Source of the DNA: Cyanophora paradoxa CCMP329
Taxonomy: Eukaryota; Plantae; Glaucophyta
Length of the DNA: 64,000 nucleotides
Assembly (NCBI GenBank): GCA_004431415.1
Contig: QPMI01000059.1
Span: 124,001-188,000 of the forward strand
Reading direction: 5' to 3'
Positions 1 to 64,000 of the stretch are shown piece after piece. The stretch's first letter is position 1; each line of letters begins with the position of its first letter. The notes beneath the pieces were generated by a model that worked only from the letters and a program-made list of their open reading frames with translations, was not told where the DNA came from and did not search any database. A program made the translations under genes and the position numbers.

Positions 1-978
1 TTGAATGGAAATAAATACATGGTCAGCACAAGTAGTTCTTCTGGATATCGGCATCAGTACACCACAGCATTATCAAACATTTTTGCCAGTGGCATGACTG
101 TATTTTCAGTGAGAAAGCACACTGCCACAGGTAACCAATCACATTTTGTAGTTACCAATGATGACACAAGTGACCCTACATACGGGAGATATATCACACT
201 GGGAGCAGTTAATGGAAATTCCCTTGGTATTATCACTTCCACATTAACACAAGTCTCAACAACAAGCTTCTTGAATTCTTGGGGGTTGTTCGACTTTCAA
301 TTAACCCCTACAACACTAACTATGGGGTTGAATGGCGCAGATGTATCTCCCTCAATTACTGGAAGCTTCCTGTGGTCAAACACGCCGACCATAAAAATAA
401 AGGAACTCTCATTCACTTCCTATGTAGGAGAGATAGCCGAAGTTGTAATTTTTAATCGGGCTTTATCTCCAACTGAAAAGAGTTTCATGAGATATTACTT
501 TAAGCTCAAATTTGGGCTTGACTTTCCATACACTTATCCCGAAACATACACTCAGCTCTCAGCAAATCTTTTGGTAGACAAGCTCAGTGTGAACACCAAT
601 GTTTACGCAAGGTCTTTCTATGAGGTGGCCACTGGAACTACAAATAGTCTAAGTAAAATCCCGACATGGAATGAAATCAGGCAACGATTTCTATCTGGGA
701 CTTTCCAGATGAGTATAGGACCCCTCAACGCCAATAGCCGTGGAGAAGCCACTTATATTTTAAATTGGAACCCAGCATTCAACACGAAACCACCTGTCAT
801 TAGTTTAGTAATGGAAGGAACCCCTGTGACAACCCAAGCGCTTGGCTATAAATTTGGATTATCGAATTCAAGTTCTACCTCGTCCACAGTTCATGTTACC
901 TTGCTAACTGATGCGACTGCTACAGCAAATACGACATATACCTTCACAATTCACTGGACAGCATATGGAATTCCGTGA
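1..978 (+). CDS. Fibre/adhesin-like protein, 5'-truncated (LamG-like region plus C-terminal H-type-lectin-like beta module)
   Basis: S/T-rich. 'YVGEIAEVVIFNRALSPTE..YFKLKFG' is typical of a LamG/concanavalin-like domain end. The C-terminus (NVYARSFY..FLSGT..NWNPAFNTKPPVISL..IHWTAYG) resembles that of 21649-23187 (NAYARNFY..IQAGT..NFNSSFANPPIVTT..IHYIAVA). Confidence 0.6.
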   Translation: MNGNKYMVSTSSSSGYRHQYTTALSNIFASGMTVFSVRKHTATGNQSHFVVTNDDTSDPTYGRYITLGAVNGNSLGIITSTLTQVSTTSFLNSWGLFDFQLTPTTLTMGLNGADVSPSITGSFLWSNTPTIKIKELSFTSYVGEIAEVVIFNRALSPTEKSFMRYYFKLKFGLDFPYTYPETYTQLSANLLVDKLSVNTNVYARSFYEVATGTTNSLSKIPTWNEIRQRFLSGTFQMSIGPLNANSRGEATYILNWNPAFNTKPPVISLVMEGTPVTTQALGYKFGLSNSSSTSSTVHVTLLTDATATANTTYTFTIHWTAYGIP

Positions 979-1017
979 TGAAGCTTTATTTTTCTATCCT
1001 TCTTAATAGAAGAAGTA

Positions 1018-1863
1018 ATGGGCGAATATAATCGAGTCCAATTACCAGTTTACGCATTGGGGAGTCCAGCAATTCATTTTAGACAACATGAAGTGTCTGA
1101 TGAAGTTCGTGGAATGGAATCAACAGAACGGGCAAATTCAGGTAATGCTTTTGACAAGAATAGTATGATTCGTGTAAAAGAACTGAGAGCTGATAAAAAT
1201 TCGGGAGTGGTGAAAACAACTCAACTTCTTGTAACAAATGCGAATTTTCAATCAGCAAATGGACAACCTGATGCGTATGGTGTAGATATCAAAGCATTTG
1301 AATTTGACAATACAAGGGCTGCTGCTGTTATAAGATCAGGAGGAGCAATAATTGGTGGTGGCTGTAGAGTATCGGGAATGCTTGGCTCTTCTGCTGCCTT
1401 TAATGATTTTCCGGACACTTTACCTGAACATGCTGATAATCCCCAAAGAATTCGCATGTTTCTTCCATGCGGGGATTCCCCGTATGCTTTTGGTATCATT
1501 AGAGCTAATGTAAATACGCAAAATGCCACTCAACCCCAAGGTATTGCCGGACCATGGAAATTGGCTAATCAGCTTCTACCAAAGGCAATGTATTCTATGT
1601 GTCGCTCTCAGAATGGAGGATTAGAAGGTTATACTTTCTTTGTTCAAGCAGTAGGCCATGGTGGGCGTGGATGGATCACAAGAAATCCTGCCACACAACC
1701 AAACAGTTTCGATTTTTGGGCATCAGAGGTAGGGGGTTATGATATTTTAATTTTTGGATATCGTAATGATGAAGCAGCATGGGCTGTTGCCAACTGTATA
1801 AATCCTGATTCGCAGGTCTCGAATTTCTACAATGAACCATTTCCGAATGATCCCATTCCGTAA
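1018..1863 (+). CDS. Fibre-like protein with conserved N-terminal anchor and phage-fibre-type C-terminal domain
   Basis: N-terminal ~120 aa (RVKELRADKNSGVVKTTQLLVTN..RSGGAIIGGG) is shared with 1883-2728, 23207-24277 and 24300-25319. C-terminus (LPKAMYSMCR..VQAV..ILIFGYRND) is paralogous to 1883-2728. Confidence 0.6.
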   Translation: MGEYNRVQLPVYALGSPAIHFRQHEVSDEVRGMESTERANSGNAFDKNSMIRVKELRADKNSGVVKTTQLLVTNANFQSANGQPDAYGVDIKAFEFDNTRAAAVIRSGGAIIGGGCRVSGMLGSSAAFNDFPDTLPEHADNPQRIRMFLPCGDSPYAFGIIRANVNTQNATQPQGIAGPWKLANQLLPKAMYSMCRSQNGGLEGYTFFVQAVGHGGRGWITRNPATQPNSFDFWASEVGGYDILIFGYRNDEAAWAVANCINPDSQVSNFYNEPFPNDPIP

Positions 1864-1882
1864 TTATGTTTCAGTATATTAA

Positions 1883-2728
1883 ATGGCAGCACCAGCACCA
1901 CCAGAGCGCATTTTAACAGCGCAACTATCATTAGCTGCTCCAGCTAACCACGTCTTACAGCATGCTATTATTGATAATATTGATGGTCTCGAATCCACAG
2001 AGATAGCCCCAACTCTGAATACTTTTGGTGACACTCACATGCTAAGACTAAAAGAGTTAAGATGCGACAAAAATAATGGGGTCGTTAAAACTACTAAACT
2101 TCTTGTAACAAATGCGAATTTCAACGCATTTCATGGGGATCCTGATAGTTACAATGATGATAACAAGGTAACCAATTTTGCCTACGAAGCAAGAAGGGGA
2201 GCAATTAAATGTAGGTCAGGAGGTGCCTATATTGGAGATGGTTTAAGGGTTGGTGGAATTATTGGAGCGCCTTTATTAGTAAATGATCAACCCAATCCAG
2301 ATGATGTGAATACAAGAATCAGGACATATGTCCCGGGAATGAATGAGCCTTACATTATCAAAATCAACACAATCATTATCAACCTTCAGACTGCTTTTCT
2401 TGATATTTTAGAGCCTTTGGGAAATCATTATAGATATACTGAGACGTTGCCTGCTGATATTTACTCATTATGTAGACGAACTGATGGAGCAAGACCCCGT
2501 ATTACAGTCCAAGTAGTCCCAGTAGATAATTTCGGTCTTGCTTTTCATTCATTGCCCCTACTTGACACACAAGATGACCAATATATTATAAGAGCCACAC
2601 AACAAGGGACTTACACAGTGATTATGTATGCTGAAAGAAATGATGAAATAGCCAGAGGAAATAGATATGGTCAATATCTAACCACCAATTTATACAATCC
2701 CATTGGTGGAAGTGATCCTTTGCCTTAA
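1883..2728 (+). CDS. Fibre-like protein, tandem paralogue of 1018-1863
   Basis: Same length (281 aa). RLKELRCDKNNGVVKTTKLLVTN..RSGGAYIGDG anchor; LPADIYSLCR..VQVV..VIMYAERND..DPLP C-terminus. Confidence 0.6.
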   Translation: MAAPAPPERILTAQLSLAAPANHVLQHAIIDNIDGLESTEIAPTLNTFGDTHMLRLKELRCDKNNGVVKTTKLLVTNANFNAFHGDPDSYNDDNKVTNFAYEARRGAIKCRSGGAYIGDGLRVGGIIGAPLLVNDQPNPDDVNTRIRTYVPGMNEPYIIKINTIIINLQTAFLDILEPLGNHYRYTETLPADIYSLCRRTDGARPRITVQVVPVDNFGLAFHSLPLLDTQDDQYIIRATQQGTYTVIMYAERNDEIARGNRYGQYLTTNLYNPIGGSDPLP

Positions 2729-2782
2729 ATCGTCAGACATCTGTTACACATTATTGTTTTTTCTTAGCTATTGGTATTCAAA

Positions 2783-3199
2783 ATGCTTGCCAAAGGTTAC
2801 CATGTGATGCTCGATTTCCAATTCAGCCAACCAATTAGCGACCATGTGGGGCTCTCTAAATGGCTCATGAATGTCAGTGAAGACATCATCAAGAAATATG
2901 GAATACAGGTTGTCCACAAACATGCTGAGATTTTTGATGGCACCAAATCACCCCCTGGATTTGCCCAAGTATTATTATTAGATGAAAGCCATTGCTCTGC
3001 TCATTGCTACAGTGATCAAGGCATGTTGGCAATAGATATATTCAGCTGTGGAAAACAGGCAGAAAGGAATACAAGTTTAATTGCTTTTGAGCTGGAGGAG
3101 GAGATAAACAAATATGCTGTTGGATTTGGGGCAGTGATCAAAAAGAGATTACACCATGAGAAGAGGCGTTTCGAGCATCAATTATTGGATGACAATTGA
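2783..3199 (+). CDS. speD: Prokaryotic-type pyruvoyl-dependent S-adenosylmethionine decarboxylase (SpeD-like) proenzyme
   Basis: GYHVMLDF..PPGFAQVLLLDESHCSAHCYSDQGMLAIDIFSCG: intact E-S-H autocleavage motif and DIF[ST]CG motif. First ATG is at 2783. Confidence 0.9.
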   Translation: MLAKGYHVMLDFQFSQPISDHVGLSKWLMNVSEDIIKKYGIQVVHKHAEIFDGTKSPPGFAQVLLLDESHCSAHCYSDQGMLAIDIFSCGKQAERNTSLIAFELEEEINKYAVGFGAVIKKRLHHEKRRFEHQLLDDN

Positions 3200-3273
3200 C
3201 TGGTGCCAAAAAGACGTGATTAATACCCTAAGACCTAAAATAGATGCTGACTACCCTAGTGCCTAAAACGCGC

Positions 3274-3346
3274 ACACATAGGGATATGCCAGATCCAAGC
3301 CAGAGGGCGAAGCCCGAGGGCTTGGATCTGGCATATCCCTATGTGT
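3274..3346. repeat. Perfect 28-bp inverted repeat (hairpin) with GGGC-GAA-GCCC cap, directly followed by CTAG
   Basis: 3274-3301 ACACATAGGGATATGCCAGATCCAAGCC is the exact reverse complement of 3319-3346. Spacer is AGAGGGCGAAGCCCGAG. Confidence 0.95.
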
Positions 3347-3815
3347 CTAGTGGTGCCAGTCGATGGCACTCGAATCGTGACTCGATATCGATGCTGCCGG
3401 TGCCAGTGGTGCCAGCGGCCAGCTGCAGCGGCCAGCCCACTGCCAGGCTGACACTCAACCGGTACTCAGTCACTGGCAGTCACTGCAGCTGGCACTCACT
3501 GCTTCTCAGTGACTAAGTGAGTCACAGTGACAGGCCCCCTGCCAGGCCCCTGGCCCTGAGGCCTAAACCGTAGAGCAGGAAATACTGGACGCTGAAAATG
3601 AGTGGAGTCCGAATTTAGTGGACCGAAATCTTGACTTCGTCCACTAATTTCGGGCTCCGCTAATTAACTGATGGGAAGCGGCCTCATACAGTATATACGT
3701 ACCCCTCGAAATTACTGCCCCATACAAGCCTGAATTGTTTTCGCCTAATTAATGTAAGGGAGGCGCCTAGGGCCAAGCCTTATGATCCACTAGCTAAGTT
3801 TTCCGATCTGGTATC

Positions 3816-4476
3816 GCTCGCTGGGGGGTCACCCCCACCAATTGCGCGCAAAAAAAGCCGACCATGTCAATAAGCAGGTCTTACATCTCCCACAATTCTC
3901 AGTGCGAAAATCATAAATTCGCACTGAGCCACACTACATTTTTCAAACATCTAACTCCTCCTTACTGAAACCAATCACGAAACCATTTCATTCTTCATTT
4001 TTCTAATCCCTTACCATTTTCAGTAAGCCCTAAAACCCTCTCTCGATTTCTCAGTAAGGACAGTAAGACCCTTATTTTTACGAAATGTTCCCGATCGTTT
4101 CCAGACTGTTTACAGTTACCCAAATTGAAAAATCAAGGTGACCCCACCGATAGCCTTAATCCGGATGGATCAAATACGAAATCAAGGTGACCCCCACCGA
4201 TAGAGTACGATAATCGACAAAGTACGACGATAGAACACGATTAATCGATTGAGTTCGCAAGTTTATGCTGCCGAAAATGCCCACCTGCACAAACTTGCGA
4301 CTTCAATCGAAATGTACTTCAATCGAAATGTACTTCAATCGAAATGTACTTCAATCGAAATGTACTTCAATCGAAATGTACGAATCGAAATGTACGATTA
4401 GCATATTTACGACAAAGTACGACGATAGACCACGTTAAAATACACTCGCGCCCCGCCCACTATGCAAGATACATGC
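3816..4476 (+). repeat. Left terminal inverted repeat (661 bp)
   Basis: Reverse complement of 25648-26309, from GCTCGCTGGGGGGTCACCCCC to CAAGATACATGC. The only difference noticed is a C4/C5 homopolymer near 4142. Confidence 0.97.
4301..4396 (+). repeat. 16-bp tandem repeat CTTCAATCGAAATGTA x5 plus one degenerate copy inside the TIR (mirrored at 25728-25823)
   Basis: Read directly from the sequence. No spacers. Confidence 0.95.
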
Positions 4477-4526
4477 AAACTACATGCGAGATACATATAT
4501 AAATTGTTTTTCTCTTCCTATAATAA

Positions 4527-5336
4527 ATGAAGACTCACTTTTACCATAAATATACCGGCAACAAGTATAATGAAATGGATACGATCTATCCATATATCGA
4601 TTTAGAAGGAATTAATAAAGTTATAGAACCGTTTTGTGGTTCAGGTGCTTGTAGTTTCTATCTTTGGGAAAAGCATAAAGACCGGTTTGATTATTATATG
4701 AATGATAACGACGAAACCCATACCCTTTTTTTGAATACAATGAAAGACCCAGACAATAAAGTTAAACTCTTAGAGAGTCTTAAACAGTTCGAAGCAGTAA
4801 GCAATATAGAAGAGCATAAAGAAGTCTATAAGAAGTTTCTACAACATGATCGTAAAGATGCAATGGATTACTTAGCTCACCATTTCTATCTTCTTAAAAA
4901 CAGCGTTTTAAATGTTAAAACCCTCCGTGATTTCAAAAAACGAAACGTGAAGGTGAGTCCATATACAACTCTTAAAAAGAAGATACCTTACGATGATTTT
5001 ATTAAAGGAGCCAGCCTATCCCATGGGGATTTTCGCGATATTGTAGCCAAATATAGAGATGATGAAGCGGCTTTTATATTTCTCGATCCTCCATACGTAA
5101 ACAGCAATAATGACTTTTACGAAAATGTAGAATTCGATTTAGAAACCTTCTTTTTGGATTTGGAAGACCTATTTAAGACAGCGAAATGCAAGGTTATGAT
5201 GGTTGTAAATGATGCTCTTTTAATGAAACTCCTATTTAAACCCTATATTCGCCATACGTATGGCAAAGTGTATGGTATAACAAAACGAAAAAGGAACCAT
5301 ATCATAATGACTAACTATGAACTTGGTGAAAAATAA
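4527..5336 (+). CDS. Dam/D12-class N6-adenine DNA methyltransferase
   Basis: KYTGNK, VIEPFCGSGA (SAM-binding motif I), YYMNDND, FIFLDPPY (catalytic motif IV). Confidence 0.9.
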   Translation: MKTHFYHKYTGNKYNEMDTIYPYIDLEGINKVIEPFCGSGACSFYLWEKHKDRFDYYMNDNDETHTLFLNTMKDPDNKVKLLESLKQFEAVSNIEEHKEVYKKFLQHDRKDAMDYLAHHFYLLKNSVLNVKTLRDFKKRNVKVSPYTTLKKKIPYDDFIKGASLSHGDFRDIVAKYRDDEAAFIFLDPPYVNSNNDFYENVEFDLETFFLDLEDLFKTAKCKVMMVVNDALLMKLLFKPYIRHTYGKVYGITKRKRNHIIMTNYELGEK

Positions 5337-5570
5337 CGATTAAGTCATGTATATATTTCGTATATATGTCCGAACCTCCGTGTGTGTGATCCCGCACAAC
5401 TTTGATTTTTTTGTTTTTTTGTTTTTTTTCTCATATGGCGACATATACATATATATACCGGCGTCACCGACATATTCGGGGTCATCATATCGGGGCGATT
5501 CCGAAAACATATAGCATGCCACAAAGTAGTAATTAATGTTTTTGTTGTGGTATTCGACCAATCACAAGCC

Positions 5571-5660
5571 ACTAGAAAGGGGGAATACCGATTTACTAGA
5601 AAGGTCTAGAAAGGGGGGCTACCGGTTTACTAGAAAGGTCTAGAAAGGGGGGATACCTAA
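5571..5660. repeat. Short imperfect tandem repeats (CTAGAAAGG / GGGGG..TACC) in a non-coding spacer
   Basis: CTAGAAAGG occurs 5 times. A T-rich tract (~5400-5430) and an A-rich tract (~5710-5760) flank it. Confidence 0.8.
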
Positions 5661-5910
5661 AAACTGACAGCTGTTAACAGGTGTCACATGCAAAAAAACC
5701 CAGAGTTCGAACAAAAACTAAAAACAAACAAAATCAAAAAACCAAAAAAACAAAAAGCCGAAAACCGCCATACAAACCGTCAAACCCCTGTATCTCTTCA
5801 CCAACTCATCGCCATTCAAAAATGAAAATAGCGCCGTGACCGTCTTGATGAGACCAGCACGCACATGTAGATATCATATGGTCATTAAAATATTTGTCAA
5901 ATAATTAATA

Positions 5911-6348
5911 ATGGATTCCCGATACCGCGGCTACCACGTTATGCTCGACTATATAACCGACCCGTTCACCGAGTCCCCGGAGGCATGCGCCGAGTGGATC
6001 ACAGCGAACCTATCGCAATATATAACAGATCGCAATATGCGCATCGTGCACCAGCACACATGCATTTTCGATGGCTCTATTTCCCCTCCCGGTTTCGCGA
6101 TCGGCTTCTTATTAGATGAGTCGCATGCGACAGCTCACTCTTATAGCGACCAGGGGCTATTAGCGATCGATATCTTTACCTGCGGCTCAAATGCCGAAGC
6201 AAAGACGATGGGAATAGCACAGGACATTAACGATCTCATACAAGAAAGGCTGAAAGTGCGAAAGTGGGACTTATCTTCCCTTTTAGATACTCGATGTAGT
6301 CACTCTTTCCTTGGAACTTGTGAATCGGTGTATAAATCAGCACAGTAG
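5911..6348 (+). CDS. speD: SpeD-like AdoMetDC proenzyme (3' end possibly rearranged)
   Basis: GYHVMLDY..IFDGSISPPGFAIGFLLDESHATAHSYSDQGLLAIDIFTCG; clear homologue of 2783-3199. Its 3' end overlaps the convergent helicase ORF by 113 bp. Confidence 0.88.
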   Translation: MDSRYRGYHVMLDYITDPFTESPEACAEWITANLSQYITDRNMRIVHQHTCIFDGSISPPGFAIGFLLDESHATAHSYSDQGLLAIDIFTCGSNAEAKTMGIAQDINDLIQERLKVRKWDLSSLLDTRCSHSFLGTCESVYKSAQ

Positions 6349-7396
6349 ACAGATCGCGGTTACGAGTGAGCGCGGTATAGAACCATTCGCGAGTGGTATA
6401 GCGGAACGTAGCCTCACAAATGACAATGCCCGAATCAAGTGTGAGACCTTGCGTTGAATGACCTGTTCCTGCATAAGGGAGAGAAAAATGTTCTAACATC
6501 GCGCACGGAACCTCAAACGTGACACCATCGAAAACGTCCGTTAATGTGACCATTTGCTTTGTGATTTTGGTGATTCGATAGGTGTAATTCGTGTATGCGT
6601 TTATAGACTCGCCCTCAGACCGCGAAATGCGTAGATACTTGCGGCAAACGACTTCCAAACCCTTGTAGAATTTGATGCCATTGACCTCTACGGTTGGGAT
6701 ATTTACTTTGCGTCTATCGTGCATCAGTTTGTTGTAGGCTAAGGTCATTTCGTTTCTGTAAGCGATGCCAAAGTAGCCGTCGGGAATAGCGCTTAGATCA
6801 TTAATTGTCGGCAACCCGTATTTCGAGATAATCTGTGCGGCTTCCAGTCCGTTCTCGAAGAGATCCTCTTTAATCGCCCGAATTAATTCACGGTCTGTCT
6901 CCTTCTTGTGCCGCTTGTTATTGCGTAGACTCAGAACGTTAGGGAACATGCTCTGCACAGCGCGCTTATAGTAGCCCTTGCGATCAGAAACCGAGAGCTC
7001 GTCATTAATTGGTTCGTTCTGATAGGTATCGCCATTAGCCAAATATTTGATATCCGGATAGCGATCGATAAACGACTTGATCTTAGCGAGATCTTTTACG
7101 GAATACGCAAATATCTCGTCGAACATAATGTGGCTGAACTCAGATACGAACGCCCTCTGGTCTTTTTCGCTCATAGCCTCTTCGTAGGTCTGATCATTTG
7201 AGACACGGATCCCGAGAACATTATACAAAGTACGAACGGTAATATTCTCGATTCCGCGGACTTTGAGAGAGTCCCTTAGCTCTGCGCACTGTTTGTTATA
7301 GGGGCAAATAACTAAGCAATTTGACTTTTGAGATGCGAAACAGTTAATACCGAGTGTCGACTTTCCACTTCCGGGCATGTCAGCAAGGACAAGCAT
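6236..7396 (-). CDS. SF1B (Pif1/RecD-like) helicase domain, probably the frameshifted C-terminus of the PolB-like gene
   Basis: ADMPGSGKS (Walker A), IMFDEIF (Walker B), GDTYQNEPI (III), LRNNKR (IV), YAGTGHSTQGLTL (V), FYTALTR (VI). The frame stays open upstream to ~7461. Confidence 0.88.
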   Translation of the reverse strand: MLVLADMPGSGKSTLGINCFASQKSNCLVICPYNKQCAELRDSLKVRGIENITVRTLYNVLGIRVSNDQTYEEAMSEKDQRAFVSEFSHIMFDEIFAYSVKDLAKIKSFIDRYPDIKYLANGDTYQNEPINDELSVSDRKGYYKRAVQSMFPNVLSLRNNKRHKKETDRELIRAIKEDLFENGLEAAQIISKYGLPTINDLSAIPDGYFGIAYRNEMTLAYNKLMHDRRKVNIPTVEVNGIKFYKGLEVVCRKYLRISRSEGESINAYTNYTYRITKITKQMVTLTDVFDGVTFEVPCAMLEHFSLPYAGTGHSTQGLTLDSGIVICEATFRYTTREWFYTALTRNRDLSTVLIYTPIHKFQGKSDYIEYLKGKISPTFALSAFLV

Positions 7397-10338
7397 ACGA
7401 TTATGGAGCTTCGCAACCCAATTAAAGCACTCCGGATTAAATTCGTCCTCAGCGAGAACCGGTTAATGAGTGTCTCGGGATCCTGAAATTCGAGAGTTAC
7501 ACCCCGTGGTGGGCGGAGTGCATTCTCAGGGCATCTTTTCCCGGGAATATAGCTGAATTTGCCCATGTTCTCAAACGCATTTCGGTCGAACTCTTTCTTA
7601 CTTGTCCATGAACCTTCGATATAAAGACAGTCCGTTCTGATCCCGGCAACCTTGTGCCCGCGTGCTGTCAGGCGCTTGTATTGCGCAAACATATTAGCGC
7701 GGTTACGATCGTAAATATGAAAGTGGATAGGAAGGAATCCGTTAACGAGCTCGCGGTGGGAGCTGATCTTAACGAAATAGATGTGACCTTCGAATTCGCT
7801 AAGAGTTTTGACACGTTTCGAATTCTTAGGATTGAAAGTAAACACCTCTACTGTTCCTCCGCATTCTTGGGCGAACCTCTCAGCCTCGGCACGGTTGTAG
7901 AACATTTTCGTGGATGTTTGCGAGTCTTGGAATTTGCCGAGCATTCCGATCTCTTTCACTAAAATGTGTTTCTTGTCCGTGGTTTGAATGTCGCTTGACA
8001 GCACTTTCTTCATCTCAGCGATCGACATATTGGGCACCAAATGCGAAGGCTCCGCGACCGCGATAATCTCTATCTTGTCCTTTACGTCCGCCCAGTGCAT
8101 GGAGAGAGTGTAGCCTGTCATGAAATTATAACAGCGACCACTCACGGAAAATGCGCGATCCAGAATAATTTCGATTCCATCAATCTTGCGAGACATGGCG
8201 GCATCATAATCTACATCCTCATCGTCGGCGAAAGTCGCTTGCTCTCTCTCAAACGCAACGACACGCACGTAGTAGATCGCGTATTCGAGAATATCGCTTC
8301 CCGCTTTAAAGGGAACGAAGTCATCAAACACATTGTATTTCGGAAGATATTGCATGCCTTTCAGTATCGAAGGGTAGCACTTCGCCATATCGACAGCTGT
8401 GTAGGTAGCTTTCGGGTTCGGCTTATAGAAAAAGCCGCTTAGTGCGGATCGCTTGTAGTGCGTGAGAATTTCGCGCATGTTCGGGCTGTAATGTGAGATA
8501 TTCGTCGCATTTAGAAGCGACTCGCGGAAACCCTTCCCGATTTCACAGACCTTATTATAATACTCCTCTGTTTCGAAATCTTGCTCAATAAAGTGGTCTG
8601 TTGTGCGCGGATCTTTGATAGAGAACATGGAGCCATTAGCTTTGAATGTGATGCTGTCGATCTGTTTCGATGGTGTAAGCTTCACAGCGGGCTCATATCG
8701 CATTTTCAGGAACGTAAATAGAAGCCCTTCCAGACCTTCGCGCCCAGTATAAAGAATGCGAATGAAACTGCGCTCGTCGGGCGATAGTTTTAATTGCGTG
8801 ATCTTTAACAGATCCTTGGATGTGTGCGCGAAGATATCGTGAGTAAGACACGTCGGAATTTTATAGAGTGCTAACGAAGAGGTCGACTTAGGAACATGAT
8901 TATCGAGCTCTTCGACCTCCATCTTTGCCATGCGCATTTCGAGCGACTTGATGTTATCGTTGAATATATAGATGTGCTTGTTGTGAATCATAAAGTGAAT
9001 ATTGCGTGGAAAGATGTTTTTGTTAATTGATTCCGCCGCGAATTTGTATATTAACTTTCCGTCGACATCAAAGACGCGGAAGCCTGTCTGGATTCTCTTA
9101 CAGAATTTCTCAATTTGGCGGAGCGTGAGAGCCAGAGAGTCGCCAGGTGTGCGTTCGCGACCGTGAAAGAATTTATAGAGACCGTCGTAGGACATAGTTA
9201 AGTCAGTATATCGCGGTTTTGGCGCCTCCTGACACTTCTTAATGGACGCTCCCCATGTGGAGATGATCATATCATAGCCGCAAGCGTTAGATGTCGATGA
9301 TTTGGGAAGCTCAATAACATCTTCGAACTCAGACGCGTTTGGATTTAATGTATAGTCTGTGAATTTGCTCATAATCGCGGTGCATCGCATACTGTCCATT
9401 AGCTCCTCATCCAGGAACTCATAGCGATTGCCAGGTATAGCGCCGGCTCCATCGTCCTCGACACCTTCGTCCCCATCGATCGCGACCTCATGAACAGTTA
9501 TAAAGGCATCATCGATACTGCCGCCAAAATCATCGAAACCTTTGCGTAGTTTTTTCTGTTCCTCGGTTGGTGGTGTCTTAAAGAAGAACATCTCGTATGC
9601 TTGTCCGAAAGTTCCCAGACGAATCTTCAATTCATCGTAGTTTTCGAGTAAATCGAAGATTGATTCGCTCTCATGCCAATCATGACGAACTTGACCCGGT
9701 CTAATTAGAATTTGAGACATTCTATCCATTTTCGCCAGAGCAAAGCTTCGCAACACACTCACCGAAACTGTCTCTCTTATATTGCGGTAGGTGACAAAGG
9801 TTCTGTCTGGTATATTTAATTCGGGAATTCCGGGAATAACAATTACCTCCGACGACCGAGCACCGGATCCAGGTCCCCATAGCTTGAACGTAATTGTTGC
9901 GAGAGTTTCCGGATCGTATGCGGCGATTGGGTCGAGAATAGTGCGTTTGATCGCATCCTCTACCGCTTTTAGTTTACCTCTCTGCTGCTTTGCTTCGAGC
10001 TTCGCTTCTTTCGCTCGTTTCTGTTCTTGCTTGCGATCGAAGCGCTGTAAACGCTTAGCCTCTTGTTCTTTTTGCTTTTGCTTTTCTATATTAACTTGGG
10101 TGCGAGCGGCGCGCTTTTCTTTCCGCTCTGCCCTGCGGAAAACGCGGGGATTAATGATGCCATTCAGAGTATCCCGAATGTCTATCAGCGTTTGGAGCTT
10201 GGGCTTCCGATTCATTGTGTTGTGCATCGCCCAATGCGCCTGTTCTTCGGTTAGCAAATCCTGACTCAATCCCTGCATAATGTATCCGATAATTTCATCC
10301 CGAACATTGTTAGCGATTCTGTTGGTTGCGCGCGGCAT
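7312..10338 (-). CDS. Divergent protein-primed family B DNA polymerase-like polyprotein (basic N-terminus, putative vOTU protease region, polymerase palm)
   Basis: AVDMAKCYPSIL (motif A), KHILVKEIGMLGK (degenerate motif B), AGIRTDCLYI (motif C). SNACGY..HNKHIY is a candidate Cys/His dyad. No clear exonuclease motifs. Confidence 0.75.
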   Translation of the reverse strand: MPRATNRIANNVRDEIIGYIMQGLSQDLLTEEQAHWAMHNTMNRKPKLQTLIDIRDTLNGIINPRVFRRAERKEKRAARTQVNIEKQKQKEQEAKRLQRFDRKQEQKRAKEAKLEAKQQRGKLKAVEDAIKRTILDPIAAYDPETLATITFKLWGPGSGARSSEVIVIPGIPELNIPDRTFVTYRNIRETVSVSVLRSFALAKMDRMSQILIRPGQVRHDWHESESIFDLLENYDELKIRLGTFGQAYEMFFFKTPPTEEQKKLRKGFDDFGGSIDDAFITVHEVAIDGDEGVEDDGAGAIPGNRYEFLDEELMDSMRCTAIMSKFTDYTLNPNASEFEDVIELPKSSTSNACGYDMIISTWGASIKKCQEAPKPRYTDLTMSYDGLYKFFHGRERTPGDSLALTLRQIEKFCKRIQTGFRVFDVDGKLIYKFAAESINKNIFPRNIHFMIHNKHIYIFNDNIKSLEMRMAKMEVEELDNHVPKSTSSLALYKIPTCLTHDIFAHTSKDLLKITQLKLSPDERSFIRILYTGREGLEGLLFTFLKMRYEPAVKLTPSKQIDSITFKANGSMFSIKDPRTTDHFIEQDFETEEYYNKVCEIGKGFRESLLNATNISHYSPNMREILTHYKRSALSGFFYKPNPKATYTAVDMAKCYPSILKGMQYLPKYNVFDDFVPFKAGSDILEYAIYYVRVVAFEREQATFADDEDVDYDAAMSRKIDGIEIILDRAFSVSGRCYNFMTGYTLSMHWADVKDKIEIIAVAEPSHLVPNMSIAEMKKVLSSDIQTTDKKHILVKEIGMLGKFQDSQTSTKMFYNRAEAERFAQECGGTVEVFTFNPKNSKRVKTLSEFEGHIYFVKISSHRELVNGFLPIHFHIYDRNRANMFAQYKRLTARGHKVAGIRTDCLYIEGSWTSKKEFDRNAFENMGKFSYIPGKRCPENALRPPRGVTLEFQDPETLINRFSLRTNLIRSALIGLRSSIIVCLSLLTCPEVESRHSVLTVSHLKSQIA

Positions 10339-10357
10339 CTCTATTAGTTCTTTTAAA

Positions 10358-10373
10358 ATAACCGGAGAAAATA
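10358..10373 (-). promoter_or_regulatory. Candidate promoter motif TATTTTCTCCGGTTAT upstream of the PolB-like gene
   Basis: An identical 16-mer lies at 10926-10941 upstream of the AT-hook gene. Confidence 0.55.
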
Positions 10374-10506
10374 ATTTCGGCGCAATCTACCAAATTCTCC
10401 TTTTCATACCCTTGTCGCCAATTCTTTAAGTGCTTTTTGACCGATACGGGGAATAAAAAGGGAGGTAAAAAATTAATCATTTTTTGCATCGTGCGGATAC
10501 TTTCCG

Positions 10507-10920
10507 CTACGGATTTTTCGCGTTCTCGACAACATGCTTTCGGGGTCTCCCAGCGGGCTTTTGCGGCTGGGGCTTTACCGGCGGATTCAGCTTTCGTTCC
10601 GCTCTCTTTCTGCGTTGGTATTCCCGTGCCTTTTCCCTGATTTTCTCCCGATACTCTTCATCGTCTTGGTATCGCTGCTGTTTACGAATTGCGATCTTTT
10701 GTAGCTGCTCCGGGGTAAATACGGTCGCTTCCCCTGCGGCTAATCGCTCTTGCTTTTGTCTCTGATGCTTGTTTCGCTGCCGCTCTGCATCTTTCTCGCG
10801 TTTTAGTCTTAATCTCTCCGCTTTCTCCTCTTCTGTGATCACCTTCTTCGGTCGCCCTGGTCTGCGCTTTTCTTGCTGTGCCGCCATTGCCTCTTGGTTT
10901 GAAATCTTGGGTTTCGCCAT
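10507..10920 (-). CDS. Small basic AT-hook/coiled-coil DNA-binding protein
   Basis: RRPGRPKK and AGRPRK AT-hook motifs flank K/R/E/Q-rich helices. Confidence 0.7.
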   Translation of the reverse strand: MAKPKISNQEAMAAQQEKRRPGRPKKVITEEEKAERLRLKREKDAERQRNKHQRQKQERLAAGEATVFTPEQLQKIAIRKQQRYQDDEEYREKIREKAREYQRRKRAERKLNPPVKPQPQKPAGRPRKHVVENAKNP

Positions 10921-10925
10921 TTACT

Positions 10926-10941
10926 ATAACCGGAGAAAATA
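10926..10941 (-). promoter_or_regulatory. Second copy of the candidate promoter motif
   Basis: ATAACCGGAGAAAATA on the + strand, 5 bp from the ATG at 10920. Confidence 0.55.
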
Positions 10942-11044
10942 GTTTTTTGTCACTCTGTATTATTTCCCTTGCCCTTATATACCTTTTACCGAAACCTTCA
11001 ATTTTTGCCCTCGGATCGATAGGAGCACCACCGAAATTCACCGC

Positions 11045-11461
11045 TCAATAACCGTTCCAGACGGTTCTTTCTTGTTGCTGAGGATATACATAAGGGTTTG
11101 TTAAGCTGTCATCGTCGCCTAATGCCATTTGATCCAATCTATACATCGGATAAGGTGAATCAGCGCGCAAATGCCCTTCCACAAATTCGGGACATGATCG
11201 CCTTCTAATATGCTCTACATGCACATCCTCTATCTGAGAGGTCTCGATATTGGAACTCATAGCCGCGGGCACAGGCGAGGGCGATCGAGATCGTGGGTGG
11301 TTGTGATTGTCGCTGTGGTTAGAATATACAGAAAGGCGCCTACCTCCATTATCCTCGCCATCTGATATTTCGATTTCTACGGTTGTGTCACAGCATGGAC
11401 TGTGGCAATTAGACACGACGTGAAGCTGAAACATCTCAATGCATTGTGTGATGAAATTCAT
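11045..11461 (-). CDS. Hypothetical protein
   Basis: Co-oriented ORF filling the gap between neighbours. ATG at 11461 follows an AT-rich tract. No motif recognised. Confidence 0.45.
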   Translation of the reverse strand: MNFITQCIEMFQLHVVSNCHSPCCDTTVEIEISDGEDNGGRRLSVYSNHSDNHNHPRSRSPSPVPAAMSSNIETSQIEDVHVEHIRRRSCPEFVEGHLRADSPYPMYRLDQMALGDDDSLTNPYVYPQQQERTVWNGY

Positions 11462-11665
11462 CGACCCTACAAATGGGCAACGTATTAAATATGTGAGAAA
11501 ATAAAAGGGAATGAGGCTATTGCTTGCTCGTGTGTTCCCATACGAGTTGGTCGACCTTATAATGCTGTTTATGGAGCCGACATGCCCGTTTTGCAATGGC
11601 ATTCATATTAAGACCCGCTCTAAATACGGGCGGATTCAGCTTTGCCTTGCGGATATTCACAGCCA

Positions 11666-12349
11666 TTAGCGGATATGGCGTTTACCACCAAGCATTGCGG
11701 CATAATTTACGGGTGCAGTCGGCACTATATGTGCATATTGCGGGGCGACCGATTGCTGACGAGTCACGGCTTGCGCATCTGTCTTTTCCTCCTTTTTAAT
11801 CTCCTCTACGTCGACTTTTTGCTTTAATCCGAGTTTCGAGATCTCTTTCTTTACGAGCCCCTTTAATTTCTTGCGTTCGTTATAATCTTGCATCCATTTC
11901 TCGTAGTTTGACACTTTCATTTCAAGATCTCGCACTTTCTCTTCGAAGCTCATGACAACGTCGACTGGAACAGTGTGTTTTTGATAGGATCCGCGCTTTT
12001 TAAGCTCGGTTTCGGCGGCTTTCGGGACGTCTTGTGTCTTGTGCTGGCTTGCAACAACTTGCGCTTTGAGTACTTTGTCGGTTGCTTCATCAACAGAGCC
12101 GCCTCCAATCTGTGGTTTTACAGTAGCTAAATCCTCCATTTGGCGTTTACCGCTATCTTGGTTTCCCTTGTCCGCGGTGGCACTCGCAATAATTGCCTCT
12201 TGCTTGGCAACCTCCTCTGGCGAAGTGTCTACAAGATATTCGGGCATTTCGAGACCGCCACCCGACGTTAATCCAGACTCTTCAAGCCCGCGATTAGGAT
12301 TACCAGAAGCGACCGTTTGAATGGTTTGAGGCTTCTTTCGGTAGACCAT
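11666..12349 (-). CDS. Hypothetical coiled-coil protein (possible virion core protein)
   Basis: 227-aa ORF starting 2 bp after the ATPase stop; K/E-rich helices. Confidence 0.65.
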   Translation of the reverse strand: MVYRKKPQTIQTVASGNPNRGLEESGLTSGGGLEMPEYLVDTSPEEVAKQEAIIASATADKGNQDSGKRQMEDLATVKPQIGGGSVDEATDKVLKAQVVASQHKTQDVPKAAETELKKRGSYQKHTVPVDVVMSFEEKVRDLEMKVSNYEKWMQDYNERKKLKGLVKKEISKLGLKQKVDVEEIKKEEKTDAQAVTRQQSVAPQYAHIVPTAPVNYAAMLGGKRHIR

Positions 12350-12351
12350 GA

Positions 12352-13218
12352 TTATCTTTTCTTACACTTGATTAACATTTTCTTTTTCTTGGGCGAAATT
12401 TGCGAAAGTTTGGGGATACCTTCAAGCTCACGCTCAAATTTGGATAAAGTTTTGCATACAGTTGTCGAATCTTTGACAGGCGGCGGTTTTGTAGCTTGCT
12501 CCTCTTGTTGTTTGCGCTTCTTTTCTTCAAAAGCCGCCCGCTTGTGGAATTTCGTAAACGGATGGTCATCGATCATATCGGCTTTTTCGACCCACCATCG
12601 CACAGAATACCCGGTATTATCGTGAATGATCGCTTGGTAGCTATGACAGAATTCTTGGAACATGCGCTTAAAACTCTCTTTATCCATGTTCCCGAACTCT
12701 TCGTGATATGCTTCAAACTCTCGCATGTTTGACCAGCTTAGGAATATGATATACTCCGCATTGCTGCGAATGATCGTTGAAAGTTTTGTTAGTTTCTGCG
12801 ATATTAAAGCCACGGAACAAAACGTATGACGACCTTGCGCCATCAATTTATTTAGCAAATGATCGCGCGAAAGATCGATAGTTCCGGACTCCAAACAATC
12901 GTCGAGCACAATAAGAATATTCTTTGGTTTCTTACCCGCAATGATAGCCTTTTTGCGGGCTTCTATGATCGACTCTACGTATTCCGGTTTCCAGGTATCA
13001 TGTACTTCGTCTGTTATTTGACCCCAGAAACCGTTAAAACTCGTAGGACAGAAAACCAGAACATACGAGATCTGGTCTTCGAGTTCTTTGATCAGCCACT
13101 TTAAGAATACCGATTTACCACAATTGGTTTTCGCCAATAGGAGAAATCGTGCGGGAAGTTTCACCCTTTGTTTCGGGTTCCATTCTTCGAGATCCATGGG
13201 CGTCGTCCCTTTTTGCAT
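12352..13218 (-). CDS. A32/FtsK-HerA-like genome packaging ATPase
   Basis: LLAKTNCGKS (Walker A), ILIVLDDCL (Walker B), QGRH, ISQKL, IRSNAEY. Lies next to the MCP. ATG at 13218 preferred. Confidence 0.92.
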   Translation of the reverse strand: MQKGTTPMDLEEWNPKQRVKLPARFLLLAKTNCGKSVFLKWLIKELEDQISYVLVFCPTSFNGFWGQITDEVHDTWKPEYVESIIEARKKAIIAGKKPKNILIVLDDCLESGTIDLSRDHLLNKLMAQGRHTFCSVALISQKLTKLSTIIRSNAEYIIFLSWSNMREFEAYHEEFGNMDKESFKRMFQEFCHSYQAIIHDNTGYSVRWWVEKADMIDDHPFTKFHKRAAFEEKKRKQQEEQATKPPPVKDSTTVCKTLSKFERELEGIPKLSQISPKKKKMLIKCKKR

Positions 13219-13276
13219 TCTTTCACTATAAAAACAATAGAAAAATAAGACTGAATGTGGTAATCGCACGAATTCC

Positions 13277-14590
13277 TCATGCTGATACTCTTCGGATTCC
13301 GTCGGCGGAAATTATCATTATGTTATGAGCGAGGGCAATGCACTGAATTTGCATCTTCTGATACGCGGAGCCCGCATACCACTCCTCATTACCGACTCCA
13401 CCGGCTGTGACACCGTTGAATTCGAAGACCAGATCGAACGCCGATGTGCCTGTGGCATCGATGTAGCCCGTGTTCTCTTGGTTGAGAAGCGACGCCTTTC
13501 CGTTTCCAGCACCGAAGTAAATGCCAGTGAGAGCGGGGTAGCTTGTGCTCTCGGTAAAGATCGCCGAATTATATTTATCTTGAAGTTCGGTCGCGGCAAT
13601 CATGAGAGGAAGCGAAGTATTCGAGTAAAGGCGGTTATTGTTGAGTTCCACATAGAAGTTCACAGCGTTGGTTCGGAGTGCACGAGGAGCCAGAACCGAG
13701 AGAGTTCCGTTGTTCACCTTCGTCTTCGCGTTTTGGCGCACAGAGAATACGAGAGTGTGGATGAGACCCGCACCTGTGAGTTGCGAGAGATTGACTCGCG
13801 AACCGGAGGCGGTCGGCTGGAAATCTGTGTGGAGGAAACCGATTTCGTTGTAGGGGATCGCGATACCAGTCGATTTAACACGGGCAATGGTCTCAGATAC
13901 AACCGCCTCATCGGCATTTACGACCTTGCAGATAATGCGGGGTTTCAGCACTTGAAGGGAAGCACCACTGTTTACGACCGAAATATTGCCAACATTGTTT
14001 ACATCCTCAATGATACCATCACCAATCGCCTTGAATTCGATTTCGACCACGATCTCAGAGTTCAGAGCGCAAAGTGGGAACATCGCCTTCTCGAAAGGAG
14101 AGGGTAAATCGATTTCGTAGGTTCCACCGACAGTGTTACCAGCGGTTCCGACAAGACCACCCACATAGCGAAGTTTCTTATCGAGTTCGCCCTGTTCGGT
14201 CATCAGTAGAAAATACTGGGTGACGAAATCCTCTGGGACAACATAGCGGAATGAAGCGTGAGAGATTTCAATGCGCTTAATTAGCGATCCAATAACGCGA
14301 AGGTAGCCAGTAGTTCCAGCGACACCATTCGTGAGATCAGTGAGGGTGATCGGGTTAAGATCGAGTTGCAGCGCGAGACCATTCAGGAAATGGTAGCGGG
14401 GGATTTTGAAGACAACTCGGTTGCCGAGAGCGCTGGGTGGCTCAGTGTCGGGGGCGACCAGAACTCGAAGTGGCTTAGTGCCAGAGGACGTTCCAATGAC
14501 CAGCGACTTGTTTAGGAAATAATCCTTGTAGTCATCGGTGGTGAGCATAGATTTCAGCGTTGGGCGCTGGAATTGGCTGTTAGTCTCCAT
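13277..14590 (-). CDS. Double jelly-roll major capsid protein
   Basis: 437 aa, beta-rich. GNRVVFKIPR, LIKRIEI, FPLCALNSEIVVEIEF and C-terminal IALAHNIMIISADG follow PLV/NCLDV MCP patterns. Sits between the ATPase and minor-capsid-like genes. Confidence 0.85.
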   Translation of the reverse strand: METNSQFQRPTLKSMLTTDDYKDYFLNKSLVIGTSSGTKPLRVLVAPDTEPPSALGNRVVFKIPRYHFLNGLALQLDLNPITLTDLTNGVAGTTGYLRVIGSLIKRIEISHASFRYVVPEDFVTQYFLLMTEQGELDKKLRYVGGLVGTAGNTVGGTYEIDLPSPFEKAMFPLCALNSEIVVEIEFKAIGDGIIEDVNNVGNISVVNSGASLQVLKPRIICKVVNADEAVVSETIARVKSTGIAIPYNEIGFLHTDFQPTASGSRVNLSQLTGAGLIHTLVFSVRQNAKTKVNNGTLSVLAPRALRTNAVNFYVELNNNRLYSNTSLPLMIAATELQDKYNSAIFTESTSYPALTGIYFGAGNGKASLLNQENTGYIDATGTSAFDLVFEFNGVTAGGVGNEEWYAGSAYQKMQIQCIALAHNIMIISADGIRRVSA

Positions 14591-14637
14591 GAGCGTTTCT
14601 TCTCTTATCTTTGGGATCAGAAAATAATTTACAGGGC

Positions 14638-15563
14638 TCAATAGAAATTCATTTCGGGCGGTGCGTCGTAGGTTTCGATTTCAAAAGTGAAATAATGCGC
14701 CCAAACCCCGAAATCTAAGAGAGCGCCATCATGGTCGATGAGTTTAATCGTGAGGCGGTCGAAAGATTTTAATTCGCGGAATTCACGAATGAGAGGCACC
14801 GTAGTGGACGTGTCGAAGTGGTAGATATCACCATGTTCGAGTTCCTGTGGGATTGGAATGCGCATGAAATAACCATCGACGTGCTTGTTGACTGAGCGAA
14901 TAAACGGCGCAAATTCATCAATATATAGCCAGATCATCGCCGCCGGGGTCTCATCTCCACGAGTATAGCCGCGAATGCGTCGATTGAGTGTCACAGTTCC
15001 CGTCCCAGGATTAAACACAAGGAATGTATCGCTTGCAAAAGGGGTAAATGTCTCGTAAACATATAGCTGAATATCTTTGAAACCGAATATTGCGAGTTTC
15101 TTAGCGATTGCTTTGCGATTACTGGATTTTCTGAGTGTTTCAGGGAAGCTTTGGAGAACTTGAACCAAAAGTTACTATCACTGAAAAACTCATAGATCTT
15201 TGAAGTAGTATTATAGCGGCATTTAATATATTTTCCACCGAAATCTGAAAGGCGAGCTGCTTCGAGTCTTTCTGTGACTTTTGCGGCAAGGTCGTCTTTG
15301 GTGTAAAATCCTTTGGGGATTGTGATGGTCACGAATCCGGAATCCGAAGCTGTGACCGAGAAATAGAGTTCCATGCGCTCGATGGTTGCACCAGTGGCGT
15401 CTATATCATTTGTCACAGTCGAAAGAACATTGGGAACCGTTGCCTGCACCAGGCGCACCGATTTTACGTTGTCATAGCGACGGGGTAATGTCACTACATA
15501 CTTGTTTGGCTCTATGAACTCCTCGTCGCGATCATCGCTCGAAAAGCTCAGGTATTCTTTCAT
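14638..15563 (-). CDS. Minor capsid (penton)-like protein, split by one frameshift near 15150
   Basis: N-half LSFSSDDRD..YVVTLPRRYDNVKSVRLVQATVPN; C-half IWLYIDE..FDRLTIKLIDHDGALLDF..FTFEIE. One extra A in TCC AAA GCT (minus strand) would join the two frames. Confidence 0.7.
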
Positions 15564-15579
15564 CTTACTATAATAGATT

Positions 15580-16425
15580 ATGAAAAGAATAACAATAAAT
15601 TGCGACAGTAGAGACCTTGAAAACGGCGTGCTGCACTTGAAAACGCGCCTTAATAATGTAAGGCGATTTCGTGTGCTATCCGCTGAGATTCCCAATAGCT
15701 CTTATGTTGTTCCGCCCGATCAGACAATTACTATAACGCTTCTGAACGAAGAGCCCACGGTAATCCCCGCATCCAAAATGATAGCACCGATTCCCAGCGT
15801 AAACGATTATTATTACGTTGATGCTGATAACGAACGATATCCGAAAGAGAGAGCTTTAAACAGTGATGCTTTACTCGGATTTGCGGGCGGTTCTTTTAAT
15901 CCACTCGGTGTCTTCCCGGTTTCCTATTCTCTCGCTCTGTCCACAAACCGCTTCGTGTTCTCGTCTCCAAACAGCCCGTTTACATTAGTGTCCTCAGACC
16001 AGGAGCTCTGTGATTGTCTCGGCATAGAACCCGGAGTGGTTTACGCCAGCACACCAGAACCAGTGACGGTTCCACTCAGAGATTACCCCAGTCGCTATGC
16101 ATTTACGTGCCCGAAAATGGTCGACTTTAATGCGATTCCATATATTTACCTTGATATCGAAGAGCTCCGCCCGTTTACCAAATTCGCAGCGGTTACAGGT
16201 AGACTGAACAATGTCGACGACTCCTATCTATTGCGAATTCAGATGAACTCGGACTTTGGTAGATATTCCTTTTACCACGAACCGAGCGCAAGCATCCCTT
16301 TCGTAAATGTCACATCGCAACTCGATTTAGATCGTCTCACAATTTCGCTTCGAAAATGGCGGGGCTCTGTTGCGGATATAAACGGTCTCGCATTCTCGTT
16401 CCAGCTCGAAGTGATCACGGATTAA
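15580..16425 (+). CDS. Second minor capsid (penton)-like protein
   Basis: ITINCDSRD..LNNVRRFRVLSAEIPN..YIYLDIEEL..LDRLTISLR..DINGLAFSFQLEV; same pattern as 14638-15563. Confidence 0.72.
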   Translation: MKRITINCDSRDLENGVLHLKTRLNNVRRFRVLSAEIPNSSYVVPPDQTITITLLNEEPTVIPASKMIAPIPSVNDYYYVDADNERYPKERALNSDALLGFAGGSFNPLGVFPVSYSLALSTNRFVFSSPNSPFTLVSSDQELCDCLGIEPGVVYASTPEPVTVPLRDYPSRYAFTCPKMVDFNAIPYIYLDIEELRPFTKFAAVTGRLNNVDDSYLLRIQMNSDFGRYSFYHEPSASIPFVNVTSQLDLDRLTISLRKWRGSVADINGLAFSFQLEVITD

Positions 16426-16431
16426 GCGCTG

Positions 16432-17925
16432 TCACACGTAGTAGCCCTCGAAATCAATTCGGCATGCCGAAGCTACGTTCGTCGAGAGCACCCAGATTAC
16501 GAGGGTTCTCACAGATCTCGGGTTCGCTAAGAAATGTTCGTCGGGCTCCGCACTTCCGGCTATTTGATTTGCATTGGTAAACACTCTCGTCGCGCCGGCT
16601 TCTGTGTATGTAACAAGCGCAGAAACTCCGGGAGTGAGCTGGTAATCGATCTCAAACGTTTTAATATAGTTGCCATTCGCAGCCGGCTTCATTTTTATTG
16701 AGGAAAGCATGAACAGACGCGGAAAATCGATGCGTAAATAATTGCCTCCCGACCTACTACCTTGCGGCGGGTTGGTAAATCCCACCCACCCCGTAGCATT
16801 CGACCAGCGGGCATTGGAGGCTGTCCCGAATTCCGCAATAAAAGCGCTATTATCGAGCGGCACCCAGTTAGACTCCGGGGGTGCACTTGTATCTGTGCAA
16901 CCCGACAGATTAATTATGGGAACGTCTCCCTCTGATATATTCATCGTCAGCACCGAATACATTGCATTAAAATACGTTTGCTGTGCGGAAACAAACGTGA
17001 GCGCTTCCGTTTCTAAATATTGCAGGTGACTCGTTGTGATAGTATCGAGGGTCATTTTATCTTTCGGTAAAGGAACGCTCAGCTTATAGTAGCGATCGTA
17101 ATTCTGATCATCGTTTCTGGGTAAAAGTTCCAGCAGCTTTACGTGGGCGTTTAGATCACTCGACTCTAAGAACATGCTGAGAATTGGCGATCCTGTGGCG
17201 CTTAGCATCCATTGCACGATCCCCCAATTTTTCATAGTGTCGTACGAATATCCCGCGGTTGCTTTATCGGCGTCTTGGACATGACCCGCCGTAATCGAGA
17301 CCACTATAAGCTCCTCCTCGCATGAGTTTCCAAATAAAGTGCGGGCGAATGTGTAGCCACAGATCCCGGGCGAATTATTTCCACTCATGCAACCATCGAT
17401 TAAACAATATGTTCTCCCGGCGACTGTGACTTGTTTCGGCTCGAAATAGGTGGGCGCAGCTGAGGTAGCCCTTGCAGCATCGCGCACAAGCATCCCATTT
17501 ATGTCTTCATCGTTGCTTGAAATAAAAACGGGGGACATTAAGATCGTGTCAAACGCAGTCACGATGGTGGGTTTATAGAGATCCGCCATGGTCGCTGAGC
17601 CGCAGAGTTCGAGAGCCACCGCTTCTAAGTTAGTTGCTTCGTACTTTGGGCGCTGTACAATCGATGTAAGCACTCGTGGATTTGCGAAAATCAGCGGTAG
17701 CTTCGCTTTGTAGAGCGCCAGAATATCAGTAGCAGTATATTTTGGGGCTCCATCGGTTCCCTTGATATTTAATAGGAGCGCGATTAATCCACCTGTGGAT
17801 GTTCCCGCAAAGCAGTCGAATAGCTGTTGGATTCGTTTACCTGTTTGGGCTTCAATCTGTGCCAGTATAGCAGCCTCGATTATTCCGCGCGACCCCCCTC
17901 CACTCAAAGCGAGAACGGTCTTCAT
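16432..17925 (-). CDS. Patatin-like phospholipase fused to a C-terminal F5/8-type-C (discoidin)-like domain
   Basis: LALSGGGSRG, AGTSTGG (GxSxG), RATSAAPTYF, IDGC. C-terminus YLRIDF..YIKTFEIDY..HFLANPRSVRTLVIW..CRIDFEG. Confidence 0.88.
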   Translation of the reverse strand: MKTVLALSGGGSRGIIEAAILAQIEAQTGKRIQQLFDCFAGTSTGGLIALLLNIKGTDGAPKYTATDILALYKAKLPLIFANPRVLTSIVQRPKYEATNLEAVALELCGSATMADLYKPTIVTAFDTILMSPVFISSNDEDINGMLVRDAARATSAAPTYFEPKQVTVAGRTYCLIDGCMSGNNSPGICGYTFARTLFGNSCEEELIVVSITAGHVQDADKATAGYSYDTMKNWGIVQWMLSATGSPILSMFLESSDLNAHVKLLELLPRNDDQNYDRYYKLSVPLPKDKMTLDTITTSHLQYLETEALTFVSAQQTYFNAMYSVLTMNISEGDVPIINLSGCTDTSAPPESNWVPLDNSAFIAEFGTASNARWSNATGWVGFTNPPQGSRSGGNYLRIDFPRLFMLSSIKMKPAANGNYIKTFEIDYQLTPGVSALVTYTEAGATRVFTNANQIAGSAEPDEHFLANPRSVRTLVIWVLSTNVASACRIDFEGYYV

Positions 17926-17968
17926 TATCTTATATACTTCTTATATATCTTCTTTGTTTATAAAGAGG

Positions 17969-20900
17969 ATGTCGTTCCTGAATCCGAGACCCGATGCACG
18001 AGTAATTAATTCGACCACGCAGATAGAGGACACTGACCAGGTAAACACCGAAATTCGCGGGTCTATCAGAATAAATTACAATGCAGACCGCGAAGATCCA
18101 GTCAGTGGAACACCGAGCAGACCCGCAGCTTTGCAGTTAATGAACGTCGAGAAGGGGGATCACAAGCTTGCAATCGACTTTTTACTTGATGACAACGAGC
18201 GAAACAGAGTTGCCAGCATCCAGGCGACTCGTCAGTTACCGAAAACGGTGCGATATAATCGGAGGAACATCCCAAAAGCTTTCGATAGAGGTCGCTTAAA
18301 CTTCTTCATTCAAGATGAGAGCGGTTTCCAAAATGCAGCTATGAGAATCGTGGATAATAGCACGCTTATAGCGGGAGTATCCACGCGGAAAACAAAGGTA
18401 GAGGTCGTCCATGATCTCTCAGCAGGTAATTTGACGACGAGCAACATTGCAGCAAGCAACATCACCACGGACACTCTGAACGTAAACTCATTTAATTCAG
18501 AGTCTTTCTTCGCCACCAATGTCGCCACATGCAATCTAAATCTTGATTCCTTTATTATTCAGAAGAGCGACACGGTTCCCCAAATTACAGAGGGCGTTTT
18601 CACATTAGACTCCGCGAAACCGACCTTAGAAATTGTCGAAAATGGGAACGTTGTGGATATAATTGGCGCCAATGCTCCGAATGTGAGATCCTTAGCACTT
18701 GATAAAACGACTATATCATTTGCAGAAGAAATTCCGGCATTTACCACAGAGAAACAGGCACTGAGAACAGATCATGTTTACATTACCAGAGACAATATAA
18801 ACGATCTTTTGGGCAAGGACATTGTGAAGGCGTTTTTGGAGTTCGAGAGGAACAAGAACACCAAAGATTCGAGCCAGGATGGAACCCTCACGACCCACAC
18901 AACCGAGATCGCGGCTTTGCAGTCCGAAATTAATGCACTGTTTGCAGCAGATGGAGCGCTTGCAATTACCTTAGCCCATATTCTATCGAAAAGGAACATT
19001 TACCCCGCGACTGATAACACATACCGAGTTGGTTTATCGAATCTGAGATGGTCAGAGATGCATGGAGTTTCGATGGTTGCCACCGACACTACCAGCTCGA
19101 ATATAATCCTTCCATTAAATCACTCACTCCGACCCAATCAAATACCCACTGATGAGAGAGCTCTGATCAGCTACAACGACTTTAATAGCAACCTTTCCCG
19201 CTCAGTTTCGCGAACTGAGACCTACACTGTCGAGGGATACCCGCAGAAATTCGCAGGTCTTGAAGTCTATGTGGTGTATGCTGATAGCCCGACCTACACA
19301 TTTACATGGGGTCAATTGGGTGTCACAGGTTTCGAGATTTTACCTACGGTTACCTTGGTCGATCATACAGTTTACTATAATCAAATTACTTTCACTGATG
19401 AATATAACAAGGCATATGTCCATAATATCACCTCCACAGGGTTTCAGGTTTCGTTCCAATATGTTGGAACAAATACTCTCATTATCCGAAACAACTCGCT
19501 AAACAGCATAGCTAATGTGAGCTTCACTCTCACTATCAATTATGTCACCCCTATATTTGATAGCAAGCCCAGAGTAAAGGTTTACCGAGATTTACAGGTA
19601 AATAATGTCGTCCCCTTCCCAGCTTCCAATATACAGATAGGCGAACCCACAAACCCCTTCAAACGAGAATATCTTAAAGAGCTCTATATAACAAAGTCCG
19701 ATTTCGCAGATGCTGTCGCTTTGGTAAACTCCCCGACACCCAGTATATCATACCACAATATCAAAGCGTTTACCCCTATGACTCAGACAGGTAGCAGGTC
19801 GTTCCCGAGCTCAGAATTATTAAGTATGGTAAATGGCTACTATTATAGATATACTCCGTCAGAGTCGATTAGTATACCTATTACCTTCACATCGACATAT
19901 AATGCCCCACCAATTGTTACCATAGTAGATACCAATCGATATTTCGCCCAGCCCACAGGAGGCATAACACCAGCACCCAAATATACTACCGTTTTTCGAG
20001 CAGAGAATGTCACCACCACAGGCTTTAATCTTGTAGCCGATCCTACGATTCATACTTATATCAATGGCTACCCAGTCGGTGTCTACTTCTATACATATAA
20101 TGCCACCACAGCGAAATTCGAATATCCCCCATACACAGTAGGGTGGTCAGCTGTGGGTCAGACTCCCCAGTATGATGATACTGATAGATTAAAAATAAAG
20201 TATCCACTCGATGTGACCGACCTATATACTACAAGGATCAATGGGCAGAATTTTGTGTTTAATGGAACCAATGCGACTGTGATCGATAACAGAGTCACAA
20301 ATAATTACTTTTTCGATTCTCGATATATTAATACTTGCAACATTGTCATACAAAACACGTTTGAAAATCGCAGTAAGACCTTAACAGTCACCTTGCCCAC
20401 TCACTCGAATGTCTCAGATGGATTTCACTATTATCTTTTCAATCGTAATTACACCTCATATATTCCATATCCTTCTGAGACTGTCAACATGAGCTATCCC
20501 AGAGTCACCCTAACATCGACCAATGCTGACTTCTTTGGATCCACGGACTTTATGACCTTCTTTGCTTTCACATCGTCCACAGATGGTCTCTTAGTTTATT
20601 ACACTTTCAGGTATGATGCTGTTTGGACTCAGCTTGACAGCCACCCAAATACAGATGTAATTGAAGTGGGCGATAAGAAATATATTAAAACCGCTTCCCC
20701 ATGGGTGTGCACTGTCCGGCTCGATGATAGATACACTCCCAACCTAAATAACATTGGAATGCACTCGACATGTAATATTTATGTGCAAGGTGCAATTTCG
20801 GCTACCAAATATTTCGAGGGTGGGAACTGTGATGCAGCCCATAGGTTGCTATCGCGAAATGGGCTCTTTGAGTCATTCAGTGGGACGGCTCTACCGCCCT

Positions 20901-21619
20901 TTATCAGGGACACGGTCTATGATACCACATGCAATATTTGGGTGTGCCGATCTGTGAGCAATCCGCCTGTAACACAGGAATTATACAGTTACCTCGCGAA
21001 TAAGTATGGGGCAATCACAGGGTCTTCAACAGGAAATCCAGCAACAGCTCCTATCGTGTTTGCAAATGCATACACAGCGCCAACCTCATTGGCAGGGTCG
21101 ACAGAACCGCCACCAAACGATCCCAATCCGAACCAGCCTAACCCAGATCCCGATTCAAAAGATCCCCCTACAACTGATCCAGATCCAAACACGACACCTA
21201 ATAATCCCACTAATCCTACAAATCCAGTCGGAGCACCCGGAATGGATCCAGGAACGTTAGTGCTTCTCATTCTCTTGCCGATTCTCGGTGCTCTTGGGCT
21301 TGTGCTTGCATACAAATTCCGAGCTTTGTGTTGTGCATGCATAGACAGAACCATTGCAGGAGCAGGAAATAAATACTCAACACCTGAGCTGAATGTGACC
21401 CAAACAGCCGAAGGAGATGTGGGGTTAGAGGTGAGGTCAGCCGAGGGGCATGGTCTTAGTGTTGTGAGAACTGATCAACCACCAGCAAGTAGGGCAGCAC
21501 CCAAAAAATCACGAGCAGAACGAATGGCTGAATCAATAATGAATGAAAATGCAGACTTTATGGCGGAAATTGCACAACGAGAGGGCAGAACATACGAGCT
21601 TCTCCCAATGCGACCTTAA
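17969..21619 (+). CDS. Large fibre-like protein with C-terminal P/N/D/T-rich linker and single transmembrane helix
   Basis: Likely ATG 17969 (1216 aa). Short coiled coil, repeated SNI/CNI motifs, beta modules (ITFTSTYNAPPIVT..NVTTTGF..VGWSAVG), then LVLLILLPILGALGLVLAY-KFR..CCAC. Confidence 0.7.
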   Translation: MSFLNPRPDARVINSTTQIEDTDQVNTEIRGSIRINYNADREDPVSGTPSRPAALQLMNVEKGDHKLAIDFLLDDNERNRVASIQATRQLPKTVRYNRRNIPKAFDRGRLNFFIQDESGFQNAAMRIVDNSTLIAGVSTRKTKVEVVHDLSAGNLTTSNIAASNITTDTLNVNSFNSESFFATNVATCNLNLDSFIIQKSDTVPQITEGVFTLDSAKPTLEIVENGNVVDIIGANAPNVRSLALDKTTISFAEEIPAFTTEKQALRTDHVYITRDNINDLLGKDIVKAFLEFERNKNTKDSSQDGTLTTHTTEIAALQSEINALFAADGALAITLAHILSKRNIYPATDNTYRVGLSNLRWSEMHGVSMVATDTTSSNIILPLNHSLRPNQIPTDERALISYNDFNSNLSRSVSRTETYTVEGYPQKFAGLEVYVVYADSPTYTFTWGQLGVTGFEILPTVTLVDHTVYYNQITFTDEYNKAYVHNITSTGFQVSFQYVGTNTLIIRNNSLNSIANVSFTLTINYVTPIFDSKPRVKVYRDLQVNNVVPFPASNIQIGEPTNPFKREYLKELYITKSDFADAVALVNSPTPSISYHNIKAFTPMTQTGSRSFPSSELLSMVNGYYYRYTPSESISIPITFTSTYNAPPIVTIVDTNRYFAQPTGGITPAPKYTTVFRAENVTTTGFNLVADPTIHTYINGYPVGVYFYTYNATTAKFEYPPYTVGWSAVGQTPQYDDTDRLKIKYPLDVTDLYTTRINGQNFVFNGTNATVIDNRVTNNYFFDSRYINTCNIVIQNTFENRSKTLTVTLPTHSNVSDGFHYYLFNRNYTSYIPYPSETVNMSYPRVTLTSTNADFFGSTDFMTFFAFTSSTDGLLVYYTFRYDAVWTQLDSHPNTDVIEVGDKKYIKTASPWVCTVRLDDRYTPNLNNIGMHSTCNIYVQGAISATKYFEGGNCDAAHRLLSRNGLFESFSGTALPPFIRDTVYDTTCNIWVCRSVSNPPVTQELYSYLANKYGAITGSSTGNPATAPIVFANAYTAPTSLAGSTEPPPNDPNPNQPNPDPDSKDPPTTDPDPNTTPNNPTNPTNPVGAPGMDPGTLVLLILLPILGALGLVLAYKFRALCCACIDRTIAGAGNKYSTPELNVTQTAEGDVGLEVRSAEGHGLSVVRTDQPPASRAAPKKSRAERMAESIMNENADFMAEIAQREGRTYELLPMRP

Positions 21620-21648
21620 TTTTTGTAGAATGCCATAATAGAGAAATA

Positions 21649-23187
21649 ATGACGGAACCCATAGTAGAAACGACAGTAAAGAATGCTGTATTGGATAATC
21701 AATTTTATATAACCCATGCCAATATACCCAGTGAATCCAATGACCTAATTGTTAATCTAAAAGGCTATGTGATGGGAGCTATGGCTTCTAACCTATGGAA
21801 TGACATTTTCGGTTACGAGTTTGGTCACATCTATGACATTGCAAATGGGATCGGCTATGTGGATGCGATGGCAGGCACAGCCTTTCGAAATCTAAATTGC
21901 AACTGTGTGGGTGGGTGGATGTTTCAGATCTGTTCAAATGTCGATCCTACTATTGATCCCGCCACGATTACCTTTGATTGCAATCTGTTTGCCCCCAAAA
22001 CGATTTTCTCCATCACTTGCAATCTCGTTAATTCGGATGTGCCCATTGTGGCACCTCTCATGGGTGCATCCAACATGTACATTCGAAGATACCCTGTTGT
22101 TCACACAGGTGGAGAGTATCAGATCCCAGATGATCCAGCTATAATGCCCATTAAAATTGACCTCCCTTCGGATTATGTAGGGAGGGGGGAACTGAAAACC
22201 GTTTCATTTACAGGAGACTATAATGATCTCATTAATAAACCCACCGCAGCAAATCTACACCCTGTTGCATTTTCGGGGAGTTTCCTCGACCTTAATAATA
22301 GATCACACACCCACACAAAGGCAGAAATCACAGATTTTGCACACACTCACACCAAATCACAAATTACAGATTTTGCACACTTCCACACAAGAGCAGATAT
22401 CACAAATTTCGCTCACACTCATGTTAAATCAGAGATATTAGATCTCGGAAATGTTGCATATGTGGGTCACACCCATACCAAGGCAGAGATTACAGATCTT
22501 GGAAATGTTGCATATGTTGGTCACACCCACACAAAGGCAGAGATTACAGATTTTGCACACACTCATGATTGGAATACAGATATCTATAACAAACCTGCAA
22601 TTTTCTCAGGAAACTACAATGATTTGACCAATAGACCAACTCTTGATCCTTTCACAGCCACCACAATCAGAGCCAACAACACAATGTATGTAGGATCAGG
22701 TCAGATTGTAGAACCAGCAGGACCTATGTTTGAAGAAACATGGTTCTTCCACAATTCGCAGAATTACTTTGATAAAACCTTACTTGTTCGTGGAAATGCC
22801 TATGCAAGAAATTTCTATGCTATGAACCCCTCAAATAATGCGACCATCAGTCGATGTATTACAGAGGCAGATCTTTCCAGTCAACTCAATGCATATTTTA
22901 ATGGGAAAATCCAAGCAGGAACGTATGTTTACACTACTCCTTATCTTTGGGCAAATCCTGACCATAGGTTTAACCTCACTATTAATTTCAACAGCAGCTT
23001 TGCTAACCCTCCTATTGTAACAACTGGTATACAACACAATGAGACAGCCTACTACTATCGAATGTATGTTAGGCTTAAACAAGTTTACAGTAGCTATTTC
23101 ACTTGTGAGCTTGACATAGTTCCATTAAGTTCTTTTGACAGACCAGGATTTCCAGTTACAATTCATTACATTGCTGTCGCAATTTAA
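21649..23187 (+). CDS. Phage-tail-fibre-like protein with His-rich repeats
   Basis: HTHTKAEITDF-type repeats (22306-22569), three F[ST]GxYNDLxN[KR]P-type repeats, and a C-terminal module similar to ORF 1-978. Confidence 0.75.
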   Translation: MTEPIVETTVKNAVLDNQFYITHANIPSESNDLIVNLKGYVMGAMASNLWNDIFGYEFGHIYDIANGIGYVDAMAGTAFRNLNCNCVGGWMFQICSNVDPTIDPATITFDCNLFAPKTIFSITCNLVNSDVPIVAPLMGASNMYIRRYPVVHTGGEYQIPDDPAIMPIKIDLPSDYVGRGELKTVSFTGDYNDLINKPTAANLHPVAFSGSFLDLNNRSHTHTKAEITDFAHTHTKSQITDFAHFHTRADITNFAHTHVKSEILDLGNVAYVGHTHTKAEITDLGNVAYVGHTHTKAEITDFAHTHDWNTDIYNKPAIFSGNYNDLTNRPTLDPFTATTIRANNTMYVGSGQIVEPAGPMFEETWFFHNSQNYFDKTLLVRGNAYARNFYAMNPSNNATISRCITEADLSSQLNAYFNGKIQAGTYVYTTPYLWANPDHRFNLTINFNSSFANPPIVTTGIQHNETAYYYRMYVRLKQVYSSYFTCELDIVPLSSFDRPGFPVTIHYIAVAI

Positions 23188-23206
23188 CTATTTCGTAATT
23201 ATAAAG

Positions 23207-24277
23207 ATGACCTCCCTTTTAGAGATTCCAAACTATGAACTTGCAGCCAAATCACTCCACAGCACCTCTCATGAAGTAGTCGACTCCACACCCGGTTTTA
23301 TTTGCACTGAAACTACAAGTAATACCTCTTTCACAGAGAACAGTATACTGAGGGTCAAAGAAATTCGATGTGATCGAAATGGAGGCAAGATTAGAACCAC
23401 AGGCATTATAATCTCGAATAAAAACCAAGTTCAAGCAGGTCAGGTAGTCCCCAATTCAGCAATATATGATAATGTGGGTGGATTCACCACAGCACAGATA
23501 GTTACTTTTGGTAATACAAGCAATAATTCTGCTCTTGTGGTGAAAAGTGGAGGAGCCTACATTGGTGATGGAGCAAATGTAGCAGGAACTCTGACAGCAA
23601 ATCAATTGACTGTGAGTGGGACATGTTCATTTGCAGGATTGATGACCTTTAATGGTGGGCTTTCAGGGAGTATTCAGTATGGAACTCTCACACTTACAAC
23701 AAGAATAAATACACCTGAGATTGACAACATGAGTGACACAGTCATGAATTACAAGAGGAATGGGGATACCATTCTTTCTCTTCAAAAAACTATTCAGACA
23801 GATAACACAACTGTTCAACATCTCACACTTCCGACAAGCAAATATCTCAAATTAAGTAGCCATCCTCGTTTCTTTGCAACAAAACAGCAACCAAATGGGT
23901 CAATAACTGCAACAATTTCCTCAATAAATATATATCCAACAACAGGAGTCATAGTGAACCAAGGAAATCATTTCGATCCTGCGACAGGGCTTTTTACTGC
24001 CCCTGTTACAGGAAACTATCTTGTCACATTTAGTGGATCCTGTTATACGGCTGGAAGACCAGGTATTATAACAACATTTTTACAGAAAAACGGAAGCTCA
24101 TCTGGAATTGAAGTTAATAATAATTATCCATCTGTGTATGCAAACAATGGATTGGAAATAATCGTTGACCTTCAAGCTAATGATTCCATCAAAATATCAT
24201 ATAGTGTCAGTGGTGGAGCTTCTTCATATTATAATATCAGATGGTTCTTTGGATGTATGCTTCTCAGCTCTTCATAA
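23207..24277 (+). CDS. Fibre protein: conserved N-terminal anchor plus C-terminal C1q/TNF-like head
   Basis: RVKEIRCDRNGGKIRTT..SGGAYIGDG anchor; HPRFFA..VNQGNHFDPATGLFTAPVTGNYLVTF..IVDLQANDSI..FFGCML is a C1q pattern. Confidence 0.8.
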   Translation: MTSLLEIPNYELAAKSLHSTSHEVVDSTPGFICTETTSNTSFTENSILRVKEIRCDRNGGKIRTTGIIISNKNQVQAGQVVPNSAIYDNVGGFTTAQIVTFGNTSNNSALVVKSGGAYIGDGANVAGTLTANQLTVSGTCSFAGLMTFNGGLSGSIQYGTLTLTTRINTPEIDNMSDTVMNYKRNGDTILSLQKTIQTDNTTVQHLTLPTSKYLKLSSHPRFFATKQQPNGSITATISSINIYPTTGVIVNQGNHFDPATGLFTAPVTGNYLVTFSGSCYTAGRPGIITTFLQKNGSSSGIEVNNNYPSVYANNGLEIIVDLQANDSIKISYSVSGGASSYYNIRWFFGCMLLSSS

Positions 24278-24299
24278 TATTATCCATATAATATAAAGT

Positions 24300-25319
24300 A
24301 TGACCACTCAAATAGCTGTTCCTGTGTTCTGTTATGCCGCCCCCAAAATACATCAACTCAACCACACAGTAACAGATGCAACCCCTGGTTTTATTTGCAC
24401 TGAAACAACAGGTGCCGATTCGTTTTCTCAGAATTCAGTGATAAGATGCAAAGAAATTCGATGTGATCGCAATGGGGGCAAGGTGAGAACCACAGGTTTA
24501 ATTGTCTCCAATAAGAACCAAGTTCAATCAGGTCAGATAGTCTCAGATTCCACAATTTATGAGGATGTTGGAGGGTTCACCACACCAAAGATTGTAACCT
24601 TTGACAATACAATTAATAACTCTGCTCTTGTTGTGAGAAGTGGAGGAGCTTACATTGGAGATGGGGCGAGAGTTGATGGAACCCTAACAGCAAATCAGGT
24701 AAGTATTACAGGAACAAGCACCTTTACAGGATTGGTAACAGCAAATGCTGGTATTTCACTACCAATTGCCTCACAATCCATAATCACAGCAATGAACAAG
24801 GTTGTCACACCAGAAATCGATACAGGAGTCAATGTAGATCTTCTTCTGAAACGAAATAGTAACACTGTTGCTACTCTGGAAGCGAATAGTTTGACAATTA
24901 ATACAGGGTGTTATCTCAAAACATCACATCCACGATTTTCAGTTCAACTCGGCTACAACCACACTGCTACAAGTTCTGCTGTTCTTATAAACTGGGCAAC
25001 AGTTCGAGTAAACAATACCAACTCATTCAGCATATCAACTGGAAGGTTCACAGCACCTGTTGCGGGACACTATCGATTTTCAGTTTTCACTTCTTCAACC
25101 ACAACTTCTGCAATTGAATTATTTGTAAGGGTTAATGATGCTGACCCTGGGGGATTGAGCATTTCCCAAGTTCACAATCTGTCGACAACAAATAAAGCAC
25201 TTTGTTTCTCTTGCATTCTCAATCTTGCCCAAAACGAATATGTGACACTTGTTACAAATTCAGTCGGTTCCTATGCAAGTGAAACAGCCTTCTCAGGTGA
25301 ATTAATAAGCATCGTATAA
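24300..25319 (+). CDS. Fibre protein paralogue with C1q-like head
   Basis: N-terminal ~150 aa highly similar to 23207-24277; HPRFSV..NNTNSFSISTGRFTAPVAGHYRF..LNLAQNEYV..FSGELI. Confidence 0.8.
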   Translation: MTTQIAVPVFCYAAPKIHQLNHTVTDATPGFICTETTGADSFSQNSVIRCKEIRCDRNGGKVRTTGLIVSNKNQVQSGQIVSDSTIYEDVGGFTTPKIVTFDNTINNSALVVRSGGAYIGDGARVDGTLTANQVSITGTSTFTGLVTANAGISLPIASQSIITAMNKVVTPEIDTGVNVDLLLKRNSNTVATLEANSLTINTGCYLKTSHPRFSVQLGYNHTATSSAVLINWATVRVNNTNSFSISTGRFTAPVAGHYRFSVFTSSTTTSAIELFVRVNDADPGGLSISQVHNLSTTNKALCFSCILNLAQNEYVTLVTNSVGSYASETAFSGELISIV

Positions 25320-25341
25320 TTTTCTTATGGTAGTTTAGGAA

Positions 25342-25605
25342 ATGTCGAATATTTACCAAGTGGTTCTATCTGAAATCGAAAAGTTGGGAATGGAATATTG
25401 TGCTGCCTCTGTTCAGGATTGGATCGATAATGCTGCCCACAACAGAGCAAGGATTGCAATTGAAGAAATTGTTCAGAAAGAAATCCATTCTTGCATCTCA
25501 GGTGGAGTTCAAATACCTACCTCAAAGGAAGCGATTGTGTTACAGGCATTCCAAAGGGGAACTGTGAAGAAAGCAATTGAATATAATACAGTTGCTGAGG
25601 AATGA
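25342..25605 (+). CDS. Small fibre-associated protein (possible assembly chaperone)
   Basis: MEY..SVQDWIDNAAHNRARIAIEEIV resembles, from recall, small proteins that follow C1q fibre genes in marine tailed phages. Confidence 0.6.
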   Translation: MSNIYQVVLSEIEKLGMEYCAASVQDWIDNAAHNRARIAIEEIVQKEIHSCISGGVQIPTSKEAIVLQAFQRGTVKKAIEYNTVAEE

Positions 25606-25647
25606 AGTCTAAATTAATTGGTTTTTCATATAGCATGCATAAGAAAG

Positions 25648-26309
25648 GCATGTATCTTGCATAGTGGGCGGGGCGCGAGTGTATTTTAACGTGGTCTATC
25701 GTCGTACTTTGTCGTAAATATGCTAATCGTACATTTCGATTCGTACATTTCGATTGAAGTACATTTCGATTGAAGTACATTTCGATTGAAGTACATTTCG
25801 ATTGAAGTACATTTCGATTGAAGTCGCAAGTTTGTGCAGGTGGGCATTTTCGGCAGCATAAACTTGCGAACTCAATCGATTAATCGTGTTCTATCGTCGT
25901 ACTTTGTCGATTATCGTACTCTATCGGTGGGGGTCACCTTGATTTCGTATTTGATCCATCCGGATTAAGGCTATCGGTGGGGGTCACCTTGATTTTTCAA
26001 TTTGGGTAACTGTAAACAGTCTGGAAACGATCGGGAACATTTCGTAAAAATAAGGGTCTTACTGTCCTTACTGAGAAATCGAGAGAGGGTTTTAGGGCTT
26101 ACTGAAAATGGTAAGGGATTAGAAAAATGAAGAATGAAATGGTTTCGTGATTGGTTTCAGTAAGGAGGAGTTAGATGTTTGAAAAATGTAGTGTGGCTCA
26201 GTGCGAATTTATGATTTTCGCACTGAGAATTGTGGGAGATGTAAGACCTGCTTATTGACATGGTCGGCTTTTTTTGCGCGCAATTGGTGGGGGTGACCCC
26301 CCAGCGAGC
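25648..26309 (-). repeat. Right terminal inverted repeat (662 bp)
   Basis: Reverse complement of 3816-4476. Confidence 0.97.
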
Positions 26310-26529
26310 TATATATTTTCCTAGCTGTCACACGGTACGTATTTTAGTCAGGGCCTGTTACGCGGTACTACGGTACGCCGCCCCGTACGCGGCAACTTTA
26401 CGCCTCCTACTGTGAGTCCTACAGAAGTTAACAGAACTAAGTAAATTAGTACTAGCCTCCTACGTATACTACGTACCGGCCGCGGCTAGAGTACGTTACC
26501 GGTAAATCACTCTTGATCGGTCTGAAATA

Positions 26530-26773
26530 CTGTAAACGTACTAATATCCACCAGCACTTTAATTCGACAAAACCCGAAAATCCTGTCGAAAATTAGTCGA
26601 CGTCCGCCAGCGTCTTGATTTCGACACCCTGCGAATTCGCCATAGAGAGGTCAGCCGCTGGTACCCCTCTCTCCATACAAAGGCTTAATTCGCCAGCGTC
26701 AAATATTCGACTTCGCGAGGGTCTGGCGAATATAGTCGAAATTAAACGCTGGCGGAAATTCGTACGTTTACAG
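26530..26773. mobile_element. MITE, Tc1/mariner-type (TA target)
   Basis: TA|CTGTAAACGTAC...GTACGTTTACAG|TA; the imperfect TIR extends ~38 bp. Confidence 0.8.
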
Positions 26774-26945
26774 TATTACGTATCCAGTACACGCGTATGT
26801 AGCTATAGAAGTTTCCGAACGCGATTGGCTGAAGCCGAATCCCGAATCCCAAATGCCATTGGCCAGCCATAGGCTGCAGGCGCCGGCTGCAGACGTACTA
26901 CGGTACCAGCAGCCTATATAGCTATAGCGACGACGTAGGCTGCTA

Positions 26946-27213
26946 CCGTCGGGCACTAAATTACTGCGGCATAAATTACCGCGTTTTAAAACCCGGCCCG
27001 CCATAGAGTAAAATACGTATACCGCGGTACCAAATTACCGCGTTTCTACAAATTTGAGGCTTGTAAGGGGCGGTAATTATGGGGGGTACTGTATGGGGCA
27101 ACTTCTTAGCAGCAAATTACCGCGGGACCAAATTACCGCGTTTTAACAAATTCTTGGCGCGGTAATTTGGTACCGCGGTAATTAAGTGGGCGCGGTATTT
27201 ATGTGTTCTACGG
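26946..27213. mobile_element. MITE of the AATTACCGCG-rich family (TA target)
   Basis: TA|CCGT...ACGG|TA with imperfect TIRs; a close inverted copy lies at 61612-61834. Confidence 0.75.
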
Positions 27214-28006
27214 TAGTACGGACCGACTGCCACCAGGCTGCCCGCCGGCCGGCGGGACTCGGGCCACTCGGCCCACTCGGGACGTACGCGTACGAAACGG
27301 TCGAACTTTAAATTTCAGTTTCGGAACCCATAAAACTTTGAAAACTGCCGCCGCAGTGCCGCGGTCCCGGAAACTCGGGCCGAGAGGGCCCGAGGGGCCG
27401 AGACTCCCGCGCTTCCGCTGGCAAAACGCATTAATTCGGGGGCGCATTAATATCGATTCATATTATCGAAACGCTAAGAAACTGCAGTATGTACCCCCCT
27501 CATGCAGGTGAGGAAGCCTAAAAACGCATTAATTTGGGTGCGCATTATTAGCCATGTGAGGGGTCCGGGTCCAAGAACGCATTAATATCGGGCGCACTAA
27601 TTAAGTGTTTTACGGTAGCCTTCAAGCGGCCCCCGCGCGCGGACCGGCGGCAATTCAACCTATATCTAGATTGAATCGCATCGATCGGAATTTTCATGGA
27701 CACTTTCCATCCGACACATGTACATCCATCGAAAAAACACGTCGATCGCGAGAGTCGGCGAGACTGACCGTCCGACGGTCGGACGCGAATCGCTATCGGA
27801 TCGGAGGAATCGGGGGAATCGGAGCCAATTATCGGACTGGGCCATTCCGGAAAAAAGTTCTAAATCTACCAATCTAGGCCATTCGGAGGCTTGCGATTGG
27901 ACTCCTCGGAGCCTTCCGACTCATACATGCATGCCAAAAAAACATGCATTCATGAATCATGATCGCGATATCAGTCCCGACTCCCGAGAGTCCCGACTCC
28001 CGACTA

Positions 28007-28258
28007 CCGTAGACGACTTATAATTAAATACCGCGTCACATATTACCGCGTTTTAAAAGTTTTGCGCCGGTAGGCGCTTTACTGCGCTACCAAATTAGCG
28101 CCTTTTCATCAAACTGGGGTACGGCCCATACAAAAGTGTCAGCAAATCTAAGCAAAAGACTATTACCGCGCTACCAAATTACCGCGTTATAAAACTTTTG
28201 AGCGCGGTAATATGGTAGCGCGGTAGTTAAGTCAGCGCGGTATATAAGTCGTCGACGG
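28007..28258. mobile_element. MITE (TA target) related to the AATTACCGCG family
   Basis: TA|CCGTAGACGACTTATA...TATAAGTCGTCGACGG|TA, inserted within a CCGAGTCCCGACT simple-repeat tract. Confidence 0.82.
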
Positions 28259-28494
28259 TACTGTAGTAGTACAGTACTAGTACTCCCCGAGTCCCGACTC
28301 CGGGGATCCCGAGTCCCGACTCCCGAGCGCCGAGTCCCGACTCTGACTCTCTGAGTCCCGACTCCCGAGTGGGCCGAGTCCCGACCGTCGGACTCCCGAG
28401 ACTCCCGACTCCCGAGTCCCGACCGGCCCGGCCCGTCGAGCTCCGAGCCTCCGACTCGGCTCCGAGTCATGGCCTCAAGGCTGCTCAGCGGCCG

Positions 28495-28827
28495 TAGGGT
28501 TGCCGACGTTTTGCCGTGTCCGATGTCCGCGGACATTGACATGTCCATGTCCGCGGAGTCGGCGCGGACATGTCGTGTCAATGTCCGTGGGTCCGGGTGG
28601 ACATGTCCGTGGACATGAGGGGGGATACCCCTCTAAACAGGCCAAAACGCGTGCAAATCATGTTGAAAACACGCTAGCAGAGCACTGCAAACGTTATCAG
28701 CATGTTTCTGGTGCTCGGGAAGAGGCGGGGGGCAGCGGGGAGTCGCCGGGGGCCTCGCCCAAGCTGCCCCGCCGCCGCCCGCTGCTGCCCCGGGTTGATT
28801 GACATGTCCATGGACACGGCAACCCTA
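28495..28827. mobile_element. hAT-type non-autonomous element
   Basis: TIR TAGGGTTGCCG...CGGCAACCCTA, perfect 8-bp TSD AGCGGCCG (28487-28494 and 28828-28835), GGACA/TGTCC subterminal repeats. Confidence 0.9.
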
Positions 28828-28863
28828 AGCGGCCGCGGCTGTCAGCCGGCTGAGCTATATATA

Positions 28864-29079
28864 CTGTAGGATGGCTTAAATTGCCGTGGACTTCAATTGC
28901 CGAATTCGGCCAAAACCGGAATTGCCGTGGCGAGAAATTGCCGAATCCAGACGTTCGCTCTATGGCGGCCTAAGAAAATCTTTACCCCCAGCAACATTGC
29001 CGACGCTTACAATTGCCGAATTCGGCCTCTCGGCAATTTACGGCAAAATAAAGCGACGGCTAAAAAAGCCATCCTACAG
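28864..29079. mobile_element. MITE, Tc1/mariner-type (TA target)
   Basis: TA|CTGTAGGATGGCTT...AAGCCATCCTACAG|TA with internal ATTGCCG repeats. Confidence 0.85.
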
Positions 29080-31021
29080 TATAGCCTATAGGCTCATTAT
29101 CGCTCATAGCCTCGGACTAGTAACTTTTTTTTAGTAATAGTCTAGCAGTACTCTAGCGGCGTCTAGCCTCGAGCTCGGCCCTCGGATCGCGATCGGAGCG
29201 GATCCCGGAGTCTCCGAGTCGGAGCCTCGGAGGGAGTGCTAACTGAAAAGGCCAAACTCCATTGGCCGGAGCCCTCAACATTAACGTTCAATCCAAGTGG
29301 CTGCCAAACGTACCCAGGAGCTACCGGCCGATAACTCGCGATCGGCGCTAAGGCCTTGTAAGGAGCTACCCGGTACTGGCAGCCTACTGCAGCTGTCGAC
29401 GTCTCAGGCGTCTGTCATGCACATGATCAGTTTCTAGCCATACTCAGTAGCCTATCGAATCCCGTCACGATTCCCGTGTAATAGGTGATTACGGCGCTGA
29501 CATGTACATAATTACCGCGTCACCGTATTACCGCGCTCATGATCAAAATCTGTAGAATCTGTACATGCAGATCATGATCATGAGCGCGGTGATTTGGTGG
29601 CGCAGCGGCAGTAATTGATTTTTGATAACACTTCTCTATGGGCGGTTTAATTTGATGAAACCGCGGTGATTGTGTACCGCGCGTTATATGAAGGGCCCGA
29701 TGCGGCGCGCGCTCGGAAGGGGTCGTGCTCGTGCACGCCGCTGCGGGGTCCGGGGAAGGGAAATTCACTTTCGAATTCGGGGCGATTCGGGACGGGGGGC
29801 GAGGGGGGAGGGGTTGAGGCCAGGACCCTGCAGCTCTAGATCCGGAGCGGTGCGCAGTTACGAGCGGTGCGCAGTTACGAGCGCACCGTGCATATGTGCA
29901 GGAAGGCCAGGTACCGGTCGGCGCCTGTCCAGACAGCTATAGCTAGCGCTCGTACGGTGCTGCCGCATGCGCAGTGCGGGTGCGCGTGCGTGCCCGTAGC
30001 GCGGAGGTGCGCTGCTTGCCTAGTGGCCTGGAGCTCCTCCGCGATCTGCAGCTGGCGAGGGCAAACCTGCGCGGCCGCGGCCGCGGCCGCGGGCGCCGGC
30101 CGCGGCGCGAGCACGCGGGTACCGTCATGTGCGGCTAGTGGGCGGAAGCTAGTGCGGCTGGCTTGTTTCGAACCGAGCCGAGCTAGCTGCACGGCGCTAG
30201 CGCTGCCAGGTGCAGGCCTAGGCTGCGTTGCGTCAAAACGCGTGGGGGGAGGAAGTGGCAGGGGGGGTCCGTAAAAAGACTTTCTGCAGGGTAAGTTAAC
30301 TGACTCTCCACTGTGATTGGCTAGGGCGCGCTGCGTCCTCCTGTGCTACCGCGCTCTCGCCCGGCCTTGCTCCCAGAGTACGGAATGTCGAACATGATGC
30401 GTGCAACGACCTCGAACTGGTCTGGCCCGTATATCTGCTCCCTGTGCGTCGCTGGACCCGTTTTTGTCCTGGGTGTTGGTGCCTGTTCCTGGATCACCCT
30501 TTGGTCGGACGGGACCGGGCGATATGGTTTCGGAGTCCCCTTGAGATGCGCTTTCAGGATATACCGCGCGGCCCGGGTTTTGAGGAGGTCGGGGAAAAAG
30601 GATTCGGGGTAGGGTTGGGCCCAAAGGAGAGGGACAGGGGAAGTGATTTTCCCTTCCCCAATTAGAAACATTAGAACGCGGTAATTTAATTACCGCCATT
30701 ACCGGCTTAGAAGCATTAGAACCGTTGAACGCGGTAATTTGTGGCGCGGTAATTAAGTATTGCACGGTAAGGCTATATATGCATATATGCGAGTTGGCAT
30801 GATATCGATGGGCCTATCATAGATTCATAGTCTATATGTATGCGCATGGATAGACTAACAAAGCTTGTGATCATGATATTCGAATTATTCTGGCCGAGGG
30901 ACTCGGGAGTCGGGAGCATCGGAGTCGGCCGGGAGTCGGGAGTCGGGAGGGGACCGGGACGCCGGAATCCGGAGGGTACGCTATACGGTGGCGCGTTCCG
31001 CAGGGTGTTCGACGTCTATCG

Positions 31022-31063
<42 letters not shown>

Positions 31064-31531
31064 CCCCCTGGCCGCGGGCCATTGCAAATTGACTTCGAAA
31101 TCTTGATCTAGATATACTAGGTCAACGTCGACCTTGAGATGAACTTCGGATGCTTATAATTAAGCCTAAGGTTTCTATTAACCGTCACTTGCTTCGAATT
31201 CGTTCAGCTTCGAGATTCTGCGATTGTGATTGTAATCATTATTACTAAAGCTTTTGTTGTCTCTTTTAATATTAATATTACTGCCTACGACGGGGGGCCG
31301 GGGACCGGGGTTCGCCCCACGTGCACCGTATTCTCTCAAAGAATGTCGATATCGATATTGTATACGTATTTGTTTAATGTGGCCGATGATTCCAGAGCTA
31401 ACTGACCAACTTTTCATATGGAATATGAATGCATATGCATAGATAACGAAGCGCGATGACGATGACTAATTGACGATGGCACGCGATGGCGTCGAATCTA
31501 ATCTTATCTACGCCCGGGTCGAATGTAGATT

Positions 31532-34500
31532 CTAGAGGCGCCTGTTCGAGACGGCGGCCTCCAGCAGCTCGGTGGCCTTGCCCTTGGGCGGGTGCGCCAC
31601 GTAGTGCTTCTGCGTCCCGTCCGGCTGGAGCTCCGGCTGTGATGAGAATGAGAGGAGGAGAGCGGCGCCCCACGTATGCAGCTTATGGGCGGGGGGGGAA
31701 GGAGGGGGGTGGGGGGGAATGAGAGGAGGAGGAGAGCGGAGCTCCAAGCGTTGAGCTTGGAGCTCCGGAGAATTTGGAGAAGCGCACCTGGCGGTACGAG
31801 TGCCGGGTCTTCGCAAACATTTCGTCGCGGCTGGGGGGGAGAGGAGGGAGGGCGCGCGGGTAAGAGGCAGCGGGGCAGAGGGGAGGCGGGGGGAGGGGGG
31901 AGGGGTACCTGACAGCGTTGACCACGTCGGCCGCGGCGGCCGCGGCGAGAACGCGCGACTGGAAGTCGCTGCGGCGAAAGATAGCTCAGGGGTACGCGCG
32001 AGCGGCGGCTGAGAGCGCGGGGTACGGCGCACCGCTCGCCGCGGTCCGCAATGAGTACCCAGAAGGCGAAGGTGGCGAAAATGACGATGACTGCGGTGAA
32101 AAAGGGGGTGAGAAGGGTCGGACGGGGTACCGGAATGAAGAAAAAGGGGGTACAGGTGACGGCCGCCCCGGCGAAGAACTCGTAGGTGAGGAACATGAAA
32201 ATCTGGCGGGCGTGGTTTGAGATTCGGAGGGGGTAGAGATAAAAGGGGGGGTACGGCGCACCATGAAGAGGTGGTACACGAGCAAGCCCCACAGGATACA
32301 GTCGTACGCCGAGCGCCAGAGCGAGCCTGCAGAAATTCGAAAATTCAGAATCGGGGAAAAAGGGGAGGAAGGAAAAAGGGGGTACGAAAAGCGGACCGGA
32401 GGCCTGGTAGGGGGGTATGTAGACGAAGAGGATGTTGTAGCGGTTGACGACGAAGGCGATCGCGAAGTAGATGAATCCCCAAATAACGATGAATGGAGAC
32501 GTCGTCGAGTAGCAGAGGGTCTGGCCGCGCGCACGGACGTGAGAAAAAATACGAGGAGCGGTGGGGGTACAGGAAAGGGGACGGAGAAGGGGTACGCACG
32601 ATCATGAGGATGAGGGAGTGGTCGGCGTATTTGATGGGGTAGCTGATATCCTCGGGCTGCGTCATGGGTCGACCCGAGTCAAGCGGGGTACGTTGCAGCA
32701 GGGGACGCGATCCGGAAGGGGGTACGGCACCTGATCGGCCAGCTCGAAGTCGCGCGGGGTCTTGCAGAGCCACTGCCGAGCGGGGGGACGCGGTCAGCAA
32801 AGCCACAAAGAGACCGGGAGTACAGGATTTGTACCTTGCGCTTGAGCCAGCGGACGATGAGGGGTCCCGGGCGCCAGAGCTGCATGGGGAGGGCCGACAG
32901 GGCGTAGATCATGATGTCTGGCGCAGGGGCGTCAGGCTACAGAACAGGGAGCACGGAACGAAGCTAAGAATCTAAAGCCAGTGCGATGAGAAGCAAGTGT
33001 CACGCTCGAGGAAAATTTCGAGTTTAATAAGCCGACAAGCAACCAGAACGCTACTAGTTTTAAAGAATTTCGATGAGCTAATAGAAGCTACCAATCTAAA
33101 GCCAACGAGCTAATAACCTAAAGCGAGCGAGCGAGCGCGACGCACAGTTGATGAAGAATGTGGCCTGGCCGGAGAGGCCCATGCCCAGCAGGTCTGCCGG
33201 GATAGTGGCGATCAGCGCTCAGAGGGACAAGGGCGGGCGCAAGGCAGGCTACACGGCGCGGGGCAGGCTTAACAGCAGACGGGATAGGTCCGGAACGAAA
33301 ACTTCTTCTACTAGATAAATAGGGCGGATAGAGAGATAGATAGATAGATAGATAGATTTTCAAAGAGGAAGGATCAGGTTCGCGCACTGACGATGTTGTT
33401 GAATGAGGGGTCGGAGCGCATCTGGTCGAACTTCTGGAGGATGGCCCCCGAGATCGTCGTCGCCAGGAACACGTTGAACACCTGGGGGGCGGGAGAGAGG
33501 GGAAAAAAAAAAAGGGGGGGGGGGGGTCAGGAGCTCAGGCTCGGGCTCGGGCGCGAGGCCTAAGGATCGGGCTAGGGCTAGCTAGCGCCAGGGGCCTCTA
33601 CGCGGCCCCTAGGGCTCGGGCGCGGGCCAGGCTCGGGCTAGGGCCAGTGATGGGGGCCCCTACAACGGTCCTCTATCCTTCGTTCGTTCGTCCTCCACAC
33701 ACCTTAAAGGTGAAGAGACGCGTGTAGAGGAAGTCGTCCGCCAGTCCCTAGAGGAAAGGAGTCGCCGTCAGCGGCAGACCTCGCGATGGCCGAAGAGGTG
33801 GGGATTCCATCGCTTCGCATTGTTCTTCCATCTTAAAATAGACCGGGGGTACCTCGGTGAAGATGCCCATGAGGTGGGCGCAGAGGCGGATGATGATGGG
33901 GAGCAGGATGTTGAAGATGATGAGGAGCAGGGTGGGGAGGAAGCCCTCTGCGGGGTACAGTGAGAAGGGGCGGGAGGGGGCGGGAGGGGGGTATGGGGGT
34001 ATGGGAGGCGCACCAATCCACGCCGCGATGGCAGTAGGGACCTCCGACGCCTTCTCGCGGGCGCCGAAGATCTGGGGGGCGAAAAAAGGGGGGGGGAAAT
34101 TCTCAGAGGGGGTACAGGGTCGTCGGGGCGGGGGACGGGTGGGCCGGGGGTACCGCGAAGAGGTTCTGGAGGTTGGCGACGCCTTGGATGAAGGTCCTGC
34201 GAACGAAGCAAGGCGGCGGCCTCGGAAAACGAGCGAACGAAGTCTCGAGAGCGGCGAGGACGGGGGGGGGGTACGCGGACATGGGAATGGCCCAGAAGAA
34301 GATGAGGAGGAAGAGGAAGATGCCGACCTGCGGGCGGGCGGGCGTGTCGGGTCGGATCCGATTGAAGAGTGCGTTTAGGGCACAGATGATAGCTCAAGGC
34401 TATGCGCTGGAGGAAAATCAAAGAGTTGTGAACTACATTCGATTGCGGAACGTAAAGCCCAAAGAACATAGCGGATCGCCCTAGAAGGGGTCCGGGGCGT

Positions 34501-37500
34501 GGGTGCGGGAGCTGTTTCAAGACTATGTGCCTAAGGGATTCCAAAGCCCCAGACCCCGCGCGTCGCCCAATCGAGTGCGGAGCACGCCTAGAGGACACAC
34601 GCAGCGGATCGCACTAGAAGGGGGCCCAGAAGGGGGCCCGGGCCGGGCCCGGCCGGGGCGGCCGGCGCGGGGCGGGCGAGGGACGCACGAGGACTTTGCG
34701 GATGGTGCGCGAGCTGCGCGAGATCGCGAGGTTGTCCCAGATGATCGCCTTCGGGTCTGCTCGGGGGCGCCGCCCGTCAGTTGGATCAGTGATCGGTTGG
34801 TGAAGCATGTAAGGAAGTCTTGACGCTAGCTATGCTTATATTAGCTTGACGCTAGTCTTCGGGTCTGCTCCGGGGCGGGGAGGGCGAGGAGGGCGGCGCG
34901 CCCGTCAGTGATCCAAGTCCAAGTCCAAGGATCTTGATGCTAGGCTTATCTTATCTAATCTATCTATCCTTTGACAGCCTTAACGCTTTGCTTATGATGA
35001 TTGCCTTCGGGTCTGCTCCGGGGCGGCGCCCGTCCGTTGGATCAGGGAGGATGTAAGGAGGTCTTGACGCTAGCTATGCTTAGATTATCTATCCCCCGCG
35101 CTCGGAAAAGCAGCCTAGCAGCCTAGGGCGAGGAGGGCGGTGCGCCCGTCAGTCATCCTAGGATCGAAGGAGAGGGACAGGACATGGGCGGCGGTTTTGA
35201 TGCTGTGCTCATGGAAAGCCTAGCCTACGCTTACGAGAGCGGCTTATTTTTAGCAGCGAGGGTTCGCACCGGGGGCGCGGTAGCAGGAGGAGCCGGGGAG
35301 CGCCTCCTTGACCAGCTGGCGCTGTACCCCGGCGCGGACCGCGAAGATCGACGTGAGCCGCGCAAAGGCCACCTGAGGGGAAGGAGGAAGAGGCGTAAGA
35401 GTCGGAGGGAGGGAGGAAGGAAGGGAGGGGGTGGGAGGAGGAGGGGGGGGGGAGGACGAAGGAAGGGGGCCGAGGCACCTGGACCGTGTCCAATCCCTGC
35501 GGGGCCCGTTAGGAGGAAAGAAAGAAAGGTAAGAAGACGCTATCGTTCTTTCGTTTGTTTAAGAAGGAATCTATGCATTCATGGCGCGCCTTCTGGCGCT
35601 TGGCGGCCTCCTTGTCGTTGTTGGACGACTCGACGAGCGCGCGCATGGCCATAATGTCCGCGTCCGCCGCCTCGATCTGGAAGGGGGGGTACGCCCTGGT
35701 TAAGCGGGAGGGTACGGGCGCGCGGGATAGGGGGGGGGGTACGGGCTGCGGACCGCCTTGCGGTGGAATTCGATTGAGTCGACGGGGCCCGTAGGACCGC
35801 CCGCGTCGCCACCTGCCGCCGGCGCGGGTCGGCGGGGAAAGCGGGTACATCATCACAGAGGAGAGCACGGGTACCGATCAGTGAGGAAACGAGGCGAGCC
35901 GCTCCGGAAGAGGGCGTGTGCATGGGGCGCCGGCCGGTCTGCGGCGGCGGCGGTCTGATGAGTCGGCGCGGCGGCGCGGCCGCCCCGGATGCCCCGGCAC
36001 ACCTTCTTAGCCTCGGCAATCGCCTTTTCGAGCGCGAGCTCTGCCTCGTTCCGCTCCTCGATGCGCTGTGCCGAAAGATCAGCCGGGAAGGCGTGAGGGG
36101 GGGGAAGGGATCGAAGCGGGGTACGCGATTCGCACCTTGCCCAGATCTGGGATCTTGTACACGAGGTCAAGGTCCACGAACGTGCCCTCGATGTACCTGT
36201 ACCCTCCGATGAGCGGTTGCGGGGGTACCCGGAAGGGGGCGGGGCGGGGCAGGGCGGGGCGACGAGTGGGGTGGGCGGCGGAGGGGAAAACGGGGGGAGT
36301 CGACACGGGCGGCCCCACCTTGCCCGGAAGGGGGGGGGGGGGGGGGGGCGGGGGGGGGGCGGGGTAGGGGGAGGGGACAGACGAACGCACCGCTTCTTGT
36401 GCTTGTCGTACTCGTATATAGCCTGCTCCGCCTTGTCGTCCTTCGGTGGCAGATCCCGCGCCGCCGTACCCCCCTTGGCGTCCTTCTCCTCCTTCTCGTC
36501 CTCGGGCTTACCCCTCCGCTTCTCCCTCCTCCGGCGAAGTTTCTCCTTGCCGTACGTCTTCGAGAGGGCCTGCGGGGTACGGAGTTCGCGGAGAGGAGCT
36601 GCAGCGGACGGGTACGGGATTCCCCAACCTTCTCCATCTCAACCTCCGACATCGTGTTGACGGGAAGCTCCGTGATCATCACTGCGCGGGGGTACCGATA
36701 CTTTGAGGGCGCGGGGGTACCACCGCGCGATCGGCGGGTCCGCGGAGGGGGTACGCACGCGTGTAGTTCTGGGAGCGGCACTCGGTAATGGCACGCAGGC
36801 GGTAGTTGATGTACTGCGCACGCGCAGCGCGTCAGCGAATCGAATCGGTCCAACGGCCCCGGGACCGGAAGAGTCTAATCTAAAGCTTGCCTCCTTGTAG
36901 TCGCGATTGAACATGTAGAGCGTGACGAAGGTGTTGATGATTACGCTGAAAATGTGCGCTATGAGGCGGTTCGAGCGCGGCGCGACCTGCGGCGGCGGCG
37001 GCGGTGGCGGCGCGAGCTCAGCGGCGCAGACGCTAAGGCTGAGTGAGGCGGCGCCGCGCGCGCACGTTCGTCATGTAGATGCGCTGCAGGCCCTCGATCT
37101 TTTCCTCCGTCGGGACCGTCGAATTCCCGCTCGTCGTCAGAACGACCGCTCGCCCGTCCGCATACTCTCCGGTCGCGTGCTGCGGGGGCGAGCCGGGGCG
37201 GGCGCCGCGCTCAGTGCCGCGAGTCGAAGACCGGCGCCACGAGACGCGAGATTTGATCCACGCACGATCGGGAAGAGGACGACACAACCAAAGAATAGCT
37301 GAGTGAACAGAACGATGGCGACCATCTTGATATAGCGGAGGTACCTGTGTCGCGCGCGATTCGAACGCGATTCGAAAGCGAGGGGCCGAATTTGATCGCA
37401 CATCACGTAGTCGATGCCACTGGCGCGGTAGATGACTTCATCGCTGTACAGGAACAGCGTGTCGTACAGCCATGAGAAGAGTCCCGTGCTGACAGGCTGC

Positions 37501-37903
37501 ACAAGCGACTCCGGCCTGCGCGCGGGGCTCAGAAGCGCCGCCGGAGCTTGGGCGCTGGGCCCGCCGCACCGCAGCGCTCGGGGCTGGTAGGTCATTTTGT
37601 TCCTGCGGAGGCGTTAAGCAATGCGCGGTCGACCCCACAGGAGCCCCTGCACCGGTTCCGGCAGCACATGAAGAGAGAAATGAACACCGCGAAAAGCACG
37701 GCCTGCGCGCGCGTTGTGGGTCGGGAAGTCGGAAGGAGGGCAGCGGCAGCGACCGCTCGGCAAGCGCACATTCGAGATGAGCGCGGCGACGAACTGCTGG
37801 CCTGCGGGGCGGGACGGTCAGCGTGTACGGCGCCGGCGATGACAGCGCTGAGGGCGTTGAGGAATCCGGGGCGGCGCGGAGCATTAGAGTCGCGCAGAAT
37901 CAT
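31532..37903 (-). CDS. OSCA/TMEM63/CSC1-family mechanosensitive channel (multi-exon; boundaries approximate)
   Basis: Exon peptides GLFSWLYDTL..SDEVIYRASGID, YLRYIKM..FFGCVVLFPI, DPKAIIWDNL, VFNVFLATTISG, QATFFIN, FIYFAIAFVVNRYNILFVY, GSLWRSAYDCILWGLLVYH. Confidence 0.85.
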
Positions 37904-38586
37904 CGCGCTGCTTCGTTCTATTGCTGCGATGCAATGGAAGGGCTCGGGCCGCTGAGGGCGGGGCGGTCTGAAGCTAACGGTTTCGAAGGCTGAGTGGTCG
38001 TGACTGGCGGGAGCCGGGGATGGCAGAAGGCGGTGCGGTGCCCTATGTGGCCGAGCGTGCGAAGACCGCGAGCGCACCAGAGTTCGCCATCGCTGGCCAG
38101 ATGCACGGGGATCAAATCCAATGTGGTTCTTGGCTCTCGCCAAGCGATGCGCTTCCTGACCACGAACACCACGAACTAGACGCGAATCGCGACCGGCAAG
38201 GCTTTATCCGCCCTCCACACCTGCAGCGCGAGGGTCAATAGCTTGTTGCGGAGATGGATCGGGACGAAGGCGAGCGGAAGGCTAGTTGGCTATGGCGAAC
38301 CGGAAATCTCTTCGGCTGTTTCACGTCGCTGTTGATGGCCCTCGAAGAGCCCGCCCGCCACGCGGATTGCTGCTGTCGGCAGCTTGCAACCCGGGCCGCT
38401 TGGCGCCCAACACAGTCCAGGAAGCTGGTTGTTTAGCTCCAAGCGCAAGGTTCGAATCCGCTGCGACGCCGGGCCGCGAGATAACGCCCAGCTCAAGTAA
38501 GGTGTCGCGTACCCCCCGTTCGTTGCTGAAGCTTTGCGCCATTGGCAGTCGGCCGCCGGGCAGTTCTGCACGCAGCTGCGCTAGGA

Positions 38587-39353
38587 ATGCTTCGCCACAT
38601 TAGCTCCGGCATCCTCCGCCCGGTCGCGCGGGCGAGCGCGACATCGCGGGTCGCGGCCCTCGCGCCGCGTGCCGCCCGCTGCTACGCCGGTAAGCTGCCC
38701 GAGTTCTGCCCAGTCGGCCGCGTAAATCGGCCCGCGCCGCGGCTTCTGACCCCAGCCTGCCGAACCATGCCGCCTGCCGCGATCCCTGACCTCCGCCCGC
38801 CTCCCGAACGGCAGCGGCAGCGAAGTTCACCGAGACACATGAGTGGGTGAAGATCTCGGCGGACGGAACGGCGGCAGTCGGCATCACCGACTACGCCCAG
38901 ACCGCCCTCGGCGACATCGTCTACGTGGACCTGCCCGAGGTCGGCCGCACCCTGGCCAAGGGCGAGTCCTTCGGTGCGCGCAGCCTCCGTTCATCCCGCT
39001 TGCCCGCCCGCCCGCCGGCCCGCGCGTCCGCGGCCCGCCGCTCCGCCCGCCGACCGCGCGCCGCGCCGCGCCAGGCGCCGTGGAGTCGGTCAAGGCGGCG
39101 AGCGACGTCTACGCCCCCGTCGCGGGCACGGTCACCGCCGTCAACGAGAAGCTCAGGGACGACCCCGCGCTCGTCAACAAGTCCCCCGAGTCCGATGGCG
39201 CGCTCGCATCAGATTCTGAGTACTTGTTACAGAGCCGAAATCACCTAACCTCGTGTTTACGCAGGCTGGTTCATGAAGATCAAGGTGGCGAACCCCAAGG
39301 ACGTGGAGGCCCTCCTCGACAAGGCCGCCTACGACAAGAAGACCGCCGCGTGA
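38587..39353 (+). CDS. GCSH: Mitochondrial glycine cleavage system H protein (4 exons)
   Basis: R/A/S-rich presequence; [29 protein letters not shown]; [16 protein letters not shown] (lipoyl-Lys); [14 protein letters not shown]; TGA at 39351-39353. Confidence 0.95.
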
Positions 39354-39436
39354 TCGATTGCTGCACTTCTAATTTTGCTTTGGTTCTGTGCGCCGCGCTT
39401 CTTCTCTGTACAACTAGGAACATCATCAAAATGCTG

Positions 39437-41266
39437 CTAGCGCTTGTTCTTGAGGGCCTCAAGGCGACGCATGAGGTAGTCGTCCTCGCTCTCGCCGGGC
39501 AGGGGGGCGGAGGGGTCGGCGGGGGCGTCGGGGGCGGCCGCCGGGGGCGCGTCGGCGGGGGGCGGGGCCTGGGGAGGCGGGGGGGAGGGGGAGGAGTCCC
39601 GGGGGCCGGGGGCCACGGGCGGAGGGGCGGACGGGGCGTGGCCGGGGCCTGCGGAGGGGGCGGAGGCGGGGGCGCCGTAGCTGGGGGGGTTGAAGTGGCC
39701 TGAGGGCGGGCCCTGCAGAAGCGGATCAGGGCTGCGGGGGTACTGGAACGGGACGCGGAAGCGGGCTCGCCTGGGGCGCCGGGCCGGGTACGGGAGGCTC
39801 GCCGCCGACGTACATGTGTGGAGGGGGTACGGGCGGCTGGGCCGTGCCGGGCGGCCCAGCGAAGCCGGGGCCCGTTGACGGGGCGGCGGCCGGCGCTGCG
39901 AACGGAAGCTTTAGCGGATGCGACACGGGAAGAAACCTGGGGGTACGAGCGCACCGGCGAAGGGCCCGGTGGGGTACTGGACTGTGATCTGGCCGCTCGC
40001 GGCGTGCGATCCCTGAGGGCTTTCAATCGCTTGGATCAATTCCGCGGGCGGCTGCGGCGGAAGCGGAGGATTAGTTCAAGGCTTGGCAGCGAGTGCTCAG
40101 GCTGAAAAGCGGGGCATGTGAACCTGCCACTGGATCTTCTCCTCGCTAAGAAGAGCGAAGGGAAGGGAGCGTCAGGGGCGGCGGGGGGCGGACGGGCGGG
40201 CGCGGGGCAGGAGAGGGGTACGGCGCACGCGGCGATGTCGCCCAGGTACTGCAGCACGCGGAACATCTCCGGGGTACGGTAATTCACGCGGCTGTAGAGC
40301 TGCGCAGAGCGTGAGGCGGGGGCCGGGACGGGACTGGCGGGAGAGGAGCGTGGCGCCGCTAACCCTTGCCGAGACGCAGTTGTTCGAATTCCGCTCGCAC
40401 GCCTGCGGCGAAAGAAGCGACCGAGCGAGCGGACACACGTCAGCATCCGTTACTGGCGAGCAGATTTGATCCGGGGGTGGAACGTTTGATCCGCCGCGGG
40501 GGGTACCTCGCCAAAGTCCTTGCCGTACTTCGCTATGAGCTGCTCGCGGACCTCGCGCAGCTCCTCCACGTCAACCTGCACGCACGGTCGTAAATCCAAT
40601 GTACAGAAATGCATTCACAAGTTCGAAGCAGATTAGAGAAACTTGCCGCGGAGCCGCCGCGATCGGGCGGCGCCGGAGGGGACGAGGGGCGGGCCGAGGA
40701 CGGACCTTATTCGCGACGTAGATGAGGCTACAGACCGCTTCTTTGATCTCTTCTCTGAGCCTGGGCCGGCCGGGCGGGAGCAGTCACGCGCGGCGACGTC
40801 GACGGGCAGCTGCGATGGAGAAGAAAGAACGCACTCAGACTCGCTAAGGCAGTGGATGCGGGCGAGCAGGAGCTCGGCGAACAGCTCGACGAGCTCGAGC
40901 GCTGGGCCGGGGCGGGTCAGCTGGGGCTCAGCCTGACCCGCGCGCAGGCGAAGGCGCACCCTCCAGCATGCAGTCCTCCCTAATGACATGCTCCACGCGG
41001 ATCCTTGCGCTCTCCTCCTTCCGCTGCAGGAGCAGCGCTGCGATCTCCTTCCTGGCGACCTGCGCGCGCGTCAGGGACGCCCGGCACGCCCGCCTGGCGG
41101 CTACGTGGACCTTCTGCTGGTTGGACTTTTTGTTCTTCACGAGGCGCACGCGCCCGACGGCGAGCTTCAGGTGGACCTTCGTCTTGTCAAGGTCGAAGCG
41201 TTTGCCTGCTACCGTGTCATCGAAGCAGCTAACTAGAATGCGGGTGTACGTACCGAATAGACCCAT
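39437..41266 (-). CDS. IST1: IST1, ESCRT-III-associated Vps4 regulator (multi-exon)
   Basis: [68 protein letters not shown], Pro-rich tail and C-terminal [15 protein letters not shown] (MIM-like). Confidence 0.92.
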
Positions 41267-43907
41267 CCTCGCGTCGCGTGTCTTCGAACGTGCGTTTGCT
41301 TGCTGTGTGCCCTCAAGCGCGAGTTGCTACTTCTGCTGCGTCTGCTGCTTCTGACGGTGCTCCTGCTGTGTCTGCGGCGATGTTGGCGAGCCGGGCTGCG
41401 GCTCAAACACGTGTAGGACTGCTCGAGTCACCCCCTACCCGGCGCGCATGCCCGTACCCCACGGTTATCTATGCATGTACCCCTCTGTTTCAGTCCCTCT
41501 GTTCAATTTTTCGGGTGACGGGACGCTCGCGCGAATTCGAAGGTCCGGCCGGACTCGCGATCGCGGCCCCGATTCACGGGATCCGGAGCGTGTCCATCGA
41601 CTCCGCAGTGTCCGCACTGGGTACCGGTTTCCGGAAGTCTACTTGAGTTAAGTTGAGGATTGCGCATGCAGACTGTTGCGCAGCTAGGTGCCGGGCCACT
41701 GCCGGCCGCGGCTGCAGCTGCTGCGCCCGGCCAGCGCTGTACCGTACTACGGTAGTACGTACGTAGCCTGTAGCCTGTAGGACTAGCTATAGCGCGCGCG
41801 AGCAGGTAGATAAGGCTGCAGGATACAGCAGGCCCAGCAGGTACCTGTACCGCTGAGCAGCAGCGAATTTGCGCGGCGAGCGGCGTACGTCAGCGCGGCT
41901 CGCCCGCGAACATTCTGCGGTCCAGGCCGGCGTACGAGATCGCAGGCGGGGCTCGCAGCGAGTTCGCAGACGTATATTTATCGACGCGGCGCCGCGGCGC
42001 GGTACCGCGCGAAGGCGAAGGACAGTCGCAGATTGAAGCATTCCCATCCCAGCATCCGCTGCCGCTGTCATCCCAGCAGCGCCCGTGACAGCTGCAGCCG
42101 CCAAGTTGACGTCGGCACTGGTGCGTTCAAATGTGCTCGCGTCCACATGCGCACTGCGGCATCCGCCGTCGACGGGACGGGACGGGCGCACCGCAGACAT
42201 CGATCTGAACCGAATTCGAAGCCGCGCAAGCTGATCAGGCTCCTGCGCCCAGCGGGCGCGATTCAGCAGCGATGCCCTCGAACCTGTGTGCCTCTGTCTC
42301 CTCTCCCGAGGGCCCGGCGGCGGTCGCGGCCGGCCCAGGCCTTGAGCTCGAGGCGTCTCTGCCAAGGGACCTAAGGAGGTGCGCCCGAGCAGGCTCCAAT
42401 CTCTTTACAAGCGCGTCTGCTAGCTAAGAACGCCGCAGGGCCCTCGCGGATCGAGCGACGCCCTTCGCCGCCGCGGCCGCGCGGCTCCTTTCGGCCGCCT
42501 TTGGTGCCTGGGGCGCTGATCTGCTCCCGGCCCACTGGGACGGTTCGGCGGACGCTGTACCCCTCGCCTCGCACCGGGAGCCGGGCGCCGAGGGCCGCCC
42601 CTCCCCCCCCGTGCTCTCCAAAGGGGTACCAGCGGCCCGGCGCGCCCCCGCGACCGGCGCCGCGGCTTCTGGCCCGCCCGAACCGGTCGAGATTCTCGCG
42701 TCCGGTCCCGCGGCCCCCTGCGGCCTCTGCCTCGCCGCCGCCGCCGCCGCCGCGGACGACGGCGTACCCCCCTCCGCCCTGATCGCGGTGCGCACTTGCC
42801 CCCCCCCCCCACCCCCCATTCCCCCCATCCCCTTCGTTCGCAGCTCTACTTCGACGGGGAAGGGCCGCGGGAGCGGGCGGCGCGCTCGCCCCTCCTGTTG
42901 GAAGCCGCTGCCCTCGTCGCTGCCGGCATCGAAGGCGCGTGTACCCCCCGCCCTTCCCGCCTGTTTCTTCCCCCCCCCCCCCCCCCCCCCCCAATCTAAC
43001 TTGTACTCCCTCCGGCAGCCCGGCGGCCGTGCCCCCTCGAGGCCGTTGCCCGCGTGGTGCGCCGCTCGCACCAACACATGATTTGCTTCGGGGGGTACCG
43101 AGTTCGCGGGGGGGTACGCGTGCAGGTGCGGAGGGGATCGCACGATTTAGACTTGTTCGCGCGGGCAGCCGCTGCCGTCCGTGACTCACTCGGGGCCGCG
43201 CGGTGCGTAACCCGCTAGCGATGGCCTCGCGCGCCCTTACCCGCGCCCCTCACAACCGTACCCCCGCCCAGGTGTTGCATACTTGTCCAGGACGGGGATG
43301 CTGCGCCGACTCGCGCCCTGGGCTCCTCCCCCGCTGACGCGGGCTGCGCACTCCGACTGTCGGCCGACGTGCGCACCGCCCCCTCCCTCCTTCCCCCCCC
43401 CCTCCGCCCCCCCCCCCCCCCTCTGCCCCCCGGCTTCTCCCCTCTCACCCCTCCCCCCCCTTTTTCCCCCCTATGTCTTCGGTTCCGAACTGTCTTCCAC
43501 CTCATCATTTCGTGTCCCGCAGACCTGGGAGGATTTGCGGCGCGGGGCTCGATTCCGGGAAGGCCCCGTTCTCGCAGTACCCATCCGGCACCGCGGCCGC
43601 CTTCTCGGTACCCCCCTCTCCGCCGCAGCGCCTGCTCGTAGCCCAAGGCGCCCCGCTCACTAACGGGCGGCAGGCGCGCTGGTGGCCGAGGGGGTACAGG
43701 GCCGGCCGCTGGAAGGGGAGCTGGAAGAGGCTATGGCGTCCTGCGCGTGGGGCCTCGCCGCAGCCGTTCGCGACCTCGACTGGGGCCCCGCCGGCGCCGC
43801 CGCCCGCCGAGAGACTCCGGTGCGCATTTTCAATCTCACATCAGCCTGCGCCTTCGATCTCAGCAACCGTACCCCTCCCCGCCGCTCACCGTGGCACTGT
43901 ACCCCAG

Positions 43908-46900
43908 GGACCCGAGCCATTCTGGGAGGCTCCGCAGGACGAGGTGCGCCCGCCTCGCCCCCCCCCCTCCCCGTCGTCCCTGTACCCCCGCTCACCGTCT
44001 CGCGCCGCTGTACCCCCAGATCTCCCGCTCCTACCGGCTCTTGGCTGGCATAACGCGCGAGCTAAACACAGTGCTCAACACCGCCGACCTGGACGCTAGG
44101 TGGGACTCGATTTTCGGATCCTGAAGGAGAAGCGATGCTCTTTCAATCCGCTCTTCTTTCTAACCTGGTAGAGGGCAGCCTGCGGATGGTGTGCGACGCG
44201 TTCAGCGCCGAGCGCGTCTTCGTGTACAAGCTCGTGGATCAGGTAGCTAAATATATAAAGCCCTTTCGCTTCCGTCTGTTGTTGTGTATCTGAAAGGCTG
44301 ATGTAGCTGCGATCTAATTATAGCCCGACCACGCGCAGGACGAAGCGGGCGGCTCGGCGCTGAATTCGCCGCGCCCGGGCCCGGGCCAGGGCCCGCGCTC
44401 CGGCGCCCCCGTACCCGTCGCCGAGTACCTCACCTCACCTGACCTCCCCTCCCACAAGCTGGTGCGCATAAATAGTCGTAGAAGTATAGTAGCGCATAAA
44501 TATGCATAGCCAGCAGAAGTATAGTAGGTCGGCCGGGCCCTAGCCATAGTAGGACTGGAAGCGCAAAAATATTAACTCTGTGACCGCGTAATCACGTAAC
44601 CGACTCGCGATCGACGTAAACGTTGGCGGCAGATCCCATCGGAACCGGAGGACGCTATCCCCCTGATCGGCCACCTTGTCACAAACTTCTCGTGCTCGGG
44701 CGCGCCCCTTCTTCTTCTTCGTCTCCTTCTTGAGCTTGCCTGGGCCAGGCCTGCTGCGGGCAGGGCTCAGCCTGGCAGTCGTCCTTAAGCTTACTCGCCG
44801 ACTTCGAATTTGATTTGCGCAGTGCGGAACGTCGCTCTCTTTCCAGACGTGCAGGTGCTTAAGCTTTGATATCTTCTTCTTGTAAAATCTCCTAGTACTA
44901 GTTAGAACGTGATTCAGTTTTCAGTCGACTTCATTCATCTGCTACTTTGAATTCTAACTGGCCGCCGCAGACCTTCGTGGCTACGAGCCCGCTCGTAACG
45001 GACTCGATGCGGCGACGGGCGGCCGCCGCCCGCACGCGCTCGTCGCTCCTCGCGCTCTGCGTCTTCTCCGGTACCCCCGTCGGTGCGTGCGGCAGATCTA
45101 GAACGTGATTCGAACTCTAGCCTTTCTTAAGCGACTTCCCTCGTCGTCTTCCGAGGTAGAAACCTCAAGCTAGATCTAGAGCCCTCTGCTTCCCAGAAGC
45201 TGTCAACATATCTCTCTTCGCCCTATCCGCTGCCTCCTAAGCTCGCCTGCGCCCCCAGCCCGAGCTGAAATGCCGTGGAACTGGTTTAATCTATACAGCT
45301 AGCCTTTTTCTAGTGAACGTTTTCCGTCATCGCCTGGCTCACAGCCGATGAAGCTTTAGCTTTAGCCAAGTTGAACAAAGCTAGAGCCCCCTTTTTCCTC
45401 CCAATCTATATATATATCCGCTACCTTCGTCCGCTCGAGCTGAAACGAGCCGGCGGCCGGCGCCGCGGCCGGCGGCAGGCTACCTCGGGGTGGAGACGGT
45501 GACGGCGCTGGCGGACTGGCGGCTCCCGGTGGAGGGCGAGCTACTCCGCCGCGTCGCCGAGGCCTTCGGCGTGGTGCGCTCGAGTCTAACTAAATTTTGT
45601 AACTATAAGCTGCGATTATAGATGAGATCTAGATTCAAGCTCCAAGCTCAGATTCAAGCTGCAACCTAGAAGCTTCCAGCCTGATTATATCTGAGATTCG
45701 AGCTATAATTATAAGCTATACGCAAAAAAGCGATTGCGAGCTGATCCGCTGCGCCACGGAGGCGCCGGCCTTCGTCGAGGAAAATCTAAGCTCAAGCTAC
45801 GATCTTAGCTGCAAGCGGCAGGCTGTAATCCAAGCTAAGATGTGAGCTATAAGAAAAAGAAATCAAATGAAGCTAATCTAAGAAATTAGGAAGCGGCGCC
45901 GACGAGGTGCTTGGCCTAGGCCTGGTACTTTTAATTATAACTATTACGCCATTACAATTATCTGACCTTCCGCTTCGATTCCGCTTTCGGCGCAGGCGAT
46001 CGCGCACGCGCGTCTCTTCGAGCAGCACCGGGATCAGGTTCTGCTCTAATAAGATTCTGATAAGACTCTAATATGCTAGCTTGTGATTCCAATAAGACTC
46101 TAATATGCTAGTTTGTGATTCCAATAAGACTCTAATATGCTAGTTTGTTATTCTAATAAGATTCGAGCAGAACCTGACGCTGGGGCGCAAGCTGCTGGAG
46201 CAGAGCCTGATGGCGCGGCTGGGCCACGAGATCAACGTCTGCTCGGGCATCCACGGCCTCTTCGACCGCTGGTTAGCTAGCTTAAGCTTAAGCTTCCAGG
46301 ACTCTTTCTTCACGGAGATGAAGCTAAAGACGCTTAAGCTTGAGCTCGGCTTCGAAGAAGAAGGGAACTCCGACGTTTTTTAACGCCCCGCCGCTCACTG
46401 CCATAACTGCAGCGCGGAGCTCGTCTGTATACGTAAGACATTAGATATTCGATCCATGACTCTTCCTCGAAGCTTAAGACATTATTCGATCCATGACTCT
46501 CTCGAAACTTATAATTTAGATTCTTAAGCTTCCCCGAAGCTAAGATAAAGAAGAGTGCTTGAGCTTCCGATTCCATCACACCGGCCGGCGCTCACTATTA
46601 CATTGCGGCCGCAGCGCGGAGCTCGTCTGTCAGTACTTCTCCGCGACGCGCATGGCCATGGTGGAGTTCATCGAGTTCCCGGACGTCATGGGGCAGAAGT
46701 CCGCCGTTTCTCTCTTTCTGAAGCTTTGATTTCCTCAAATTAAAGATTTCGACAATCGGCTGTTCAACGTTGCTAATCATACATGTTCGCGTTGCGTTTT
46801 TCGCGTCTCAGATTCGACTACAACTTCGCGGAGATCGGCGCGGTCCGGGGCCAATTGACGCCCGAGCTCTTCCGGGGTCTCCTCGTGGCCTGCGAGAAGA

Positions 46901-49900
46901 GCCCAAGTGCGCCAATTCTAATTAAGAATACATCCGATTCACGGCCTGTCTGCAATATGGTTCTAATAAGATTAGTGGCCGGTAATTCACCAAAAAACAA
47001 TATGGTTCTAATAAGATTCTAGTATGCTGATTCTAGTAGATCTAATTGGCGCCTCGCGGTCAGACGGGGTCTACCTGCGAATCGGGCCGGAGCTCGGCGC
47101 CAACATAACAGACGAGATGAGGAAGAACAGGTTAAACAGGTTCTCGATGCTAACATTGTTTATACAATATATGCGCATGCCCTCGCGAGCCTCCGGCCAA
47201 TATCCGCGCTGGATATTAATCGCTGTTTCTCGCGCATCGTGACCCGTAATAGCCAAGCTGTCATGATTTCTCCAACATCTTTCAACGGCACTATCAACGG
47301 TGCCATCAGCATTCTCGGTCGCGCTTTCTGAAATTCGCTCTACCGCTAATGCACGCGTACGCATGTGGGCAGGCATGCTGTCCATAGAGCGTGTGGAACG
47401 AGAGGCAGACTGGGGGGAGGCAGAGACTGGCCTTGTTCGACGCATCGCCGAGGCGCGTGCGAGCGCGCGCGCGCGCGCGCGCGCGTGCCCGTGCCCGGCC
47501 CGCGCGCCGCCCAGAAGCAAAGCGTAATTATAAGCTTCCCGGCACTAACGATCGTTTTTCTTTTTCCTCTCCGCAGGCGATCGGAACGGCCATGGCGCAC
47601 GGCCGCATGCAGGTCAGCACGTGCACTGATATTGACATTGCCAGGCGCGCCGCTGACGCGACCCCCCCCCCCCCCCTTCCCCCCTCCCCCCCGCAGGAGA
47701 AAATAGCGCAGCAGAACGCAACGCTGCAGCGCGAAGTCCGCGACAAGGCGAGCCAAGCCAAGCCGCGGCCTTTTTAAAATGGCTGCCTTGAGCTCTTCCT
47801 TGTGTAAATCACCTTAGCTCTAGACTCTGAGATCTGGCCGTACGTACATAGATGCACGCGTCCGCGTTCCCTTATGCGCCACATGTGCTCGTCTCTCCCT
47901 TGGCCGTGGCCTTCCTGCGCAGTTTCGGCAGCTCGAGCTTGCTCTTACCCAGAGCGACCCAACCGCAGGACCTGCTCCAGGGCATCGTTCGCGAGATCTC
48001 ACAGGTGCGCTCGCGCACGAATTCGAGAAATCAGCTCTCATTTCGATGCTTACGTCGCGATCGTCTTTTTCATCCAGGACGTCGGCGCCACCCTCGAGCA
48101 GATCCTCGCCCGCACGTGCGCCGACGCTGCCCTGTATAGAATCCCTCGCGGTCCGGTGCTAGTCTAAATAAGAAACTCGCCCCCCCCCACCCCACCGGGT
48201 ACCCCCCACCCCCCTGCCATGAACGTTGCGAGGCTCGAGCTCGCCCCCCCCCCCCCCCCCCCCCCCCAAATCCAACATCCAACTCGCCCCAGCGCGGAGC
48301 TGGTAGGGCGGGCATTCGGCGTTCAGCGCTGCTGCGTCTGGCTCCACGATGACCGGTTCGAATAATCCGACGGGATCTCGATTCCATTCCGATAATCATA
48401 ACGTTAACGAAACGTGTCTTTCGTAACAGGAACCGAGACGCGGCGAGCATGCCGCCGCCCACGGTCGTGTGGAAGGCGCGGGACGACATCCAGACGGCGA
48501 GCCCCGTCCTCCTCCCTCTCCCCCGTCTTCTTATGGACGAAGCCTGTCTGCGTACAGGCCGAGGGAATGCTTGACCTGTCCGCCGTCCGAGCAATGAAGG
48601 ACGCCGTTGCTCGCAGCCCAGGTCCTGCTTATATCCTCTATATATATTTATGTGCTTCGCATCGAAATGTACGCTTCCTTTGCAGACGGCGTCCTGTGCA
48701 TGTCGGACGTCAAGGAGGCGATACGGGCGGCCGCGGTGGGGACGCCCTGGGGCTCCTCCATCGAAGGGTTCCTCGCCCAGGTCCGAGTCGGCACGCCCCT
48801 TCAGTCTCCTTTAAACGATGGTCTCCTTGAATTTTATAACGAAGTTTAACGGCTTCTTCAACCGAATTTCTCCGACATTATCTCCTTGAGACGATAATCT
48901 CCTTGAAGTTTATGACGACGTCAACGGCTTCTTCAGACGTCGGCGCTAAAGATAATTCATGTAGCGTGACCTGCGACGCAGTTGCCGACGAAGTCGAGCA
49001 TGACCACCTTCTTCACGTTTCGCGGCCGGATGGAAGGTGCCGTCGGTTACTAACGGCTCCGTCGGTTACTAACGGATGTCGGTTACAAACGGCCGCGCCC
49101 GTCGGTTACTAACGGCCGTGACGCTCAGGCGTCATCACCGTGGAGATGCTGGACGAGCATCGGGAGTGGTCCCGAGACGAGGCGCTGCTCCTCCGCCAAG
49201 TCGCCGACCACTGCGCGGTGCGCTTTTTATTTCAGTATGAACGTCTCTTTATGAACTTTCACCCGTTTCGCTGCAATATCTGCATTAGACGCCATTGCAA
49301 TGTCTAGCACACATACATATGCATGCACCTCCGCGCGACGCCTATAGTTAGCTTGTTCGAGCTTCAGCTTACCCTGCTCTGCAAACGCCGGCCGCGGGCC
49401 CCTCGCTTGCCCGTCTTCTGATCCTCACCTGCGCTCGTGATCAGATGGCGGTTGCGCACGGGCGGGTGCTGGAGGCGTACCGCGAGCAGAACGCCGCGCT
49501 CGAGCGGCAGCTGCTCCACTCCGGCCTGCTCGAGGCCGTGCGTTCGAATCCCGGTCGATCCCGACCCCAACTGCTTTCTAGCATTGCTTAATATCAAAGC
49601 CTTTGTGTGAGGTTCGACCGTCGGTTTCCCCGCCCCCAGATCACGAAGGAGGTGCACCAGGTCCTGAGCGTCGACGAGGTCTTTCAGACGAGCGTCGGCC
49701 TGCTCCGCGACGCCTTCAAGTGCTCCCGGGTGCGCTTCTACTGTTTCGCTGCATCCAACCTGATTGCGCCGCTGCGTCCGACCTTGCAATTGTATATTCT
49801 GCCGCTGCATCCGCTGGGAGATCTAGATGCTATATAGCATATTTCTGCTGCACCCACCCGATCGCGATCGCGATCTCTAGCCGGATTCGAGTCTCTCCCA

Positions 49901-52900
49901 TTCTACCGCCGCGACCGCGACCGCCGTGCTTGAATGATCTCTAACGTATGTTGCGGCCCGGCCCGCCACGCCCGGCCACGCCACGCCAGGTGCGGATGAC
50001 GAGCATCGAGGACTTCACGCTGGAGGCCATCGCGTGGAGCGAGGAGCTGGGCGACCCCGGCCAGCCCGCCGGGGCCGCCGCCCCCGCCGGTGCGCGCGCG
50101 CAAGTTCGGGATCGATCGACGTTTCGGGATCGATCGACATTTCGGGATCGATCGACGTTTCGGGATCGATCGACATTTCGGGATCGATCGCGGAAGGGAT
50201 CGCGCAGCCGCGCGCGCGCGCGCGCCTAGATTAGATCTCTGTCTCGCGATCGCGTCTAGATCTCTTCCGTGCTTCCAGTTGCTGAAAAACTTCGGAAGTC
50301 GGTTTAGTGGGTTAAAGAAATGCATAATTCTTTTGGACTCCAGTAGCAGCTGTAGCAGAAAGAGCTAACTCTAGATCTCAACCATTCCGCTCCGGATCCC
50401 ATTCTTCCGTGCCGCCTTTTCAAGACCGCTGTTTCTAGCCCTTTTCGCACGAGATTGCGGCCTGACTCCTCTGGCGCCGTGCGCGCTTTCCGCAGCTATG
50501 GCGCCGCCGGACCCCGCCAAGCTCCAGGCGTACCAGCGCGCCATCGTGGCCTTCGCCGGTGCACTTGGTTTTCGAATTCCCGAATATTTCCGCGGCCGCG
50601 GGAGTCTGCTCCGTTTCCGAGTTGGCGCGTCGCCCGCGTTCGTTCGCAGAGACACTCGCGGGCGAGTTCGAGCGGCTGCAGGCCGTCATCGCCGTGAATG
50701 AAGTCGCCAACGTGAGCGTTTTGAAAGTTTATGTTAACGCTTTATATGTTTCTTTAATAAAAGTGATGCTAACGACAATGAGCTTGTCTTTCTAGTTCAA
50801 GGAGGATTACGCCAGGGCGGGCATACACAACCCGTTCTTCCTTCGGATGGTGGAAGAGACCTTCACTCGCATCCACGCCAAGTCCTTCCTCTGCGCCGTG
50901 CGCATCTTCTATGCTCGCGCAATTAAACCGACAATTCAAGATGGTAAATTGTGATCGCAGTTTACGTCGTTCCGCGGCAAGGCGAACGGTTCGTCGGCTG
51001 GCGCTGTCGGCTGCTCCTGTACGACCCATATATAACGTTAACACTGACGCTGTTCGCGCATTCGCATTTGCAGGTGTCATTGTCGTTTCTCAGATCGACC
51101 GACAGCGGACGTGGACGGCCGACGAGATTCGCCTCATGCAGACCGTCGCGGAGCAGGCGCGCCCGCCCTCCCGCCCGCCCGCCCGCTCGAAGTTCGGGAT
51201 CGACCGACGATTCGGGATCGACCGACAGATCGGAATCGCCATCGCGCAGTCCCAGCTCCTGGCGCAGGAGCAGCGGCAGCGCGAGCTGCTCGCCCAGCAG
51301 GTCCGATCCGCTCGTATCTCATTTAATTTGGACCCGCGCGCGCGGCTCGCGCCGTCTTGCAGCTGCGTCCGCCTGATGTCCTTGCTAGAATGTTGCACTG
51401 GAAGGGGCGAGGACGGCGGCGGACGCGGCGAGCCGCGCCAAGAGCCAGTTCCTCGCCATGGTCCCTGTCCCCCACATACAAATGTGCTCCAACGCTGATC
51501 GTGCATCGACGGCGTGCGCGCACGCCAGATATCGCACGAAATCCGGACGCCGATGAACGCGCTGTGCAACATGAGCGAGTTCCTGCTCGACACGGAGCTC
51601 TCCCCGCAGCAGCGCGAGTTCACCTCCACCATCCACGTGCGCACGCGTTCGTCCGCCGTAGGCCGTCGCATAGAAGCGTAGCTGGAACGCGCCTCGGTTG
51701 GAGTACGAGCTAGCGTGCGCATTTAGAGAACTAGACTGTCCATGTGCGTGCTTATAATTATGCTTGCGCCGTCGCGGGTTTTAACACGTAACATGCAACA
51801 TCGCGAGCACCGATATCACGCGTTCTTTCTTCACTTGATCTATATTATATATGTCACGAAAGAGTAGCTAGCGTGCGCATCTAGAGAACTTGACTCCACG
51901 TGCGGGCCCCGTTTTATGAGTGCGAGCCCCAAATTCAACGAACTGCGCCCGCCGCAGACGTCGTCGCTGGCGCTGCTGAACATCCTCAACGACATCCTCG
52001 ACGCCTCCCGCCTCGAGTACGACCGGGTGCGATCCGATCCGATCCGTTTATAGATATATAGATAGATATATAGATAGATAGCTATAGGTCTAGAGAGACG
52101 ATTATGCCCCTGACTACGACTACGTGATCTTATATAATGTTGCGACTGCGACTTTTAGAAACGAGGCCCGGCCCTGAGGCTTTAGATCCTTTAGACATCC
52201 TCGACGCCTCCCGCCTCAAGTACGACCGCGTGCGCCCGAGCCCGAGCCCGGCGCCTCAATTGCAAGATCCGATCCGTTCATCACTTTTAAAAAGGCTTGA
52301 TCTTTAAGTGTTTGCTCCGATCCTTCTAGATCCAGATCAGATCCGCCTAAAAGCTTGCCGAGTGCAAAGCGCTGCCCTTACTTCAGCCGAGTGCAAAGCG
52401 CTGCTCTTTTCTCGCGACCGTCCCTGTACATGTGCTGAGCGCTCGGAGCGCGCAGGTTCAGATCCGGCGGGCACCCTTTCCCTTCCCCAAGCTGCTGGAA
52501 CAGGTGCGCCGAGCCGCGGAATCGAAGGGGCGGCGCGACAAGAAGCTTCAGCGATCAAGCTTTAGCGAACTTTAACAATGAAGAAGCTTCAGCGAAGCTG
52601 AAGGTCGAACTTTAACAATGTAGATCAGCTTCAAGTATGATCAAGATTTAGGACTAGACTAGTGATCACGATCGACTCTCGGCGGAGAGCCGCGGAAGGA
52701 AGGGGCGGCGCGGCGGAGACGGCGCTGCTCCCGATCGCGAAGGCGAAGTTCTCGACCGATCCGACCTCGCCTCAGGTTGTCGAGCTGATGGCCCCCTCCG
52801 CTTTCCAAAAGGTACTTTACATACATAAGCTAAACTTATATTCAGCTAACTTATTATTAACTCATCGACTATGTATACCCTTAGCTTACGTGTACATTCC

Positions 52901-55900
52901 GACGGAGCTGACGCGTCCCGCGGCGCAGGGCATTGACCTGACGTGGCACGTGGCGCGGAGCTGCCCCGCCGCTCTTCACTCGGACGACGCGCGGCTCCGC
53001 CAGGCGCGACGCCTCTAGATCTTGTCTCATTTCTACATTGTTTAGCTGACGAATGGAATCTATAACTGTAAAACAGATTTGCGTGAATGTCGTCGGAAAC
53101 GCAATCAAGGTCCCCCGGCCCTCCTCTTTCATCGTTTTTAGCTTCGTTTTACTGATCTTATAACTTATAACCCGCGCAGTTCACGAACGACGGCGAGGTC
53201 TCCCTCTCCGCCCGCGTCGAAGACTGCAGGCTCCTCATCGCCATCGCCGGTGCGTGCGACGTGTGGCCGATCGGGCCAGCCAGCCGCCCGCACTTCCCAC
53301 CTCTTGACGCGTGCCTTTGGCGTTGCTTCCGTCAGACTCTGGAATCGGGATCTCGGAAGAGGGTCTGAAGAAGCTCTTCTCCTGGTTCTACCAGGTCGAC
53401 ACGTCGCACGCCCGGAAGTACAACGGGACGGGGCTCGGGGTGCGACTTTCCATGCACCCTCGTATCTAGCTCGAGCTCGAGCTCGCTCGAACTCGCGCTG
53501 ATCCTTCCGCCCTTGTTTCCTCCAGCTCTTCATCAGCCGCAAGCTGGCCGAGCTGCTCGGGGGCGAGCTAACGGTCCACAGCGAGCCCGGGAGCGGCAGC
53601 GTCTTCACCCTCAGCATCCCCCTGGTGCGTATTTCATACTAGCACTGTTGTTCTGAAAACAACTTGTAGGTGTTAGAAAACGATGAACAGTTTCAAAAGA
53701 CCGGAAATTCAAGCTCACAATTACGACTCTTTTACGTTCCAGGCCGACGTGGTGCCTTCGCCGGAGGAGGCGGCGGAGGCGGCGGCGGCAGCGGAGCAGA
53801 CTACGGCCCCCGCGGCCACTGCCGGAGCCGGGGCCGAGGCGGCCGAGGTGGACGCGGATCCGGAAGCGCTGCCCCTCGCTGGGCGGACCGTCGCCCTCTG
53901 CACGCGGTCCTCCGTCACACGGGTCGGTTTTCGACGTCCCTGGGGGCTCCAGTGTCAATCAGAGTTCTCCGGGTGCTAACCGCGTCTCTGCCTCTGCCTT
54001 CGCCCTCAGGCGCTCGTGGGCGAGGCTCTCGAGGACGCCGGCGCCGTCGTCGTCCCTGTGCGCCCCGATCTCTTGTTTACCGATCTCTTAAGAGGCTCTT
54101 TAATTAAGAGGCTCTTTAATTAAGAGGCTTCAATTAAGAGGCTCTTAAGAGGCCCCTAATTATAATATAATCCCCTCCTCCTATAATATATATTCGGCCT
54201 CTTATAACGGATCCTTACGTATCATCGTGTCGGGGCCGCCGTCGTCCCCGTGCCGCAGTGCGCCCCGAATTATAATATAACCCCCCCTCCCCTTATAATG
54301 TATATTATAATATAATCCCCTCCCCCCCTCGATCCGTGCCCCGTATAATATATAATCCCCTCCTCCTATCATATATATTCGGCCTCTTATAACGGATCCT
54401 TACGTATCATCGTGTCGGCGCCGTCGTCGTCCCTGTGCGCCGCGCCCCGAATCCTTCCGCTCGCGCGCCGTCTCTATATTATGAGAGATCCTCCGGAAGA
54501 TTCATTATGTAGAAGATCTTCCAATCCTATCGAGATCTTCAGAAGAGGCCGGAAGATCCATAATACAGATCTTTCGGCCTCGTATTCCGCTCGGCCCCAA
54601 ATTAAATCCTTCCGCTCGCGCGCCGGCACCGCTTCTTTCGGGCTCTTATAATGATTTCGGCTCTTACCGATTCGGCTTCTTATTTACGGCCTCTTATTAC
54701 GGCTTCTTACGTGTCTTTCGGCCTGGTACACTTATTTTGGCTTCGGCTCCGCGCAGTTCGACTTCGACAGCGAGGAGCACCCGCCGGCGGACTGCGTCGT
54801 GCTCGACATCCCGCCCGGCCAGGCCGCCGCCAGCTTCCGGGTCCGCTCGTTCGGATCCGTTCATCCTTCGGCTTAGAGCTAGCACCCTCTATAAACGATT
54901 TGCATTCTCATTAGCACACAAAAACAACAACAACAAAACACAACAACTCTAATTAGGAGTGAGAGCTAGCTTGCGGTCTGATCTGATCTGATCTATCTTG
55001 CGGACTGGCCTCACTCAGGTCCCGCGCCCGGCCGCGGCGGCCGACTCGGATCCGGGGGCCCCGCCCCCGCCCTGTGTTGCCATGGCGCCGCACGCCTCCG
55101 CCCGCCTCGAGATCATACAGCAGGTCCAATTTCCCAGCATTTTCCAACCTCGAGCTCGCCGTTGTCTTTGGCGCCGTGCTGACATTCCCGCTCGATTCCG
55201 CAGTCCTGCGCGGCGGTGGTCAGCAAGCCAACGAAGCCGCGGTCCATCGTGAGGTGCGCTCACGAGAAGGGCCGAACCCCAAGCGGGGGCGCGCCCATCT
55301 GCAGCCAGCCAGCGCCTCCTTACAATCCCAAATTTAGATTGCGAGGCCTAGCGCCTAGAAACTAGGGGAGCACAAGGGGAATGGAGGTCGGATGGAGGGG
55401 AATCTGCAGGAGCAATATAAATCTAGGTCTAGACGCCTGAGTGGGACCTAGATCAACCCGCCCACACCCCCGGCCCCTCTCTCCCCTCCCCACGCCCCCG
55501 CCTTCTCCGATCCGATCCCATCCGATCCGATCCCGTTGATGACGCCTCGGTCGCCCTCGCCAATGGCCATCGTCACGGCGGTGGCTGCCGTCCATCAACC
55601 TCAGATCTAGATCTAAACTTAGATGCCTAGCGCCTGCTCCGCGCCTGAACGATAACTAGATCGATCCGACGCCTTTAGCTAGCGCTTCCTCCCCCGCACT
55701 TGCACGGGACCCAGAACTAGATCCCTCCCGCGCCTTTTCCCTCCCCGTGAACTGACGAAGCCTCTGTCTCCCCCGCCCGCCGTCAGGGCCGTGGCGGCCG
55801 CCCTGTACGGCGCGTCGCTCGCGCTCTCCATCCCGGGCCTGGCGGCGACGCCCGGGCACTCGCCCCCGGCCACGCCGGAGGACTGGCCCGGGGAGCGGAG

Positions 55901-58621
55901 GGGCGCCTTCAGCTACAGGGCCTCTCCGACGCCCCCCGCGAGCTCGGGCTCGGGCCGCACCAGTGCCAACCCACCCAACGACTTGCGGATCCTGGGTGCG
56001 CGCTGCGGCACCCGTTCTTGTCTCCAGAAACACTCGTGATCAGCGAGTGTCGTCGTCCTCCAAATGTGAAAGACACTGAGGAATAAGCTTATAATTAGCT
56101 CTAGCTCCTCCCCCTTCCGTGACGCTTCCATCTTCTCATCACAAGCGCCCGGCCGCTCCGCTCATTTCGCGTCTTCCCCTTTCTCCCGCAGTCGTGGAGG
56201 ACGTGGAGGTGAACCGCCGCATCGTGATGTGCATGCTCGAGAAGCGCGGCTACGTCGCCGTCTCCGCGGCCAGGTGCGAGTTGTAGGCCGGGGCGTGGAG
56301 ATGAATGGTAGACTCGGATATGATCATGAGTGCCGGTCGCTATAGAGTGGGCCGAAATTGAAGGCCTAGGGGATGATCAGAAGTGGCTTGATCATCATAT
56401 ATGCATGGCACGATGTGGTGCAGAACGTTAGCGGCCACATAATACCAACCTGCCCCATCTTAGGCCTTCACAAGCCGTGTATGACTCGCACTCTCACGTG
56501 CCCGCCTCCAGCATGTGCACGACGTCTTAGGCCTTCTTGAGCCATATATATGCGCTCATGATCAGCGGCTGCGACAACCCCCATGCTAACCCGCCCTCGG
56601 CCAGCAACGGGCTGGAGGCGGTGGAGGCGGCGCGGGCGGCGGCGGCGGCCGGCGCCCCCTTCCAGTGCGTGCTTCTCGACATCATGATGCCGGGTGCGTC
56701 CCACCTTGATGATCTCTTTCACCTTCGCTGTTCTCGAAGGCCTAGGCTCCCTGAAGGCCAAACAAAACGATGTCACACGCGGTTTCGTTGAACCCGCCGT
56801 TCCGAGCGCGCCTCAATTATCTACCTATTTTACTACTCAGCCTCAAATTCGAACCCGTCCGGGATCGCTAGCGCTGCCCCCGATCGCTGACGGCCCGCCT
56901 CAGTGATGGACGGCTTCACGGCCGCCCTAGATCGAAGGCAATTCTAATTGCTTATAAAACTATGTTATACGTATACGCGGCTATCTTGTGATTAGATTCG
57001 CCGTTTCCAAAACTGTGTTATAAACGTCGAAGATCGCTGACTCGCTATTTCACGGCCCCAGTTATGGACGGGTTCACGGCCGCCCGGCACATCCGCACGG
57101 AGCTGGCGCCCGAGTTCCAGCCGCACATCGTCGCCCTGTGCGTACGCGTCAGAAGCTTGAGACTTCAGCCTTTAAATCTGTGACGCGGTTCCACGCGATC
57201 GCATAGAACTATTAGAGTCGTGATCGCCTTGTTATTAATATATATATCCTTCCCTTCACGAGAGTCTCGCGTGATCTTGAAACGGCCTAGTCTCGCGATC
57301 ACATAGAGCTAGAAACGCGATCGCCTCTGTATATTAATCCCCTTCCCTTCCCGCGAGTCTCGCATGATCTTAAAACGGCCTAAATCAGCCTTAAAAGCAA
57401 CAAAGCTTCGGACCTCGCTTCTTACCTTCGCCCCGTGATCAGGACGGCGAACGCGATGGCGGGGGACCGCGAGGCGTGCCTCGCCGCCGGCTTCGACGGC
57501 TACCTCTCCAGTGCGCCCCCCCTCGTAGCGGCGCCCATATATAGAAAAACCTGTTGAAAATCTTAAGGTTTTCCATAGAACTTCAATAGAGGACTCCGAG
57601 AAGCCTCAAAGAAGCCTGCTCGTTTTTCCAATAGCTAGAAAAGCGTTCTTCAGCGCCGCCAGGTTGGACGGCTACCTCTCCAGTGCGCCAATTCCCACAC
57701 TATAGGAAAAAGCCCCTATATATATAGAAAAACCTGTAGAAAAGCTTTAGATTTTCCATAGAACATTAATAGAGGACTCCGAGAAGCCTCAAAGAAGCCT
57801 GCTCGTTTTTCCAATAGCTAGAAAAGCGTTCTTCAGCGCCGCCAGGTTGGACGGCTACCTCTCCAGTGCGCCAATTCCCGCTTTATAGGAAGAAGCCCCT
57901 ATATATAGAAAAACCTGTAGAAAAGCTTTAGATTTTCCATAGAACATTAATAGAGGACTCCGAGAAGCCTCAAAGAAGCCTGCTCGTTCCTCCAATAGCT
58001 AGAAAAGCGTTCTTCAGCGCCGCCAGGTTGGACGGCTACCTCTCCAGTGCGCCAATTAATATTCTCACATTATAGAATAGAAGAAGCCGTCTCGTTACTC
58101 CAACCCATAAATCTCCTGGAAAAGCGTCTCCTAGAAGAAACCATATGCATGTAGTTCCTCCTAGAAAAGCGTTCTAGCTCGGTCTCCAGCGCCGCGCTTT
58201 GACGGCTACCTCTCCAGTGCGCTTTCTCTCGCTTGATAGGAAGAAGCCCCTGCGCTCCTTTGATGTTGAACCCATAAAGAAGCGAAAAGCGTTCTAGCTC
58301 GACCTTTCTCTCTTTCTTCCATTCGAATACTTGACAATTGCGCCACCCCTAGCCTAGTAGCTTGTAAGTAGCGACTACTCGAGGCCCTTCGGCCTTGCTT
58401 TAAATTTGGACATTGGCATCCTATAAATAGCTAGATCTAGCGCTCTGTAGCCCTCGCAACTCTGACGCGCCTGCGACCCGCCCCGCCCCCGCCGCGCAGA
58501 GCCGGTGCGGAAGGAGGACCTCGTGGCGGCCCTGCGGCGCTGCGAGGAGGGCCTCGCGGGGCGGGCCGGGGCAGCAGTTGCAGGGGCCGCAGAGAACAGG
58601 GCCCCTGCACCCGCGCTCTGA
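43908..58621 (+). CDS. Hybrid sensor histidine kinase: ~4 GAF domains, HisKA, HATPase_c, degenerate REC, REC (many exons; further 5' exons probably extend toward ~42.1 kb)
   Basis: GAF ends W....E..L.R.[IV]AE..G.A[IM]AH at ~45.5, 47.4, 49.2 and 51.1 kb; [18 protein letters not shown] (H-box, 51529); [17 protein letters not shown]; DSGIGI; GTGLG-LFIS; VVEDVEVN; LLDIMMP-VMDG; [25 protein letters not shown]; TGA at 58619-58621. Confidence 0.92.
50105..50190. repeat. 18-bp intronic tandem repeat TTCGGGATCGATCGAC(G/A)T, ~4.5 copies; related copies at ~51192-51228
   Basis: Read directly from the sequence. Confidence 0.85.
57495..58222 (+). repeat. ~170-183-bp tandem repeat carrying the exon end plus splice donor GACGGCTACCTCTCCA|GTGCGC
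   Basis: The motif starts at 57495, 57667, 57850, 58031 and 58201. Confidence 0.9.
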
Positions 58622-61611
58622 TTGCAGTCAGTCTAACTCGAATTCCTGAATGTGGATGACGGTGCGACTTATGCTCGTGACCGGAAGAAAGCGACGGCTT
58701 TTTTTTCGACACAGCCGTACTCTCATTCCAAATCCACTTTTGCAAACAAGAACGTACCCTCATTCCAAGTTCTGGGCTCCGATACAACATTCCGTGGACG
58801 CGCGCGCCTCACGAATCGTGGTCGCGAAAGTCTGCAAGCGCCTGTGTGGCGCCCAGGGAATATTAAAGCGAGGTCTTTGGGGCGAATTCAAACGTGCAGG
58901 TCTGAAATATAATGATGTAGTGCGCCTCATGATCATGATCATGATCATGATGTAGTGCGGACGAGCACGGATATCGATCCGGATCACGCGATATCGATCG
59001 ACTTCAGCGGCTAGATCTGCAATGATTCTGCATATGCATGCGCAACAAGCGCGACCCCACCACGATTCTGAAAAGTGTCTTGACCCCACCACGTGCGCGA
59101 TATCGATACCCAGCAAGCGCTAGCGAGATCCATATGCATGACCAGCAAGCCATATGCGGTGGCCGGCCGTCCGACGGTCGGAATGAAACCGGGTACGGTA
59201 GGCGGAGTGATCATGAGGCCCTGAGGGGCAGCTCACTGAGATATATACTAGTTACTAGTATCGACGCCCACGCGCTATATATATATTTGCGCCAGCTGCA
59301 GTCCAGCAAACCGCGACCGCTAGCCGGAGGCTCGGAGCTCCGAGGCTCAGTAGATTGCAAGGGGGGGTCAGCTGCTCAATTGGAAACCCCCCTTGCAGCC
59401 CGGGGCCTTGCTACGCTGGATTGTCTGTCACGTTATATAGGCTAATTACAAGCCGGCCAGTTCGCAAGACGGACTTTTTCTCGTCACTGGTAAGTCGTTT
59501 TGTGGTACCCCGCTTTGGATAAGGCCGGCGCCGCCGGCTGTACATGTGTCTCTTTTTGCTGTATGAGCCTGTATATACTAGTATCCCGCGTTAAGTTAAT
59601 TGCCGGCTCCCGGGCCCCGGCCGCGCATGCGCAGCGCATGCGCAGCGCAGCCCGCGCGCAGCCGCCGCGCGCCAGCGCATTGCGCCATCGAGTGCGATCC
59701 ATGGCCAGTTGCAGCCGGAGCATGCGAGGCGGCTTCTATAGCTAGCACTCCCTTATTCTATAGGCAGCCGCGCCTCCGTCCCGCGGCCGCCGCGCGCGCG
59801 CCCGTTCGAATTCGATTCGCGGTGCCCCAGTGCGCATACTATGATATGCATGCCGCCGTGCGCATCGTTTGTTGCCGAGGCTCGCTAGATCTAGATAACG
59901 CAGCGCCTGCGCAGCGGGGAGGAGGCGCAGCGGGTGCATGTACGTGGCTGCAGCTGCTCGACTAGCTATAGGCGGGCGGGGCCGGCCGCGGGGGTATCCG
60001 GAGGCACCCGGTGACCGGTACCGTGGCACAGCGGGCGGCCGCGCGCGCGCGCGCGGCGCGCGCGGCTTACCGGGCGGCCGCGGGCCGGGGCGGAGGCGCG
60101 GCGGGCGGCGGCGCAGCTCGCCTACCAGGGTGGAGGCGCGGCGGGCGGCGGCGCGGCTTCAGGCTTGGCGGGACGGGCCGGCCGCGGAGGCGCGGCGGGC
60201 TGGGCTGGAGGCTGGAGGGCGGTGCGAAGGCGAGGGGAGCGGCGGCGCAGCGCGCAAGCTTAATTCATATAAGGCGCATGCGCAGGCGGGGCTCGCCAGG
60301 CGGTGCGAATTCGAACTTCGAAGGCGCGGGCCGGGGGGCGGTGCCACGGTGGTGCATGCAGCGCGCAAGGCTTTCAAGTTTGTAATTTGTTCTGCGCGGT
60401 CTTTTCATTAAGATTTCGCTAGCGTGGCTGTGAGATCGAGCGTTAGCTGCAGATCTAGATGGGTCTGGTTACGGCTATCACCGAAAACCATGGCTCCCCC
60501 ACTCAGGCGAACCTCCCATATTCAATGATTGAGCGACCCATGGCCGGCACCTAGCTAGCACCCTCGGCTAGATAGATGACCGGTCGGAAGGGCACGTCAC
60601 GTAGAACATTGATACATGTGCCGTGGTGTATATCATGTATCAATCCACTTTTGCAAATAAGTTGGTGGCCTTCGGCCAAAAGTTCGGCCAAAAGCTTGAG
60701 CTATAGCTCATCCAGTTAGTTCCGAGTTGAGTTTAGTACTGTACCCACCTTGTATATATCACTGTACCCCACCCTCGCGATCGATGTCCGCGCTCCTCTC
60801 CTGGCGCGTGGGGGCGACTTTGATGATGTTGCGCATCAACTACATCCTCATTGGACTCGCGAACATCGATATCGGAGTCCCCCGCTCTTCTGTATTGGGC
60901 GTCGTGTTGAGCGACACATTCGCGATCATCGGATCAGATTGGACTATGTGAGCATGCTTTTTTTGGAGCCGGAATCGCATTTCGACGGCGTCTTTTCAAC
61001 TTCTGAGAAAAACGTCTGGAGATATGAGTCTTCTCCACCTTTTTAGCGTCTTTGCGGGGCGTGCGATACGTTCTTTGTGCAGCGAGACGTACGAACAGAA
61101 ATTTGTATGAGAGCCAGGAACTTAGAATCAATTAACGGCTTGCGCCGAAAAAAAAATAGCTGCAGATCTAGATGCTGTCTCTATCATTTAGACCCCACCT
61201 TGCACATCCTGAGACGAGCTCGAGCGGGGGGCGCGAGCGCGAGTCGAAGACCTAGTATACTGTACCCGTCAGCCAGTGGCAGCGAGTACGTCATGACTCA
61301 TGATCATGATCAGCGACTGAGGGAGTCAGAGCCTCAGAGGGACCAGTGAGGGTACAATGAGGTACCGCGGTTAAACCGTTGAACGATTGCTTTGGCCAAT
61401 GGCGTTCGGGAACTTCATTCGAACAAATCGCCGCGGCGCGCGCGCGCAAACGCTATAACACACTGTATATATATGTATACGTACATGTACTATATATATA
61501 CGGTATATATATACGTATATGTATCGTGCGCAGCCTCCGGAGTCCGGATCCGCGCCGGGCCGCCGGGGCCGATCGAAAATCGAGGCTCCGACGGAGTCCG
61601 ACCTCGACGTA

Positions 61612-61834
61612 CCGTAGAACACATAAATACCGCGCCCACTTAATTACCGCGGTACCAAATTACCGCGCCGAGAATTTGTTAAAACGCGGTAATTTGGGAC
61701 CGCGGTAATTTGCTGCTGAGAAGTCGCCCCATACCGTACCCCCCATAATTACCGCTCAATACAAGCCTCAAATTTGTAAAAACGCGGTAATTTGGTATCG
61801 CGGTATTTTGCTCTATGCATGGCGGGCCGGGTTT
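61612..61834. mobile_element. Truncated inverted copy of the MITE at 26946-27213
   Basis: TA|CCGTAGAACACATAAATACCGCG...; closely matches the reverse complement of ~26990-27213. Confidence 0.8.
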
Positions 61835-61899
61835 CAGGCGAAGCCTCTTTCAGGCGAAGCCTCTTTCTCAAACCCAAAAACCGCCGACCGAAATTCCTT

Positions 61900-64000
61900 T
61901 TTTAACCTTTTTTTCCACTCGAGATCCCCCCTGCTAAATAATTTCCGTGTCGCACTCCCTCGAAGCAGAATTATTAATTCTGCCTCGACACGGACGCGAT
62001 TGATGGACATTACACAGCTGCCCGAACCGCCACAGACCCCTCTAGATCCATTTTTAGCGTCCTAGCTCCCCTAAGACGACCGCTCGCCCGTGGGCGTCGC
62101 ACGACATCGAATTTCCCTCTGGATCAATTCCGGTACTTAACCTCCGACAAATGCAGTCCGAGTCAGAAGGTGGGACCCGGTCCCGCCCGGTCCCGCGACG
62201 AAATCGCGCCAGGGACGCCCCAGAACGATACAGAATGACGCGCGAGGGCGAGCGCATCGCCGCAAACTCGGTTTCAAGCGCCGTCGACGCTCCAGTGCGA
62301 AGAGTCGGCCGAAAATTTGATCCAGCGCTAGCCGGTCCCGCCCGGTCCCGCGACGCGCGCAATCGATGCGTACTGGCGCGCATGGACATAGCAGGGCCTG
62401 CGCACCCCCGAAATCCGCTTTTCGGAGCCGGAAGAGCGCAGGAAGGTACCCGACGGCAAAAATTCGATCCTAGACAGGCCCGGAGATCTTTCCGCGCGCC
62501 CACGCCGCGGCGCATGCGCGGAACGATAGCATAAGCATTTGAGATGTAGAAGAAGCATTCCGCACGCTTTGCGTATGCGCCGGGCCGCGAGGACCCAGCC
62601 GACCCCGAAAATTCGATCCTGGACGGACCTGAACATCTTTCCGCGCGCCCTCGCATCCTCGCGCATGCGCATCGCTACAATATTCATTTGAGATTTTATC
62701 AAAGCCTTCCACAAGCTTCGAAGACGCGAAAGAGCACAAGAACCCAGCCGACCGCAAAAATTCGATCCTGGACAGGCCCGGGTATCTTTCCGCGCGCCCA
62801 CGCCGCGGCGCATGCGCGGAACAATAGTATAAGCATTTGAGATGTAGGCAAAGTCTTCCGCACGCTTTGCGTATGCGACGGGCCGCGAGGACCCAGCCGA
62901 CCCCGAAAATTCGATCCTGCATGGACCTGCACGTCTTTCCGCGTGCCCTCGCCTCGAGCTCCGCAGCCCCGCACATCGATGCTATATGCATTCAAGATTC
63001 TGTTTAAGCGATTCGCAAGCTCTGTGCATGCGCCTGGCCGCGAGAACCTTGCCCCTCCCGGGCCTCCCTCTCAACAATATTATATATAATTCATCTCCTC
63101 TAATCTCAACCTGCTCCGGCCTCCCTTTATTTCCTCGGTACATTAATATTCCTCTAGTTATATTCCTCTAGCCGGCCAGCGGTAGCTGGACTGGCCGTCA
63201 GCCGGCCAGCTTCCAACCAGCTGCAGAAAGCTGTTCGCGATCGGCCAGGCCGCTGGCCAGTGCCCTATAGGCCTACTGTGACAGCCGCGAGGGCGTCCGC
63301 GAGGCTTCGCCGTACTTAGTGCTCCGCAGGAGCACGGATCTTGTCTCAAACCCGGTCAACAACGAGCCAAATTCCGGTCGGATTCGAACCCGAAACTTTT
63401 CATCTCCCCTGTAAATAATTTCCCTGTCCAGCCTCCTCGTGAAAAATTAATAATTTTCCCTCGACACGTACGTGACGCTTCCCCCATCACACAGCTCCCC
63501 GAACCCCCACAGACCTCTCTAGATCCATTTTTAGCGTCCTGGCTCCCCTAAGACGATCGCTCTCCCGTGGGCATCGCGCGAAAATAGAATTTCCCTCTGG
63601 ATCAATGCCGGTACTTGAGATCCGACAAATGCAGTCCGAGTCAGAAGGTGGGACCCGGTCCCGCCCGGTCCCGCAACGAAATCGCGCCAGGAACGCCCCA
63701 GAACGATACAGAATGACGCGCGAGGACGAGCGCATCGCCGCAAGCTCGATTTCGGGCGCCCTCGACGCCCCAGTGCGAAGAGTCGGCCGAAAATTATTTA
63801 AATTTGATCCAGCCGGTCCCGCCCGGTCCCGCAACGCGCGCAATCGATGCGTACTGGCGCGCATACACATAGCAGCGCCTGCGCACCCCCGAAATCCGCT
63901 TTTCGGAGGCCCAATAGCGCAGGAAGTTACCCGACGGCAAAAATTCGATCCTCCACAGCCCCGGGCAACTTTCCGCGCGCCCACGCCGCGGCGCATGCGC
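61900..64000. repeat. Complex repeat: ~600-bp diverged direct repeat (~61900-62520 vs ~63390-64000) plus an internal ~300-bp tandem duplication (~62455-62945)
   Basis: Shared blocks such as GATCCATTTTTAGCGTCCT, GAGTCAGAAGGTGGGACCCGGTCCCG and AAAATTCGATCCT. Confidence 0.8.

What the first reader, a model, noticed from the sequence alone, without database searches (positions are those of the whole stretch)
3816..26309. Young, TIR-bounded polinton-like virus with an unusual gene set and no integrase or TSD
Seen: near-identical 661/662-bp TIRs around a full morphogenetic module and a pPolB-like/SF1 helicase gene. No rve integrase, tyrosine recombinase or Ulp1-type maturation protease motif was found in any ORF. 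The flanks (..CTGGTATC| and |TATATATT..) show no direct repeat; at most a palindromic GC. Known: Polintons and mavirus-type virophages use rve and leave 5-6 bp TSDs, and many PLVs use tyrosine recombinases. Inference: a recent insertion made in trans or by host repair, or one that later lost its integrase. With AdoMetDC, MTase, patatin-discoidin and a membrane-anchored fibre it may represent an undescribed PLV lineage.
Basis: partly seen in the sequence, partly recalled or inferred. Interest (0 to 1): 0.85.

Follow-up and report, generated by a model that had tools for sequence, protein, structure and literature searches.

The report
Defective polinton-like virus in glaucophyte alga
This 22.5-kb integrated DNA virus belongs to an already catalogued, multi-copy polinton-like virus family of what is likely the alga Cyanophora paradoxa; it has no integrase gene, likely because a deletion that cut its replication gene short also removed the integrase, which would make it an ordinary defective copy rather than a new way of integrating.

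Summary
In detail: TIRs of 661/662 bp, a double-jelly-roll capsid gene, an A32 ATPase, a pPolB-SF1 helicase replicase, no integrase, and no direct repeat of 4 bp or more at the TIR ends. The claim of an undescribed lineage does not hold. Capsid proteins about 99% identical are listed for Cyanophora paradoxa by Bellas 2023. Bulzu 2025 tallies 156 glaucophyte elements: rve 85, tyrosine recombinase 0, protease 0, AdoMetDC 66, lipase 89, D12 methylase 10. It also names the PTR-H-lectin fibre and patatin-discoidin fusion. New here: the helicase stops where an HNH-like tail begins in 5 of 5 relatives and abuts the AdoMetDC at 6270-6272, each frame reading into the other. This points to an internal deletion; in one relative an rve gene lies 2 kb past that tail. 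The missing TSD is common even in rve-bearing PLV clusters and may reflect a damaged left end or a mis-join. Sibling copies could not be read, so an integrase-free subfamily is not excluded. The fibre module is CpG-depleted and the core is not, suggesting a mosaic. The scan has notes on other PLVs in this genome, none on this element.

The parts
3816..4476 (+). Left TIR (661 bp); small terminal hairpin and five 16-bp tandem repeats near 4300-4390. The base before it is C, where the right arm implies A.
   Evidence: a contig with single-copy-like depth spans the junction 3318-3845 in 4 of 4 runs
4527..5336 (+). D12-class N6-adenine methyltransferase; an optional cassette
   Evidence: Pfam PF02086 E 6e-16; a joint 4490->5332 that skips it in 3 of 4 runs
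5911..6348 (+). AdoMetDC with the ESH self-cleavage motif; core ends near 6270, last 26 codons read into the antisense of the helicase
   Evidence: PF02675 E 4e-11
6270..6272 (.). Inferred deletion breakpoint: helicase homology ends at 6272 and the AdoMetDC core at 6270; the only overlapping pair among 15 gene gaps (113 bp)
6236..10338 (-). Tlr1-like pPolB-SF1 helicase replicase (vOTU-like Cys/His, palm motifs A and C), split by a frameshift near 7460 and lacking the C-terminal HNH-like tail
   Evidence: single-ORF relatives P0002 (1268 aa) and L002 (1350 aa) match both halves; tail absent in all six frames of the window
10507..10920 (-). 137-aa basic protein with AT-hook-like motifs; likely DNA-binding
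   Evidence: PF02178 E 0.003
11045..12349 (-). Two unassigned low-complexity ORFs (185 and 227 aa)
   Evidence: no significant Pfam or PHROG hit
12352..13218 (-). A32-like packaging ATPase
   Evidence: PF04665 E 1.7e-10
13277..14590 (-). [quoted passage not shown]
   Evidence: model pLDDT 64.7; Z 23.9, rmsd 3.5, 323 aligned to a PBCV-1 capsid chain; about 99% identical to C. paradoxa MCPs in Bellas 2023 Table S2 (compared by eye)
14638..16425 (.). Two head-to-head, likely penton (minor capsid) genes: 14638-15563 minus (frameshifted near 15100) and 15580-16425 plus
   Evidence: 30% identity to each other over about 90 C-terminal aa, E 3e-8; weak DUF5901 hit; fold not tested
16432..17925 (-).
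   Evidence: PF01734 E 7e-22; discoidin not detected; such fusions are reported for glaucophyte PLVs
17969..21619 (+). 1216-aa likely fibre with one strong transmembrane segment at residues 1096-1114; the CpG change-point lies inside it near 19.3 kb
   Evidence: hydropathy 2.74; weak H-lectin hit
21649..25319 (+). CpG-depleted fibre module: PTR-PTR-H-lectin protein (512 aa) and two C1q-tipped proteins (356, 339 aa)
   Evidence: N-terminal ~125 aa shared at 35-41% with fibres of the neighbouring PLV
25342..25605 (+). 87-aa unassigned ORF
   Evidence: no hit above a curated cut-off
25648..26309 (-). Right TIR (662 bp), followed by T, which would give a Polinton-type CT-3' end if that base belongs to the element
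   Evidence: end-motif passage in PMC8097293

Best explanation
This is one copy of a multi-copy polinton-like virus family with a Tlr1-type replicase, likely an internally deleted derivative of a lineage that integrates with an rve integrase. Shown: TIRs, capsid fold, ATPase, a pPolB-SF1 helicase whose homology stops at 6272, and no integrase. Inferred: the intact virus would copy its linear genome from the TIRs with the pPolB-S1H-HNH protein, package it with the A32 ATPase, enter cells with its fibres and lipase, and insert with rve. A deletion ending at 6270-6272 likely removed the HNH-like tail, the AdoMetDC stop and whatever lay between, plausibly the integrase. The TSD is likely absent because the left junction was eroded or the flanks come from two insertions; a chance-level 3-bp TAT repeat is not excluded.
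For: HNH-like tail present in 5 of 5 helicase relatives recovered (P0002, P0010, P0011, L001; L002) and absent from the window in all frames. PLV Tlr1-like helicases carry a C-terminal HNH (PMC5499653; PMC11161782). The two genes abut within 2 bp and read through each other, the only overlap among 15 gaps. In L001 an rve gene lies about 2 kb after the tail on the same strand with no N gap. rve is the only integrase tallied in glaucophyte elements: 85 of 156, tyrosine recombinase 0. PolB replicases correlate strongly with DDE integrases (bioRxiv 2026.10.13.758929), and Tlr1 encodes rve. Rough contig-depth ratios give 8.5-11.8 copies of the methylase, matching 10 D12 methylases in the published tally. 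TSDs are missing from 42-77% of elements in rve-bearing clusters. The junction contig ends so that C3815 is private to this copy, which random flanks would give with p about 0.03-0.18; this weakly suggests a damaged left end.
Against: No sibling copy was read across 6270, so neither the deletion's size nor its content is shown. 71 of 156 glaucophyte elements have no detected rve, though that set may include partial elements. The rve synteny rests on one distant locus (27% identity) in a 66-kb contig that looks mosaic and frameshifted. AdoMetDC homologues aligned only to its middle, so its truncation is inferred from geometry. The tail's HNH identity is weak in Pfam (E 0.13 for 1 of 2 tails) and has no PDB match. 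An rve-made insertion should leave a TSD, so a second event is needed.
Confidence: 0.55

Rival explanations
1. The whole subfamily lacks the HNH tail and the integrase. It keeps its capsid and replicase but is inserted in trans by rve from co-resident PLVs that recognise shared TIR ends.
For: About 10 methylase-bearing copies and about 22-31 copies that skip it, by rough depth. Inner TIR segments are shared with elements that have other outer ends (loose ends at 3897 and 3938). 85 of 156 elements could supply rve and 71 show none. The rest of the coding region is dense (94%) and largely intact.
Against: rve acting in trans should still leave a TSD. The mutual read-through at 6270-6272 looks unpolished by selection. 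No sibling was seen across the junction.
Confidence: 0.22
2. A free, already defective linear genome was captured at a chromosome break by host end-joining repair, which explains both the missing integrase and the missing TSD with one insertion event.
For: No TSD of 4 bp or more. Asymmetry at the terminal base (C against A). It lies 470 bp from a second PLV, in repeat-rich DNA.
Against: Both TIRs are complete to within at most one base, whereas repair capture often trims or scrambles ends (general knowledge). An rve-rich virus population is present in the host.
Confidence: 0.13
3. The two flanks belong to different insertions, joined by a mis-assembly through a 22-kb repeat or by ectopic recombination between copies. 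This explains only the missing TSD and is compatible with the best explanation.
For: The element is multi-copy. The published assembly of this species used about 15-kb inserts (PMC6704402), shorter than the element. The copy has single-base frameshifts, as does a published sibling MCP.
Against: The left junction is real in 4 of 4 runs. Both flanks carry related repeat fragments (69% inverted match), which is weak because that repeat recurs elsewhere in the window.
Confidence: 0.2
4. A highly divergent integrase or tyrosine recombinase is hidden in an unassigned ORF or in the N-terminal part of the replicase, and TATC/TATA is its crossover core.
For: The four bases next to the TIRs match at 3 of 4 positions. 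No profile-profile or fold search was run on the unassigned ORFs.
Against: The unassigned ORFs are 87-227 aa and low in complexity. No Pfam or PHROG hit. Replicase residues 120-480 gave only unnamed clusters in the Atlas. 0 of 156 glaucophyte elements were scored with a tyrosine recombinase.
Confidence: 0.04

Closest known systems
Cyanophora paradoxa endogenous PLVs of Bellas et al. 2023 (PMC10120064; Table S2 genes 37737 and 3321; Table S4: 366 MCP hits in two clusters of 272 and 94) and Bulzu et al. 2025 (PMC12220804, Table S6, 156 elements)
   Same: MCP differs at 1 of the first ~240 aa (gene 37737) and 4 of 308 aa (gene 3321), by eye. AdoMetDC, lipase, D12 methylase, S1H, PTR-H-lectin fibre and no protease are all in the tally or text.
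   Different: This copy has no rve (85 of 156 have one) and a truncated helicase. Per-element TIR and TSD data for glaucophytes were not in the supplement rows I found.
Tlr1 element and PLVs with pPolB-S1H (Tlr1-like helicase) replicases, e.g. PLV-Bnat (PMC5499653, PMC11161782)
   Same: Linear TIR-bounded genome, MCP, ATPase, no maturation protease, vOTU-palm-S1H replicase.
   Different: Tlr1 has rve and a GIY-YIG tail; PLV relatives have an HNH tail. This copy has neither tail nor rve, and its motif B Asn is Val. The MCP has only 6 relatives among 1.84 billion representatives.
Polintons/Mavericks and mavirus-type EMALEs (PMC8097293, PMC8547959)
   Same: TIRs of several hundred bp; possible AG...CT end at the right terminus.
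   Different: No rve, no Ulp1 protease, helicase-fused polymerase, no 5-6 bp TSD. EMALE TSDs themselves range from 1 to 9 bp, mostly 3-5.

Membership tests
Polinton-like virus (broad) | [quoted passage not shown] | tested here: met
   (Z 23.9, rmsd 3.5, 323 aligned)
Polinton-like virus (broad) | A32/FtsK-type packaging ATPase | tested here: met
   PF04665 E 1.7e-10
Polinton-like virus (broad) | [quoted passage not shown] | tested here: inconclusive
   two paralogues next to the MCP, weak DUF5901 hit only; not folded
Polinton-like virus (broad) | 14-40 kb genome with TIRs | tested here: met
   22,494 bp, TIRs 661/662 bp
Polinton-like virus (broad) | No Ulp1 maturation protease | tested here: met
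   no hit; a very divergent protease could be missed
Tlr1-like pPolB-S1H replicase | Palm domain followed by an SF1 helicase | tested here: met
   both halves match single-ORF relatives; motifs A (DMAKCYPS) and C (RTD) present; split by one frameshift in this copy
Tlr1-like pPolB-S1H replicase | vOTU Cys/His before the palm, and motif B | tested here: inconclusive
   Cys and His align in 3 of 3 sequences but no fold was computed; motif B Asn is Val here
Tlr1-like pPolB-S1H replicase | C-terminal homing-endonuclease domain (HNH in PLVs) | tested here: not met
   present in 5 of 5 relatives, absent in all frames of the window
Polintons (Polintoviricetes) | rve integrase | tested here: not met
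   with a positive control
Polintons (Polintoviricetes) | 5-6 bp target-site duplication | tested here: not met
Virophages (mavirus type) | Virophage-type MCP | tested here: inconclusive
   Sputnik Z 13.2 and mavirus Z 12.4 against 23.9 for a giant-virus capsid chain; no phylogeny built
Named PLV groups (GKS1-3, PgVV, TVS, Trimcap) | MCP cluster or clade membership | not testable with these tools
   no reference MCP set held; the two C. paradoxa clusters fall in the 'Iterative HMM searches' block of Bellas Table S4, before the named-group columns
Active virus | Free linear genomes, virions, giant-virus dependence | not testable with these tools
   only assembled contigs were laid

The most novel reading that the evidence does not exclude
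An integrase-free, HNH-less PLV subfamily has spread to about ten or more loci by borrowing rve from co-resident viruses or by host repair, and its genome records a swap in which a CpG-rich core picked up a CpG-depleted fibre module from long-silenced, hairpin-ended resident proviruses. Methylated proviruses would then act as a reservoir of entry modules.
Probability: 0.2. Interest if true: 0.55.

Novelty: new member of a known kind. Interest (0 to 1): 0.27.

Why it matters
As a defective copy of a catalogued family it matters little. Two details could be useful. First, it gives a base-level way to tell 'lost its integrase' from 'never had one': the replicase's HNH-like tail marks the break. 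Second, CpG content splits the element into a core (observed/expected 1.1-1.5) and a fibre module (0.3-0.4) in a host that methylates CpG in repeats and viral genes, so base composition may date module exchange among proviruses. If siblings prove integrase-free at many loci, this would be a tractable case of PLV integration in trans in a culturable alga.

Tried and rejected
No whole genome was held, so siblings, the empty site and other TIR flanks could not be read. Contigs were laid only on 1-5600; the frameshifts, the 6270 junction and the right junction were not covered, and the loose-end and contig tables were cut (249 and 1579 rows not shown). No RNA holder was listed; this is no evidence on expression. 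Searches of viral contigs with the MCP, ATPase, P0002 and the TIR end found nothing; the 7-sequence MCP alignment had no searchable stretch. 0 of 10 window proteins are in the cluster collection. The first MCP model from 2 sequences was useless (pLDDT 31). No Rfam match in 6000-28000. Earlier-finding look-ups by place near, by TIR, by MCP and by words gave nothing. Paper searches for 'polinton' with 'adenosylmethionine decarboxylase' and for 'polinton-like' with 'CpG depletion' found 0 papers; the first is misleading, since AdoMet_dc is in Bulzu's Table S6. Rejected: nesting inside the left neighbour (about 470 bp separate its hairpin end from the TIR); the 3-bp TAT as evidence of a TSD (13% by chance); an MCP or ATPase tree (no reference set, 6 relatives only).
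Full report
Observation. The element runs from 3816 to 26309. Its TIRs are exact inverted copies except for one C in a C-run. GC is 36-49% against about 50-72% beyond 27 kb. No perfect direct repeat of 4 bp or more exists at any boundary shifted up to 6 bases; a 3-bp TAT appears if the left end is moved out by one base, and such a 3-mer occurs in 13% of random flank pairs. Of 196 frames of 45 aa or more, 165 were scanned with Pfam, 25 more with PHROGs only and 6 short ones with neither. None is an rve, tyrosine recombinase or Ulp1 protease. The same Pfam scan did find rve in a related locus.

Identity. The 437-aa ORF folds as a double jelly roll (pLDDT 64.7; Z 23.9 to a PBCV-1 capsid chain, 13.2 to Sputnik; 130 viral matches at E 0.001 or better). 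It has only 6 relatives among 1.84 billion representatives. One of them, P0003 at 37% identity, is a Cyanophora paradoxa EukProt protein. Bellas 2023 (PMC10120064; passages and supplement rows seen, file cut when stored) lists C. paradoxa MCPs that differ from this one at 1 of about 240 and 4 of 308 residues by eye, and counts 366 MCP hits in two clusters. The host is therefore very likely C. paradoxa, as earlier AI notes said. That paper's gene maps of five loci are figures I could not read and may show this family.

Gene set. Bulzu 2025 (PMC12220804; passages, section 13 part 1 and Table S6 rows seen) tallies 156 glaucophyte elements: rve 85, tyrosine recombinase 0, protease 0, S1H 34, HNH_3 40, D12 methylase 10, lipase 89, AdoMetDC 66. 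Its text names a PTR-PTR-H-lectin fibre in a C. paradoxa PLV and discoidin fused to patatin. The 'unusual' genes are thus the family's usual genes. I could not confirm the discoidin domain itself.

Copy number and cassettes. Contigs from 4 runs were laid on 1-5600. One contig, 3318-3845, spans the left junction in all four at the lowest depth listed. Against it the methylase contigs stand at 8.5-11.8 times, and a joint that skips the methylase (4490 to 5332) at 22-31 times in 3 of 4 runs. These ratios are rough, but the first agrees with the 10 methylases in the published tally. The methylase is an optional cassette in a larger family.

The replicase and the break. ORFs 7312-10338 and 6236-7462 are two halves of one gene: both match single ORFs in P0002 (1268 aa) and L002 (1350 aa). 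This is the Tlr1-like pPolB-S1H replicase (PMC5499653 and PMC11161782, passages). Motifs A and C and the vOTU-like Cys and His align; motif B has Val for Asn. All 5 helicase relatives recovered end in a conserved Cys-rich tail of about 90 aa, at the place where those papers put an HNH domain; Pfam supports HNH only weakly (E 0.13 for 1 of 2). The window's helicase stops at the first residues of that tail, and a profile of the tail finds nothing in any frame (best E 3.9). Homology ends at 6272, the AdoMetDC core ends at 6270, and each frame runs on into the other's antisense for a 113-bp overlap, the only overlap among 15 gene gaps. I infer a deletion there. In L001 an rve gene follows the tail by about 2 kb, and PolB replicases correlate with DDE integrases (bioRxiv 10.64898/2026.10.13.758929, passages; its supplements are closed). 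That the lost DNA held the integrase is plausible, not shown: no sibling was read across the junction.

The missing TSD. In rve-bearing cryptophyte clusters TSDs flank 58% (C2, C3) and 23% (C4) of elements, and EMALE TSDs range from 1 to 9 bp (PMC8547959, passages). The junction contig ends at 3845, so C3815 is private to this copy among roughly 8-13 similar ends; random flanks would do that with p about 0.03-0.18. The right end is followed by T, which would fit the AG...CT ends of Mavericks (PMC8097293, passages). This weakly suggests a damaged left end. A mis-join is also possible: the published assembly of this species used about 15-kb inserts (PMC6704402, passages). Repair capture and insertion in trans remain open.

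Surroundings and mosaic. Bases 1-3347 are the end of a second PLV with fibre genes, its own optional AdoMetDC (joint 2730 to 3199 in 3 of 4 runs) and a long terminal hairpin. About 470 bp separate the two. CpG observed/expected is 1.14-1.48 over 4-19 kb, 0.32-0.39 over 22-25 kb with TpG/CpA excess, and 0.38-0.66 in the neighbour; the best change-point is near 19.3 kb, inside the 1216-aa fibre. The two C1q fibres share about 125 N-terminal residues with the neighbour's fibres at 35-41%. C. paradoxa methylates 32% of CpG, mainly in repeats and viral genes (PMC12344493, passages). I infer that the fibre module came by recombination from a lineage long exposed to methylation. A search for 'polinton-like' with 'CpG depletion' found no paper; mosaicism as such is reported.

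Other papers seen as passages only: PMC12721341, PMC7805220, bioRxiv 10.64898/2026.07.28.741278 (it reports TIR-bearing fragments lacking core genes in another protist).

Verdict. A real, young PLV copy of a catalogued family, most likely defective by internal deletion (0.55). The integrase-free subfamily reading (about 0.2) is the one worth testing and needs only the genome assembly. Interest 0.27.

Noticed in passing
window 17969-25605 against 4527-17925: CpG observed/expected falls from 1.1-1.5 in the core to 0.3-0.4 in the distal fibre genes, with TpG/CpA excess; change-point near 19.3 kb inside the 1216-aa fibre.
   Followed up: partly
window 1-3347: End of a second, CpG-depleted PLV: three fibre-like genes, an AdoMetDC that some copies skip, and a 73-base palindrome (3274-3346) folding into a long hairpin; about 12-14 copies by rough depth.
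   Followed up: partly
window 21255-21311 (residues 1096-1114 of the 1216-aa ORF): One strong transmembrane segment after a Pro/Asn-rich linker, followed by a CxCxC-like cluster and a 100-aa tail, at the C-terminus of a likely fibre.
   Followed up: no
window 5572-5648: Five copies of the 9-mer CTAGAAAGG in the non-coding stretch after the methylase; not found in the TIRs.
   Followed up: no
window 3825-3839, 4137-4198, 4300-4395: The terminal motif GGTGACCCC/ACCCCCACC recurs twice inside each TIR, and five 16-bp tandem repeats follow; contigs show copies that skip or replace parts of this region.
   Followed up: no
window 7950-7977: Polymerase motif B has Val where four relatives have Asn; no alternative frame restores it.
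   Followed up: partly
window 26989-27215, 28162-28261, 61610-61834, 3567-3734: A palindrome-rich host repeat, 91% identical between 27 kb and 61.7 kb, with an older 62-69% copy in the left flank; contigs show fold-back joints at 3639-3734.
   Followed up: partly
window 31500-37600, 38790-39300, 49400-53700: Intron-rich host genes that by eye resemble a CSC1/OSCA-type channel, a glycine-cleavage H protein and a sensor histidine kinase (labels recalled, not tested).
   Followed up: no
L001 6657-14052: A methylase-like ORF, a frameshifted pPolB-S1H replicase with the Cys-rich tail, small ORFs and an rve gene in one run, a layout close to that expected for an intact relative.
   Followed up: partly

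What the first reader, a model, noticed from the sequence alone, without database searches (positions are those of the whole stretch)
4527..6348. AdoMetDC conserved in both viruses and placed next to a DNA adenine methyltransferase
Seen: two diverged SpeD-like genes (2783-3199, 5911-6348) with intact ESH and DIF[ST]CG motifs, each near an element end. No spermidine synthase is present in element B. Known: AdoMetDC turns SAM into decarboxylated SAM, an aminopropyl donor that is not a normal methyl donor; some homologues decarboxylate arginine or ornithine instead. Inference: it could (a) supply polyamines for DNA packaging, (b) drain SAM to blunt host methylation silencing, or (c) speculatively feed the neighbouring MTase-fold enzyme for a non-methyl DNA modification. 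A metabolic gene kept in ~20-kb PLVs is unexpected.
Basis: partly seen in the sequence, partly recalled or inferred. Interest (0 to 1): 0.8.

Follow-up and report, generated by a model that had tools for sequence, protein, structure and literature searches.

The report
Arginine decarboxylase in algal polinton-like viruses
A 22-kb DNA virus integrated in a eukaryote's genome and the end of a likely second one each carry a gene that resembles SAM decarboxylase but is likely an arginine decarboxylase, probably exchanged with giant viruses, that would raise polyamine supply during infection, while the neighbouring DNA methyltransferase is likely an ordinary, unconnected viral gene.

Summary
Both SpeD-fold genes and the Dam-family methyltransferase are real. 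Element B (3812-26313) is a polinton-like virus (PLV) with 665-nt terminal inverted repeats; element A is probably a relative. The SAM-based readings are poorly supported. Both proteins fall far from canonical AdoMetDCs, inside the marine-archaeal/planctomycete/eukaryote branch whose tested members decarboxylate arginine only (SpeDA; PMC10407285), and their nearest relatives of known context are in giant-virus contigs. Relatives sit beside SpeY or agmatinase genes (142 of 160 loci), never beside spermidine synthase or a D12 methyltransferase (0 of 167). Only B's gene neighbours a methyltransferase; A's follows fibre-like genes. The window's B copy is broken: a deletion at 6273 removes the gene's end and whatever lay downstream, while other copies in 4 of 4 runs continue in frame, and 7 of 8 variants are synonymous. 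Best reading: a stand-alone viral arginine decarboxylase making agmatine for host polyamine synthesis; the methyltransferase probably shields the genome from restriction (both elements avoid CTAG and GTAC). The substrate is inferred, not assayed, and the motif test was inconclusive. I found no report of a polyamine gene in a PLV. Known enzyme type, new viral host.

The parts
2783..3199 (+). SpeD-fold pyruvoyl decarboxylase of element A, full length, predicted arginine decarboxylase (SpeDA branch)
   Evidence: PF02675 44.6 bits; model pLDDT 93.5, Foldseek to 1vr7; trees
1018..2728 (+). Two paralogous ORFs of element A (1018-1863, 1883-2728) sharing an N-terminal domain with element B's C1q/fibre-like genes; the upstream neighbours of the A gene
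   Evidence: blastp E 1e-18 to 2e-21 to 23207-24277 and 24300-25319; C1q in those
3812..4476 (.). Left terminal inverted repeat of element B (outer edge may lie a few bases in)
   Evidence: Arms 3812-4145/25980-26313 and 4142-4476/25648-25982, 100% complementary as reported
4527..5336 (+). D12/Dam-family (alpha-class) DNA amino-methyltransferase; m6A likely, m4C not excluded
   Evidence: PF02086 E 6e-16; TIGR00571 below cut-off; only PDB hit 7m6b, an N4-cytosine enzyme; GC3 0.33
5911..6348 (+). SpeD-fold decarboxylase of element B; codons 1-121 (5911-6273) genuine, the tail is read-through across a deletion junction in this copy
   Evidence: PF02675 43.7 bits; RF strand missing; loose ends at 6273 in 4 of 4 runs; 7 of 8 variant sites synonymous; GC3 0.60
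6236..7396 (-). SF1 helicase part of the replication gene, cut at its 3' end by the same junction
   Evidence: Viral_helicase1/UvrD_C_2 weak hits; loose ends at 6273; 24 of 26 variant entries synonymous
7312..10338 (-). Protein-primed family B polymerase-like ORF, out of frame with the helicase in this copy
   Evidence: Atlas hits 0.95-0.96 to DNA_pol_B_2 clusters; one extra base near 7446 in contigs of 4 of 4 runs
12352..13218 (-). A32-like packaging ATPase
   Evidence: PF04665 E 2e-10
13277..14590 (-). Likely double jelly-roll major capsid protein
   Evidence: Atlas 0.98 to viral clusters, 12-18% of members Capsid_N; recognition value low; no Pfam hit
25648..26313 (.). Right terminal inverted repeat of element B

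Best explanation
Both elements carry a small SpeD-fold gene whose product likely cleaves itself to form a pyruvoyl cofactor and likely decarboxylates L-arginine to agmatine rather than SAM, which would feed the host's polyamine synthesis during viral replication, and the adjacent methyltransferase is likely an independent gene. Shown: fold, catalytic residues, position in the tree, gene neighbourhoods of relatives, purifying selection among B-type copies. Inferred: self-cleavage, arginine as substrate, conversion of agmatine to putrescine and spermidine or homospermidine by host enzymes (the virus encodes no downstream step in the part seen), use of polyamines for translation and DNA packaging, and exchange of the gene with co-infecting giant viruses. 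The methyltransferase would make an ordinary amino-methyl mark that protects the genome against restriction enzymes of giant viruses; TGCA is a candidate target.
For: Branch: 79 of the 80 best genome hits (of 340) are titled as Poseidoniales/Marine Group II or unranked euryarchaeal MAGs; named hits further down are planctomycetes. PMC10407285 (sections 4, 7) reports one SpeDA clade of marine group II archaea, Gimesia, Solirubrobacter, Nannochloropsis and Tribonema, all active on arginine and none on ornithine or lysine; the three of them that were put into an E. coli speD mutant did not complement it. Three such archaeal genomes each have one PF02675 gene, no spermidine synthase, and in 2 of 3 a SpeY gene right behind it. 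SpeY within 3 kb in 130 of 160 metagenome and genome loci, agmatinase-like gene in 28, either in 142; spermidine synthase in 0 of 167 loci with a positive control. Of 37 long relatives, 5 are fused to SpeY, 1 to an arginase/agmatinase, 4 to PQ-loop transporter domains, 0 to spermidine synthase or a DNA methyltransferase. Trees: PLV proteins group with giant-virus homologues (99/86, 87/90); grouping the two with canonical AdoMetDCs is rejected (AU p 0.0014). Selection: 7 of 8 variants synonymous against 22-28% expected (P below 0.001). Methyltransferase: most PLVs carry one (bioRxiv 2026.06.19.733378, section 9); no D12 gene in 167 loci; GC3 0.33 against 0.60; B's genes avoid GGCC (0 vs 24), CTAG (0 vs 24), GTAC (5 vs 44), and A also avoids TGCA (0 vs 14) while B does not (81 vs 70).
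Against: No assay. None of the tested SpeDA proteins of this branch could be fetched, so none is in my trees; the link rests on taxon, gene cluster and single copy. The tested AdoMetDCs of eukaryotic viruses (HaV01, Yellowstone Lake phycodnavirus 2) could not be fetched either, so I did not exclude directly that they lie in this branch. The diagnostic-proline test is inconclusive: the Pro after the catalytic His is absent here and in 0 of 109 relatives present, but 2 of 4 validated phage AdoMetDCs also lack it, and I could not see the figure that defines it. With P0001 added to the constraint the AU test no longer rejects (p 0.09). The alignment has 135 columns and long branches. The archaeal loci are close kin and count as about one lineage. 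Four long relatives are fused to an NNMT-like SAM methyltransferase and two to SET domains. Four giant-virus records with more distant members lack agmatinase, agmatine deiminase and SpeY as well as spermidine synthase, so the fate of agmatine is open. The host's polyamine genes were not examined (no genome held).
Confidence: 0.6

Rival explanations
1. The proteins are true AdoMetDCs that supply decarboxylated SAM to the host's spermidine synthase, or drain SAM and so blunt methylation silencing.
For: Same fold and catalytic residues. Stand-alone class 1b AdoMetDC is the commonest polyamine gene of phages, and two eukaryotic viruses encode functional ones (PMC9992855 passages). Proline test inconclusive. 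AU test with P0001 not rejected.
Against: Best blast score to canonical proteins 52 bits against 101-110 to speY-linked archaeal ones; below the TIGR03330 cut-off; no spermidine synthase near or fused to any relative examined. Draining SAM would also starve the element's own methyltransferase (inference).
Confidence: 0.15
2. The enzyme is an arginine decarboxylase, but its role is in conflict rather than supply: it would deplete arginine or build up agmatine to slow a co-infecting giant virus or to dampen a host response.
For: No downstream enzyme in the visible part of either element or in four giant-virus records. Restriction-site avoidance suggests a life alongside giant viruses. PLVs are described as possible antiviral defence (PMC12220804, abstract start in listing).
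Against: Giant viruses carry the nearest homologues themselves, which fits a pro-viral role; tested enzymes of this branch are slow (kcat/Km 20-180 per M per s), poor for depletion.
Confidence: 0.12
3. The gene is a passenger picked up from a giant virus with no current function, or a catalytically dead fold with another role.
For: The window's B copy is truncated and frameshifted; no other PLV with the gene was found in six viral scans (only 19 and 85 sought this gene); no RNA holder listed (not evidence).
Against: Kept in two elements at 46% identity with all catalytic residues; synonymous bias among B-type copies as strong as in the helicase.
Confidence: 0.09
4. Decarboxylase and methyltransferase form a module that puts a non-methyl group (aminopropyl or agmatine-derived) on viral DNA.
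For: Adjacent and co-oriented in element B (574 nt apart); some relatives are fused to small-molecule SAM methyltransferase domains.
Against: Not adjacent in element A; 0 of 167 related loci hold a D12 gene; 0 of 11 loci fetched with the methyltransferase alignment hold a SpeD-like gene among the 10 that the profile recovered; different base composition; canonical motifs; the predicted product is not decarboxylated SAM.
Confidence: 0.03

Closest known systems
SpeDA pyruvoyl arginine decarboxylases of the marine group II / Gimesia / Solirubrobacter / Nannochloropsis / Tribonema clade (PMC10407285)
   Same: Class 1b SpeD fold, Ser/His/Cys triad, 45-46% identity to speY-linked Poseidoniales proteins, no spermidine synthase partner
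   Different: Encoded by a 22-kb virus, with no speY or agmatinase beside it; activity untested; no viral member of this clade is named in the sections read
Phage SpeD-derived decarboxylases, e.g. pelagiphage HTVC201P arginine decarboxylase (PMC9992855)
   Same: Stand-alone viral auxiliary gene, same fold, same predicted reaction, relies on host enzymes downstream
   Different: Unrelated branch (HTVC201P scores 20 bits on the archaeal profile against 108-123); bacterial host
Chlorovirus PBCV-1 arginine-to-homospermidine pathway (PMC9992855 passages)
   Same: Algal virus that makes agmatine from arginine
   Different: PLP-dependent ODC-fold enzyme with three downstream viral genes in a giant genome
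Class 1b AdoMetDC (T. maritima 1tlu/1vr7; phage S-PM2; HaV01)
   Same: Fold (TM 0.70), cleavage and catalytic residues
   Different: About 21% structural-alignment identity, separate tree branch, below equivalog cut-off, no spermidine synthase context
PLV DNA methyltransferases (bioRxiv 2026.06.19.733378, section 9)
   Same: Common PLV accessory gene proposed to protect against giant-virus restriction systems
   Different: Nothing unusual found; target site unknown

Membership tests
Class 1b SpeD structural family | PF02675 match and AdoMetDC half-sandwich fold | tested here: met
Class 1b SpeD structural family | Cleavage Ser with downstream His and Cys (T. maritima S63, H68, C83) | tested here: met
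   A: S69, H74, C89; B: S71, H76, C91 (residues named)
Class 1b SpeD structural family | Autocatalytic cleavage to a pyruvoyl enzyme | not testable with these tools
   needs protein
Bona fide AdoMetDC | TIGR03330 equivalog cut-off | tested here: not met
   48 and 47 bits against 75.65; an archaeal speY-branch protein also fails; divergent phage AdoMetDCs were not scored
Bona fide AdoMetDC | Groups with validated AdoMetDCs in a tree | tested here: not met
   separated at 100/98; AU p 0.0014 for A+B, 0.09 with P0001 added
Bona fide AdoMetDC | Conserved 'gamma' proline of PMC10407285 Fig. 8 | tested here: inconclusive
   The Pro after the catalytic His is absent in A, B and all 109 relatives, present in 8 of 10 canonical proteins but only 2 of 4 validated ones; which Pro the figure marks is my inference
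SpeDA arginine decarboxylase | Nested in the branch with speY/speB-linked marine group II and planctomycete proteins | tested here: met
   the assayed proteins themselves were not in the tree
SpeDA arginine decarboxylase | Occurs without spermidine synthase | tested here: inconclusive
   none in window 1-27000 or 167 related loci, but B's downstream segment is deleted, A is mostly outside the window, and the host was not searched
SpeDA arginine decarboxylase | Decarboxylates arginine, not SAM, ornithine or lysine | not testable with these tools
   needs assay
SpeDC ornithine decarboxylase | Diagnostic Gln, Thr, Phe, Tyr and grouping with the HTVC201P-containing clade | tested here: not met
   HTVC201P lies far away; A and B read DESH, not the QxxETSH-type pattern seen in HTVC201P; figure not seen
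Polinton-like virus (element B) | TIRs, 15-40 kb, A32 ATPase, jelly-roll capsid, replication gene | tested here: met
   no integrase or recombinase recognised
Polinton-like virus (element A) | Capsid, ATPase and terminal repeats | not testable with these tools
   only 3.2 kb in the window; paralogy with B's fibre-like genes and shared site avoidance
Dam-family N6-adenine methyltransferase | Motif I before DPPY, PF02086 | tested here: met
Dam-family N6-adenine methyltransferase | Methylates adenine | tested here: inconclusive
   the only PDB hit (7m6b) is M.CbeI, an N4-cytosine enzyme of the same class (PMC8616854 passage)

The most novel reading that the evidence does not exclude
Endogenous polinton-like viruses have taken an arginine decarboxylase from the giant viruses they travel with and use it as a metabolic weapon, shifting arginine into agmatine to tilt the three-way conflict of alga, giant virus and PLV; this would be the first metabolic effector of a PLV, and it marks an unrecognised arginine-decarboxylase branch across eukaryotic DNA viruses now mislabelled as AdoMetDC.
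Probability: 0.12. Interest if true: 0.75.

Novelty: new member of a known kind. Interest (0 to 1): 0.4.

Why it matters
If the substrate is confirmed, the smallest eukaryotic DNA viruses join phages and giant viruses in carrying polyamine genes, and a branch of giant-virus 'AdoMetDC' genes is re-read as arginine decarboxylases, a type so far reported in viruses only from phages in the papers I read. A 22-kb genome spending a gene on agmatine, under purifying selection across copies, suggests polyamines limit PLV replication and gives an easy assay. The shared branch with giant viruses and the restriction-site avoidance also suggest that these integrated elements still replicate alongside a giant virus. 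The exotic idea of a new DNA modification is unlikely.

Tried and rejected
Own genome not held, so host polyamine genes and other copies could not be searched. Searches of viral contigs with B's capsid and ATPase found no relatives; the methyltransferase alignment gave 11 distant loci (21-35% identity); a degenerate motif scan gave one locus, the contig of L003 again; a homologue search with the truncated B protein returned nothing at E 1e-8. No RNA holder listed: no evidence on expression either way. The record of Yellowstone Lake phycodnavirus 2 was not held, and a scan with the S-PM2 protein returned only S-PM2. PMC12467396 passages gave no substrate-contact residues for class 1b enzymes. 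The proline motif looked decisive at first and was downgraded. Complex prediction was not run: no claim of binding is made. One or two acquisitions by the PLVs is unresolved (AU p 0.455). phiN3 was left out of the second tree for its very long branch, and P0019 and P0029 (partial) out of the first.

Full report
Setting. The first 26 kb of the window are AT-richer (36-49% GC) than the rest (50-72%). Perfect inverted repeats at 3812-4476 and 25648-26313 bound a 22.5-kb element, B, with an A32 ATPase, a likely jelly-roll capsid protein, a polymerase-B-like ORF, an SF1 helicase, a patatin lipase and fibre-like genes with PTR, H-lectin and C1q domains. It is a polinton-like virus; I recognised no integrase. 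Bases 1-3200 hold the end of a second unit, A, two of whose ORFs share a domain with B's fibre-like genes (E 1e-18 to 2e-21); its viral nature is inferred. Earlier unreviewed notes name the genome as the glaucophyte Cyanophora paradoxa; I did not test this, though PMC12220804 mentions a PTR plus H-lectin protein in a PLV of that alga (passage), the architecture of ORF 21649-23187.

The observation. Both SpeD-like ORFs pass the Pfam AdoMet_dc cut-off, keep the cleavage Ser and the His and Cys, and the A model has the class 1b fold. The methyltransferase is a D12/Dam-family protein with both motifs. Its only PDB hit, 7m6b, is an N4-cytosine enzyme (PMC8616854 passage), so 'adenine' is likely but not secured. 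Only B's decarboxylase gene neighbours it.

The B copy is broken. B alone of 31 aligned sequences lacks the C-terminal RF strand and overlaps the 3' end of the convergent helicase. Contigs of 4 of 4 runs laid on 5850-7700 leave the window at 6273 in both directions (table 7). Read by eye, the letters on one side extend the decarboxylase in frame by nine codons, with RF, to a stop; those on the other extend the helicase. The window's copy therefore has a deletion junction, and the DNA between the two genes in other copies is unseen. The same runs show one extra base near 7446, where polymerase and helicase are out of frame. The runs hold many variants, as expected of a multi-copy family; of the 8 listed in the decarboxylase, 7 are synonymous and one is Asp to Glu, against 22-28% expected (P 0.00015-0.0008). 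The helicase gives 24 of 26. Three further variant rows were not shown by the tool.

What the enzyme is. The A protein finds 109 relatives, all with SPPGF and DESH motifs in the 31 aligned and the 78 printed. In genomes, 79 of the best 80 of 340 hits are titled as marine group II or unranked euryarchaeal MAGs. PMC10407285 (abstract, section 3 part 1, sections 4 and 7, section 8 part 1, supplement text; figures not held) describes one well-supported clade of SpeD homologues from marine group II archaea, Gimesia, Solirubrobacter, Nannochloropsis and Tribonema that act on arginine only and cluster with speY and speB. My loci show that context: a deoxyhypusine-synthase-like gene within 3 kb in 130 of 160, an arginase-family gene in 28, either in 142, and no spermidine synthase in 167 (positive control found). 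Three of these archaeal genomes have a single PF02675 gene and no spermidine synthase (incomplete genomes). Among the 37 proteins of 225 aa or more in the 150 listed profile hits, fusions are to SpeY (5), arginase family (1), PQ-loop (4; known to me as cationic amino-acid transporters, recalled), NNMT-like methyltransferase (4) and SET (2), none to spermidine synthase. With four validated phage AdoMetDCs and the HTVC201P arginine decarboxylase fetched as anchors, the trees place A and B inside this branch, with P0001 and a group that includes loci L008, L010 and L018 (99/86; 87/90). L008 carries an NCLDV capsid, D5 primase, Erv1 and RNase III, and L010 and L018 share its gene order, so the nearest relatives of known context are giant-virus genes. 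Holding A and B with canonical AdoMetDCs is rejected (p 0.0014); adding P0001 to the constraint is not (p 0.09). Profile scores are 123 and 108 bits for ten speY-linked proteins against 57 and 50 for ten canonical ones, only four of which are validated. Against this reading: no assayed member of the branch is in the tree, the tested eukaryotic-virus AdoMetDCs could not be fetched, the proline test is inconclusive, and the alignment is short. I put arginine as substrate at about 0.75.

The methyltransferase link. A profile from the window enzyme and three homologues, and a broader one of 13 sequences, found no D12 gene in the 167 decarboxylase loci (1.8 Mb); the first recovered 10 of the 11 methyltransferase loci as a control, none with a SpeD-like gene. 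D12 genes occur elsewhere in 2 of 4 giant-virus records. Most PLVs carry methyltransferases (bioRxiv 2026.06.19.733378, section 9), so one neighbour among about 15 genes is unremarkable. The two genes differ in GC3 (0.33 against 0.60). B's genes lack GGCC and CTAG entirely and are short of GTAC (0 vs 24, 0 vs 24, 5 vs 44 in synonymous shuffles); A avoids CTAG, GTAC and also TGCA (0 vs 14), which B does not (81 vs 70; fibre genes alone 26 vs 22) (host DNA in the window avoids none). This is the pattern expected of genomes exposed to restriction enzymes, and makes TGCA a candidate site for B's enzyme (inference; A's own methyltransferases are outside the window).

How it likely works. On activation the small proenzyme would cleave itself at Glu-Ser, form the pyruvoyl group and convert arginine to agmatine; host agmatinase or agmatine deiminase would give putrescine and higher polyamines for translation and genome packaging. 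This parallels the pelagiphage enzyme and, by another fold, PBCV-1 (PMC9992855, passages and supplement part 3 of 4). Four giant-virus records with more distant members have no spermidine synthase, arginase/agmatinase, agmatine deiminase or SpeY (two are 91% complete), so the gene travels alone in viruses and the use of agmatine is the weakest step. A role in conflict with the giant virus is not excluded.

Novelty. Searches found no paper with 'Polinton-like virus' and 'S-adenosylmethionine decarboxylase', 'Polinton-like' and 'polyamine', or 'endogenous viral element', 'speD' and 'Polinton'; 'virophage, decarboxylase, agmatine' gave only PMC9992855, where virophage is in a reference title; 'SpeDA' gave only PMC10407285. 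Four PLV surveys have no 'decarboxylase' in their main text; their supplements were not seen and may list it. The library lacks most subscription papers. Interest 0.4.

Noticed in passing
window 4477-25647 and 1-3200: Strong avoidance of GGCC, CTAG and GTAC in element B and of CTAG, GTAC and TGCA in element A, absent from the flanking host DNA; the A/B difference at TGCA points to a candidate target of B's methyltransferase.
   Followed up: partly
L008:10001-10387, L010:1223-1612, L018:3656-4045, also L003-L006: Giant-virus contigs carry SpeD-like genes of the predicted arginine-decarboxylase branch, next to Erv1 and RNase III in three loci; such genes are probably annotated as AdoMetDC.
   Followed up: partly
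P0182, P0225, P0247, P0248; P0159, P0162, P0189, P0193: Eukaryote-like fusions of this decarboxylase with an NNMT-like methyltransferase (two also with SpeY) and with PQ-loop domains, suggesting an undescribed methylated-polyamine route or transporter coupling.
   Followed up: no
window 14638-15563 (-) and 15580-16425 (+): A minor-capsid-like gene appears split in two ORFs, head to head with a paralogue (E 1e-7); a further break in this copy.
   Followed up: no
window 3812-26313: No integrase or tyrosine recombinase recognised and no clear target-site duplication; the TIRs hold 16-nt tandem repeats (4284-4381, 25743-25840).
   Followed up: no
window 27019-27215 and 61610-61806: 197-nt inverted repeat pair, 94% complementary, 34 kb apart, flanking GC-rich host-like genes.
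   Followed up: no
window 3244-3811 and 26314-27000: Non-coding stretches rich in short palindromes on both sides of element B, possibly ends of other elements.
   Followed up: no
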